A stretch of DNA of 44,338 nucleotides from Coriobacteriia bacterium (GTDB lineage Bacteria > Actinomycetota > Coriobacteriia > Anaerosomatales > SLCP01): NCBI GenBank assembly GCA_034005175.1, contig JAVEVF010000002.1:1-44338 (forward strand). Reading direction: 5' to 3'. Positions 1-44,338 of the stretch are shown in pieces. Below the pieces are notes generated by a model. The model was not told the origin of the DNA. It searched no databases and was given only the letters and a program-made list of their open reading frames with translations. The position numbers and the translations under genes were made by a program. Numbering within the stretch: the first letter of the stretch is position 1; every line of letters begins with the position of its first letter.

Positions 1-2663
1 TGCATCCTCGTGCCCGCCCACCTGCCGTAGATGTAGCCGCCGCCAGAGTAGGCGGCGCCCTTGCCGGTGACGAACCGGTCGAAGACGACGCCAGCGGCGT
101 CCTCTTCGATGGTGAGGGTCGGGCGGGCGGTGGTAAGCAGAATCATCCTGTCGAAGCTCGCGATGTTGCCGCCTTTGTCGCGAAACTCCGCGTACACGGT
201 CTTGGTGCCGTCTCCCGCAGGTAGCGTGAGCGTCTTCGTGGTGGCATACGGCTCCCAGGCGTTCCACGCGTTCCCATTGTGGAAACGCATGGCTTCTGCA
301 GCATCCGGGCCAGATACGCCGAAGTCCACGTCGTTGTTGACCGTCACGGTGGTCTGCGTGGTCACGGCATCACCGTTGTTGATCAGAATCCCTCCGGTGG
401 GAGGAGTCATGTCAAGCGTCACCGATACGTCACGAGCAAAGACGTTGTTCGCTGCGTCGCGAAACTCGGACCGGATGCTCTTTGTCCCATCATCCCTGGG
501 CAGCGCGAGAGCCCTCGTGGCAGCGTAGGCGACCCAGCCCTCGCCGCCGCCCAGCCACGTCGAGCCACCATCGAAGCTGTGGCGCATCTCGGCAACACCC
601 GTCCCCGCATCTGAAATGCTGTGGACGGATGTCACCACACGCTGGTTCGTGTACGCCCCTTCATGGATCGAGACGCTTCCTGCCGGCGCGATGGTATCGA
701 GCACGATGGACGCCTTGATGGGATCGGTTGATGCCAGCCCAGCCGCATCTTTGAACTCGGCGTGCACAGTCTTGTCGCCGTCAGCACCGGGCAAAGTGAG
801 CTCGGTCTGAGCCACATAGGGCACCCAATCGCCCGATGGCGCTCCGTCGACCGAGAAGCGCATCTGCCCCGCTGAGCCCGCCGACCAGTTCACCGTGCTT
901 GAGAGCGTCACCTTCGCACTGTTGGTTTGGGGGGCTCCGCCGTTGATTGAGATGGTGCCCTCGGGCTGTGTGGTGTTAAGCGTGATGCTCGCTGATATCG
1001 TCGAAACGGACACGTTGCCTGCGGCATCCTCGAACTGCGCCTTCACTGTCTTGGTGCCGTCCGGCGGAGGCAGGGTCACCACCTTCTCCGATGCGTAGGC
1101 CGTCCACGCCGTCCATTGGCTGCCGCCGTCGGTGCTGTGGCGCATCTTGCCTGGCCCGCTGCCCGTCCAGTCGACAGTGTGTCCGACGGTGACATTGGCC
1201 GAGCTGGTAGCTGCGTCCCCGCCGTTGATCTTGATGGTGCCGTTAGGTGGCACAGTGTCAAGCACAATGGATGCTTCCATGGGCGCTGCCGAGCGAGTAC
1301 CGACACCATCTTCGAACTCGGCGCGCACGGTCTTCGTACCGTCGGGCTCCGACAAGCTGAGCTGCTTTGCATCCGAGTATGGCTCCCACGGCGTCCAGCT
1401 GGCACCGCCGTCGGTGCTGTGGCGCATCTTGCCTGGGCCTTCCGGTCCCCAGACAATGGAGTGCGTGATGGTCACATCGCGCGAGTTCGTGCTGGACGCG
1501 CCACTGTTGATTGCGACGGAGCCCGTTGGCGGTACGGCCTCGTTTGCTCGCGACCAGGAAGCGCCGTTGGTGGTGCGCATGATGCAACCTGAGGTGCCAA
1601 CCGCGAGTGCGGTGTTCGAACCTGCAGCCTTCACCGCCACCTCTTGAAATGAAACGCCGCTCACTTGAGCCACAGACGACCAGGAGGTTCCACCGTTGGT
1701 GGTCTGATAGATCGCGCCCGCATCCCCAGCAACCCAGGCCTTCGAGACAGAGCTCATCGCCACTCCGCGCAGAGTATCCGCGCCGGCCTTCCCCGCTGAC
1801 ACCCAGACGTTGCCGGAATCGACCGTCTTGAAGACCTTGCCGCTCGTCCCCACTGCCATGCCTGATGCACTCGTGGCAAACGACACCCCGTAGAGCGCAC
1901 CGCTTCCTGCTGTGAGCGTCTTCCAAGACCACACAGAGCCATTGAACAGCCCGATAAGCCCCTTGTTGTGCTGCTGGACCGGGCTCCACCACTGGTTGAA
2001 GCGGTCATGTCCCACTGCATAGCCAACCGTGCTCGCAGGAAAGGTCACGGAGAACAGCTCGCCGCTGCCGTTGCGGTATATCTCCTGGTAGCCATCGTCT
2101 CCGGCCGGGTTCCGGTAGGGGTCGTAGTTGTCACCCTTGGACCACTGGCCTCCGCCATCGGTTCCGCTGGGCCACCAGATTCGCGGCTTATCTTGACCCG
2201 CGAGTGAGCTCACAAGCCCTCCCGCCGCGTGTCCCACCGCTCGTTGACCCTCCATCGTGAAGGCTACGTCGTAGGCAAGCCCGGTCGGGTAGAGAGTGTT
2301 CGTGGCGCTGAAGAGGGGGCCTTCCCATGTCGCGCCGGCGTCGGTACTGCGAAACACACCGCCCGACCTGGTGATCGCCCATCCTTGGGTGGAGTTCACG
2401 AAGGAGACGCCTTCGAAGTTGTGCATGCCACCGGGACCTACGGATGTCCAGGTAGCCCCGTCGTTCTTTGAACGCAGGATCGTGCCGCCCGCGCCTACAG
2501 CGATAGCAACACTGGATGAAGGAACGAACGTCACCGCATTCAACGTGACCGCTGGCAATGCTGCATACACCTGCTGGGTCTGTGAGACGAGCGGCATGTA
2601 CGGCAACGCCAGCACCATCACGAGGATCAAGCGCGTCACTCGTCGTGTCATCGGCATGCGCAT
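1..2663 (-). CDS. Secreted surface protein, 3'-truncated by the window edge: signal peptide, BNR/Asp-box (Ycf48-like) beta-propeller, five tandem ~94-aa Ig-like repeats, then the start of an SGGGY-type module
   Basis: Not in the supplied ORF track because it has no in-window stop. Hand translation of the minus frame (codons on + positions 3n..3n+2) is open from ATG 2663 down to position 3. In-frame ATGs also occur at 2657 and 2651, and GAGAGGG lies ~6 nt upstream of 2663. N-terminus: MRMPMTRRVTRLILVMVLALPYMPLVSQTQQVYA. Asp-box-like motifs: SKNDGATW, STDAGATW, GTDGGGQW, TTNGGTSW, TTNGASW. The in-window sequence ends ...FVTGKGAAYSGGGYIYGRWAGTRM. Confidence 0.8.
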   Translation of the reverse strand, partial: MRMPMTRRVTRLILVMVLALPYMPLVSQTQQVYAALPAVTLNAVTFVPSSSVAIAVGAGGTILRSKNDGATWTSVGPGGMHNFEGVSFVNSTQGWAITRSGGVFRSTDAGATWEGPLFSATNTLYPTGLAYDVAFTMEGQRAVGHAAGGLVSSLAGQDKPRIWWPSGTDGGGQWSKGDNYDPYRNPAGDDGYQEIYRNGSGELFSVTFPASTVGYAVGHDRFNQWWSPVQQHNKGLIGLFNGSVWSWKTLTAGSGALYGVSFATSASGMAVGTSGKVFKTVDSGNVWVSAGKAGADTLRGVAMSSVSKAWVAGDAGAIYQTTNGGTSWSSVAQVSGVSFQEVAVKAAGSNTALAVGTSGCIMRTTNGASWSRANEAVPPTGSVAINSGASSTNSRDVTITHSIVWGPEGPGKMRHSTDGGASWTPWEPYSDAKQLSLSEPDGTKTVRAEFEDGVGTRSAAPMEASIVLDTVPPNGTIKINGGDAATSSANVTVGHTVDWTGSGPGKMRHSTDGGSQWTAWTAYASEKVVTLPPPDGTKTVKAQFEDAAGNVSVSTISASITLNTTQPEGTISINGGAPQTNSAKVTLSSTVNWSAGSAGQMRFSVDGAPSGDWVPYVAQTELTLPGADGDKTVHAEFKDAAGLASTDPIKASIVLDTIAPAGSVSIHEGAYTNQRVVTSVHSISDAGTGVAEMRHSFDGGSTWLGGGEGWVAYAATRALALPRDDGTKSIRSEFRDAANNVFARDVSVTLDMTPPTGGILINNGDAVTTQTTVTVNNDVDFGVSGPDAAEAMRFHNGNAWNAWEPYATTKTLTLPAGDGTKTVYAEFRDKGGNIASFDRMILLTTARPTLTIEEDAAGVVFDRFVTGKGAAYSGGGYIYGRWAGTRM
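126..1532 (-). repeat. Five tandem coding repeats (93-95 aa, ~280-bp period) of an Ig-like module inside the left-edge surface protein
   Basis: Each unit reads roughly PP.G.I.ING(G)....S..VT........G.G...MR(H/F)S.DGG..W..W..Y.....L.LP..DGTK(T/S)V.A.F.D..GN.......I.LDT. Units were counted by hand as aa 378-846 of the translated ORF. Confidence 0.7.
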
Positions 2664-2790
2664 CCTGCGCCCTCTCGTCGCACAAACGGAAACCCCTGCA
2701 GAGCTGCTCACAGCACCGTGGGACCAGCCTTGACTGAGAACGTAGCAGGAAGCATGCCGCTCACCGAATGGTCTGCGGGCTTCTACACAA

Positions 2791-3399
2791 CTACTCCGAA
2801 AGCTCCAGCGCCCGGGCCGGCACGCCAACGACCTTCGCTCCGCCTGCCACATCGTGCAGCACTACCGCGCCCGCACCGAGCACTGCACCGTCCCCCACCT
2901 CGATTCCAGGGAGCACGATGGAGCCTGTGCCACACAGACAGCCTTCCCCCACAGCTGCGCCACCGCCGAGATTGACCCCGCCTGCCAGGTGTGTGAACGA
3001 ACCGACTCGGCAGTCATGTGCCACATAGCAGCCCACGTTCACGATCACCCCGATGCCGAGCTGAGCTTGGGCACTCACGACTGCGTTATGCATGATGAGG
3101 GTGTTTTCGCCCACCTCTGCCGAAGGGCTTACAGAAGCGCTGGGATGGACGAGGACCGGCAGCGGTTCTCCTGCGAAACGCTCGAACAGCCGCTTGCGCA
3201 CCGCCGCATCCCCGATGGCGATGGCTACCGCATCGCGGTCGACACGCGCCGGGTCATCGACGATGGGAAGACCGGTAGGCGAGTGAACCGCTGCTCTCGG
3301 CTCCTCATCGAAGAAGGCCGCAACCTCGTGGCCAAGATCGCTGATAAGGTCAGCCACCTCGCGCGAGAACCCACCCGCACCCACGATCAGGAATCGCAT
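2791..3399 (-). CDS. NeuD/PglD-family hexapeptide-repeat sugar N-/O-acetyltransferase
   Basis: 202 aa. N-terminus MRFLIVGAGGFSREVADLI (Rossmann-like NeuD/PglD N-domain) followed by a left-handed beta-helix region rich in G/V/I hexapeptides. SD GGGAAGGGAG lies upstream of ATG 3399. Confidence 0.85.
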   Translation of the reverse strand: MRFLIVGAGGFSREVADLISDLGHEVAAFFDEEPRAAVHSPTGLPIVDDPARVDRDAVAIAIGDAAVRKRLFERFAGEPLPVLVHPSASVSPSAEVGENTLIMHNAVVSAQAQLGIGVIVNVGCYVAHDCRVGSFTHLAGGVNLGGGAAVGEGCLCGTGSIVLPGIEVGDGAVLGAGAVVLHDVAGGAKVVGVPARALELSE

Positions 3400-3458
3400 C
3401 TATGGCTCCCTTCCCCGCTCTCGGCCACACCCGCCACAGCTTCGGCGTCTCCCCCGCC

Positions 3459-4064
3459 TCACTGAGAAGACCCGTGTGAACCCTCGAATCGCTCAACCGT
3501 CGCATGCCCTTCTTGCGATATGCCCTCTCGGCGAAACACCGCGGCAAACGTCATCATGAGAATCTTTAGGTCGAGGGTGAGCGACCGGTTGTCTACGTAC
3601 CAGACATCATGCTCGAACTTCTGCTCCCATGAGATTGCATTGCGACCGTTGACCTGCGCCCAACCTGTGATGCCTGGTCTGAGCTCGTGGCGGCGTGCTT
3701 GCTCGGCGGTGTAGAGGTCCAGGTACTCGACGAGCAATGGTCGCGGCCCCACCAGGCTCATATCGCCCTTGAGAACGTTCACCAGCTCCGGCAGCTCATC
3801 GAGGCTCGTGCGCCGCAAGAGCCCACCCAGTGCTGTCAAGCGCTGCTCATCGGACAGCATACGACCCTGCGCATCACACGCATAGCGCATCGTCCTGAAC
3901 TTGTACATCGTGAAGATGCGGCCACCCACACCCGGGCGCTCCTGTTTGAAGAACACTCCTGGACCCATTGATATGCGGATTGCGAGCGCGATAGCTATGA
4001 GGAGCGGGCTAAGCACCAGCAATCCGAGAAGAGAGGCTGCGATGTCAACCATCCGCTTGAGCAC
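3459..4064 (-). CDS. pglC: Small monotopic phosphoglycosyl transferase (Bac_transf family), PglC-like Und-P:UDP-diNAc-trideoxyhexose-1-P transferase
   Basis: 201 aa, collinear with C. jejuni PglC as I remember it: [18 protein letters not shown]..., [87 protein letters not shown] start overlaps the upstream stop by 1 nt. Confidence 0.9.
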
Positions 4065-5110
4065 TAGCTCTCGCCTCTCCGCCGCCCCGTGTCAGCTGGC
4101 TGGGTGCCGAGCCGGGTGATCTCTTCCATGATCACCTGCCGGTTCTGCACTGTCCAACCTACCCGGTCCTCAGGCTTGCGCTCGAGCACGACCTCGCCTG
4201 GTGAAGTGACCCGCACGAGCAACCCTCGGCGAATCAACTCGGCATCCACAGCCCCAAGCTCGCCCGCGAAGACCGTGTATGCGGGCGTGCCTAACACGGC
4301 GGCCTCACGGTTCATCGTGCCTCCCGCCGAGACCACGAGGTCAGCCTGCGTGACAAGCGAGGGGCCATCAAGTGCGCGGTCCACGAGAATGGTGCCCTCT
4401 GGCATCGCCGGACGCAGTGCATCGGCCTGCGCGCGCGTGCGAGGGACAACGACGGCACGCACACCCGGAGTGGCGACACACCTCTCAACGACGGCATCGA
4501 ACAGCGCGTTGCCGAACCGGTGATACGTGGACATGGTTGCCGGGGGGCGGAGAAGGGCCATGGTCTCCTGCGGCCGCACGCCGAGCATCTCTCTTACGGG
4601 CTGATCGGCAGGCTCCTCTGCAAGGTAGACGTGCTCCTTGAGCCCGGGAAACCGCACGATTCGAGAGGGTCGTACGCCGAGAGCGACAAATGCCTCGGTT
4701 GGGATGACATCGGGGAACATGACCTCGGTTGCAAGCCGTGTCGTGACCTTGTAGGCAAGCGTTGCATGCTCGTAATCACCGATGATGATCTGCGGGATGC
4801 GCAAGGCCCACGCAGCCACTGCGAGATCGTTGGAGTTGTGGCTGACTGCGACGTCGAAGCGCTTACCGCGACCGAAAGCGATGAGCCGGCTTCCGCGCGC
4901 CAATAACCCCCACGCCTTCTTCACGAGCGAGCGCCCTTGATGGTGCCCGATTATAGTGGCGTCGATGCCTCGCATCTCGAGAAGCTCCACGGTCTGTGCG
5001 AAGTGGCGTGCCGTCACGATCACCTCGTGACCATCGCGCCGCAGATCGGCGATGATGGGCGTGAAGAACAAGACATGCGGCGAGTTCGTCATATCGATCC
5101 AGACTCTCAC
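4064..5110 (-). CDS. DUF354-like protein (predicted GT-B/epimerase-like fold, function unknown)
   Basis: 348 aa. N-terminus VRVWIDMTNSPHVLFFTPIIADLRRDGHEVIVTARHFAQTVELLEMRGID matches my recollection of the DUF354 N-terminal signature (IWIDI.N.PHV.FF.PII..L...GHEV..TAR). GTGA overlap with the upstream GT4 stop. Confidence 0.6.
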   Translation of the reverse strand: MRVWIDMTNSPHVLFFTPIIADLRRDGHEVIVTARHFAQTVELLEMRGIDATIIGHHQGRSLVKKAWGLLARGSRLIAFGRGKRFDVAVSHNSNDLAVAAWALRIPQIIIGDYEHATLAYKVTTRLATEVMFPDVIPTEAFVALGVRPSRIVRFPGLKEHVYLAEEPADQPVREMLGVRPQETMALLRPPATMSTYHRFGNALFDAVVERCVATPGVRAVVVPRTRAQADALRPAMPEGTILVDRALDGPSLVTQADLVVSAGGTMNREAAVLGTPAYTVFAGELGAVDAELIRRGLLVRVTSPGEVVLERKPEDRVGWTVQNRQVIMEEITRLGTQPADTGRRRGES

Positions 5111-6219
5111 CGTGATCGCCCCTTCCGATCGATCGCTGCTCGGCTGATCTCAAGCACCGTGCGAGCGCTCCCCTCCAGAGTGTATCGAACGTCGAGAGCG
5201 GGCAATGCGTAGCCCTCAGGCGCTGACAAGACGCGCTCGAGCGCGTCGCGCAGGCGCGCCGGACTTCCCGGCGTGTACAGCTCACCAGACACACCGCTCT
5301 CGACATGCTCCGGCAACCCGCCTACGTCTGCTGCGACGACGGGCGTTCCCACCGCGCGTGCCTCAAGCGCGATGAGACCCAGCGACTCGCGCCGACTGGG
5401 CACCACGACCGCATCGGCGGCGCGCATCAGCGACGCCAGTTCGTCGCGTTCGACCTGGGCCCGAAAGTCAACTCGGCCGGACAGGCTCCCTGCACGCGCA
5501 CGCTCTTCAAGCCGAGGGCGCCACGGCCCCTGCCCCACCACCACCAGAGCTGCTGTTGCAAGGGAAGGGGCATCGAGCGCCTCAAGCAGCTCCTCGCAGC
5601 CCGCACCTTTGTTGGCGTCAAGCGTGCCAGCAAACAAGAGCAGCGGCCCCGTGGGCCTGAGTCCGAGGTGGGCGCGTGCCTCCTCGCGATCTCCTGGGCA
5701 AAACACCGCGGGGTCCACGCCCATGGGCACGATCTCCGTCTGGTGAAGCGGGCCACCCGCTACCTGCGCCATCTCCTCGGCAAGATATGCACTTGGGGCG
5801 ACGAGGACGTCTGCCGAGCGCATGACACGCCGTGCCGAGCGACCCACCGCATCGCCTCGCGCGGCCAGCAAGACATCGCCACCGTGGGCGAAGAGCACGA
5901 GCGGGACTCGCCGCAAGACAGCGCAAAGACGTCCGGCAGGACCTGTGGGAACGAGGTAGTGCGCGTGAACGACATCGTAGCCGCCGCGCGCGGCTGCCAT
6001 CACGGCCCGCACGTACAGCCCCGCGTACTTCGCCAGCAGCCGCGCACGGCCACTGCGAGGATCCGTTATGGCAACCACACGCACGTCCGCCCCCACCGCG
6101 CGCATGGCTTTGACGGAGTCCCTTACGAAACTCCCGAAATGCATGCGCCGGTCTGACGGATACATGTTGCTGACGACGAGCACCCGCAGTGTCTCGGGGT
6201 TGCGAGAACCGTCCGTCAT
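5107..6219 (-). CDS. GT4-family glycosyltransferase (Glycos_transf_1)
   Basis: RVLVVSNMYPS..., HAHYLVP..., and a C-terminal VVPSRRESLGLIALEARAVGTPVVAADVGGLPE(H)V E-x7-E type motif. Start set at ATG 6219, which forms an ATGA overlap with the upstream stop. The track ORF extends to 6327. Confidence 0.85.
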   Translation of the reverse strand: MTDGSRNPETLRVLVVSNMYPSDRRMHFGSFVRDSVKAMRAVGADVRVVAITDPRSGRARLLAKYAGLYVRAVMAAARGGYDVVHAHYLVPTGPAGRLCAVLRRVPLVLFAHGGDVLLAARGDAVGRSARRVMRSADVLVAPSAYLAEEMAQVAGGPLHQTEIVPMGVDPAVFCPGDREEARAHLGLRPTGPLLLFAGTLDANKGAGCEELLEALDAPSLATAALVVVGQGPWRPRLEERARAGSLSGRVDFRAQVERDELASLMRAADAVVVPSRRESLGLIALEARAVGTPVVAADVGGLPEHVESGVSGELYTPGSPARLRDALERVLSAPEGYALPALDVRYTLEGSARTVLEISRAAIDRKGRSR

Positions 6220-7703
6220 CTCGGCCGGCCACCGAGCACGAGCTGCGCCACACGGCTTGAGCTCACCCACTCGCCATCTCGGGCAGGCGGGCGGACAAGC
6301 ATCTTGCGAGTGGCGCTCGACAGCCACCAGGCCAAGAGCACCTCGGCCACCCGATGACCTGCTTGCACTGTCAGGGATGTTGCAGCGATGCTCGCCCAGG
6401 CGCGTGCTGGCCGAGGTGCGGCGGATGCCGCTGCCGGCTCACGCTCATCGCGCTCGCTGTCCGGTGGTCCTGCCACCACACCGACGAGCACACCTGCGAG
6501 CAGCCAGAAGAACACGGCGGCCTGCGGGTGCTGGAAGGAGTTGCTGGTAAGCGCGTTGAGCGCGAACGCGCCCAGTCCTGCTGCGATCGTGCCTATCTCC
6601 AGACGCATCTGCACCGTGCGCGTGCCATCGAGAAGCGCTCGCACCGCTATCCTCAGCACCGTGAAGATGAGCACCATGAACGCAAAGCCGCCGAACACGC
6701 CGGTCTCGGCAAGCAAGGTGAAATACGAGTTGTGTGCTCCGTAGAACTCAAAGCCAACAGAAAGCGACGGATCGCGCTGTACGGCCTCGGTGAACGCCTG
6801 GTAGAAGGTACCGATGCCCGTCCCCGTGAGCGGTGAGGAGAGAATCACTGCCCCAGCGATTCGCCACAGCCGCAGACGGAAGGCCGCTGATCCATCGATC
6901 GTGCGCAGCGACAACAGCCGAGCTTGAACGCTCGGTGAGAGCATCGCAGCGAGCAGCGGCGCGGCTATGACGACCCAGGCTCGCCGAGGAGCGATGCAAA
7001 GCGCCACTCCCGCAGACGCCACGATGAGGCCCAGCCAGCTGCCGCGTGTATACGTGAGCAACAACATCACAACGGCGCCCAGGCCCATGGCAACCGCCAC
7101 CCATCTGCCGATGCGCCGCTCGGTCACGGCGAGATAGCCGGTCACCGCGATGAGCAAGACGAGAAACTCGCCGTAGAAGTTCGCGTTTTGGAAGGTGGAG
7201 ACCACCCGAAGCGCCATCGAGGGTGCAGCGCTGCCGTGTGCGGCCGCACGCACTTCAAGCAACGTCGTTACGTACCACCAACCACCATAGGCCACAGTCG
7301 CGGTACCAGCGATGGCGACCGCCCACATCACGAACCTGCGCGCGAAAGGATCACGGGTGACGAGCGCCAATGCGCCGACGAGCAGCACATAGGACAAGTA
7401 TCTCGAGAACGTGAGGAACGTTTCGGGCGTCAGTCCCGCTGCAACAACCGAGATGAGCGCGAAGCCGAGGAATACCAGCGCGGGGCCCACGAGCCCGGTG
7501 TCGGTGATAAGCGCACGGCCACGGGATCGGGCAAACGGCACACATGCAAGAAGAGCAAGCGGCACCGTTAGGCTCACGGCATCCAGCGGGATGGGACCGA
7601 TGACGAATCGGCCCTCGTAGAGGGCGACCGCAAAGACCAGCACAGCAACGCCCGCTGCCGCAAGTGCCGCAGGCCAGGGCACGCGGCGTTTCCGCGCCGT
7701 CAT
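6216..7703 (-). CDS. Wzy_C/O-antigen-ligase-family polytopic membrane protein (polymerase or ligase) with a ~85-aa C-terminal tail
   Basis: 495 aa with many hydrophobic helices. Family-typical LLLTYTRGSWLGLIVAS and YGAHNSYFTLLAETGVFGG motifs. Confidence 0.8.
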   Translation of the reverse strand: MTARKRRVPWPAALAAAGVAVLVFAVALYEGRFVIGPIPLDAVSLTVPLALLACVPFARSRGRALITDTGLVGPALVFLGFALISVVAAGLTPETFLTFSRYLSYVLLVGALALVTRDPFARRFVMWAVAIAGTATVAYGGWWYVTTLLEVRAAAHGSAAPSMALRVVSTFQNANFYGEFLVLLIAVTGYLAVTERRIGRWVAVAMGLGAVVMLLLTYTRGSWLGLIVASAGVALCIAPRRAWVVIAAPLLAAMLSPSVQARLLSLRTIDGSAAFRLRLWRIAGAVILSSPLTGTGIGTFYQAFTEAVQRDPSLSVGFEFYGAHNSYFTLLAETGVFGGFAFMVLIFTVLRIAVRALLDGTRTVQMRLEIGTIAAGLGAFALNALTSNSFQHPQAAVFFWLLAGVLVGVVAGPPDSERDEREPAAASAAPRPARAWASIAATSLTVQAGHRVAEVLLAWWLSSATRKMLVRPPARDGEWVSSSRVAQLVLGGRPR

Positions 7704-8278
7704 CGTTCGCCGGCCTCCCAGACAGACGACACGTAGGCGCGCTCGGCCTCCAGACCTGACGTCACGATATCGAGGCGTGAGTTGTTCTGGATCCTCACGC
7801 CGCCGACGAGAAAGCCGAGCGGGTCAGCGGTCCCCTCGGCCGCCACCGTCATGTGGACGTCCACAGCGAGTCTGCTCTCGACCACTACTGAGTCTTCATC
7901 GGCGCCCAGCACCTCGATCTGAGACGGGCGCACCTCTACATCCACGATCTTGCCGAGCCTGCCTGCGACCGAGGAGTACAGATCATCGCCCACCGTGACC
8001 TGAGAGGGGTCGAAGTCACGCACTCCCAGTGCCACCACCTCAAACTCGATATCCACCAGGTCATCGCTCTTGTGCTCGAATATCCCGAAGAGCACGTTCG
8101 CGGCCACAAGCACTGCCACCACAACGATGGCTAGCACAAGCAGATCTATGGGGTTCACGAGTCCAAACAGACGGTTTCGATCGTCGATGAGACGCACGGG
8201 CAGTCCAATCCTATGGGTGGAAGCGGTGGGCTGTGCAATCATATCAGTATGAGAGCTTCGACCCTGCGCCCCACTCAC
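7700..8278 (-). CDS. Single-pass membrane protein, DUF4330-like
   Basis: The segment VRLIDDRNRLFGLVNPIDLLVLAIVVVAVLVA resembles the N-terminus of DUF4330 proteins as I recall them. The true start may therefore be GTG at 8197 rather than the track start at 8278. Translationally coupled to the Wzy-like gene (overlap 7700-7703). Confidence 0.55.
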   Translation of the reverse strand: MSGAQGRSSHTDMIAQPTASTHRIGLPVRLIDDRNRLFGLVNPIDLLVLAIVVVAVLVAANVLFGIFEHKSDDLVDIEFEVVALGVRDFDPSQVTVGDDLYSSVAGRLGKIVDVEVRPSQIEVLGADEDSVVVESRLAVDVHMTVAAEGTADPLGFLVGGVRIQNNSRLDIVTSGLEAERAYVSSVWEAGER

Positions 8279-8368
8279 GTGTTACGCAAACGTAACCCCC
8301 GATTCCAACCCCATGCCCTATGCTGAGAGGTTGAGTCCGAGCCACCGTGGATTAACGGGAGTCGCATC

Positions 8369-9535
8369 ATGAATCTTCGCGAGTATCTGAGCGTATTGGC
8401 ACGAAGGAAGACCATCGTCATCGCAGTGACGGTGGCGGTCACCGTCGCGGCCGTCGTGGTTGGGCTCCGCTCAAGCGACAAAGCGACTTCTCGCGCTGTC
8501 GCAGCAATACCCTCAGTACGCGCTGAAGGCGTCATCATCCAAATCGCCCCTGAGTTCGCACTTGAACGTGAGGTCGAACTCGCCCGGTCTGAGAAGGTGA
8601 TCGCGCGAGCCGCACAGCAGACGGGGGAGTCAGAAGCCACCATACGTGCGCTCATCACAGTCGGTCCCCCTTCTCCAACGAGCAAGGGCACCATCATCTT
8701 CACAGCCACCGATGTCGACGCCACACGCGCGTCTGAGGTGGCGAATGCTGTGGCGGAGGCATACGTCGTAGTCTCCAACGAGTCTTTGCTCGATGGCCTC
8801 CAGAACTATCTCGATGCAGTGCGCACGGGATCGGCCGAGTCCTCAGAAGAGGCGCTTGCCTTTCTCAAGAGCGCAGGCGACGCTCCCCTCGAACTCTCCG
8901 AGCTCAGCCTGAACCCCCGGGCTTCTGCGCTCGATTCCCGACTTGCCGATCTGCTGGCACTTGTGGACATGGAGTCCGCGCATGCCCAGTTGGTGAGCTC
9001 GGCATCACCTCAGGACGGGGGCGCCGCTGTTGGCCGCAACGCTATCCTCGGTCTGACCCTCGGTCTGTTCCTCGGAGTGGCAGGCGCGCTCGTGCAAGAG
9101 CAGCTGGACGATCGCGTACGCACAGCCGATTCGCTGCGGCATTCGCTCGCCGAGGTGCCAACCATCGATGTGACCGGCGGTTCTGGCTACGCTCCTGAAG
9201 ACGCGCTGCACCTGCTCGCCGCCACACTGATGGCACAACCACCCGCCGGGGAGAAGCGCCTTGCTGTCTCCACCCCGACAGCGCACGCGGGTGGAGTGGA
9301 CATCCTCGGCGGCCTTACTGCTGCATTGGGCGACGAATCGGGCATCACTCTCGTCGATGCGGGTCCCCTGCTCACAGGCGCAGGAATCGCCAGTCTTCAG
9401 TCCGAGGTGAATGGCGTCATCCTCGTCGTCACGAAGGGCGTGACGCGCACATCGGAGGTCACGCAAGCCGCCGACCTCCTGCGCGACCTCAAGCAACCGC
9501 TCCGTGGCGTCGTGCTCGTCGCTGGACGGTCATGA
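8369..9535 (+). CDS. Wzz/CpsC-like chain-length-determinant protein fused to a degenerate BY-kinase-like cytoplasmic domain
   Basis: MNLREYLSVLARRKTIVIAVTVAVTVAAVVVGL (Wzz N-terminus plus TM1), an extracellular helical region, then TM2 AILGLTLGLFLGVAGALV. The C-terminal ~145 aa resemble a CpsD-type P-loop domain, but GxxxxGK(S/T) is replaced by PTAHAGGV. GGGAG SD precedes the ATG. Confidence 0.75.
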   Translation: MNLREYLSVLARRKTIVIAVTVAVTVAAVVVGLRSSDKATSRAVAAIPSVRAEGVIIQIAPEFALEREVELARSEKVIARAAQQTGESEATIRALITVGPPSPTSKGTIIFTATDVDATRASEVANAVAEAYVVVSNESLLDGLQNYLDAVRTGSAESSEEALAFLKSAGDAPLELSELSLNPRASALDSRLADLLALVDMESAHAQLVSSASPQDGGAAVGRNAILGLTLGLFLGVAGALVQEQLDDRVRTADSLRHSLAEVPTIDVTGGSGYAPEDALHLLAATLMAQPPAGEKRLAVSTPTAHAGGVDILGGLTAALGDESGITLVDAGPLLTGAGIASLQSEVNGVILVVTKGVTRTSEVTQAADLLRDLKQPLRGVVLVAGRS

Positions 9536-11007
9536 CACCCGCACCAGCACATGCCCCAGATCTTAGGGTGACAGGGACGGTCTTCGGGCGGGGAGCGCAG
9601 GCGTGCGCGCTCGTGTCTGCTACGATCCTCGTCGGCATAGCTGCGCTCACCCTCGGCCCGCTGTACCTGCTCCCCCTCATTGCGCTTGTTGCCTGGTATG
9701 CGATCATGCGCATCGCCGCCAAGCCCTCCATGGTGTTAGTTTGGATCGCTCTGTACTCACTGCTTGGCGACAAGATGATAGTGAGCACGGGGATTGGCGA
9801 AGGTCAGGGCCTCTTGCGCTTCGGGCCGCTGCTAAGCGTCGTGCTCTTGGCGGCGATGCTCCTCGTCGACAACCACACCCGAATGGCGGCACGCGATGTA
9901 GTGAACTGGGGGACGCCCGCTGTGTTGTTCGCAGCCGCGGGAGCCGTGCTCCCCGTCCTGGGCGTGATGAGCGGTAGCCCCGTGCGCACAATCACAGCTG
10001 CAATCCCTCCGCTGGCTATGGGTGCCTCACTTGTCTTCGGTGTTCTGATCGCACGCAGCGAGATTGACCCGGACCGGGGGCGTTACCTGGTGCTGCTCAC
10101 GGTATCGTGGGCTGCTGCCGCAGTGGCTGCGCTGCTGTTTCTCTTCAACCGCGGCATAGTCCTTCCCCTCGCACGGGAGTTCAACCAGTGGGGCGTCGCC
10201 ACCGCCCAGGCCCACGGCAACACCTGGCTCATCGGACGCACATCCGGTGTCTACACCAGCCCCAACGTACTCGCGATTCTGGGCGGGCTGACGCTGCTCT
10301 TCGCCGTCTTCGGCCGCCTTGTCTTCAGACAGCGCGTTGCCCTCGCCATACCCGCGTTTGCCATCCTGTTCGTGACACAGTCGCGGACGGTGATCTTCGC
10401 CACCGGTGTGGCTATCGTTATCGGAGCTATCTTCGGCAAGCGCCGGCCGGGACTCACGCGGTGGCGGACGATGTTGGGGTGGGCTCTGGTTGTCATGCTG
10501 GTGGCAGCGGCTCTCATCGGTGCCTCAGCCGTGTTTCCACAGTACGTCGAGTCGCTCACAGGTCGCATCACAGCAGCGGTGCGCATCTTTTCCGAGGGAC
10601 CCCAAGCAGATCGCAACTTCGCCGGACGGGTAGCCTTCTGGAAATCCGCCTGGACGCTCTTCCAACAGCGCCCGCTCGGCACGTTGGGTCCCCCCGAGCT
10701 TGCGTTGGGCACAGCGGTGGACAACGACTACCTGCGTTTCATCGTGCAGGGTGGAATCCTTTATGCCGGCATGTGGATCTTTTATGTCACATGGCTTGTC
10801 ACCACAGGGCTTGCGCACGGCGATGACAGGTTCATCGGCGCCGGCGGCATCTTCCTGGCTTTGACCGCACTGGCCCTGACGCCTTCGACCTATGTGATGG
10901 TCATCGGTGTATTCTCCCTCTTTGTAGGGATGCATATCGAGCACATCCGCCGACATAACCTCGAGCCCTGCACGCGGCACCACTCACAGGAAACAGGAGC
11001 GATCTAG
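9532..11007 (+). CDS. Second Wzy_C/O-antigen-ligase-family polytopic membrane protein
   Basis: 491 aa and highly hydrophobic. FVTQSRTVIFATGVAIVIG and VDNDYLRFIVQGGILYAGMW motifs. 4-nt overlap with the Wzz-like gene. Confidence 0.8.
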   Translation: MTPAPAHAPDLRVTGTVFGRGAQACALVSATILVGIAALTLGPLYLLPLIALVAWYAIMRIAAKPSMVLVWIALYSLLGDKMIVSTGIGEGQGLLRFGPLLSVVLLAAMLLVDNHTRMAARDVVNWGTPAVLFAAAGAVLPVLGVMSGSPVRTITAAIPPLAMGASLVFGVLIARSEIDPDRGRYLVLLTVSWAAAAVAALLFLFNRGIVLPLAREFNQWGVATAQAHGNTWLIGRTSGVYTSPNVLAILGGLTLLFAVFGRLVFRQRVALAIPAFAILFVTQSRTVIFATGVAIVIGAIFGKRRPGLTRWRTMLGWALVVMLVAAALIGASAVFPQYVESLTGRITAAVRIFSEGPQADRNFAGRVAFWKSAWTLFQQRPLGTLGPPELALGTAVDNDYLRFIVQGGILYAGMWIFYVTWLVTTGLAHGDDRFIGAGGIFLALTALALTPSTYVMVIGVFSLFVGMHIEHIRRHNLEPCTRHHSQETGAI

Positions 11008-11970
11008 ATGTCAACACCTCTCGTGCTCGTCACCGGCGGCGCCGGTTTCATCGGTTCGAACATCGTGGACGGGCTGCTTGCCGATGGCGGCTATCGCGTG
11101 CGCGTTCTCGACAACTTCGCAACCGGCAGAAGAGAGAACCTCACCCACTGTCTTTCCAACATCGAGGTCATCGAGGGCGACATCCGCGATCTGGAGACGG
11201 TAGAAGAGGCAGTCGCAGACGTGGACATGGTTCTTCATGAGGCCGCGCTCCCTTCTGTGCCGCGATCAGTCAAAGCGCCCGTCACCACCAACGACGTGAA
11301 CGTCGGCGGCACGCTCAAACTGTTGAGCGCCGCACACAAGGCGGGGGTGAGGCGCGTCGTCTTAGCCTCTTCGTCCTCGGTGTATGGCGACGGTGAAGAG
11401 CTCCCGAAGCACGAGGGCATGACGCCTAAGCCACGCTCTCCGTATGCCGTCTCGAAGCTCACGTGCGAGCACTACACGAAGGTGTTCGCCGATATCTACG
11501 GCATGGAGACGCTTGCCATCCGGTACTTCAACGTCTTCGGCCCACGGCAGGACCCCACGTCGCAGTACTCAGGCGTCATCGCGAAGTTCATGACAGCCGC
11601 GCTCGACGACAAGCCGTACACGGTGCATGGCGACGGCATGCAAGCCCGCGACTTCACCTTCGTGGCAAACGTAGTCGACGCCAACCTCCGCGCGCTCAAG
11701 TGCGCGCAGCTCGACGGCTCGGCCATCAACGTAGCATGTGGAGACCACATCACCTTGCTGGACGTGATCACGACACTGAACACGCTCACCGGCCGGACGG
11801 GCACGGTCGTCTTCGCCGAGCCGCGAGTCGGCGATGTGCGGTACTCGCAGGCCGCTATCGAGCGCGCCGCCGAGGTGCTCGGCTACAAGCCCTCGGTCTC
11901 CTTCGAGGCGGGGTTGCGAGCCACCCTTGATTGGTATGCGGTGAACCGGCCCGACAAACGAGGACTGTAA
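11008..11970 (+). CDS. SDR-family NAD-dependent nucleotide-sugar 4-epimerase (WbpP/TviC-like)
   Basis: VLVTGGAGFIGSNIV (GxxGxxG), SSSSVYGD, SPYAVSKLTCEHY (YxxxK), RYFNVFGPRQDP. Confidence 0.9.
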   Translation: MSTPLVLVTGGAGFIGSNIVDGLLADGGYRVRVLDNFATGRRENLTHCLSNIEVIEGDIRDLETVEEAVADVDMVLHEAALPSVPRSVKAPVTTNDVNVGGTLKLLSAAHKAGVRRVVLASSSSVYGDGEELPKHEGMTPKPRSPYAVSKLTCEHYTKVFADIYGMETLAIRYFNVFGPRQDPTSQYSGVIAKFMTAALDDKPYTVHGDGMQARDFTFVANVVDANLRALKCAQLDGSAINVACGDHITLLDVITTLNTLTGRTGTVVFAEPRVGDVRYSQAAIERAAEVLGYKPSVSFEAGLRATLDWYAVNRPDKRGL

Positions 11971-13133
11971 TGCACGACACCGTACGCGACATGCCCGCCA
12001 CCGATGCCCATCTGGACAGCGTCAGCTCTGCGCAATCCGGTGAGACTCGCTCACTCAACATCGCCTACCTGTGCTTGCAGGTCACTAAGGAAGGGCAGGC
12101 GAGCCATGCGCATGTCCACGAAATCATAAGCGGGCTGCGCGAACTCGGCCACACGGTGACGCTTTACGAGCCGCGTCACCTGCGTCATTACGGTCCACTG
12201 GTCCGTGCATGGGAGTTCTACAAGACGCAGAGTCGACTGCGCCGAGAGGCGGCGGACGCAGACGTCATCTACTGCCGAGCTCATTTCGCCACGCGCATGA
12301 CGTCTAAGTGGGCCCGTCGTCAAGGTATCCCGATGGTGCTTGAAGTTAACGGCCCGTACGAAGACCTGTTCATCGCATGGCCCAAGACCCGATTTCTGCG
12401 CCAGTTCTTCGAGTGGCTCATGGGCACTGAATACCGAAACGCCGACGCGCTCCTGACGGTGACGGGCGGGTTGCAGTCCTGGTTAGCGCATGAGACCGGA
12501 CGCGATGATGTCAGGGTGGTCCCCAACGGTGCAAACCACCGGCTCTTTCATCCGGGCGTGCCCCGCATCGAGGGGCTACCCGACCGGTACGTTGCGTTTG
12601 TGGGGTCCCTTGCCCGCTGGCAGGGCATCCCGTATATGCTGGCAGCCATGTCGGAACCGCAGTGGCCTGCAGATGTCATGCTCCTCATCGCTGGAGATGG
12701 AGCAGAGCGCGACATGGTCGAGGAGGCAGCGCGAGTCAATGAGCGCGTGGTCTATCTCGGCAAGCGCCCGTATGCAGACATTCCAGCCATCCTCTGCAGC
12801 AGCATCGCGTCGCTCGTCACCATGACTGATCTGTGCGATCGCGCATCGACCGGCCTCTCGCCGCTGAAACTCTACGAAGCCATGGCGTGCGCGGTGCCCG
12901 CGATCACCACTGACTTTCCTGGCCAAGCCGAGCTGTTGCGCGATGAACGGTGTGGAATCCTCATTCCGTCCGAAGATCCCAAGGCCATCGCCGATGCAGT
13001 GGAGGCACTTGCCGCTGATCCCGAGGAAGCCCACGCGATGGGCGCGCGCGGGCGCATCGCCATCGAACGGGAGCACTCGTGGGCTAGGCGCGCCGAGCAG
13101 ACCGCAGCCATCCTCGACTCTGCCGCACGATGA
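11970..13133 (+). CDS. GT4-family glycosyltransferase
   Basis: GT-B Glycos_transf_1 C-terminal half: SPLKLYEAMACAVPAITTDFPGQAELL. ATG at 11970 forms a TAATG overlap with the epimerase stop. The track ORF starts at 11931. Confidence 0.85.
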   Translation: MHDTVRDMPATDAHLDSVSSAQSGETRSLNIAYLCLQVTKEGQASHAHVHEIISGLRELGHTVTLYEPRHLRHYGPLVRAWEFYKTQSRLRREAADADVIYCRAHFATRMTSKWARRQGIPMVLEVNGPYEDLFIAWPKTRFLRQFFEWLMGTEYRNADALLTVTGGLQSWLAHETGRDDVRVVPNGANHRLFHPGVPRIEGLPDRYVAFVGSLARWQGIPYMLAAMSEPQWPADVMLLIAGDGAERDMVEEAARVNERVVYLGKRPYADIPAILCSSIASLVTMTDLCDRASTGLSPLKLYEAMACAVPAITTDFPGQAELLRDERCGILIPSEDPKAIADAVEALAADPEEAHAMGARGRIAIEREHSWARRAEQTAAILDSAAR

Positions 13134-14317
13134 GCCAACCCCCTGACACGGGAGCCGGACCCAAGCCCACGATCCTGTACTGCGTGACCGTGCCTCTCAG
13201 CGCCTCGACGCTTCTGCGCGGTCAGCTCACGTATTTTCGCGAGCGCGGATACGATGTCCATCTCGCATGCTCCCCCGGGCCAGCGCTCGCCGATGTCGCC
13301 GAACGCGAGGGTGTGACCATCCATGAGATACCGATGGACCGTGAGGCATCCTCGCTTCTGCGCGACCTGCGCTCCCTGCGTGCGATGGTGGCGCTCATGC
13401 GCCGCATCAAACCTGACATCGTGAATGCCGGCACACCGAAAGCAGGGCTCATCGGCATGCTGGCGGCACGGTTGACGCGGGTAAGGGCCAGGGTCTACGT
13501 GCTGCGCGGGCTTCGGCTGGAGACGGCCACTGGAATGACCCGCCGTCTGCTGAGATTCACAGAAAGGCTCGCATGCACCTGCGCACACACGGTGGTATGC
13601 GTGAGCGATAGCCTGCGCGCACGCGTTACCGAGATCGGGCTCATATCACCCGAGAAGGCCCTCGTGGTTGGCTCGGGCAGCAGCAACGGGGTAGAACTCG
13701 CCCGGTTTCGCCCCGATCCCGCTCTGCGGCAAGCCGCCCAGGCAGCTCGGGAGAGACTGCATCTCGATGCCAACGCACCCACCATCGGGTTCATCGGGCG
13801 CCTCACTCGCGACAAGGGCATCGTGGAGCTCACCGACGCCTTCGAGCGGCTCTATGCGCAAGACCCGTCGCGGCGGTTGTTGCTCGTGGGCGACGCTGAG
13901 AGCGGTGACCCGCTCCCCCAGCACACGCACGAGATGCTTGATTCGCATCCCGGAGTGGCAAGAACAGGCTTTGTCGCCGAGACCGCCGCATACTACCAGC
14001 TCATGGATGTGCTATGTTTGCCGTCATACCGAGAGGGGTTCCCAAACGCGCCTCTGGAGGCGGCGGCTGCAGGCAAGCCTACCGTGACGACAGATGCCAC
14101 CGGAGCACGCGATTCTGTCGTCGATGGCAAGACCGGGCTTGTCGTGAACCTCGGCGATGTCGATGCGCTCACCTCGGCACTCGGCCGCCTGCTCGATGAC
14201 CCCCGACTATGTCGCCAGATGGGCTCGCAGGCACAGGCAAGAGCGGCAGAGCAGTTCGCGCCCCGACGCATCTGGGAAGGGCTTGAAGCAGTGTATGAGA
14301 ATGCCCTCGGCAGATGA
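13130..14317 (+). CDS. GT4-family glycosyltransferase (PglA/EpsD-like N-terminal half)
   Basis: ILYCVTVPLSASTLLRGQLTYFRERGYDVHLACSPG, GTPKAGLIGMLAA, and C-terminal LPSYREGFPNAPLEAAAAGKPTVTTDATGARDSV. 4-nt overlap with the preceding GT4. Confidence 0.85.
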   Translation: MSQPPDTGAGPKPTILYCVTVPLSASTLLRGQLTYFRERGYDVHLACSPGPALADVAEREGVTIHEIPMDREASSLLRDLRSLRAMVALMRRIKPDIVNAGTPKAGLIGMLAARLTRVRARVYVLRGLRLETATGMTRRLLRFTERLACTCAHTVVCVSDSLRARVTEIGLISPEKALVVGSGSSNGVELARFRPDPALRQAAQAARERLHLDANAPTIGFIGRLTRDKGIVELTDAFERLYAQDPSRRLLLVGDAESGDPLPQHTHEMLDSHPGVARTGFVAETAAYYQLMDVLCLPSYREGFPNAPLEAAAAGKPTVTTDATGARDSVVDGKTGLVVNLGDVDALTSALGRLLDDPRLCRQMGSQAQARAAEQFAPRRIWEGLEAVYENALGR

Positions 14318-14434
14318 GTGCTGACCAGCGCATCTGTTATAGTGACGGCGGTCAGAAACAGGGTCATGGCCGGCATGCACAGCAGCATCGCCATGCCCTC
14401 CGGCCCTGAGATTCCTCCTTCCGGGAGCATCGCC

Positions 14435-15661
14435 ATGCCGAACGAATCCAGCCTCCTTGCAATCGACGGTGGCCACGCCGTGCGAACAACGCCCATGGGC
14501 CCCTGGCCGCACTTCGATGAAGGCGATATCGAGGCGGTCACCCAAGTGCTGCGGTCCGGCCGAGTGAACTACTGGACTGGGACTGAGGGAGTCGAGTTCG
14601 AGCGCGAGTTCGCACGGGCGCACGGCGTCAAGCATGCGATAGCCTTCGCCAATGGGACGGTTTCGCTCGAGGCCGCACTGGCGGTGCTGGGCGTGGGTCC
14701 CGGGGATGAAGTCATAGTACCGCCCCGAACCTTCATCGCCACCGCAAGCGCCGCGGTGATGCTGGGCGCGACGCCTGTCATGGCGGATGTCGACCCTGTC
14801 AGCCAGAACATCACCGCTCAGGCCATCCGCAAAGCCCTTACCAAGCGAACCCGCGCGGTCATCGTCGTGCATCTCGGCGGATGGCCCTGCGACATGGACC
14901 CCATTCTCGAGATCACCGAAGCGGCGGGTATCCCGGTCATCGAGGACTGCGCGCAAGCGCTCGGCGCAACGTACAAGGGCCATCCCGTCGGCACGATGGG
15001 CGCGCTGGGCTCGTTCTCTTTCTGCCAGGACAAGATCATGACCACCGGCGGCGAAGGAGGCATGCTCACCACCTCCGCCCCTGACCTGTGGGAGCGGGCC
15101 TGGTCGCTCAAAGACCACGGTAAGTCTTTCGCCAAGACGCGCGCCACCGCACCGGCAAGCAGCGTGGCCTTCCGCTGGGTTCATGACAGCTTCGGGACGA
15201 ACTGGCGCATGACAGAGATGCAAGCAGCGCTGGGCAGGCGCGGCATGAGTCATCTGCCTGCATGGATCGAGCGGCGGCGGCGTTCAGCCGCCGTGCTTGA
15301 TGCGGCGTTCTCGGAGCTTGAGGGGCTGCGTGTCACGGTTCCGCCACCGGAGTTCGGCCATGCGTATTACAAGTACTACACGTTCGTGCGCCCCGAGCGT
15401 CTCTCAGATGGTTGGGATCGCGATCGAATCGCGGCAGCCATCACTGCTGAGGGCATCCCGTGCTTCACAGGCACCTGCCCCGAGATCTACCGGGAACTCG
15501 CATTCGAGCGTGCCAGCCTCGCGCCTGCCGAGCGGTTGGGGGTCGCACGCGAACTCGGCGAGACATCGTTGATGTTCCTCGTGCACCCTACCCTCGGTGA
15601 TGCCGAGATGAACGATACAGCTGCTGCGGTATCCAAGGTGATGGCGGTGGCGACGAAGTGA
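14435..15661 (+). CDS. DegT/DnrJ/EryC1/StrS-family PLP-dependent sugar aminotransferase (PglE-like role)
   Basis: ANGTVSLEAAL, VIEDCAQALGATYKG, SFCQDKIMTTGEGGML (catalytic Lys context). Start chosen at ATG 14435, with GGGAG ~7 nt upstream. The track ORF starts at 14318. Confidence 0.88.
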   Translation: MPNESSLLAIDGGHAVRTTPMGPWPHFDEGDIEAVTQVLRSGRVNYWTGTEGVEFEREFARAHGVKHAIAFANGTVSLEAALAVLGVGPGDEVIVPPRTFIATASAAVMLGATPVMADVDPVSQNITAQAIRKALTKRTRAVIVVHLGGWPCDMDPILEITEAAGIPVIEDCAQALGATYKGHPVGTMGALGSFSFCQDKIMTTGGEGGMLTTSAPDLWERAWSLKDHGKSFAKTRATAPASSVAFRWVHDSFGTNWRMTEMQAALGRRGMSHLPAWIERRRRSAAVLDAAFSELEGLRVTVPPPEFGHAYYKYYTFVRPERLSDGWDRDRIAAAITAEGIPCFTGTCPEIYRELAFERASLAPAERLGVARELGETSLMFLVHPTLGDAEMNDTAAAVSKVMAVATK

Positions 15662-17550
15662 GCGCTCGGTCTGCTCGGCACGCAACGGGGCAAAAGCACC
15701 AGCGAGGGTTGAGGGTCGCACAGATGCTCACCTTCATCGTGCTCGACGTCGTCATCGTCTGGGTTTCAACCCTCCTCGCATATTGGGCGCGCTTCGGTGG
15801 CTCGGTCACGCCGGAGTTCCTCGGCAATGTGAGTGGCGTGGCACTCGTAGCCGGTGTGGTATTCCCCGTCGTGTTCTACGCGCTGGGGTTATATCACCAC
15901 GTCTGGCGGTATGTAGGCGTCGATATGGTCATCAAGCTCGCGCTCGGCGTTGTCGTGGGGCTCGGCATCATGTCCGTCGGAGTGCTCCTTCTCACCGAAC
16001 CGCGCCAGCTCAGGCCCGTTCCTCTTGGCGCGCTGCTTATCATGAGCGCGTTCATCTTCATAGGTTCTGCCTCACTGCGATCGTTCGGCAGGCTGCTCGC
16101 GTACTTCCAGACGCAAAGTCGGTCGCCCTCGGCACGCAATATCCTCATCGTGGGTGCGGGTGATGCTGGCTCCTTGCTGCTTCGTGACGTCGAGAACCAG
16201 CCCGACCTTCTCATGCGCGTCGTGGGCTTCATCGATGACGATACGTCCATCGCGAACCGCATCATCCGCGGCGTACGTGTTCTCGGAACGGTGAGCGACA
16301 TCCCTACACTTGTTCGCAAACGCGATATCGACGAGGTGCTCGTAGCAGTGCCCTCGGCAAGCACCAGCCAGCGCCGCCGGATACTGGACGAGTGCACGCA
16401 GGCAGGTGTGAAGACGCGCATCATCGAATCGATGGCGCTTGAGAAGAGCAGTGTGGGCGTAGCCGATCTGCGAAAAGTCGATGTCGAAGACCTGTTGGGC
16501 CGAGAGCCTGTCCCCATCGATGTCGAGCAGGTCGGCAGTACTATTCGCAACAAGGTCATCGCTGTGACCGGTGCGGCAGGGTCCATCGGCAGCGAACTCT
16601 GCCGGCAGGTCATGACCCTCGGCCCGTCGCGGCTGCTGCTGCTGGACATCGATGAGAGCCGAACGTATGAGATGTTCCTTGAGCTGCGGCGTATCGACAG
16701 GGACGTGCCGCAGATGCACATCTGCGACGTGCGAGACGCTCGCAAGGTCGCCGAACTCATCGAGAGCGAGCGGCCTTCCATCGTGTTGCATGCGGCGGCC
16801 TACAAGCACGTCCCGCTGATGGAGCTTGAACCTGATGAGGCCATCAAAGCCAACGTCTGGGGCACGCAAAACGTCATAGAGGCGTGCGAGGTAGCCGGTG
16901 TCGAGCACTTCGTGCTCATCTCCACGGACAAGGCGGTCATGCCCTCTAGCGTCATGGGCGCCACCAAGGCCCTTGCTGAGATGCTCACCATCCACGCATC
17001 GCAGCGCGGACTCATCAAGGCCACCGCCGTGCGCTTCGGTAATGTGCTCGGCAGCCGGGGCAGCGTCATCCCCATCTTCGAAGAGCAGCTGCGCAAGGGC
17101 GGCCCGCTGTTGGTGACACACCCGGAGATCACGCGGTACTTCATGACCATCCCCGAGGCGGCGCGCCTCGTGCTGCAAGCCCAAGCCATCAGCGATGGAG
17201 GCGAGCTGTTCGTGCTTGAGATGGGCGAACCCGTGCGCATCGTCGATCTCGCCCGCAAGATGATCACTCTCTCAGGGACAGATGTGGGCATCGAGTTCAT
17301 CGGGTTGCGCCCTGCAGAGAAACTCCACGAGACACTCGTGCACTCCGGGCAAGACCTCTTGGCCACCGACCGCGAAAAGATCTTGCGCGTCAATGCGCTC
17401 ACACTCCTGCCCTCAGACCTCGATGAAAGGGTCGACACGCTCATCGAGGTCGCTCGGAGTGGTGACCGGGAAGGGTCGGTGCAGCTGCTCGAGCGCCTTC
17501 TGCCCGACTTCCATCATGGAGATGCTGCAGGCTCCGAGCAGCTCGTCTAG
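15658..17550 (+). CDS. CapD/PglF/WbpM-family membrane-anchored UDP-HexNAc 4,6-dehydratase
   Basis: 630 aa. An N-terminal ~4-TM region, then VIAVTGAAGSIGSELCRQV, HAAAYKHVPLME and FVLISTDKAV. GTGA overlap with the aminotransferase stop. Confidence 0.9.
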   Translation: MSARSARHATGQKHQRGLRVAQMLTFIVLDVVIVWVSTLLAYWARFGGSVTPEFLGNVSGVALVAGVVFPVVFYALGLYHHVWRYVGVDMVIKLALGVVVGLGIMSVGVLLLTEPRQLRPVPLGALLIMSAFIFIGSASLRSFGRLLAYFQTQSRSPSARNILIVGAGDAGSLLLRDVENQPDLLMRVVGFIDDDTSIANRIIRGVRVLGTVSDIPTLVRKRDIDEVLVAVPSASTSQRRRILDECTQAGVKTRIIESMALEKSSVGVADLRKVDVEDLLGREPVPIDVEQVGSTIRNKVIAVTGAAGSIGSELCRQVMTLGPSRLLLLDIDESRTYEMFLELRRIDRDVPQMHICDVRDARKVAELIESERPSIVLHAAAYKHVPLMELEPDEAIKANVWGTQNVIEACEVAGVEHFVLISTDKAVMPSSVMGATKALAEMLTIHASQRGLIKATAVRFGNVLGSRGSVIPIFEEQLRKGGPLLVTHPEITRYFMTIPEAARLVLQAQAISDGGELFVLEMGEPVRIVDLARKMITLSGTDVGIEFIGLRPAEKLHETLVHSGQDLLATDREKILRVNALTLLPSDLDERVDTLIEVARSGDREGSVQLLERLLPDFHHGDAAGSEQLV

Positions 17551-20500
17551 CGGCGGCGCGCCGTGTCGAACCCGTCAATCACCACAGTCGTCCCCGAGCT
17601 TGCGACGTCCTTGATGCCCAGCACGCGCAGTTCGACGGTGTGCTTGCCCGAGCTCAAGCCATCTATGATGAGCAGCGGCTGTTGATGCAGCAACCCAGGC
17701 CCGTACTGCGAGACCGTCTTGTACTTGCGGCCATCAACGTACACATCGAACTTCCCGTACGCAGGGCCCTTGACGCCGATGATGGCCACCGCTTCGCCCG
17801 TGAACTGCGCTGTCATACGCGATCCTGCGGTCTTCGTGTAGGCGTAGCCGCGGCCAGAGAACATCGAGTTGGTTGAGAGCACCCATGCACCGGTGCGGAC
17901 CACAGGTGCAGAGTTCTCCTCTAGAACCCCTATCGCATCAGGCAGTGAAGGCGTAGCGGCCCGCAAGGCGTCCACAACGATGATGGTGTTCGCGCTGGCG
18001 GCTTCCTTGGTCCCGAGCGCACGGATAGTCACCGTGTGCAGCCGGTTCTCGAGGTTGTCCGCCCGCCAGATCGTCTGGCCGAGCGCGGTGGAGGGCGCGT
18101 ACTGGCTCACGATTCCCTGCTTGACCCCGTCGAGATAGACTTCGGCCTGACCGTACGAGGGTGTCTTCGGCCCCAGCCATTCGACTGACGTTCCTCTGAA
18201 GGACATGCGCAAGGTCGGACCTGGTGTTGAGGCGTACGCGTATCCGCCACCAGAATACGCAGCCGACGTGCCAAAGACCCAGCGCCCTGCCGACCTCACT
18301 TCCGGTGCATTCTCCTCATATGTGGTCACCGTGGACTGCCCCGGCGGACGCTCGGTAGAAAAAGCGTCGACCACAATCGTATTCCCTGAGCTCGCAGCTT
18401 CGCGGGCACCTTGCACACCGATGACCAGCGTGTGCCTCCCTGAAGACAGACCTGTTACAGACCACACGGTCTTCTGGACCGCTGTCGCTGCACTGTACTG
18501 ACTGACGGTGGTCTGCTTCTTGCCATCGATGTACACATCCGCCAATCCATAAGAAGAGGCTTTGGGTCCCACCCAGTAGATGGAGCTGCCGGTGAACTCG
18601 ACGATCGCGTAGCTGCCGAGATCGCGTGCGTACCGGTATCCGCCACCCGAATGAGCAGAACCACTGGCTGCATACCAGTTGCCCACGTACCGGACCGAAG
18701 GATCGGACTCCTCAGCCCAGCCGGAGAACGGGATGCCCGACCCCGAGAGATCCGGCCGCGTAGAATCACTCACATCAAACGCATCGATGACGATGATGTT
18801 GCCGCTGCTAGCAGCCTCGCACGTTCCAGCCACTCGGATGACCACAGTGTGCTCGCCCGCTGGTAGCCCGCTCACCGACCACACGGTCTGCTGCAGCTGT
18901 GTCGCAGCGGAGTACTGACTCACCGTCGGCTGCTTCTTTCCATCAAGCCAGATCTCCGCCTGTCCGTACGATGCTGACTTCGGCCCCACCCATGCAAACG
19001 AGGTACCTTGGAAGGTAGCCATCACCGTCGCACCCGCAACCGACGAATAGCGATAGCCACCGCCTGAATGTGAGGCGCCAGTCGCACTCACCCAGTTGCC
19101 CGAGTAGCCGAGTCTGCCCTCGCTCTCCTCGAACCGAGCGGCGTTTCCAAGATCGGGAAGCGTGAGCGGCGGCATGGCCATGCTTATCCGGAACGCGTCA
19201 GCCACGACGATGGTCCCTGTGCTGGCGGCGTCCTTGGTGCCTGTGACACGTATGACCATCGTGTGCTCGCCATCGGCAAGCCCGCTCGCCTGCCAGATGG
19301 TCTGTTGGTAGGACGCGGTTGGGGCATACTGGCTTATGACACCGCGGCTCACGCCATCGATGAACACCTCGGCGCGTCCGTACGACGGAGCTTTCGGCCC
19401 GATCCACGCCACCGTGGTGCCTTTGAACTTGAATGTGATCGTCGCCCCGGCGGCCTTCGAGTACACATAGCTGCCTCCCGAGTGCACCGAGCCCGTGCCG
19501 GTCGTCCAGGCACCAACGTAGTTGATGCGCGCGTCGTTCTGCTCGAACGTCGCCGAGGTAGCGTCTTCGGGGACGGTGAGAACGCTGTCGCCGTTGATGG
19601 TGAACATCGTCGAGCGCAGTCCGAGCTTGCTGCGAAATGCATCGCCGCCAAGCGTCGTCTTCGCGCCGTTAGCGAGTGTGAGCGCCACGCTCCTCACATG
19701 GCCGCTGGGCGCGGTGTTGGCAACCGCCGAGACCACAGCTGATGACAGTCCCAGCTTGCTTGCCAACGTCGTACCGCTGTAGGTGGTTGGCGAGCCCCAT
19801 GAGGTAGCCCACGGCGCACCGGAGGTGGGCGATACGCCCGCCTCGTAGGGGTCTGGGACCCCTCTGAGGTAGGGTTGCGAGCTTCCTCCCCATACATCTT
19901 CGACGTTTGCGGTATGCCCGCCGGAAGATGCGAAGAAGAACGCCCGCACGATCGTGGAGCCGTACTTGGCCACCTGACGCCAGGTGGAATCGACGGCCGA
20001 GTTGCTGCGCGCTGCCTCATGCATGGTGGGCTTGGCCCGGTCTGCCCCGATAGAATGGCCATGGTAGACCTGGCTGTAGACCGTGCAGTACAGCTCGCTT
20101 CGCGTCTCGGTGTACGCATACGAGCGCGCCGCGACAGCCTGAGCTTTCAGCGCCTCCAAGTGCCATGAAGAAGGCATCTCTCGTGGCACTACCCCATAGA
20201 GGTACGACTCCGCGTCTATCTCATTGACGAGCCTCACCCTGCCAGCTTCGGGCTGTATCCGGAAGACGCCCCTGTAACGCACATAGGCGCGATCGAACGG
20301 CCCCGACGCCCCCACGATCTGCAACAATGATGAGTCGCGCACCGATGCTGACGCACCACGAATATCAAATGCGTCAAGCACGATCGCCGTACCACTGCTC
20401 GCACCGTCCTTGGTGCCTGTGGGTTGGATCTTCAGCGTATGCTCGCCTTCAGGCAGGCCGCTTATGGACCAGATCGCCTGCTGGTAGGCGACGGTCGGAG

Positions 20501-21263
20501 CGTACTGACTCACGACACCGCGGCTTGTGCCATCGATGAACACCTCGGCCCGCCCGTACGATGGCGCCTTCGGCCCGATCCACGCGATAGAGGTGCCGCG
20601 GAACTTGACCGTGCTCGAGGAACTCGCAGCACTTGCATAGGAATACCCGCCGCCCGAGTGCACTGTCGCGCTTCCGGAAACCCACTTCCCTGAGTAGGCG
20701 ATGAGCGGGTTTGTCTCTTCAGTGTATTCGACGGCGGGTCCGCTCTGCGCGACACGGGTCTGCCCGCTGAACGTCCGCCACAGGGCACCTGTCGCGGCGT
20801 CACGCACTTCGACCGATGAACCCGAAGCGGTGAAGCTATACGAAGTGTCTGCTGGTGTGGTGACGCCGTTTACGACAAGCCGTCTGCCAGCGACTCCTGG
20901 CCGTACAACCCAAGAAGCGCGGTTCCCGCGCGCTGCATCCAGGTTCACTGTGACCGTCTTCGGCGATGCGGCAGCAAGCTTGGTGCCCTGGAAGTAGTGC
21001 TGGATTATCTGGCCGTAGCTGTATCCAGCGGTCTCGGCGAACCCTCGCGCTCCCCATTGGCTGAGCCCGATCCCGTGGCCCCACCCCTTGCCTGTGATGC
21101 TGAACGTAGAGGCGGCCTCAGCGGGTGCCACGCCAGAAGACAAGGCCGCACAAACCAGGATGAACACCAGGGACATCCTGGTGATGCGACCGAATACGAC
21201 CCGCCTGAGGGGGGTTGTGAGATGCATGTTCCGGCCTTTCAGATCCTGCGACATGTGCTGCAA
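17547..21263 (-). CDS. Secreted SpoIID/LytB-domain peptidoglycan-remodelling protein carrying six copies of the shared ~125-aa module
   Basis: Signal/anchor RRVVFGRITRMSLVFILVCAALSSGVAPAEA. GKGWGHGIGLSQWGARG motif. SpoIID core: YLYGVVPREMPSSWHLEALKAQAVAARSYAY ... FFFASSGGHTANVEDVWGG..PYLRGVPDPYE. Modules lie at aa ~179-301 and 572-1233. The start may be the internal ATG at 21227. Confidence 0.85.
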   Translation of the reverse strand: MQHMSQDLKGRNMHLTTPLRRVVFGRITRMSLVFILVCAALSSGVAPAEAASTFSITGKGWGHGIGLSQWGARGFAETAGYSYGQIIQHYFQGTKLAAASPKTVTVNLDAARGNRASWVVRPGVAGRRLVVNGVTTPADTSYSFTASGSSVEVRDAATGALWRTFSGQTRVAQSGPAVEYTEETNPLIAYSGKWVSGSATVHSGGGYSYASAASSSSTVKFRGTSIAWIGPKAPSYGRAEVFIDGTSRGVVSQYAPTVAYQQAIWSISGLPEGEHTLKIQPTGTKDGASSGTAIVLDAFDIRGASASVRDSSLLQIVGASGPFDRAYVRYRGVFRIQPEAGRVRLVNEIDAESYLYGVVPREMPSSWHLEALKAQAVAARSYAYTETRSELYCTVYSQVYHGHSIGADRAKPTMHEAARSNSAVDSTWRQVAKYGSTIVRAFFFASSGGHTANVEDVWGGSSQPYLRGVPDPYEAGVSPTSGAPWATSWGSPTTYSGTTLASKLGLSSAVVSAVANTAPSGHVRSVALTLANGAKTTLGGDAFRSKLGLRSTMFTINGDSVLTVPEDATSATFEQNDARINYVGAWTTGTGSVHSGGSYVYSKAAGATITFKFKGTTVAWIGPKAPSYGRAEVFIDGVSRGVISQYAPTASYQQTIWQASGLADGEHTMVIRVTGTKDAASTGTIVVADAFRISMAMPPLTLPDLGNAARFEESEGRLGYSGNWVSATGASHSGGGYRYSSVAGATVMATFQGTSFAWVGPKSASYGQAEIWLDGKKQPTVSQYSAATQLQQTVWSVSGLPAGEHTVVIRVAGTCEAASSGNIIVIDAFDVSDSTRPDLSGSGIPFSGWAEESDPSVRYVGNWYAASGSAHSGGGYRYARDLGSYAIVEFTGSSIYWVGPKASSYGLADVYIDGKKQTTVSQYSAATAVQKTVWSVTGLSSGRHTLVIGVQGAREAASSGNTIVVDAFSTERPPGQSTVTTYEENAPEVRSAGRWVFGTSAAYSGGGYAYASTPGPTLRMSFRGTSVEWLGPKTPSYGQAEVYLDGVKQGIVSQYAPSTALGQTIWRADNLENRLHTVTIRALGTKEAASANTIIVVDALRAATPSLPDAIGVLEENSAPVVRTGAWVLSTNSMFSGRGYAYTKTAGSRMTAQFTGEAVAIIGVKGPAYGKFDVYVDGRKYKTVSQYGPGLLHQQPLLIIDGLSSGKHTVELRVLGIKDVASSGTTVVIDGFDTARRR
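17565..19550 (-). repeat. Five tandem coding copies of the shared ~125-aa SGG-Y / SQY / DAF module (C-terminal array of the SpoIID-like protein)
   Basis: Example unit: FEQNDARINYVGAWTTGTGSVHSGGSYVYSKAAGATITFKFKGTTVAWIGPKAPSYGRAEVFIDGVSRGVISQYAPTASYQQTIWQASGLADGEHTMVIRVTGTKDAASTGTIVVADAF. Counted by hand as aa 572-1233. Confidence 0.8.
20361..20729 (-). repeat. Single copy of the shared module, placed between the GHG..SQWGA motif and the SpoIID core
   Basis: YTEETNPLIAYSGKWVSGSATVHSGGGYSYASAASSSSTVKFRGTSIAWIGPKAPSYGRAEVFIDGTSRGVVSQYAPTVAYQQAIWSISGLPEGEHTLKIQPTGTKDGASSGTAIVLDAFDI (aa ~179-301). Confidence 0.75.
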
Positions 21264-21461
21264 CCGAGCTGCGTCTATTCGGCGATGACCGGCTATCTAC
21301 TTCCACGATTCTACCATACGCGATGGGTGGTCTTGGTTGAGGCGCTCGTGGCCAGGTAACAGTGGCGCTACACTGTGCAGCGGGTGCTCATGCCCTCCGA
21401 TACCATGTGAGATGCTGTTCTTGGCCGGAGTCGACCTGTCTGATCTATCGATGGAGGGGAT

Positions 21462-22667
21462 GTGCCCCCACGTTTGCGCACCAAGCTCGCCACGTGGTCA
21501 ATCGTGTTGCTGTCCCCTGTGGTCATGGTGCTTGATCGGCTCATTCCAAAACAACCCGACCTGTGGGTCTTCGGTGTCGGCCGCCCAACCCAATGGCATG
21601 GCAATCCGCAAGCCGTCTACGAGGCGGTCAGACATCGGCCGGATGTCCGCGCGGTTGTGGTCGCCGGACGCGTGTATCCGGCCGCGCTTGACCCCGATCA
21701 TGACATGATCGTCTCGGGATGGCGGTCTTTGTGGCGTCTCCTTAGGGCGGGCGTCATCATCGTCCATCACGGCAAGGCCGACATCCCATTCGCTGGCATC
21801 ACTTGCAACCGACGCCTGGTAGTGAACCTCTGGCATGGCATCCCTCTCAAGGGCGTCCTCTACACAGGCTGGAACGACATCAAGGGACAGCGCGCACGCA
21901 CGCTCAATGCCGAGGTCCGGTTCAACTCGGCATTCATCGCAAGCTCTGCTGTCGACCGTCTTGCGATGGCGGCCAGCACGCGAATGCCGCTGCGTGACGT
22001 CTGGGTCACCGGTTTGCCGCGCAACGACTGGTTGCTTGCACCTGAAGACATGCTCCCCCCAGATGTCCGCCGCTCTCTGGACAGGCTGCGCACCGAGCTC
22101 GGTGGGCGGCGTCTGGTGCTGTACGCTCCCACATTCCGCGATTCTGGCAGCGGCATCTACTCATTCACCGACGACGAACGCACCGCGCTTTCCCGTTTGC
22201 TGGCATCGCACGACGCGGTATTGGGGGTGCGCACGCACCTGAACGAGAACGCTGTAGCGCAGCTCGCATCGGAGCCGTGGGCCCTCGATCTCAAGCCCTC
22301 GCGCTATCCCGAAACGCAAGCCGTTCTGCGCTCGACCGACGTGCTCATCTCTGACTACTCCTCGATCTGGATCGATTACCTCTTGCTGGATCGCCCCATC
22401 ATCGGCCTCACGCATGACCTAGAAACGTACCGGGCCGGCCGAAACCTCCTCTATGACATCGAGGACGTCTATGGGGGGCCTTTGGTGGGAGATGGTCACG
22501 GACTTGTCCTCGAGCTCGAGCAAGCGCTCGCAAGGCGGCCCAGCGCAGAATCCGCACGCCGACGCGCGCATGCACGTGGCCTGTTCTTCACACACCTTGA
22601 TGCCGGCTCCACCGCACGCACGGTGGAGCGGATCTTACAGGAGACAGAGGGTGCCCGTGCAAGCTGA
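21462..22667 (+). CDS. TagF/TagB-family CDP-alditol (glycerol/ribitol) phosphotransferase (Glyphos_transf)
   Basis: LVLYAPTFRDSG and STDVLISDYSSIWIDYLLLDRPIIGLTHDLETY are the family-typical motifs. The start (GTG 21462) is uncertain because the SD spacing is short. Confidence 0.82.
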   Translation: MPPRLRTKLATWSIVLLSPVVMVLDRLIPKQPDLWVFGVGRPTQWHGNPQAVYEAVRHRPDVRAVVVAGRVYPAALDPDHDMIVSGWRSLWRLLRAGVIIVHHGKADIPFAGITCNRRLVVNLWHGIPLKGVLYTGWNDIKGQRARTLNAEVRFNSAFIASSAVDRLAMAASTRMPLRDVWVTGLPRNDWLLAPEDMLPPDVRRSLDRLRTELGGRRLVLYAPTFRDSGSGIYSFTDDERTALSRLLASHDAVLGVRTHLNENAVAQLASEPWALDLKPSRYPETQAVLRSTDVLISDYSSIWIDYLLLDRPIIGLTHDLETYRAGRNLLYDIEDVYGGPLVGDGHGLVLELEQALARRPSAESARRRAHARGLFFTHLDAGSTARTVERILQETEGARAS

Positions 22668-24045
22668 AGACGCACGCAAAGGGCTGGGCCTGCGCAAGGT
22701 GGGTCGTGATGCGGGCCAGACCATGGCTGTCGAGATCTGGAGCATCAGCCTCGGGCTTGCGCTTTCCATTCTTCTAGCTCGCACGCTTGGCCCTGAAGGC
22801 AATGGGCTGTACGCGCTTGCTTTGCTCCTGCCGACCACGATGGCCCAGATGCTCAACCTCGGCGTCGCCCCCGCCAACATCTACTACGTAGGCCGAGGAG
22901 AGATATCGCTCTCGCGCGCAATGAAGACGACGACGTGGTTCGGCATCATCCTCGGACTAGTCGGTCTCGTGATGGCTCCGCTGATCGTCCATTACCGCGG
23001 CGCACAGTGGTTCCCAGGCGTCCCCTCGTCGTTGATGCTGCTGGCTTTCGCCGCATACCCCATCGGTTTGTTCCAGGCGTACTACATCACGCTGCTCACG
23101 GCCGTGAAGGACTTCCGGCGCTTCAACCGCACCCTGGCGGTCATGCCAACAGTCACGATCGTACTCGCCGCGCTTTTCATCTTCCCCTTGGGCATGGGGG
23201 TTGCCGGAGCAGTGCTCGCCTACCTGCTCGGCCAGGGCGCTGGCACCATCATGTCCCGCATCTCACTGAACGTGCACCTCAAGGCTGCCGAGGACAGCGA
23301 TGACGGGGAGGGCTGGTGGGAATACGGCCAGCGCTGCATTCGATATGGGTGGAAAGCTCATCTCAGCAACATACTTGCGTACGTGAACTATCGGGCCGAC
23401 GTGTTTCTCGTCAACTTCTTTCTCAATCCAGCGCTCGTCGGCATCTACTTCGTCGCTGTTCAGGTTGCCGAGCGGCTGTGGCTGCCTTCCAAGGTGCTGA
23501 GCACCGTTCTTCTGCCACGCATGGCGGAGATGCACGCGACATCTGACACCCGCGAGATCACCCCGCTCATGAGCCGGCTCGTCTTATGGGGAACGGTGAT
23601 CATCTGTCTACTCGTTGCCGCCGTAGCGACACCGGTCATCAGGTTGTTGTTCGGTGAAGCATACCTCGCCTCGATACCGCCCTTGCTCTGGCTGCTTCCC
23701 GGCATCGCCCTGGCGAGCAGCTCGCGCATCGTGGCAAACGACTTCGCGGCGCGAGGGCGACCCGAATGGAACTCATGGTTGTCTGCTGCCGTCCTCGGCG
23801 TGAACATCATCACCAACATCGTGTTGATCCCACGTTGGGGCCTGAACGGCGCTGCCATCGCCACCACGATCTCATACGTCTTCAACATGGTCGTCAAGAC
23901 GATCATCTACTCGCGCGTCACCAAGTCACCCTGGTACGACCAGGTCGTTCCGCGCGCAGAGGACTTCCGTCTGCTCGCCACCGGCGTTGCCCTCGCTAAA
24001 GACATGGTGCTGAGGAGGCTTCGCCGTGATTCGCAAGACCGATGA
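22657..24045 (+). CDS. Wzx-type (MOP superfamily) polysaccharide flippase
   Basis: Polytopic membrane protein with ILLARTLGPEGNGLYALA near the N-terminus. GTG 22657 is preferred (GAGG 6 nt upstream, 11-nt overlap with the TagF-like gene), with ATG 22723 as the alternative. The track start at 22453 lies inside the upstream gene. Confidence 0.78.
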   Translation: MQAEDARKGLGLRKVGRDAGQTMAVEIWSISLGLALSILLARTLGPEGNGLYALALLLPTTMAQMLNLGVAPANIYYVGRGEISLSRAMKTTTWFGIILGLVGLVMAPLIVHYRGAQWFPGVPSSLMLLAFAAYPIGLFQAYYITLLTAVKDFRRFNRTLAVMPTVTIVLAALFIFPLGMGVAGAVLAYLLGQGAGTIMSRISLNVHLKAAEDSDDGEGWWEYGQRCIRYGWKAHLSNILAYVNYRADVFLVNFFLNPALVGIYFVAVQVAERLWLPSKVLSTVLLPRMAEMHATSDTREITPLMSRLVLWGTVIICLLVAAVATPVIRLLFGEAYLASIPPLLWLLPGIALASSSRIVANDFAARGRPEWNSWLSAAVLGVNIITNIVLIPRWGLNGAAIATTISYVFNMVVKTIIYSRVTKSPWYDQVVPRAEDFRLLATGVALAKDMVLRRLRRDSQDR

Positions 24046-25189
24046 GGTGACGTGTTCCTCAACCAGCAAGCGTCTCAGCGTCCTTGTGCTCACGCACCTC
24101 TTTCCGTCGAGTGCCGCGCCAGGTCGCGGCTCGTTCGTCAAAGAGCAATGTGAGGCGCTCGCCCAAGTCTGCGACGTCAGCGTGGTGACTGGACGCTGGG
24201 ATATCGCTGCACGCACCGAGGAGAGCACGCCGGAGGGCATTCGTGTCATCTCCCTCCCTCTCGCTGCGCCACGTGCGCTGCCTTCAGCCATGCGGGTCGC
24301 AGCAGCTGTTCCGGGGTACATCCGAGCAGCGCTGCGCGAGATCGAGGCCATGCCATCTCGCCCCGACATCATTCACGCTCATTTCGCAGTACCTGATGGC
24401 GTGACAGCCGTGCGAGTGGGCGCGCGTGCGCACATTCCTGTGGTGGTCACCTTGCACGGTTCGGATTTCAACAGGCAGATGACCCGCCCGGTCGTGGGCA
24501 GATGGGTGGCAAAGGAGATCTCTCGCGCTCAAGCGATAATAGGCGTGAGTCGGCAGCTCGCCGAGGGCTACGCGCGGCGTGTACCGCAGGCTGCTGATCG
24601 AGTCACTTTCATCCATAACGGCTATAATGCCCGGCTGTTCTCCTACGAGCCCAAGGCAAGCGCGGGGCCCTTCCTGTTCATCGGCGCGCTCAAGCCCGTC
24701 AAACAGCCGCTCGTGCTCATCGAAGCGTTCGCCCGCATCGCGCCTCACACACAGCGTGACCTCGTTGTCATCGGCGAAGGGCCTCTACGCGACGAAGTGA
24801 TGCTCGCAGTCGATATGCACGGTTTGCGTGATCGCGTCCACCTCCTGGGACAGATCCCCCATGACCTCTTGCCTCAGCATCTGCACCAAGCCGCCGCGCT
24901 CGTTCTCCCGAGCCGGACCGAGGGTTTTGGCATGGTGGTCATCGAGAGCCTGGCGACCGGCACACCAGTCATCGCAAGCGCGGTAGGCGCGATTCCCGAC
25001 CTTATCACGCCTGGCTTGTCAGGGATGCTCGTCACACCCGGTGATGTCGACGGCCTTGCTGCTGCGATGCAACAGGCTGAACAAACCACCTGGGACAACG
25101 AGACCATCGCTCAGCAGGCCCCGGTGATCGATTGGACCGAGAACGCCCGCCGCGTCATCAAGTTGTACCAGCGTGTCCTCGGCGATTAG
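24026..25189 (+). CDS. GT4-family glycosyltransferase
   Basis: LSVLVLTHLFPS..., HAHFAVPDG, and C-terminal LVLPSRTEGFGMVVIESLATGTPVIASAVGAIPDLI. GAGGAGG lies 7 nt upstream of GTG 24026. Confidence 0.85.
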   Translation: MIRKTDEVTCSSTSKRLSVLVLTHLFPSSAAPGRGSFVKEQCEALAQVCDVSVVTGRWDIAARTEESTPEGIRVISLPLAAPRALPSAMRVAAAVPGYIRAALREIEAMPSRPDIIHAHFAVPDGVTAVRVGARAHIPVVVTLHGSDFNRQMTRPVVGRWVAKEISRAQAIIGVSRQLAEGYARRVPQAADRVTFIHNGYNARLFSYEPKASAGPFLFIGALKPVKQPLVLIEAFARIAPHTQRDLVVIGEGPLRDEVMLAVDMHGLRDRVHLLGQIPHDLLPQHLHQAAALVLPSRTEGFGMVVIESLATGTPVIASAVGAIPDLITPGLSGMLVTPGDVDGLAAAMQQAEQTTWDNETIAQQAPVIDWTENARRVIKLYQRVLGD

Positions 25190-25230
25190 ACTCAGCGCTG
25201 CCTGAGCTTCCCTCATCGCCCACTCGCCTG

Positions 25231-25908
25231 CTACTCGCGCACGAACTCGTTAGCGCGTGCGAGATCCTCGGCGAAGTCCACCTCGATGCAGTCCAGATCG
25301 CTGATGTCGACCGGGTAGAGCCGCAGACCCTCCGCGATGGCAAGCTCAAGTCCCCGCTCGAAATAGTCGTTGTCATCAACGACCTCGAGTTTCTCTCTCA
25401 CAAGATCAAGATCGGCAGCCTTGATGAAGTTCACACCCACAGCCTCGCCTAGGCCACCCTCTACCACCTTTGAGACCGCCGAGATCGAACCGTCGGCGGC
25501 GGTCAAGTACTTGACCTCCTCCTCGGCAACACGTGCGGTATTCACCGCCATCGCAGATGTTGGTGAAGCCAGCACCCTGCTAAGCACCCGAGGATCGAAG
25601 ACAACGTCGCCATTGAGGAAGACAGCGTCCTCACCGCGCACTCTTGATAGACCCTTCAGAAGGCTCTTCGAGGTGTTCGTGGAGTCGAACCGCTCGTTGT
25701 AGACGTACGTGAGATCAGGGAACTCCTCGACTATCAGCTCCATCTTGAAACCCACCACCACGATGATGTCGTGGATAGAGAGATGGTTTAGAAGATGGCT
25801 GACCTGCTGTTGCATGATTGATGACCCATTATCGAGCACGGTAAGCGGCTTCGGGAACGGGTTACCGAGGCGTGAGCCAATGCCTGCCGCAAGAATGACT
25901 GCCTTCAT
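25231..25908 (-). CDS. LicC-like NTP_transferase-family nucleotidyltransferase (phospho-alcohol or sugar-1-P cytidylyl/nucleotidyl transferase, substrate unknown)
   Basis: MKAVILAAGIGSRLG...PKPL signature, and overall layout like pneumococcal LicC-type enzymes. Start set at ATG 25908, with GAGGAG SD upstream. The track ORF extends to 26055. Confidence 0.78.
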   Translation of the reverse strand: MKAVILAAGIGSRLGNPFPKPLTVLDNGSSIMQQQVSHLLNHLSIHDIIVVVGFKMELIVEEFPDLTYVYNERFDSTNTSKSLLKGLSRVRGEDAVFLNGDVVFDPRVLSRVLASPTSAMAVNTARVAEEEVKYLTAADGSISAVSKVVEGGLGEAVGVNFIKAADLDLVREKLEVVDDNDYFERGLELAIAEGLRLYPVDISDLDCIEVDFAEDLARANEFVRE

Positions 25909-26055
25909 GGTTCTCCTCGATCTCACTGACTTCACTGACGATCGCCGCTCTGGGCCGTCAGCACGGACGCATCCGCCAGTATAGGAGATGTGACGTGTGG
26001 GGTGCATGCACGTCGTAATGCGGCGCGGATCGACACATAGCGCAGCTTGCAGCAC

Positions 26056-28761
26056 CTAGCTCAATGCCGAGATCCTGCCCCAACACCCGTAGGTGTGCGC
26101 CGTGCGATACTCGACGAACTTCCCTGTCCCCGGAGCATGGATGCTCAAGCCCCAACCGATATACAGGCCCACGTGGTGGATGTTCGAAGGGCTCGATGAG
26201 AAGCACAGATCGCCCGGCATAAGCTGCAGAAAGTCGCGGACTCGGAGGGTGGTCGCGCTCCACATCTGACGCGACGTCCTCGGGGCAGACAGGCCCGCCG
26301 CACGGTATGCATGCATCACAAGGCCTGAGCAGTCGAACTGATCGGGCCCGGTCGCGGCCCACACGTACTTCTTTCCGAGCTGCTGTTTCGCCGCGGCAAG
26401 GACGATGTTTCTGACGGTCGCACGCTCCCCTTGCACATCAAACCCGTCCACCACCACGACGTTGTGCGTGCTCGCGGCGTCTCTGGCGCCAAGCACCTGG
26501 ATGGTGAGCGTGTGCCGCGTGTCGGCGAGCCCGTCTGTGCGCCACACCTCTTGTTGGTGGCTGTACGCCGGTGCATACTGGCTCACCGTGGCCACTCGTA
26601 CGCCATCGAGCACGATGCGCACCTGCCCGTAGCTCGGGCCCACCGGACCCACCCACGCCACCGACGTACCGATGAAGGTGAGCGTGATGGCGGCTCCAGC
26701 GCGACTCGAGTACAGATAGGTGCCACCCGACGTCGCGCTCGAGTTCGCGACGGTCCAGCCTCCCGCACGGGGCGCAGCCTTGTCGGCTTCCTCGAAGCGG
26801 CGCGTCGCTGTACCGCGTACGTTGAACCCATCCACCACCACGACGTTGTGCGTGCTCGCGGCGTCTCTGGCGCCAAGCACCTGGATGGTGAGCGTGTGCA
26901 GCGTGCCGGCGAGCCCGTCTGCGCGCCACACCTCTTGTTGGTGGCCGTACGTGCGCGCATACTGGCTCACCGTGGCCACTCGTACGCCATCGAGCACGAT
27001 GCGCACCTGCCCGTAGCTCGGGCCCACCGGACCTACCCACGCCACCGACGTACCGATGAAGGTGAGCGTGATGGCGGCTCCAGCGCGACTCGAGTACAGG
27101 TAGGTGCCACCCGACGTCGCGCTCGAGTTCGCGGCGGTCCACGCGCCGGTGCGCGCCAGTCGATCATCCCGGTCGTCGACCCTAAGGTTGGTGCTCGGCC
27201 AGCGGGATGGGCTGGCACTCACCCCTTCGAACTCGAAACCATCCACGATGACAACGGTCCCGCTGCTCTGCGGCGCTTTGCGCCCCATAACGCGAATCAC
27301 CACAGCGTGGTATCCGTCACGTAATCCCGCGACCGACCACACCGTCTCGCCGAACGACACGGTAGGCGCATAGAGGTCGACGACTCCAACCAAGCGCCCA
27401 TCGAGGTGGACCTCGGCCATGCCATAACCCGGGCCACGCACGCCTAGCCACCGAAACGCGGTGCCCCAAAACGGCACGACGGCATATGCGTCAGCATGCC
27501 GGGCATACGTGTAGCCTCCACCTGAGGCCGACGACGTGCTGCCAACCGTCCAGGTGCCGCTCGCCTTGATGCGAGCATCGCGTTCTTCGAACCGCGGAAC
27601 CAGCAGCTCAACAGCGGCAAATGCATCAACGGCCACGATGGTGCCCTTGCTGGCGACATCCTTCTCGCCCAGAACCTTGATGGTGAGCGTGTGGCGCCCA
27701 TCAGAAAGCCCGTCAATCGACCAGATGACCTGGCGGTGGGAGGCAGCGGGGGCGTACTGGCTCACCGTGGCACGAAGGATTCCGTCGACGTAGACAGCCG
27801 CGCGGCCGTAGTTGGAATAACGGGGGCCGATCCACGTGACACTTGAACCCGAGAACTGCACGTTGAACGTCGAACCAATCGTCCCCGTGTACAGCAGCGA
27901 ACCACCCGAGGCAGCGGATGTTGCTGCAGTGGTCCACCGACCTTCGCGGAATGTGCGAGAATCGCGCTCCTCGAACACCGCAGTGTCTGGGACGGGTGCG
28001 GTCGTGGCCCCAGAGGTCCCATATACGTCAAAGGCGTCAAGGACGATGATGTTGCTTGTGCTTTGTGGGTCTCGTGAGCCGATGATCTTGAGAACCACCG
28101 TGTGTTTGCCGTTGGCAAGCCCGGAGACGGACCAGACGGTTCTCTGATACGCATAGCTAGGGGCGAACTGGCTGACCGTCTTTGCGAGCCCGCCATCTAT
28201 CCGGATCTCGAAGCGGCCGTAACTTGGACCCACAGGTCCGATGACGCTGAAGCCCGTTCCTGTGAATCGGAATGAAACCGTCGCGTTTGCCGCGCTTGAG
28301 TAGCGGTAGGCGCCACCAGATGCCGCAGCCCCGTTCGCTGCGTGCCACGTGCCCGAGTACGCGAGAGAACCATCGTTCTCCTCAATCCGCTCCGGAGTGC
28401 CGACGGCAGGTACCGCGGACAGGGACTGGGCAAGCGATTCGTCCACGGCGGCAGGCGGCTCGTCGGGTCGCTCCGCGGGTTGCTCTGGAAGCTGCTGCGG
28501 CTGCTCGGACGTCTCGTCAGACTCCGCCGGCACGACATCCGCTGGCGCAGAAGTCTCAGCGGAATGCATCGTCTGCGGCTCAGGCGACACCTCGGAGCCA
28601 AAGTCAGCTGCTACTGACTCGTCGGACGGAAGATCGGCGCGGGCCTCCATGGGCGTCGAACAGAGGATGGCGAGAACGCACATACCCGCCAGGAGCACCA
28701 GCCATCGACAAGTGGAGGTGCGCTTGACGGCGTCGTGGATATGGCTGTGCAGTGCAGACAC
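26056..28761 (-). CDS. Secreted NlpC/P60 peptidoglycan endopeptidase with an acidic/Pro-rich linker and five copies of the shared ~125-aa module
   Basis: N-terminal anchor CRWLVLLAGMCVLAILCS. Modules at aa ~125-776. C-terminal NlpC/P60 domain: QLGKKYVWAATGPDQFDCSGLVMHAYRAAGL ... IHHVGLYIG...IHAP. The start lies 2 nt after the stop of the upstream L,D-transpeptidase gene. Confidence 0.9.
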   Translation of the reverse strand: MSALHSHIHDAVKRTSTCRWLVLLAGMCVLAILCSTPMEARADLPSDESVAADFGSEVSPEPQTMHSAETSAPADVVPAESDETSEQPQQLPEQPAERPDEPPAAVDESLAQSLSAVPAVGTPERIEENDGSLAYSGTWHAANGAAASGGAYRYSSAANATVSFRFTGTGFSVIGPVGPSYGRFEIRIDGGLAKTVSQFAPSYAYQRTVWSVSGLANGKHTVVLKIIGSRDPQSTSNIIVLDAFDVYGTSGATTAPVPDTAVFEERDSRTFREGRWTTAATSAASGGSLLYTGTIGSTFNVQFSGSSVTWIGPRYSNYGRAAVYVDGILRATVSQYAPAASHRQVIWSIDGLSDGRHTLTIKVLGEKDVASKGTIVAVDAFAAVELLVPRFEERDARIKASGTWTVGSTSSASGGGYTYARHADAYAVVPFWGTAFRWLGVRGPGYGMAEVHLDGRLVGVVDLYAPTVSFGETVWSVAGLRDGYHAVVIRVMGRKAPQSSGTVVIVDGFEFEGVSASPSRWPSTNLRVDDRDDRLARTGAWTAANSSATSGGTYLYSSRAGAAITLTFIGTSVAWVGPVGPSYGQVRIVLDGVRVATVSQYARTYGHQQEVWRADGLAGTLHTLTIQVLGARDAASTHNVVVVDGFNVRGTATRRFEEADKAAPRAGGWTVANSSATSGGTYLYSSRAGAAITLTFIGTSVAWVGPVGPSYGQVRIVLDGVRVATVSQYAPAYSHQQEVWRTDGLADTRHTLTIQVLGARDAASTHNVVVVDGFDVQGERATVRNIVLAAAKQQLGKKYVWAATGPDQFDCSGLVMHAYRAAGLSAPRTSRQMWSATTLRVRDFLQLMPGDLCFSSSPSNIHHVGLYIGWGLSIHAPGTGKFVEYRTAHTYGCWGRISALS
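26434..28389 (-). repeat. Five tandem coding copies of the shared module; the last two (26434-26799 and 26818-27183) are near-identical at DNA level with a 384-bp period
   Basis: Copies 4 and 5 share ANSSATSGGTYLYSSRAGAAITLTFIGTSVAWVGPVGPSYGQVRIVLDGVRVATVSQYA exactly. Only scattered nucleotide mismatches were seen by eye. Confidence 0.85.
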
Positions 28762-28762
28762 C

Positions 28763-30307
28763 TCACTCCTGCGTGATGACCATCGTTCCTATCGGCACCT
28801 GAGGGAAGAGTTCGAGCACGTCTTTGTTGTACATCCGTATGCAGCCGGCCGATGCCAGCGTCCCTATACTGGACTGGTTGTTCGTGCCGTGAATCAGGTA
28901 GCTCGAGTACACGTACTTGTAGGTTCCATCGGCACGTTTCGTCTGCCGGTAAAGACGCATCTTGCGAGGACCGTAGACGCTGCGCGGATCGGTGATGTAC
29001 TTCGAGTCGATGCGCCACACAGCAACCGGTGTCCAGCCGTTGCGTCCGTGCGCGACGGGGTAGGACTTCACGAGCTGACCATCCCTGTACCAGTGGAGCC
29101 GAAACTCCGACTTGTCGATGACGATGTAGTGGCGCCACGGGTACCGATGCTTCACGACCGGACGTTTGTGGATCTGCGCAATCCCTTTCGCCCGATCCGC
29201 GACCACGTCAAACGCATCGACCACGACAATGGTGCCGGTGCTCCGGGCGTCTTTCTGGCCGGTCACGCGCACGGTGAGGGTATGCGCGGTGTCGGCAAGG
29301 CCCGAGAGCTGCCAGACCACCTTCTGGTGCGCGTACTCAGGCGCGTAGAGGTTCACGCGATTCATGAGCTTGCCGTCGATGTAGGTCTCGGCGCGGCCGT
29401 ACGACGGGCCCACGGGCGCGACCCACGCAATGCGCGTGCCGCGGAAGTGCAGGGTCATGCTCGCGCCCGCGCTCTTCGAGTAGGCGTAGCCTTTTGCCGA
29501 GGCCGCCGAGGTGGCGCCTGCCACCCATGTCCCTTGGCGGACAAGACGCGTGTCGGACTCCTCGGCGCGTACCCGCGCCCCGTAGATCGCGGCTGCGCTG
29601 GCGGCATCACTTGCCACGTCAAACGCGTCGACCACGACGATGGCGCCGGTGCTCCGGGCGTCTTTCTGGCCGGTCACGCGCACGGTGAGGGTATGCGCGG
29701 TGTCGGCAAGGCCCGAGAGCTGCCAGACCACCTTCTGGTGCGCGTACTCAGGCGCGTAGAGGTTCACGCGATTCATGAGCTTGCCGTCGATGTAGGTCTC
29801 GGCGCGGCCGTACGACGGGCCCACGGGCGCGACCCACGCAATGCGCGTGCCGCGGAAGTGCAGGGTCATGCTCGCGCCCGCGCTCTTCGAGTAGGCGTAG
29901 CCTTTTGCCGAGGCCGCCGAGGTGGCGCCTGCCACCCATGTCCCTTGGCGGACAAGACGCGTGTCGGACTCCTCGGCGCGCACCACATCTGCATCGCCGA
30001 ACGACATCGGCGTCACGACGGAGGGCGCAACCGAAACCGTGGGATCGGGGGCATCGGCAACGGTACCGGTCTCTTCGGGAGCGGTCGTGGATGGTTCACG
30101 TGAGACCGACGCGGTGGGCTCGAACGCTGCGACAGGCGCGGTTGCGTCTTCGCTCGCCCATGCCGGCACCGCTGCAACGAGCATGGCAGCGCTCAAGAGC
30201 GCGCCGACTGCCATCCGACATGAGAACCATCTCCGACGTGCGCGCAATGTGATCCCTCCGATTCCATCAGGCCGAGCGTCAGCTACCCTCAGGAACCATG
30301 CTATCAC
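28763..30307 (-). CDS. Secreted YkuD-family L,D-transpeptidase with two copies of the shared module
   Basis: Signal MAVGALLSAAMLVAAVPAWA. Modules at aa ~109-231 and 246-368. C-terminal YkuD domain: LIHGTNNQSSIGTLASAGCIRM (His / Cys-x-Arg catalytic motif). The start may be ATG 30214. Confidence 0.9.
   Translation of the reverse strand: MIAWFLRVADARPDGIGGITLRARRRWFSCRMAVGALLSAAMLVAAVPAWASEDATAPVAAFEPTASVSREPSTTAPEETGTVADAPDPTVSVAPSVVTPMSFGDADVVRAEESDTRLVRQGTWVAGATSAASAKGYAYSKSAGASMTLHFRGTRIAWVAPVGPSYGRAETYIDGKLMNRVNLYAPEYAHQKVVWQLSGLADTAHTLTVRVTGQKDARSTGAIVVVDAFDVASDAASAAAIYGARVRAEESDTRLVRQGTWVAGATSAASAKGYAYSKSAGASMTLHFRGTRIAWVAPVGPSYGRAETYIDGKLMNRVNLYAPEYAHQKVVWQLSGLADTAHTLTVRVTGQKDARSTGTIVVVDAFDVVADRAKGIAQIHKRPVVKHRYPWRHYIVIDKSEFRLHWYRDGQLVKSYPVAHGRNGWTPVAVWRIDSKYITDPRSVYGPRKMRLYRQTKRADGTYKYVYSSYLIHGTNNQSSIGTLASAGCIRMYNKDVLELFPQVPIGTMVITQE
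29204..29983 (-). repeat. Tandem duplication of the module-coding unit, 411-bp period; 29234-29569 is identical to 29645-29980 (336 bp, 100% by direct comparison)
   Basis: Base-by-base reading of both copies. The two identical 63-aa antisense ORFs in the track (29337..29528 and 29748..29939) confirm it independently. Confidence 0.95.
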
Positions 30308-30329
30308 TCGGCACGGCGTCAGGAGCTAC

Positions 30330-31688
30330 CTATTGGTTCGTCTCATCAGACCAATCACTGCCCACTACGACAAGCACGTCCGTCGAGAAGGCATACATCC
30401 CCCGACTCGGGACGAGCCGTCCTTTCGGCAGCGCGCTCGCCACGGTCTGAGCGGCAGACTCATCATCTCGGTAGACGATGAGAGTCTCCTCGTACACGAA
30501 CTGGTTGGCATTGCCAACCTCCTCAACCTGAAAGCCACGCGCCTGCAGACGGGCGGCAGCTTGCGCGGCCACACCGGAGATGCCGGCACCGTTGCGCACT
30601 GATACCGTGATGTCTTCCGGCGCCTTCTCGACCTCGGGGACGTCCTTCGCTTCGATGTCGCCGCCAGCAAGCATCTGACTCACCAGATGGTTCTTCATCT
30701 CCTCGTCAACCCACACGTACGGGCTCTTCCATTCTCCCGGCAACGTCGCTGCCTGGATATTCTCAGTTCCCACGCCCTTGAACGCCTGCGCGAGGTCTAA
30801 GACCTGCGACATGCTCATATCAGTCACCACGTACTTGGAGAGCTCCTTTGCCATCTTCGGAAGCTTGAGGAGATTGCCCCAGCTTGAAGACTGCTTGGCC
30901 AAAGCCTTGAAGAAGTTCTGCTGATGGCGCATACGCGTGAAGTCCGAGTCCGGGAAGTTGCGGCTGCGCACGTATGTGAGCGCGTACTCCCCGTCAAGAA
31001 GCTGGTAGCCTGGCGCGATGTGACGTGCGCGCCGTCCAGGGCTGTGGCTGGCAGCCTTCGCATCGTTGATCTCTACGTCTACGTCGATGTAGATGCCACC
31101 CATCGCATCGACGATCCCTTGAAAGCCCGAGAAGTCAACTTCCATGTAGTGGTTGATAGGCAGGCCCAGGTACTCTTCGACGGTGTCGATCATCAGACTC
31201 GGGCCACCCATAGCAGTGGCAGCGTTGATCTTGTTCACGCCGTGGCCAGGTATCTCCACCCGGGTATCGCGTGGAATAGACAACATCCACACACGGTGGT
31301 CAGCAGGGTCGACGCGCGCCACGATGATGGTGTCTGCCCGTGCGGCCTCCTCGTCAAGCCGAGCATCACTCCCGAGGAGCAAGAGGTTGAAGGGCTGCTC
31401 TGGCTCCTTCTTGGTGAGCGCTACCTGGACCGCTTCATCCGACTTGACGGTCTGTTGCATGCGGCCTTCGATACCGCGCAAGAAGAAGAAGGACCACGCG
31501 GCGCCAGCGACAAGCAGTACGCCAAGCGCAATGGCAACACCGAGGACTATGCGAGTCGTACGCTTGCGACGCCGTTGTCGGCCTGCTCGAGTGCGCGGCG
31601 CAGCTTCAATGGGCGCGGCCGAGCGGTGCTCGGACGCGCGGTCATTCTGCCGCATGCGCCGGCTCCTTGGCGTGTCGTGTCTACCCAT
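30330..31688 (-). CDS. LCP (LytR-CpsA-Psr) family glycopolymer-to-peptidoglycan ligase with a C-terminal LytR_C domain
   Basis: Cytoplasmic basic N-terminus, TM IVLGVAIALGVLLVAGAAWSFFF, then FNLLLLGSDAR....RADTIIVARVDP...VWMLSIPRDTRVEIPG. The C-terminal ITVSVRNGAGISGVAA...GFQV domain follows. Start set at ATG 31688; the track ORF extends to 31790. Confidence 0.9.
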   Translation of the reverse strand: MGRHDTPRSRRMRQNDRASEHRSAAPIEAAPRTRAGRQRRRKRTTRIVLGVAIALGVLLVAGAAWSFFFLRGIEGRMQQTVKSDEAVQVALTKKEPEQPFNLLLLGSDARLDEEAARADTIIVARVDPADHRVWMLSIPRDTRVEIPGHGVNKINAATAMGGPSLMIDTVEEYLGLPINHYMEVDFSGFQGIVDAMGGIYIDVDVEINDAKAASHSPGRRARHIAPGYQLLDGEYALTYVRSRNFPDSDFTRMRHQQNFFKALAKQSSSWGNLLKLPKMAKELSKYVVTDMSMSQVLDLAQAFKGVGTENIQAATLPGEWKSPYVWVDEEMKNHLVSQMLAGGDIEAKDVPEVEKAPEDITVSVRNGAGISGVAAQAAARLQARGFQVEEVGNANQFVYEETLIVYRDDESAAQTVASALPKGRLVPSRGMYAFSTDVLVVVGSDWSDETNQ

Positions 31689-31835
31689 CGTCCTTGCTCT
31701 CTCCTGCCTGGTCCAGTTCCTGGGTGCCAACGGTCTGACGCGCATGGCTGCTCCCAACACGAGCACTGGGACCAGCTCTTCTTCGAGCAACTACCTCGCC
31801 ACAGAACCGCTGCGCGGGTAACGAGCAGGAAACAC

Positions 31836-33134
31836 CTAGAATCGCACGATGTTCGGTGCGTCATACCCTTTGAGCGCGTTTCGCGTGTCAAACACCATCG
31901 CGGCGTTCTCGGCGACCATCCTGTAATCCACGTCGTGGTGTGCCGTGATTATCAGCACGACGTCTGCGCCCGCCACGGTCTCAGGCGTCAACTCCACCGA
32001 CGGCACCTCGGCTCCGCCCACGACGAATGAGGGCACGAAGGAGTCATGGTAAGTCACATCAGCTTGCTTCTCTACAAGCAGTTCAGCGATGCGAATCGCG
32101 GGCGACTCACGCATGTCGTCGATGTCTGCCTTGTAGGCGACGCCGAGGATCAGCACCTTGGAGTCCGCGAGCGGCTTGCGGTGATTGTTCATCGCATCCA
32201 TGAGCCTGTTGATCACGTAATACGGCATGTTCTCGTTTATGCGGCCAGACAGGTCGATGAACTCAGTGCGGAAATCGAACTGCTTGGCCTTCCATGAAAG
32301 GTAGAAGGGATCGATGGGGATGCAGTGCCCGCCGAGCCCTGGTCCCGGGTAAAACGCCATATAGCCGAAGGGCTTGGTCTTCGCCGCTTCGATGACCTCC
32401 CACAGGTTGATGTCCATGCGTTCGCACAACATGAGGAGCTCGTTCATGAGCGCGATGTTCACGCCCCTGAAGGTGTTCTCCAGCAGCTTCGTCATCTCCG
32501 CAGCACGGGTGGAGGTGACGGGGACGACGGTATCGATATAGCGGCTGTAGAGCGCCACAGCAAGGGCGGTGCACTGCGGTGTGACCCCGCCCACGACCTT
32601 AGGGGTGTTTCGAGTCTGGTAGATCGGGTTGCCCGGGTCTACGCGCTCGGGCGAGAACGCCAAGAAGAGGTCGGTTCCCACCTTCAGGCCTCCAGCTTCA
32701 AGGATAGGCTGTATGACCTCCTCGGTGGTGCCCGGGTATGTGGTGGATTCGAGCGTCACCAACATGCCAGCACGCAGATGCGGGGCGATCGAGCGGGCAG
32801 CGTCTTCCATATAGGACGTATCGGGCTCTTTGGTATCGTTGAGCGGTGTCGGGACACACAACGCAATCGCGTCAGTCTCCTTTGCTCGTGAGAAATCAGT
32901 GCTGGCCTCCAGCAAGCCCCTCTCAACAAGATCCGCCAGATCTGAGGTGGGGACATCAGGGATGTAACTGCTCCCAGCGTTCACGAGGTCGACCTTCTCG
33001 GCATCCACCTCAAGACCCACAACGCGGTGTCCTGCCTTAGCCATCTCGACCGCCAGCGGAAGTCCCACATAGCCAAGACCTACAACGCCGAGAACCGCTT
33101 CGCCGCTCTCGATTCGCTCCTTGAGCTCCATCAT
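31836..33134 (-). CDS. UDP-glucose/GDP-mannose-dehydrogenase-family nucleotide-sugar 6-dehydrogenase (probably a UDP-HexNAc dehydrogenase, TviB/WbpA/WecC-like)
   Basis: VLGVVGLGYVGLPLAVEMAKAGHRVVGLEVD, GGHCIPIDP (catalytic Cys context), VLILGVAYKADIDDMRESPA. Start at ATG 33134 with GAGAGGAAG upstream. The track ORF extends into fabZ. Confidence 0.9.
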   Translation of the reverse strand: MMELKERIESGEAVLGVVGLGYVGLPLAVEMAKAGHRVVGLEVDAEKVDLVNAGSSYIPDVPTSDLADLVERGLLEASTDFSRAKETDAIALCVPTPLNDTKEPDTSYMEDAARSIAPHLRAGMLVTLESTTYPGTTEEVIQPILEAGGLKVGTDLFLAFSPERVDPGNPIYQTRNTPKVVGGVTPQCTALAVALYSRYIDTVVPVTSTRAAEMTKLLENTFRGVNIALMNELLMLCERMDINLWEVIEAAKTKPFGYMAFYPGPGLGGHCIPIDPFYLSWKAKQFDFRTEFIDLSGRINENMPYYVINRLMDAMNNHRKPLADSKVLILGVAYKADIDDMRESPAIRIAELLVEKQADVTYHDSFVPSFVVGGAEVPSVELTPETVAGADVVLIITAHHDVDYRMVAENAAMVFDTRNALKGYDAPNIVRF

Positions 33135-33181
33135 CTTCCTCTCGTATGCGCTGCTGCATGCGACACGGTCGAACAATCCTT

Positions 33182-33604
33182 CTATTGTACTGCGAACATG
33201 AGTTGGCCGGAGCACGCGATCTCGTCTCCCACCAGCGCTCTCGCCTCACCGAACCCAATGGCCGCACGCGAACGCACGATCTTCACGTGCATGGAAAGCG
33301 TGTCGCCAGGGCGCACCTGGCGCTTGAAGCGCACCTTGTCGATGCCGGCGAACAGCGCGATCTTGCCCTGATTCTCTTCAAGAGACAACAGTGCGACCGC
33401 TCCCACCTGAGCTAGTGCTTCTACGATGAGGACCCCTGGCATCACCGGATACTCGGGAAAATGTCCCGGCACCCAAAAGGCGTCGTCGCGCACATCAAGC
33501 TCGGCCACCGCGCTCACGCCTGGTTCGTACTCCAACACGCGGTCGACGAACAGGAACGGTTCGCGGTGCGGGATGATGCTCTTGATGGCGTCCCTATCAA
33601 ACAT
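33182..33604 (-). CDS. fabZ: 3-hydroxyacyl-ACP dehydratase FabZ
   Basis: IIPHREPFLFVDRV..., PGHFPEYPVMPGVLIVEALAQVGA, FAGIDKVRFKRQVRPGD. Start at ATG 33604 overlaps the murA 3' end by 8 nt. The track's 248-aa ORF has a non-homologous N-terminal extension. Confidence 0.9.
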   Translation of the reverse strand: MFDRDAIKSIIPHREPFLFVDRVLEYEPGVSAVAELDVRDDAFWVPGHFPEYPVMPGVLIVEALAQVGAVALLSLEENQGKIALFAGIDKVRFKRQVRPGDTLSMHVKIVRSRAAIGFGEARALVGDEIACSGQLMFAVQ

Positions 33605-34874
33605 GTCTCGCCCCTCCCTGCTCGCCTTCCAGCCGAATGTCACCACCGAGCGCCGTAAGCTTGTCGACGAAGCCTTCGTAACCGCGTTCGATATGGAACG
33701 TATCGGTGACCGTCGTCTCACCCTCGGCCACGAGTCCCGCAAGCACCAGCGCGGCCCCAGCGCGCAGGTCGGTGCAGCGCACAGGCGCGCCCGAGAGCGT
33801 CTCGACACCCTTAAGGAGCGCGTGGTGTCCCTCGATGCGAACGTCAGCCCCCATGCGTACGAGCTCGTCGGCGAACATGAAGCGGTTCTCAAAGACGTTC
33901 TCCGTGATGACACAGCTGCCATCGGCACACGCCAGAAGCGCCATGAACTGCGGCTGCATGTCGGTGGGAAATCCCGGATATGGGAGTGTCTGTATGTCTG
34001 TGGGGCGCACAGGGCCTACCCGCCGGACGGTGATGCGGCCCTGAGCGACCTCGATCTCCGACCCCGCTTGTTCGAGCTTGAGCAGCACCATTTCAAGGTG
34101 GGCAGGGTCAACGCCTGTGACTGTGATGGGGCCGCCGGTTAGCGCGCCTGCGACAAGGAAGGTCCCTGCCTCTATGCGGTCGCCGATGACGACGTGCTCG
34201 ACCGCGTCTAACGCGCTCACACCCTCTACAGTGATGGTGGAGGTCCCGGCACCCTTGATGCGTGCGCCCATCTCAACAAGCATGGATGCGAGGTCTGCGA
34301 TCTCGGGCTCACGGGCGGCGTTGTCGATCACCGTCGTGCCCTTGGCCAGCACCGATGCCATGAGCAGGTTCTCCGTAGCCCCCACACTCGGGAACTCCAA
34401 CGTCACGGCAGCCCCGTGCAGGCCTTCAGGCGCACTGGCGTCGATGAAACCGTGCTCGAACTCGAACCGCACACCCAGCGCCTCAAGGCCAGCGATGTGC
34501 ATGTCGACCTTGCGCGAGCCGATGTTGCATCCACCTGGCATGGCCACCCGCGACCGGCCGAGCCGCGCCACGAGCGGGCCGAGCACTGCAATCGACGCTC
34601 GCATCTGAGAGACCAGCTCGTAGGGAGCCTCGAACGAATCCAAGACGGTGGCATCCACCGCAAGTGCGTCGCCGTCGCGTGTGACGCGTGCGCCAAGACC
34701 GCCCATCACGCACGCCATGGTGTTGACGTCGCTGATATCCGGTACGTTTGTGATGTGAGAGACTCCCGGCGCGAGCAGCGCAGCCGCTATCAGTTTGAGA
34801 GCAGAGTTCTTGGCGCCCGCCACCCGGACTTCACCGGCCAGCCGACGGCCTCCTGTAACGACGATTGGTCCCAC
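33597..34874 (-). CDS. murA: UDP-N-acetylglucosamine 1-carboxyvinyltransferase MurA
   Basis: L.GEVRVAGAKNSALKLIAAALLA, PGGCNIGSRKVDMH (active-site Cys loop), GFPTDMQPQFMALL. Confidence 0.95.
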   Translation of the reverse strand: MGPIVVTGGRRLAGEVRVAGAKNSALKLIAAALLAPGVSHITNVPDISDVNTMACVMGGLGARVTRDGDALAVDATVLDSFEAPYELVSQMRASIAVLGPLVARLGRSRVAMPGGCNIGSRKVDMHIAGLEALGVRFEFEHGFIDASAPEGLHGAAVTLEFPSVGATENLLMASVLAKGTTVIDNAAREPEIADLASMLVEMGARIKGAGTSTITVEGVSALDAVEHVVIGDRIEAGTFLVAGALTGGPITVTGVDPAHLEMVLLKLEQAGSEIEVAQGRITVRRVGPVRPTDIQTLPYPGFPTDMQPQFMALLACADGSCVITENVFENRFMFADELVRMGADVRIEGHHALLKGVETLSGAPVRCTDLRAGAALVLAGLVAEGETTVTDTFHIERGYEGFVDKLTALGGDIRLEGEQGGARHV

Positions 34875-34986
34875 GAGACGGTCGCCCCTCAGCCGAAAAG
34901 TGCATCAACCTCGTAATCGTAGTGTACCGTTCGCGCACACCACAATCCGCGAGCACATACCGTCACCAGATGGTCACCCGGCGATG

Positions 34987-35023
34987 TGAGGGGGCGACAG
35001 GCGTTTCACCTGTCGCCCCCTCA
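34987..35023 (-). terminator. Perfect 15-bp-stem hairpin 18 nt downstream of the atpC stop (possible U-tract-less terminator or mRNA stabiliser)
   Basis: + strand: TGAGGGGGCGACAGG cgtttca CCTGTCGCCCCCTCA. No T/U run follows on the transcribed (minus) strand. Confidence 0.45.
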
Positions 35024-35040
35024 TCGTGCCATGTACAACG

Positions 35041-35460
35041 TCACGGACGGTGTCGGCCCGCGACGTTTGCCTGTATCTCACACCAGTTGAGGTCTGAAAC
35101 ACATGCGTTGACCTCGTCGTCGGCACCGCCCTCGACGTCTCGCAGCCTTTGACGCGCCTCCTCGAGCGCACGCCGCGCGTGCTCGACATCGATCTGGCTA
35201 CCAGCAGCGGCCTGATCGGCAAGCACGATGACCTTATCCTCGTGAATCTGGACATAGCCACCAGAGATGGCAAACCACTCCACCTTGTCCTGGTCGAACA
35301 TCACTCGAATCTCGCCAGGCTTCAGCGCGCTCACGAGAGGGGCATGCAGCGGCAGAATGCCGATCTCGCCATCGATCGTGGGCGCAACGACCATGCGCAC
35401 CTCGTTGCGGTAGACGATGCGCTCGGGCGTGACGATCTCGCACAGAAGCGTGCGCTCCAT
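35041..35460 (-). CDS. atpC: F1 ATP synthase epsilon subunit
   Basis: LLCEIVTPERIVY...VVAPTIDGEIGILPLHAPLVSALKPGEIRV. Last gene of the atp operon. Confidence 0.93.
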   Translation of the reverse strand: MERTLLCEIVTPERIVYRNEVRMVVAPTIDGEIGILPLHAPLVSALKPGEIRVMFDQDKVEWFAISGGYVQIHEDKVIVLADQAAAGSQIDVEHARRALEEARQRLRDVEGGADDEVNACVSDLNWCEIQANVAGRHRP

Positions 35461-35475
35461 ACGTCTGCTCGCTCC

Positions 35476-36912
<1,437 letters not shown>

Positions 36913-37794
36913 CTAATCCTCCAACGCCGCTGCGCCGCCGACGATTTCTGCTATCTCGTTGGTGATAGCCGCCTGACGAGCGCGGTTGTAGCTGCGGGTG
37001 AGGGTGGTGATCATCTCCGAGGCGTTGTCGGTCGCGGACTTCATCGCCGTTCGGCGTGCACCATGTTCCGATGCCGCCGACTCCATCAGCGCGCGGAAGA
37101 CCAGCGTCTCCACATACGTCGGCAGCAAGAGCTCCAAGACAGCCTCGGGGTTGGGTTCGAACGTGTACTCCGCACGAACATCGCTGCCCTCGGCGGCGTC
37201 TTCGACGACCCTGCGCTCGATGGGCAGGAGCTGGTGTATCTCGGGCTTCTGCTCGGCCACGTTCTTGAAGCGGTTGAATGCCACGTAGACAGCGTCGACC
37301 GCCTCCTCCGAGTACGCGCCGATCACGTGTGAGGCGATCGACTTCGCATCGGCGAACGTGGGCTTGTCTGAGATGTCGCGGTAGACCGCTATGGGTTCGA
37401 TGCCCCGGTACTTGAAGTAGCTCGCGGCCTTCTTGCCTACCGCGATGACATCGACCCGTGCACCGGCGGCGGTCTGTTCTGTGATGACGTTTTCCGCGAG
37501 GCGCAGTATGTTGCTGTTGAACGCGCCCGCGAGCCCGCGGTCGGATGTGACTGCGATGACCACGGCGCGGTCGTGCGTCTCGTGAGTCGCAAGAAGCGGG
37601 TGCTCGGCGCCTTTGGCGTAGCGCGCCACGTTGCCCAGCACCTCCATCATCGAGAGCGCATACGGCCGAGCGGCCTCGATCTTCTCCTGGGCCTTCTTGA
37701 TCTTGGCGGTCGCGACCATCTCCATGGTGCGCGTGATCTGGCGCGTGGACTCCACGCTGCCGATCCTCTTCTTGATGTCGCGCAGGTTCGCCAT
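36913..37794 (-). CDS. atpG: F1 ATP synthase gamma subunit
   Basis: MANLRDIKKRIGSVESTRQITRTMEMVATAKIKKAQ, and C-terminal RQAAITNEIAEIVGGAAAL. Confidence 0.95.
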   Translation of the reverse strand: MANLRDIKKRIGSVESTRQITRTMEMVATAKIKKAQEKIEAARPYALSMMEVLGNVARYAKGAEHPLLATHETHDRAVVIAVTSDRGLAGAFNSNILRLAENVITEQTAAGARVDVIAVGKKAASYFKYRGIEPIAVYRDISDKPTFADAKSIASHVIGAYSEEAVDAVYVAFNRFKNVAEQKPEIHQLLPIERRVVEDAAEGSDVRAEYTFEPNPEAVLELLLPTYVETLVFRALMESAASEHGARRTAMKSATDNASEMITTLTRSYNRARQAAITNEIAEIVGGAAALED

Positions 37795-37803
37795 CTGCTG
37801 TCC

Positions 37804-39366
<1,563 letters not shown>

Positions 39367-39924
39367 CTACGCCTCACCTCCCTGTGGTGCGGTAGACAGG
39401 CTGGCGCGGACCGCGTCGAGCTGAGCCGAGAGGCTCCCGTCGAGCACCCTGCCGCCGACCTTGATGATGATGCCGCCCACGATCGAGCCGTCCACCCGCT
39501 CAAGAAGCGAGACGGGACGCCCGAGCGCGGCGGCGAGCTTGTCCGTGATGGAGGCGCGAAGGGCCTCGTCTAGCGGTATAGCGGTCGTGATCTCAGCCAC
39601 GACGATGTTTCGCTCGCTCTCCGCGATCTCGCCGAAGTGGCGAACGACCTCACCCAGCACGTCGACATGACCTCTATCCACGGCCAGGGTGACGATCGAC
39701 ACGACCTCTGGCACCACCGTCTCGCCGAAGATCTCGCGCACGATATCGCGCCTCTTCTCGACGGGGATACCGGTGTCGGTGAGCGCCGTCCGCAAATCGA
39801 TATGACCACGGATCGTCTCAGCGGCGATGCGGATGCCCGCATCGGCCACGTCGACGACGTCAGCCACGGTGGCGAGGTCGTAGAGGACCCGTGCGTATGT
39901 CCTAGCGATCTCGCTAGTTGTCAT
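39367..39924 (-). CDS. atpH: F1 ATP synthase delta (OSCP) subunit
   Basis: YARVLYDLA... N-terminus and C-terminal VGGIIIKVGGRVLDGSL. Position between atpF and atpA. Confidence 0.9.
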   Translation of the reverse strand: MTTSEIARTYARVLYDLATVADVVDVADAGIRIAAETIRGHIDLRTALTDTGIPVEKRRDIVREIFGETVVPEVVSIVTLAVDRGHVDVLGEVVRHFGEIAESERNIVVAEITTAIPLDEALRASITDKLAAALGRPVSLLERVDGSIVGGIIIKVGGRVLDGSLSAQLDAVRASLSTAPQGGEA

Positions 39925-40459
39925 TGAGGCTCCCCACCTCGGCGACGTACTTCTCGATGAGGCTAGCGTGGTCGGCGGTGGAGAGCTCTTCGCCGATAAG
40001 CTTGGTTGCCACGGCTACCGAGAGGTCTGCGACAGACGCCTGGAGCTCGGCCACCGCGGCCTTCTTCTCGGCCTCCATGGCCTCGTGCGCCTTGGCCACG
40101 ACAGCCTCAGCGTCCTTGGTGGCCTGCGCGAGAATCTCGGTCTTCATCGATTCGGCCACCTTGCGGCCTTGCTCGATGACCTTACCGGCCTCAGCACGTG
40201 CCTCGGCCATCTGCGCCTTGTACTCCTCGAGCATGCGCTCGGCATCGACCTGGGTCTGCTCGGCCTTCTCAAGCGACTCCTTGATGGTGGCCGCGCGCTT
40301 CTCGAGGATGTTGGAGATGGGACCGAATGCGAACTTCTTCAGCAAGATGAAGAGTACGGCGAACGCCAAGATCGACGGCCAGATATCCGCAAGCACCGGA
40401 ACGACCGAGATCGACGACCCTCCGCCAGACTCAGCTGCATATGCGACTCCTACCAGCAT
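39914..40459 (-). CDS. atpF: Fo ATP synthase subunit b
   Basis: One N-terminal TM (WPSILAFAVLFILLKKFAFGPI), then a long charged coiled-coil. Confidence 0.9.
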   Translation of the reverse strand: MLVGVAYAAESGGGSSISVVPVLADIWPSILAFAVLFILLKKFAFGPISNILEKRAATIKESLEKAEQTQVDAERMLEEYKAQMAEARAEAGKVIEQGRKVAESMKTEILAQATKDAEAVVAKAHEAMEAEKKAAVAELQASVADLSVAVATKLIGEELSTADHASLIEKYVAEVGSLNDN

Positions 40460-40494
40460 GGCTCAAAACCTCCACTCGTGCAGGACATATCCGT

Positions 40495-40746
<252 letters not shown>

Positions 40747-40799
40747 TCAGGTCCCCTGACAACTCTTCTAAGCCGGCAAGTGCCGGCGTTGAACCCTGT

Positions 40800-41606
40800 C
40801 TAGTGCTCCGACGCGTGCAGCGCTCCCCCGATGTACACCGAGGTGAGAATGGCGAACACGTACGCCTGAATGAACGCGACAAAGACCTTGAACCCATACA
40901 TGATGACCAGCATGAGAAACCCGAATCCAGTCATCGTGATGCCAAGTGCGCCGAGCTGCTCGACACCAAGAATCATGAAGATGCCGAAGATGCCGAGGAT
41001 GATCCCCCCGGCAAACATGTTGGCGTACAGACGGACAGCCAGCGTGAGCGGCCTGAGGAAGTGCCCCACGAGCTCAAGCAGGAAGATGAACGGGCCGAGT
41101 GTGAAGCGGCCGCCAGCAGGCATTTCACGCACACCGCTTGGAACGAAACTCTTGACGTACCCGATGAGGCCGTTCTTCTGAATGCCGATCGCGTTGTACA
41201 CGATGAAGACCATGATCGCCCAGGTCGCTGTGACGCCGATGGATCCCGTGCCCGGGAGCGCACCTGGAACAAGGCCGATCACGTTGTTGACGAGGATGAA
41301 GAAGAACAGCGTGCCGATGAATGGCACGTACTTGAGTCCCTCCATGCCCATACTCTCCACGCACAGGTTGCGGATGAACTCCACGCCGGCCTCAGCGATG
41401 TTGCCGACGCCTTTTGGCACAAGGCTCGTGCGCTTCGCTGCAATCATGAAGAACACAAGCGTCACCACGAATGCGATGCTCAGAAAGAAAGTGTAGTTCG
41501 TCAGCACGAACGGATCGGTGGGCGACACGGTGCCGTGTACATCGTTGAACGGCAGCACCGAGTAGTGGTGGAGCTTAGACGCCAGTTTCTCAGCAAACCC
41601 ATCCAC
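40800..41606 (-). CDS. atpB: Fo ATP synthase subunit a
   Basis: Polytopic, with ...LRPLTLAVRLYANMFAGG (essential Arg context). GTG start. Confidence 0.93.
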   Translation of the reverse strand: MDGFAEKLASKLHHYSVLPFNDVHGTVSPTDPFVLTNYTFFLSIAFVVTLVFFMIAAKRTSLVPKGVGNIAEAGVEFIRNLCVESMGMEGLKYVPFIGTLFFFILVNNVIGLVPGALPGTGSIGVTATWAIMVFIVYNAIGIQKNGLIGYVKSFVPSGVREMPAGGRFTLGPFIFLLELVGHFLRPLTLAVRLYANMFAGGIILGIFGIFMILGVEQLGALGITMTGFGFLMLVIMYGFKVFVAFIQAYVFAILTSVYIGGALHASEH

Positions 41607-41622
41607 GCGGTTTCTTCCTCCT

Positions 41623-41952
41623 TCACCGGGGCCGAGTGAGTACCTTGCCGTACTTCACCAGCTCATATCCGTACGACACGACAAAACCGCCCGCCACTCC
41701 CGCGGCGAACATCAGGAACCCTTGCGAGATGAAGCGATAGTAGATGAAGAGCGCTCCGGCAGCGAGCGCCATGCGGGCGATGAGCGACACCGCCGCGATT
41801 GCAAGTCCGATCTCGGGCGACTCCGGCGTGATGGTGCGGAAGCTCGCCCGGGAGGCAAGCAGGAGGCCGACACCGAAGGCGATGCCGAGGCCCGCCGCTA
41901 CGACCGGTTGGCCAAGCAGCGTGACGACACTATCGGCGAGTGCAGGAGACAG
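41623..41952 (-). CDS. AtpI/AtpZ-like small hydrophobic protein upstream of atpB (start uncertain, possibly CTG 41952)
   Basis: The hand-translated frame is open from 41973 to the TGA at 41623-41625. It reads ...LSPALADSVVTLLGQPVVAAGLGIAFGVGLLLASRASF...IGLAIAAVSLIARMALAAGALFIYYRFISQGFLMFAAGVAGGFVVSYGYELVKYGK. The first canonical start (GTG 41790) would give only 55 aa and cut off a TM helix. GGAGGG lies 7 nt upstream of CTG 41952. Confidence 0.4.
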   Translation of the reverse strand: MSPALADSVVTLLGQPVVAAGLGIAFGVGLLLASRASFRTITPESPEIGLAIAAVSLIARMALAAGALFIYYRFISQGFLMFAAGVAGGFVVSYGYELVKYGKVLTRPR

Positions 41953-42107
41953 TTGGGGACCCTCCGGTAGGACTCATCGGTGCAAGAAACGCCAACCACG
42001 AGACCCTGCCGTGGAGCCGGTTGCAGGTGCGAATCGTGACTCCGAACGCATGCGAGCACACGGTGCCACAGACTGCGTTTCCGACGGGGGTCCCGGAAAG
42101 CCTGCCC

Positions 42108-42136
42108 ATCGTACACGAACCTCCACAGGCGTGCAA
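42108..42136 (-). promoter_or_regulatory. Candidate sigma70/SigA-type promoter for the atp operon
   Basis: Minus strand reads TTGCAC - 17 nt - TACGAT (-35 at 42131-42136, -10 at 42108-42113), in the 275-bp gap between the wecA-like gene and the atpI-like ORF. Sequence match only. Confidence 0.3.
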
Positions 42137-42227
42137 TACGGTGATGATGCGGGCAACCGATGACGCAGACAGCACACCATCTAGCGCCGGCCACAGCCAA
42201 CGCGACGACGTCGCACTCAACCAGGAC

Positions 42228-43334
42228 TCAGCCTGCAGCAGGATGGTCCTCAGAGGTCAGATCCTCGGCCTGCTGGTGTGCTACCTCGAACAAGCCCAAC
42301 CAATGCGCCATGAACACAGAGAGGCCAGCCAGCACGGCGAAGGTCAGGACCTTCACCGGTGTAGCCGCCCAGCGCATCGCATACGCCCCCACACCTAACG
42401 CCGCCGACCACACGTAGATGATAAGGACCGTCTGGCGCTGATCGAATCCCCGACCGAGCAGTCGGTGGTGGATGTGTCCGCGATCTGCCTCTTGAATAGG
42501 GCGGTTGTGCAGTACGCGCCGGATGATGGCGCTTGCGGTATCGAAGATTGGAACGCCGAGGATGAGCAAGGGTACGAGCAACGCGATGGCGGCGACCGAC
42601 TTCATCACACCGAGAAGCGAGATGGCGGCAAGCGTGAACCCAAGCAACATCGAGCCAGAATCGCCCATGAAGATGGTCGCGGGATGGAAGTTGTACCGCA
42701 GGAATGCCACACACGCACCGATGAGCGCCGCCGCGAACGCAGCCGCGGCGAACTGATTGCCCTGCAGTGCAAGCACAAGCATCGTCACCGCTCCGATAGC
42801 AGTCACACCTGCAGCAAGGCCGTCGAGGCCATCGATGAGGTTGATGACATTGGCGAACGCCACGATGTAGAGCGCTGTCAGCGGAATGCTCAGAAGCCCC
42901 AACACGATGATGCGTCCACCGAATGGGTTTCCAATGAAGTCGATGCGCAGGCCGGAGGCGATGACCACCGCTGCCGCCAAGGTCTGGCCTGCGAGCTTCT
43001 GGGCAGGGCTCAACGTGCGTATATCGTCGATGAGCCCTGTGACGAAGATGATCACCATGGCTGCGATGCACCCGAGAATCTGCGGGTTTCCGCTTGTCAG
43101 AGCTGGTTTCCACCCCAGCGTCGCCTCGCCGACGACCTGAAGGCCGACTGCTGCCATCATCCCCGCGAAGATGGCGACGCCGCCGAGGCGCGGAATCCCC
43201 TTTGTGTGCACCTTGCGCTCATCAGGCTGGTCGACCAAGCCTGCCTTGAATGCGAGATCGCGCACGAGCGGAGTCAGCCCGAATGTCACCGCCGCCGCGG
43301 CGGTGATCACTGCAGTCAGCTGCAGCCAGCTCAC
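42228..43334 (-). CDS. wecA: MraY/WecA/TagO-family (polytopic) UDP-GlcNAc:undecaprenyl-phosphate GlcNAc-1-P transferase
   Basis: [52 protein letters not shown]. The rfe/wecA-atpI-atpB gene order is the same as in mycobacteria. Confidence 0.88.
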
Positions 43335-43789
43335 CTACCGCCACCACCCGCGAGCATGCGTGGAGTGATGCCCGCCTCGGCAAGCAGATCCTCTGAGAGC
43401 GGGTCTGGATACGGGTCGCGAAAAGCGATGTCCACCACGCCGGCATTGATGAGGATCTTCGCGCACAGCGAACAAGGCTGGTGAGTGCTGTACACGGTAG
43501 CCCCATCGATAGTGATGCCGTGCTTAGCAGCCTGGATGACCGCATTTTGCTCGGCATGAATGCCTCGGCAGAGCTCGTGATGGCTGCCGGATGCTATCTT
43601 GCGCTGTTCCCGCAGACAGCCCACTTCCTCGCAGTGGGCAAGCCCAGCGGGCGTCCCGTTGTAGCCGGTGGCAAGGATGCGGCGGTCTTTGACGAGCACG
43701 GCACCGGTCTGCCGGCGCAGGCACGTCGAGCGGCCAGCCACCTGCTCGGCAATGCTCATGAAGTATTCATCCCACGAGGGGCGGACCAT
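43331..43789 (-). CDS. dCMP (deoxycytidylate) deaminase, ComEB-like
   Basis: WDEYFM.IA..VA.RSTC, HAEQNAV (zinc His-Ala-Glu), [13 protein letters not shown] (PCxxC). Confidence 0.9.
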
Positions 43790-43810
43790 AGCTGCTCTGC
43801 CTCCCTGACG

Positions 43811-44338
43811 CTATTTCGTGCCGAACAGTCGATCGCCCGCATCACCGAGGCCAGGCACGATGTACCCGTGCTCGTTGAGGTGGCTGTCCACACAACACGT
43901 GTAGATACGCACGTCATCGCAGCCGTTGACGACCTCCTCGATGCCTTCTGGTGCCGCAATGATCACAAGCAGGTTGATGGAGCGCGCCCCGCGGGCACGC
44001 AGGAACTGCACGGCTGCTGCCGCCGAGCCTCCGGTGGCAAGCATGGGGTCGACGATGAGGATGTCTCGCTCGCCGATGTCTTCGGGAAGCTTGCAGTAGT
44101 ACTCAACCGGAAGCAACGTCTCCGGGTCGCGGTACAGACCCACATGTCCCACGCGCGCCGCCGGTATGAGCTCGATGATGCCCTCGACCATGCCCAAGCC
44201 GGCACGCAGGATGGGAATCACCGCGACCTTCTTGCCTGCAAGCACATACGTCGACGTCTCCTCGATGGGAGTGGTGACGGTGGTCTCGGTGAGCTGGATG
44301 TCCCGCGTGGCCTCGTTCGCCATGAGCTGGGCGAGCTC
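43811..44338 (-). CDS. upp: Uracil phosphoribosyltransferase, 5'-truncated by the window edge
   Basis: [27 protein letters not shown] (PRPP motif), and C-terminal [17 protein letters not shown]. The frame stays open upstream of the track's Met to position 44338 (ELAQLM...), and a normal Upp N-terminus is missing. Confidence 0.92.

Follow-up and report, generated by a model that had tools for sequence, protein, structure and literature searches.

A repeated jelly-roll domain on secreted peptidoglycan enzymes at a glycopolymer locus: probably a new wall-anchoring domain

Four secreted proteins encoded in a 44,338-nt stretch of DNA from a high-GC Coriobacteriia-like lineage (this whole stretch is termed the window) share a 125-amino-acid module, and all four genes fall within a Wzx/Wzy-type glycopolymer locus or on its border. 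The module is probably a new wall-anchoring domain; that it binds glycans, that it keeps its proteins on the wall, and which ligand it recognises are our inferences. Our proposal, which we hold about as readily as we doubt it, is that this jelly-roll repeat anchors peptidoglycan enzymes non-covalently to the wall, and that its ligand is the acidic secondary polymer of the locus. The four proteins and their domains are as follows.

3..2663, minus strand: secreted BNR/Ycf48-like protein, cut by the left end of the window; signal peptide, beta-propeller, about five Ig-like repeats, module start
3..110, minus: partial module of the BNR/Ig protein, …GKGAAYSGGGYIYGRWAGTRM, truncated by the window edge
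17547..21263, minus: secreted SpoIID/LytB protein (TIGR02669) with 6 modules, 1 before the catalytic core and 5 after
20355..20729, minus: SpoIID protein module 1 (aa 179-303)
19542..20243, minus: SpoIID/LytB catalytic region (about aa 341-574)
19179..19553, minus: SpoIID protein module 2 (aa 571-695)
18765..19139, minus: SpoIID protein module 3 (aa 709-833)
18348..18722, minus: SpoIID protein module 4 (aa 848-972)
17952..18326, minus: SpoIID protein module 5 (aa 980-1104)
17556..17930, minus: SpoIID protein module 6 (aa 1112-1236)
26056..28761, minus: secreted P60 protein, 5 modules followed by an NlpC/P60 endopeptidase domain at the C terminus; identical to P0011
28018..28392, minus: P60 protein module 1 (aa 124-248)
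27607..27981, minus: P60 protein module 2 (aa 261-385)
27223..27597, minus: P60 protein module 3 (aa 389-513)
26812..27186, minus: P60 protein module 4 (aa 526-650)
26428..26802, minus: P60 protein module 5 (aa 654-778)
26095..26376, minus: NlpC/P60 catalytic domain (domain match)
28763..30247 (longest ORF to 30307), minus: secreted LDT protein, 2 modules followed by a YkuD L,D-transpeptidase (LDT) domain at the C terminus
29609..29983, minus: LDT protein module 1 (domain copy)
29198..29572, minus: LDT protein module 2 (domain copy)
28775..29131, minus: YkuD catalytic domain (domain match)

The module occurs as 13 full copies and one cut copy. The full copies align without gaps at 40-98% identity, with 15 invariant columns, and the repeat is far beyond chance. 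Modules 4 and 5 of the P60 protein are DNA duplicates (96% identity), as are the two modules of the LDT protein (99%). The cut copy belongs to the BNR/Ig protein, whose gene lies 128 nt downstream of a PglD-like gene on the same strand; its module start, GKGAAYSGGGYIYGRW, falls exactly at the left end of the window, in agreement with an earlier suggestion, made from the letters alone, that a fourth protein begins the same module at the cut. A metagenome scan with the BNR protein as query found no relatives.

The catalytic domains are well supported. The NlpC/P60 domain scores 69.6 bits (cut-off 23) with a visible DCSGLV motif, and the YkuD domain 83.5 bits (cut-off 23.4) with SAGCIRM. The SpoIID protein reaches 184.7 bits against TIGR02669 (cut-off 83.3); orthology to the sporulation protein SpoIID was rejected, as the TIGR02870 equivalog score of 140.7 bits is below the cut-off of 234.75. 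Domain searches found no other wall-binding domain or membrane anchor in the four signal-peptide proteins and no CW_binding_2 (CWB2, PF04122) repeats in any window protein. By sequence, the module is the only candidate targeting domain that the four carry.

Modelled with AlphaFold (pLDDT 95.8), the module forms a 12-stranded beta-jelly-roll. Its best PDB matches in Foldseek, at TM 0.6-0.74, are the xanthan-binding module 7ehg (MiXBM), CBM36, CBM35 (2wz8, E 8e-4, a similarity of fold), CBM6 and CE2 (2wao, 2waa), and we are confident that the predicted fold is a CBM6/35/36-type jelly roll. By sequence it is closest to PF17996 (CE2_N, the jelly roll at the N terminus of family-2 carbohydrate esterases) and to the C-terminal domain of BT_2959 (3nqh); a PDB sequence search with the module returned no CBM35. 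Whole-protein scores against PF17996 are 112.5, 59.9 and 30.7 bits (gathering cut-off 27.9), with partial matches (profile positions about 14-81 of 108) that are mostly faint for any single copy. The module is a distant PF17996 relative, in our reading a divergent and clade-specific branch of the PF17996/CE2_N superfamily. Unlike in CE2 enzymes, its fusion partners are peptidoglycan enzymes and not an esterase, and none of the four proteins has an SGNH/lipase_GDSL match, so that we rejected their assignment as CE2 esterases. No NCBIfam model covers the module, and a literature search found no paper mentioning PF17996.

An exhaustive HMM search places the module in a family of 19,993 clusters from many phyla, diderm ones included, whereas word-indexed searching with its profile recovered a misleadingly sparse 7 matches; scanning metagenomes for the module yielded only 6 loci. 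Homologues are fused to about six kinds of peptidoglycan enzyme (NlpC/P60, SpoIID, YkuD, Polysacc_deac_1, Amidase_2, Amidase_3, GH25 lysozyme), and also occur in many wall-unrelated proteins, such as malectin-domain proteins, ADP-ribosylglycohydrolase and GH141. Arrays of 5-16 copies are found in giant proteins together with Ig-like domains, and the same fold is present in actinophage minor-tail and tail-fibre proteins. Since the family is this broad, reaching diderms and wall-unrelated proteins with no LCP gene nearby, the fold alone does not imply a polymer ligand. The remaining genes of the locus are listed here.

2791..3399, minus: PglD/NeuD-type sugar N-acetyltransferase (PglD_N, Hexapep; TIGR03570 191.8 bits, cut-off 160.8)
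3459..4064, minus: PglC-like small polyprenyl-phosphate glycosyl-phosphotransferase (Bac_transf)
4064..5110, minus: DUF354 protein, GT-like (domain match)
5107..6327, minus: GT4 glycosyltransferase (domain match)
6216..7703, minus: Wzy_C membrane protein, polymerase/ligase-like (domain match)
7700..8278, minus: DUF4330 protein (domain match)
8369..9535, plus: Wzz-like chain-length determinant (weak match)
9532..11007, plus: second Wzy_C membrane protein (domain match)
11008..11970, plus: NAD-dependent epimerase, TviC-like (UDP-HexNAcA 4-epimerase type)
11931..13133, plus: GT4 glycosyltransferase (domain match)
13130..14317, plus: GT4 glycosyltransferase (domain match)
14318..15661, plus: DegT/PglE-type aminotransferase
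15658..17550, plus: PglF-like membrane UDP-GlcNAc 4,6-dehydratase (Polysacc_synt_2)
21462..22667, plus: TagF-like CDP-alditol:polymer phosphotransferase (Glyphos_transf, PF04464, 160 bits)
22453..24045, plus: Wzx-type flippase (Polysacc_synt); the protein probably starts further downstream than the ORF (homologues 457-461 aa)
24026..25189, plus: GT4 glycosyltransferase (domain match)
25231..25908, minus: NTP_transf_3 nucleotidyltransferase at the end of the LCP-LDT-P60 string (225 aa, same as relatives)
30330..31688, minus: LCP glycopolymer-peptidoglycan ligase (LytR_cpsA_psr and LytR_C); the ORF extends to TTG 31790
31836..33215, minus: nucleotide-sugar 6-dehydrogenase (UDP-ManNAc/GlcNAc dehydrogenase type)

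Domain families of the PglF, PglE, PglD and PglC type are all present, with NeuD/PglB/VioB as the sole subfamily model above its cut-off. The LCP assignment rests on 146.3 bits for LytR_cpsA_psr (cut-off 24.6) and 131.4 bits for TIGR00350 (cut-off 62.3); the NTP_transf_3 protein shows weak matches to IspD/TarI-type models. Given the nucleotide-sugar 6-dehydrogenase and the TviC-like epimerase, the polymer probably contains uronic acid.

The sequence-only reading had placed the module proteins outside any division (dcw) cluster, with one of them between the pglF-like and tagF-like genes, and both statements are correct: the locus contains no division genes of the mur/fts type, with murA and the atp operon directly to its right, and the SpoIID gene (17547-21263, minus) converges on the PglF-like gene, overlapping it by 4 nt, and diverges from the TagF-like gene across a 198-nt spacer. 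The LCP, LDT, P60 and NTP_transf_3 genes run head-to-tail on the minus strand, so the order and neighbouring nucleotidyltransferase given in that reading hold. Its gaps of 22 and 2 nt need revision. The LDT-P60 gap is 1 nt, and the LCP-LDT gap is 22 nt only for the longest ORF (GTG 30307), becoming 82 nt with TTG 30247, which is preceded by GGAGGG, or 115 nt with ATG 30214, the database start (P0118). Consensus scans detected no terminator between these four genes; the promoter/terminator scan gave nothing above shuffles and is uninformative.

Tandem arrays of 2-6 modules most likely hold secreted peptidoglycan-remodelling enzymes non-covalently on the wall: a SpoIID-type hydrolase of glycan strands, an NlpC/P60 endopeptidase and a YkuD L,D-transpeptidase, to which relatives add a PgdA-type deacetylase and an amidase. 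The most likely ligand would be the acidic secondary wall polymer of the surrounding locus. Synthesis of this polymer would be initiated by PglC, with a predicted diNAcBac-type sugar supplied by PglF/E/D-like enzymes and a hexosaminuronic acid added; TagF and the nucleotidyltransferase may optionally decorate the product, which would be exported by Wzx/Wzy and ligated to peptidoglycan by LCP.

Should module and polymer belong together, as the earlier reading proposed, they would be expected to co-vary. Of 11 module loci from the window's Coriobacteriia-like clade, 10 have polysaccharide genes close to the module, versus 5 of 68 others (P = 2e-8, on loci that are not phylogenetically independent), and an LCP gene is in view in 6/11 versus 0/68, with the same non-independence. 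Linkage is confined to the clade, and the family as a whole does not follow such loci: it is often met in Chloroflexota, Verrucomicrobiota, Planctomycetota and Acidobacteriota, and LCP is nearby in 0/68 loci outside the clade. Within the clade, linkage persists through gene gain, loss and rearrangement. The order LCP-(PgdA-mod)-LDT-mod-P60-mod-...-SpoIID-mod|PglF is kept in L001, L002 and L003, with a PgdA-type deacetylase inserted right after LCP in L002; L075 keeps LCP-LDT-P60, and L011 is rearranged to LCP-SpoIID-mod|PglF. A SpoIID protein with 2 modules sits inside a different glycopolymer locus in L082, 4 kb from LCP. In L007, the slot beside PglF is occupied by Amidase_3 with 5 modules, a different module-bearing hydrolase, and hence the linkage is not only inheritance of SpoIID.

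Conserved synteny has its exceptions. The L010 pair of LDT-mod and P60-mod genes, whose YkuD domain is 58% identical to that of the window, lies beside selA/selB in 20 kb free of glycopolymer genes, and in L004 five consecutive genes encode module proteins, again without glycopolymer genes. L087 was set aside as too fragmented. The TagF and nucleotidyltransferase genes, counted in the earlier reading as part of the association, are dispensable: both are lost together in L003 and L011, which keep their module proteins, and we accordingly rejected TagF-type glycerol-phosphate as a required epitope.

The candidate anchor itself differs in a sister lineage. L084 has an LCP 66.6% identical to that of the window in the same atp-murA-fabZ-UDPDH-LCP position, and has no module in the 21 kb there. 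It encodes instead a protein with three CWB2 repeats and YkuD (55-58% identical to the window YkuD domain), a BNR_4 protein with three CWB2 repeats and an S8 protease with CWB2, among GT and Wzx genes different from those of the window. CWB2 thus replaces the module at the equivalent locus, in a single case (n = 1), and to that extent the expected co-variation of anchor and polymer is observed. One protein, P0179, carries one CWB2 repeat plus modules, and hence the two are not strict alternatives.

Dedicated anchors that recognize a secondary wall polymer and position autolysins are known from SLH domains with pyruvylated SCWP (CsaB) and from choline-binding repeats with phosphocholine teichoic acid. 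The logic proposed here is the same, while these folds are unrelated to the module, and we noticed neither csaB nor lic genes at the window locus. The hallmark of this functional class, one repeated domain on several secreted proteins with different catalytic heads, is found in the window. The closest parallel is the PSII locus of Clostridioides difficile, where lcpA/lcpB are interleaved with cell-wall-binding proteins and an amidase (PMC5065235). There, too, a tandem non-covalent anchor (CWB2) is common to secreted proteins that differ in their heads (amidase, protease, L,D-transpeptidase-type) and are encoded amid a Wzx-type glycopolymer locus with LCP ligases, whereas in the window the candidate anchor is CBM-like, with a jelly-roll fold, and comes in 2-6 copies instead of a CWB2 triplet. 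CBM35 modules are described as anchoring hydrolases to the producer's own wall via uronic acids (Montanier et al. 2009, as presented in PMC6174289). The window module belongs to the same fold class, and its locus encodes the dehydrogenase and epimerase noted above; in contrast to CBM35, its likeness is one of fold alone, without sequence-level membership, and it forms tandem arrays.

The module might instead bind peptidoglycan glycan strands or a generic wall component, its genes having come to the locus through co-regulation or inheritance, an explanation that we regard as unlikely but worth taking seriously. All catalytic partners in the clade are peptidoglycan-active, other Actinomycetota have the family fused to GH25, Amidase_2 and NlpC/P60 where no LCP lies nearby, the L010 pair is away from any polymer locus, and a CBM35-like domain is the proposed means by which the Ape1 esterase stays on peptidoglycan. 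Some of the conservation is indeed inherited, because clade loci share general synteny (atp-murA-fabZ), and SpoIID may owe its place after atp-murA to old synteny: the arrangement resembles that of Bacillus subtilis, which we take to be atp-murA-spoIID as well, a literature search for murAA-spoIID adjacency having found no explicit statement. Yet the non-enzymatic BNR/Ig protein also bears the module, the L084 equivalents use CWB2, a known polymer anchor and not a peptidoglycan anchor, and the PglF-adjacent slot of L007 argues against simple inheritance. Position D74, conserved in 82% of the family, is S in most window copies, a clade-specific change that also speaks against a peptidoglycan ligand.

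It is improbable that the enzymes are accessories of polymer attachment, co-transcribed with LCP as they prepare or edit its acceptor sites by cutting, deacetylating and re-crosslinking, with the module giving general wall affinity only. The short gaps of the LCP-LDT-P60-NTP transferase string, its recurrence in L001, L002, L003 and L075, and the deacetylase next to LCP in L002 would fit this, but the enzyme set varies freely among relatives, the module or CWB2 being the constant feature, and L086 has LCP and sugar genes without such enzymes in 8 kb. We know of no LCP system that requires dedicated hydrolases, which counts against the idea as well. Less credible still is that the modules are inert beta-sandwich spacers, without specific ligand, that project catalytic heads through a thick envelope, as the long arrays in giant Ig-containing proteins might suggest. 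The 15 invariant positions in the window, the near-invariance of residues including W16, S25-G27, D66, H97 and D119 family-wide, the ligand-binding CBMs as closest folds and the substitution by a known binding domain in L084 all argue against this.

To our knowledge, how Actinomycetota beyond the well-studied genera retain autolysins and surface proteins on the wall is largely unknown, and the established anchors (LysM, SH3b, SLH, CWB2, choline-binding repeats) do not account for the proteins described here. On a polymer-anchoring reading, the module may, more tentatively than our proposal for this locus, found a new non-covalent wall-anchor family that tracks the neighbouring polymer locus and is interchangeable with CWB2 in one clade as polymer chemistry changes; the wider family of ~20,000 clusters may then be a general, unrecognised repeat that binds envelope glycans in monoderm Actinomycetota and Chloroflexota and has been taken over into the tail proteins of their phages. 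Were the ligand peptidoglycan, this would still be a new peptidoglycan-binding domain family, in an ordinary locus context. If the CBM-fold repeat does target a specific wall polymer, it would constitute a new anchor family and provide a means to annotate thousands of large secreted proteins now labelled 'hypothetical', as well as candidate binding domains for engineered lysins or cell-surface display, and the presence of module versus CWB2 at one locus would represent a natural experiment on anchor/polymer co-evolution.

The window (G+C ~63%) carries a wecA-like gene, the atp operon, murA, fabZ and a nucleotide-sugar dehydrogenase gene in its right third, and a large glycopolymer locus extends leftwards from 31.7 kb. 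The locus encodes an LCP ligase, a TagF-like phosphotransferase, an NTP_transf_3 protein, a Wzx flippase, five GT4 glycosyltransferases, two Wzy_C proteins, one Wzz-like protein, a DUF354 protein, a DUF4330 protein, a TviC-like epimerase and a PglF/PglE/PglD/PglC-like set. Genes for four secreted proteins lie within it or at its edge; these, and two locus genes discussed with them, are:

3-2663: BNR-propeller/Ig-repeat protein, 128 nt downstream of the PglD-like gene, cut at the window edge
17547-21263, minus strand: SpoIID/LytB protein, convergent with the PglF-like gene on one side, divergent from the TagF-like gene on the other
21462-22667: TagF-like phosphotransferase
25231-25908: NTP_transf_3 gene, next after the NlpC/P60 gene
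26056-28761, same strand as LCP: NlpC/P60 protein (P60)
28763-30307, same strand as LCP and directly downstream of it: L,D-transpeptidase (LDT)

This layout agrees overall with the sequence-only reading, apart from the gaps of 22 and 2 nt given there: LDT and P60 are separated by 1 nt, and the distance from LCP to LDT comes to 22, 82 or 115 nt according to which start codon is chosen. The database copy of LDT begins at 30214, and an alternative TTG at 30247, with GGAGGG six bases upstream, looks best as the start. Judging from homologues, which are 30-75 aa shorter, the longest-ORF starts of the Wzx (22453-22667), LDT (30214-30307), LCP (31688-31790) and NTP-transferase (25908-26055) genes are probably too far upstream, and the 215-nt TagF/Wzx overlap is likely an ORF-calling artefact. 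In SpoIID/LytB, the catalytic region is split, with one module lying between a GHGxGxSQxGA-type motif near the N-terminus (aa 58-97) and the PF08486 core (aa 341-574). The BNR protein contains, at aa about 440-860, approximately five ~100-aa repeats ('GPGKMRHSTDGG…W…DGTKTV.AEF.D..GN') with only faint similarity to Big_3_3/OmpL47-type domains, and these may represent an undescribed Ig-like repeat.

The repeat claimed in the sequence-only reading is real. Motif and HMM analysis identified 6, 5 and 2 full copies of the module, plus 1 truncated copy, and the full copies align without gaps across 125 residues, with 40-98% identity and 15 invariant columns. Recent tandem duplication at the DNA level, of one whole module each time, accounts for two pairs of copies: one in the LDT gene (29203-29913; 99% identity, 411-nt period) and one in the P60 gene (26441-27124; 96% identity, 384-nt period). 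Copy number differs among orthologues (1-4 in LDT, 4-8 in P60), which suggests that the arrays expand and contract fast. Position 74, inside 'VDxY', is D in 82% of the wider family, and most copies from the clade of Coriobacteriia-like relatives read 'VSQY'. This change of family Asp74-Leu75 ('VDLY') to Ser-Gln (e.g. window 20505-20510) may mark altered ligand or metal binding; exceptions are P60 module 3 and the LDT modules, which have D or N there.

Pfam assigns the module to PF17996 (CE2_N): scores for the whole proteins exceed the cut-off, and each copy is a partial match. No NCBIfam model covers it, and a literature search found no paper that mentions the PF17996 family. AlphaFold predicts a confident 12-strand sandwich (pLDDT 95.8), for which the best solved Foldseek matches are carbohydrate-binding jelly rolls, namely the BT_2959 C-terminal domain, the xanthan-binding module MiXBM, CBM36, CBM35, CBM6 and the CE2 N-domain; at the sequence level, the only relative among solved structures is 3nqh, and it is weak. 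The fold also occurs in minor-tail/tail-fibre proteins of Gordonia, Arthrobacter and Rhodococcus phages in the viral library.

An exhaustive profile search matched 19,993 cluster representatives at a threshold of E≤1e-3, of which 1,970 also pass E≤1e-30; many representatives hold 4-16 copies. Partner domains in homologues include wall-active ones (NlpC/P60, SpoIID, YkuD, Polysacc_deac_1, Amidase_2, Amidase_3 and many GH25 lysozymes) and others without obvious wall activity, namely subtilases, CAP, Ig-like arrays, LRR+FN3, malectin-domain proteins, ADP-ribosylglycohydrolase and GH141-like proteins. Scanning species-representative genomes with the module gave 70 loci, the closest in Coriobacteriia-type MAGs and others in other Actinomycetota, Chloroflexota, Verrucomicrobiota, Planctomycetota and Acidobacteriota. 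Because spread and partners are so broad, fold and family alone imply no particular ligand. In one 1.6-Mb contig (L004, 1-17970), five consecutive module proteins of 807-1341 aa, with 4-6 copies each, occur together with an S8 protease and an Amidase_3 protein, and glycopolymer genes are absent from the vicinity. In an Actinomycetota MAG (L081, 6138-11965), a GH25 lysozyme with two modules ends a GT4 / GH5-like / PLD-like string, a different and unexplained setting for a module-bearing wall hydrolase.

To assess linkage, we compared six-frame ORFs of each fetched locus with the window's locus proteins and the module HMM, defining the clade by module scores of ~115 bits or more per copy. A polysaccharide-type neighbour of the module was found at 10 of 11 clade loci versus 5 of 68 loci elsewhere, and an LCP gene at 6/11 versus 0/68, all of these counts being phylogenetically non-independent. 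Linkage of the module to LCP or polysaccharide genes is nearly constant in the clade. Three loci (L001, L002, L003) repeat the window's gene order, beginning atp-murA-fabZ-UDPDH-LCP; L002 has an extra Polysacc_deac_1 protein with 3 modules directly after LCP, and L003 lacks TagF and the nucleotidyltransferase. L075 reads LCP-LDT-P60, and module-bearing SpoIID adjoins TagF or PglF in L005, L006 and L009. L011 is rearranged, with module-bearing SpoIID between LCP and PglF and the LDT/P60/TagF block absent. In L007 the slot beside PglF holds an Amidase_3 protein with 5 modules, and in L082 a SpoIID protein with 2 modules sits mid-way in a glycopolymer locus of another kind, with LCP 4 kb away. 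L010 is the exception, its pair of LDT (four modules) and P60 (eight) lying between selA/selB and unrelated genes.

The TagF-like and NTP_transf_3 genes occur together in the window, L001 and L002 and are both missing from L003 and L011, a pattern consistent with a two-enzyme cassette for CDP-alcohol phosphate decoration, optional for the locus. The order wecA-atp operon-murA-fabZ-(UDP-sugar dehydrogenase)-LCP (window 33597-43334) is conserved in L001-L003, L082, L084 and L086, except that L086 has no atp operon between wecA and murA; the DNA beyond LCP is variable across the clade.

For the reverse test, loci were chosen by LCP orthologues rather than by the module. In L084, from a related MAG (GCA_030603745.1), LCP is 66.6% identical to the window's and occupies the same position (atp-murA-fabZ-UDPDH-LCP), and the module is absent from 21 kb, even at E≤1. 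Instead, BNR_4+3xCWB2, 3xCWB2+YkuD and S8+CWB2 proteins lie between GT4 and Wzx genes (14318-21299). The YkuD domain is 55% identical to the window's over 144 residues (58% over 127), and that of the module-bearing L010 orthologue is likewise 58% identical; Wzx is just 21% identical and the GT4s 26-36%. Anchor type and polysaccharide genes therefore shift together at one conserved locus. As CWB2 is known to bind secondary wall polymer, this swap, at n=1, is the strongest single support for the putative anchor/polymer pairing put forward in the sequence-only reading. CWB2 is mostly discussed for Clostridia, so its occurrence here, in a Coriobacteriia-like genome, is of note in its own right. 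L086 has LCP and sugar-nucleotide genes and no wall proteins up to the contig end.

The ligand may instead be peptidoglycan itself, in which case co-regulation or inheritance would account for the clustering. The position of SpoIID is partly explicable by inheritance because of the B. subtilis gene order atp-murA-spoIID; however, the amidase in the PglF-side slot of L007 argues against pure inheritance. Alternatively, the module enzymes may assist attachment by LCP. Inert spacers are an unlikely role for the repeats, since some of their residues are invariant and CWB2 takes the module's place in L084.

The best reading, by analogy, is that the module is a putative non-covalent wall anchor, a CBM-type repeat, on the locus polymer. 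The polymer would be made by the surrounding genes and then attached by LCP, and the repeats, acting by avidity, would position a peptidoglycan-remodelling toolkit on it. The polymer is probably acidic, as the locus products include a TviC-like epimerase and an enzyme of the UDP-HexNAc 6-dehydrogenase type. This brings to mind the CBM35 modules, summarised in PMC6174289, that bind uronic acids and tether to the wall. Among known systems, the C. difficile PSII locus comes closest: there, genes for CWB2-type cell-wall-binding proteins, an amidase and cwp84 are interspersed with lcpA/lcpB (PMC5065235). None of the window proteins belongs to the CWB2, SLH or CE2 families, and the comparison is one of 'works like', not 'is'. 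What the sequence-only reading observed is confirmed, and its interpretation is supported in part. The organism is uncultured; a very large uncharacterised repeat family gains a testable function, for which a natural anchor-swap comparison exists.

Follow-up and report, generated by a model that had tools for sequence, protein, structure and literature searches.

A tandem jelly-roll module related to carbohydrate-binding domains on three cell-wall-remodelling enzymes of a Coriobacteriia-like actinobacterium: a candidate surface-retention domain

On three predicted secreted enzymes that remodel the cell wall of an uncultured Coriobacteriia-like actinobacterium we find 13 copies of a single 128-residue module. 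It is a remote relative of known carbohydrate-binding modules, is poorly annotated and, judged by comparison, most likely keeps its carrier enzymes at the cell surface. The proposal as a whole, to which we assign a probability of roughly 55%, is that exported arrays of the module would bind an envelope glycan non-covalently and multivalently, thereby retaining enzymes and surface proteins. The window (the whole stretch of DNA that was analysed, 44,338 nt) encodes the three carriers in the following open reading frames.

17547-21263, minus strand: SpoIID-like protein (Pfam SpoIID PF08486, 3e-22)
26056-28761, minus strand: NlpC/P60 protein (Pfam NLPC_P60 PF00877, 2.6e-19)
28763-30307, minus strand: YkuD protein (Pfam YkuD PF03734, 3e-23)

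The count of 13 given in a preliminary description is exact, with six copies in the SpoIID-like protein, five in the NlpC/P60 protein and two in the YkuD protein, and a six-frame HMM scan of the window returned the same 13, a truncated 14th and no others. The copies align without internal gaps, share 35-97% pairwise identity and are separated in tandem by linkers of 0-10 aa; the most divergent pairs are related at BLASTP E values of 2e-30 and 8e-34. The consensus drawn earlier was also essentially right, columns G15, W17, S26, Y32, F44, G46, Y59, G60, D67 and G68 being invariant in the 13 copies, together with L93, H98, G106, S112 and D120. The SpoIID-like protein has its array C-terminal to the SpoIID domain, plus one copy inserted into that domain.

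20973..21107, minus strand: N-terminal segment with the GHGIGLSQWGA motif (alignment to canonical SpoIID)
20349..20732, minus strand: module SpoIID_1 (HMM, 179.5 bits)
19542..20243, minus strand: main SpoIID/LytB catalytic domain (PF08486 aa 341-434; TIGR02669 aa 345-574)
19173..19556, minus strand: module SpoIID_2 (HMM, 190.1 bits; CE2_N, 27.3 bits)
18756..19139, minus strand: module SpoIID_3 (HMM; CE2_N, 24.2 bits)
18339..18722, minus strand: module SpoIID_4 (HMM; CE2_N, 22.2 bits)
17943..18326, minus strand: module SpoIID_5 (HMM; CE2_N, 21.8 bits)
17550..17930, minus strand: module SpoIID_6, at the protein C-terminus (HMM; CE2_N, 28.2 bits)

The main domain aligns with residues 60-270 of the Bacillus SpoIID 4rwr, and the N-terminal segment is equivalent to the C-terminal end of the canonical protein (residues 275-318), which makes the domain order a circular permutation; SpoIID_1 sits between this permuted segment and the main domain. 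In the other two enzymes the arrays are N-terminal to the catalytic domains.

28009..28392, minus strand: module P60_1 (HMM)
27598..27981, minus strand: module P60_2 (HMM)
27214..27597, minus strand: module P60_3 (HMM), with the family-typical VDLY motif
26803..27186, minus strand: module P60_4 (HMM)
26419..26802, minus strand: module P60_5, a recent duplicate of P60_4
26095..26376, minus strand: NlpC/P60 catalytic domain (PF00877 aa 796-889)
29600..29983, minus strand: module YkuD_1 (HMM)
29189..29572, minus strand: module YkuD_2, a recent tandem duplicate
28775..29131, minus strand: YkuD L,D-transpeptidase catalytic domain (PF03734 aa 393-511)

An AlphaFold (AF2) model of the module (pLDDT 94.6) is all-beta, with 12 strands arranged as a jelly-roll beta-sandwich, and Foldseek comparison of this model with the PDB gave 18 matches at E <= 1e-3, all of them beta-sandwich domains of carbohydrate-binding type. 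The comparison matched the C-terminal domain of BT_2959 (1.2e-6), the MiXBM domain of a xanthan lyase (6.6e-6), the xanthan lyase 6f2p, CBM36, CBM35, CBM6 and CE2 N-domains, with TM scores of about 0.55-0.72. Against BFVD the best match was a phage protein labelled "CE2 N-terminal domain" (TM 0.84, r.m.s.d. 1.7 Å). In a search of PDB sequences with a profile of 41 family copies, 3nqh was found at 1.6e-6 and MiXBM, matched along 105 columns, at 4.4e-5; the family and MiXBM have in common the motifs SGG.Y, DG, VDL[FY], H, GKN.SS.G and D. The earlier guess of a CBM6/35-type beta-sandwich was thus correct, the AF2 model and Foldseek agreeing on it. The two-sheet jelly-roll of about 120-140 aa found here is that of the galactose-binding-domain-like/CBM6-35-36 superfamily, and on sequence and model comparison we place the module in the galactose-binding-domain-like/CBM6-35-36/CE2_N superfamily of lectin-type jelly-rolls; the fold itself is not new. 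These matches are at the superfamily level, with 14-20% identity to characterised carbohydrate-binding modules, so no ligand can be transferred from them.

Calling the module undescribed, as the preliminary description did, was too strong, given that Pfam CE2_N (PF17996) matches all three enzyme carriers above its gathering cutoff of 27.9 bits, with whole-protein scores of 112.5, 59.9 and 30.7 bits, and that MiXBM is reached by both profile and Foldseek. CE2_N is the sole Pfam family that detects the module. Scored singly, 11 copies gave 28.2, 27.3, 24.2, 22.3, 22.2, 21.8, 20.8, 19.0, 18.7 and 15.9 bits and, for P60_3, no match; just one of the 11, SpoIID_6, stands above the cutoff, which is why public precomputed annotation shows the module merely as "faint". 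Across the family, 86 of 88 representatives match CE2_N at E <= 1e-5. Other assignments gave negative results. The three carriers have no Pfam match at E <= 1 to SLH, CWB2, CWB1 (choline-binding), LysM, SH3b, PG_binding, GW or SPOR, all of which had been excluded by eye, nor to CBM_6, CBM_35 or CBM_4_9, and two family profiles run against all PDB sequences retrieved no CBM35, CBM36 or CBM6 chain at E <= 1. LPXTG-like motifs, sought with a regular expression, are absent from every carrier, as had been reported.

Comparison with related genomes bears out the earlier view of the module as an autonomous domain outside catalysis, array placement, copy number and head exchange all agreeing, and the targeting or retention function suggested there is the most plausible one. 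Orthologs differ in copy number, one against two in the YkuD protein (one in the related genome L007) and four against five in the P60 protein, because recent duplications specific to the window gave rise to YkuD_2 and P60_5. The DNA of YkuD_1 and YkuD_2, spaced 411 nt apart, is 99% identical over 300 nt, and that of P60_4 and P60_5 is 96% identical over 300 nt, both of the latter matching best the single P60_4 copy of L007. Position by position, the arrays are orthologous across genomes (64-75% identity at the same position versus 33-64% at other positions). A related MAG has, at the same locus, an orthologous array corresponding to SpoIID copies 1/2-6, on which the head is Amidase_3 instead of SpoIID.

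Such architecture bears directly on whether the modules are binding domains or inert beads that extend or space out the catalytic domains across a thick wall, a stalk role that we consider unlikely. The tight tandem packing with its 0-10-aa linkers would suit a spacer, as would the stalk-like position of the P60 and YkuD arrays between putative signal peptide and catalytic domain and the co-occurrence of the module with spacer-type Ig-like, TIG and fn3 domains in giant proteins. However, the SpoIID, Amidase_3 and cohesin carriers end in free C-terminal arrays with nothing beyond to project, an arrangement that fits an anchor and not a membrane-to-wall stalk. The closest relatives of the module are carbohydrate-binding modules, phages use it in tail proteins, and in 631 family copies W17 (98%), D67 (97%), Y77 (88%), H98 (100%) and D120 (100%) are near-invariant, which for W17, D67, H98 and D120 is unusual in a spacer. 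Against the binding reading, the conserved His, Asp and Trp could serve just to stabilise the fold or hold a structural metal; E5 and D120/D123 we take, by analogy of fold, to be plausible structural Ca2+ ligands.

The module belongs to a family of 20,032 clusters at 50% identity that spans at least Actinobacteria and Chloroflexi. Pfam counts summed over 88 representatives are 12 for NlpC/P60, 8 for SpoIID, 3 for Amidase_3 and 3 for YkuD, alongside 6 for S8 proteases and 10 for TIG. The module is not limited to peptidoglycan enzymes, on three of which it was first noted: its carriers also include S8 proteases, cohesins, adhesin-type proteins with Ig-like domains, tail proteins of phages and a fourth, non-enzymatic protein in the window itself. 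This predicted secreted protein has a signal-peptide-like N-terminus, a BNR/Ycf48-like beta-propeller and five Ig-like repeats of ~97 aa, followed by the 14th module copy, which the left contig end cuts off after its N-terminal ~37 aa.

3..2660, minus strand: fourth carrier protein (PSII_BNR, 1.9e-14; Big_3_3, weak)
3..113, minus strand: 14th module copy (HMM scan)

Five proteins have the order signal-cohesin-(5-7 modules), a layout that mirrors the anchoring scaffoldins in which a cohesin is joined to SLH domains. The module was encoded in 9 of 10 IMG/VR pattern matches, where it falls in proteins matching minor tail protein, Sipho_Gp37, tail protein and non-contractile tail sheath protein, and actinophage minor tail proteins were also among the BFVD structure matches; phage tail proteins of this kind contact the host, which we count in favour of surface binding. 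The family thus has what marks an anchoring class, being autonomous, common to unrelated secreted surface proteins and varied in copy number and position, and its range of partners, as read from sequence, matches that of a surface anchor.

About 26 of the summed Pfam matches in the 88 representatives are to peptidoglycan-active families, and peptidoglycan is the only wall polymer common to the phyla that the family spans. The module might accordingly bind the peptidoglycan glycan strand for substrate targeting, instead of a secondary polymer, a sub-case of the main explanation that we regard as improbable in that specific form. A precedent is the peptidoglycan O-acetylesterase Ape, whose CBM35-like domain has been proposed, in a passage of PMC6174289, to retain the enzyme on peptidoglycan. 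Against such a ligand stand the many other carriers (proteases, cohesins, the BNR-propeller protein, Ig-like and phage tail proteins), and also the strong divergence of copies by position, yet with each ortholog conserved, which suggests more than one specificity.

A secondary wall glycopolymer is the best candidate ligand, because of the genes among which the carriers lie.

8369..17550, plus strand: wall/surface glycopolymer genes (Wzz-like, Wzy-like, epimerase, two GT4, DegT aminotransferase, PglF/CapD-like dehydratase)
21462..25189, plus strand: TagF-like glycerophosphotransferase, Wzx-type flippase and GT4 genes, between the SpoIID and P60 genes
25231..26055, minus strand: nucleotidyltransferase gene (NTP_transf_3), abutting the P60 stop codon
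30330..31790, minus strand: LytR-CpsA-Psr (LCP) glycopolymer-to-peptidoglycan ligase gene

The LCP gene is immediately upstream of the YkuD and P60 genes on the same strand and adjoins a UDP-glucose dehydrogenase gene, and the order LCP, YkuD, P60, nucleotidyltransferase runs along one strand with gaps of 0-22 nt inside the glycopolymer cluster. This synteny is kept in L007 and in part in L006, which we count for glycopolymer binding; counting against it, the module-bearing YkuD and P60 pair does not adjoin a glycopolymer cluster in the more distant genomes L008 and L009, and the wall polymers of Actinobacteria and Chloroflexi differ. Also counting against it, the isoelectric points of the window modules range from 5.6 to 9.6 (family median 5.3), and no consistent charge signature of polyanion binding was found in the modules by this measure.

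Taking these observations together, we propose that the carriers would be exported through N-terminal signal peptides (putative, judged by eye) and that outside the cell the tandem arrays would bind a repeating envelope glycan non-covalently and multivalently. The ligand would probably be the secondary wall glycopolymer of the adjacent LCP/TagF-like/PglF-DegT/UDP-glucose-dehydrogenase cluster or, alternatively, the peptidoglycan glycan strand. The arrays would hold SpoIID-type, NlpC/P60, YkuD and, in relatives, Amidase_3 enzymes as well as non-enzymatic surface proteins, replacing the sortase-type covalent anchor that the carriers lack in the wall and so acting as SLH, CWB2 or choline-binding repeats do in Firmicutes.

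The module could instead serve protein-protein assembly, for instance in a lattice of S-layer or sheath type or by docking to a second surface protein, or adhesion to exogenous or environmental polysaccharide, the cell's own wall being left unbound. The giant proteins with up to 16 copies and the association with cohesins would suit such a role, and the closest characterised relative, MiXBM, binds the exopolysaccharide xanthan; the strict position-specific conservation of the copies could also reflect a structured assembly. We nevertheless hold this to be quite unlikely, as no glycoside hydrolase, lyase or esterase partner is among the most frequent families of the 88 representatives, binding of a foreign polysaccharide would be useless to housekeeping wall enzymes, and nothing observed points to a lattice.

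Tentatively, and at somewhat less than even odds, CE2_N-like arrays may form a major unrecognised class of non-covalent surface anchor, with an LCP-attached glycopolymer as ligand, exchange of enzyme heads and co-option by phages, a counterpart of SLH/CWB2 in uncultured Coriobacteriia, other Actinobacteria and Chloroflexi. Their ligand would possibly be a wall glycopolymer with uronic acid or amino sugars, and phages would recognise the same polymer through their tail-protein modules. If this is true, the few known mechanisms of Gram-positive surface display gain a large family, one that occurs in environmental Coriobacteriia, other Actinobacteria and Chloroflexi, lineages with almost unstudied envelopes. 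It would explain the sortase-free retention of enzymes of the SpoIID, NlpC/P60, YkuD and amidase types. It would also offer a way to approach the wall glycopolymer that the neighbouring cluster produces, and point to the receptor of phages with the module in their tail proteins. In current databases the module is recorded, at best, as a faint match to an esterase N-terminal domain, and a dedicated HMM would annotate thousands of "hypothetical" repeat proteins.

Among known systems, CE2_N has the same beta-sandwich fold, being typified by the N-terminal jelly-roll of family-2 carbohydrate esterases such as C. thermocellum CtCE2 (PDB 2wao/2wab; also 4xvh), and 2wao matches the module with a Foldseek value of 2.5e-3 at 22-23% identity. 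Single module copies, however, cover just columns 14-86 of the 108 of the CE2_N profile. CE2_N is a single N-terminal domain packed on its catalytic domain, whereas the module forms tandem arrays of 1-16 copies, and no SGNH or lipase_GDSL domain was found in the three enzyme carriers, in the fourth carrier or among the families that most often accompany the module in the 88 representatives. To our knowledge the CE2 N-domain has no established ligand.

The closest experimentally studied relative is MiXBM (PDB 7EHG), a stand-alone beta-sandwich of ~135 aa (Foldseek TM about 0.7) with a related domain in the Paenibacillus xanthan lyase 6F2P. A review lists MiXBM alongside the lyase MXL (PL8, xanthan) of Microbacterium sp. 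XT11, and the domain is tied to the binding of a bacterial polysaccharide that is anionic and contains uronic acid (PMC10881899). At about 20% identity it is homologous to the module and too distant to be called the same family, and unlike the module arrays it is a single copy on a lyase that degrades a foreign exopolysaccharide. CBM35, CBM36 and CBM6 (2wz8, 1w0n/1ux7, 2cdp) belong to the same jelly-roll superfamily (Foldseek E 3.7e-4 to 1.5e-3, TM 0.55-0.63, identity 13-16%). CBM35 and CBM36 are marked by a Ca2+-dependent ligand site in the apical loops, with uronic acid or xylan as ligand. CBM35 modules are proposed, in a passage of PMC6174289 citing Montanier 2009, to fix enzymes on the producer's wall via uronic acids, and by analogy CBM35 and Ape are the nearest functional precedent for the module as a wall anchor.

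A 2018 review of Gram-positive surface display lists SLH, CWB2 and choline-binding repeats and no CBM6/35/CE2_N-type module (PMC5817068). To the SLH, CWB2 and choline-binding (CWB1) repeats of Firmicutes the likeness of the module is functional, with no relationship of sequence or fold, and wall binding is established by experiment for those repeats and proposed for the module. Both are tandem and non-covalent (putatively so for the module), occur on peptidoglycan hydrolases, proteases, cohesin scaffoldins and large surface proteins, take the place of LPXTG anchoring (again putatively for the module) and have a link, likewise putative for the module, with a secondary wall polymer that LCP enzymes attach.

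Alignment and an HMM scan both bear out the preliminary description in its claim that one module is repeated 13 times across three enzymes, with six copies in the SpoIID-like protein, five in the NlpC/P60 protein and two in the YkuD protein. Copies were delimited by anchoring on the VSQY/VDLY motif, which gave a unit of 128 amino acids; they share 35–97% identity, align without internal gaps and have 15 invariant columns, and BLASTP between the most divergent pairs yielded E values of 2e-30 and 8e-34. The catalytic domains were assigned as SpoIID/LytB (PF08486, 3e-22; TIGR02669, 3e-54; Pfam and NCBIfam), NlpC/P60 (PF00877, 2.6e-19; Pfam) and YkuD (PF03734, 3e-23; Pfam). When the entire window was scanned with the HMM in six frames, exactly these 13 copies were recovered, together with the start of a 14th (~37 residues), which is cut at the left contig end and terminates a fourth secreted protein. 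The four carriers are as follows.

17547-21263, minus strand: SpoIID-like ORF, 1238 codons
26056-28761, minus strand: NlpC/P60 ORF, 901 codons
28763-30307, minus strand: YkuD ORF, 514 codons
3-2660, minus strand: fourth carrier, with a signal-peptide-like N-terminus, beta-propeller, five Ig-like repeats and module start

The propeller of the fourth carrier is BNR/Ycf48-like (PSII_BNR, 1.9e-14), and no enzyme domain was found in this protein. Its five ~97-aa repeats follow the pattern MRHSTDGG..W..W..Y....L...DG.KTV.A.F.D.AGN and match Big_3_3 weakly (21.8 bits), with no confident family. Judged by eye, all four carriers have signal-peptide-like N-termini, and a motif search found an LPXTG-like motif in none of the four. 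Relative to Bacillus SpoIID (PDB 4rwr), the SpoIID-like protein (19542-21107, minus strand) is circularly permuted: in the alignment its residues 40-84 pair with SpoIID 275-318 and its residues 330-544 with 60-270, and the canonical C-terminal GHGVGMSQ segment sits N-terminally. Between the two SpoIID pieces lies the inserted module copy 1, after which the main domain follows, and this 1 + 5 copy layout is kept in two related loci (L003 and L007).

The only Pfam model to detect the module was CE2_N (PF17996), which scored 112.5, 59.9 and 30.7 bits with whole proteins against a cutoff of 27.9. Single copies scored 15.9-28.2 bits, with one of 11 passing the cutoff and one of 11 giving no match, and their matches covered only columns 14-86 of the 108-column profile. 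The module has no NCBIfam model, and the precomputed public annotation of homologs reads "CE2_N (faint)". An AlphaFold2 model from the 13-copy alignment is all-beta (pLDDT 94.6, pTM 0.88). Foldseek against the PDB placed the BT_2959 C-terminal domain (1.2e-6) and MiXBM (6.6e-6) at the top, with xanthan lyase 6f2p, CBM36, CBM35, CBM6 and CE2 N-domains also matched, at TM scores of ~0.55-0.72 overall; the CBM6/35-type beta-sandwich guessed beforehand fits these matches. The best match in BFVD was a phage "CE2 N-terminal domain-containing protein" (TM 0.84, rmsd 1.7 Å), followed by actinophage minor tail proteins. By sequence alone, a profile built from 41 diverse copies of the family matches 3nqh (1.6e-6) and, over 105 columns with motifs in common, MiXBM (4.4e-5). 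MiXBM appears in the literature alongside MXL, the PL8 xanthan lyase from Microbacterium sp. XT11 (PMC10881899). PDB profile matches to 6xi1, annotated as a "flagellin hook IN motif", and to antibody Fabs were short or weak, had no full-length significant stretch and were discarded. Because of the CE2_N, Foldseek and profile matches, we place the module as a divergent member of the galactose-binding-domain-like/CBM6-35-36/CE2_N jelly-roll superfamily. Its fold is not new, so the label "undescribed" does not survive at the fold or superfamily level; it is not a canonical member of any characterized family, and it resembles modules with defined ligands at the superfamily level only. Pfam tests of the module gave no SLH, CWB1, CWB2, LysM, SH3b, PG_binding, GW or SPOR assignment, in agreement with the earlier exclusion of SLH, CWB2, LysM, SH3b, GW and SPOR.

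Across 631 copies, W17, D67, Y77, H98 and D120 (module numbering) are near-invariant, a conservation pattern that suggests a candidate binding or metal site. Position 75 is Asp, within VD(L)Y, in 85% of family copies; most window copies read VSQY there, the only window exceptions to VSQ[YF] being the third P60 copy (VDLY) and the YkuD copies (VNLY). This lineage-specific change affects a polar position that is otherwise highly conserved, and it could mark altered ligand or metal binding.

With the 13-copy profile, a word-indexed search for homologs recovered just 11 short fragments and failed to pick up the family, making an exhaustive profile search necessary. Covering 1.84 billion cluster representatives, this yielded 20,032 proteins at E ≤ 1e-3, 10,451 at 1e-10 and 1,998 at 1e-30; the best 150 of the 20,032 have 2-16 copies each and reach 7,157 aa. 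Pfam domain counts summed over 88 of these 150 gave as partners NlpC/P60 (12), SpoIID (8), Amidase_3 (3), YkuD (3), S8 peptidases (6), Cohesin (6) and TIG (10), together with fn3, Big, PPC and beta-helix domains and single cases of CWB2 or PG_binding_1. Given the S8 peptidases, cohesins, TIG domains, phage tails and the fourth carrier, the module is not confined to peptidoglycan enzymes. The frequent partners in the 88 proteins include no catalytic domain of a glycoside hydrolase, lyase or esterase, which argues against the module targeting a nutrient polysaccharide. Five proteins (P0055, P0062, P0063, P0083 and P0108) consist of a signal peptide, a single Cohesin domain and 5-7 modules, the arrangement of anchoring scaffoldins in cellulosomes, except that the module array stands in place of SLH repeats; such proteins imply dockerin-bearing partners in their organisms. 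Close-relative genome matches were uncultured Coriobacteriia or Coriobacteriaceae MAGs and "Actinobacteria bacterium UBA2184", with Candidatus Chloroploca asiatica (Chloroflexi) more distant, in a scan whose narrow alignment (A3), one lineage-specific pattern and 5 loci under-sample taxonomic breadth. These matches make an uncultured actinobacterium akin to Coriobacteriia the most likely source of the window.

Metagenome locus L007 has its genes in the same order as the window (ATP synthase, MurA, FabZ, UGDH, LCP, YkuD, P60, GT4, flippase, SpoIID, PglF-like, DegT, GT4), with one module copy in YkuD, four in P60 and 1 + 5 in SpoIID. For every copy in L007 and L003, the nearest window copy is the one that occupies the matching place in the array (64-75% identity, versus 33-64% for other positions). 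Within the window, the two YkuD copies (29189-29983, minus strand) are 99% identical in DNA over 300 nt at 411-nt spacing, and P60 copies 4 and 5 (26419-27186, minus strand) are 96% identical over 300 nt at 384-nt spacing. Both pairs are very recent tandem whole-module duplications in the window lineage, and copy number is evolving now, since the orthologs in L007 each lack one of the copies. In a Coriobacteriaceae MAG (PWVH01000089; L006, 10001-12721), the array fused to an Amidase_3 head has five copies, each the ortholog of the SpoIID copy at the matching position (1/2, 3, 4, 5 and 6); this gene lies at the same locus and adjoins the same PglF-like, DegT and GT4 genes. The array has been conserved and its catalytic head replaced. 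A direct role in catalysis, with the module serving as a substrate platform in the manner of the CE2 N-domain, was rejected because of this head swap, the variable copy number and the placement of modules on either side of catalytic domains. In the SpoIID, amidase and cohesin carriers the array forms a free C-terminal end, which speaks against a simple stalk. The module is, as documented here, an autonomous, repeated and conserved lectin-fold domain common to secreted proteins with unrelated activities. Of the proposed targeting or retention role, the modular part (shared, repeated, on either side of catalysis) stands, retention is probable and specificity for peptidoglycan enzymes falls away.

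The genomic setting bears on what would be bound.

25231-31790, minus strand: LCP ligase, YkuD, NlpC/P60 and NTP_transf_3 nucleotidyltransferase, in this order with gaps of 0-22 nt
8369-25189, plus strand, and 31836-33215, minus strand: large glycopolymer cluster (cell surface or wall) with Wzz-like, Wzy-like, epimerase, three GT4 and DegT aminotransferase genes
Same cluster, further genes: PglF/CapD-like dehydratase, TagF-like glycerophosphotransferase, Wzx flippase and UDP-glucose dehydrogenase

The four-gene set looks like an operon and puts enzymes that remodel peptidoglycan within a unit for making and attaching a wall glycopolymer; beyond the cluster lie FabZ, MurA and F-type ATP synthase genes. 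We propose that the arrays would make multivalent contacts with a repeating glycan of the envelope and may in this way retain their carriers at the cell surface. Because the four genes lie inside the cluster, its polymer, probably of an amino-sugar, uronic-acid and glycerol-phosphate type, is the leading candidate ligand, with the peptidoglycan glycan as the alternative. Module pI values were mixed, giving no signal for a teichoic-acid-type ligand, which basic modules would fit. Against the anchor reading stand this mixed charge and a resemblance to ligand-defined modules that is confined to the superfamily level. In addition, distant loci L008 and L009 keep the module-bearing YkuD and P60 pair with no glycopolymer cluster nearby, and the fidelity with which copies keep their array positions is also compatible with a structured protein assembly.

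The module was reached in IMG/VR through a hand-made degenerate DNA pattern for G.HT..I..TG.KN, which found 10 loci, nine of them encoding it; a tblastn search with a single module gave no match in 50,697 GenBank phage records. Examples of viral module ORFs are as follows.

L015 (IMG/VR contig), 4140-5453
L018 (IMG/VR contig), 2088-2474
L012 (IMG/VR contig), 3951-4328

Viral copies lie in large proteins matching minor tail protein (phrog_538/Sipho_Gp37), and other carriers match tail protein (phrog_15881) or non-contractile tail sheath TIM barrel. One viral protein combines three copies with a Laminin_G_3 domain. Occurrence in phage tails argues for host-surface recognition.

No description of the module was found in the literature, including that on Coriobacteriia wall-binding repeats; "CE2_N" matched chemistry papers only, and no mention of PF17996 was found. 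Among the anchors listed in the standard 2018 review of surface display in Gram-positive bacteria (PMC5817068), none is of the CBM6/35/CE2_N type. We nevertheless rate the module as not categorically new because its fold, its superfamily and a Pfam model are already known and CBM-type anchoring has a precedent. That precedent comes from CBM35s, members of the same superfamily: they have been proposed to hold enzymes on the producer's wall via uronic acids, and the peptidoglycan esterase Ape carries a CBM35-like domain (PMC6174289).
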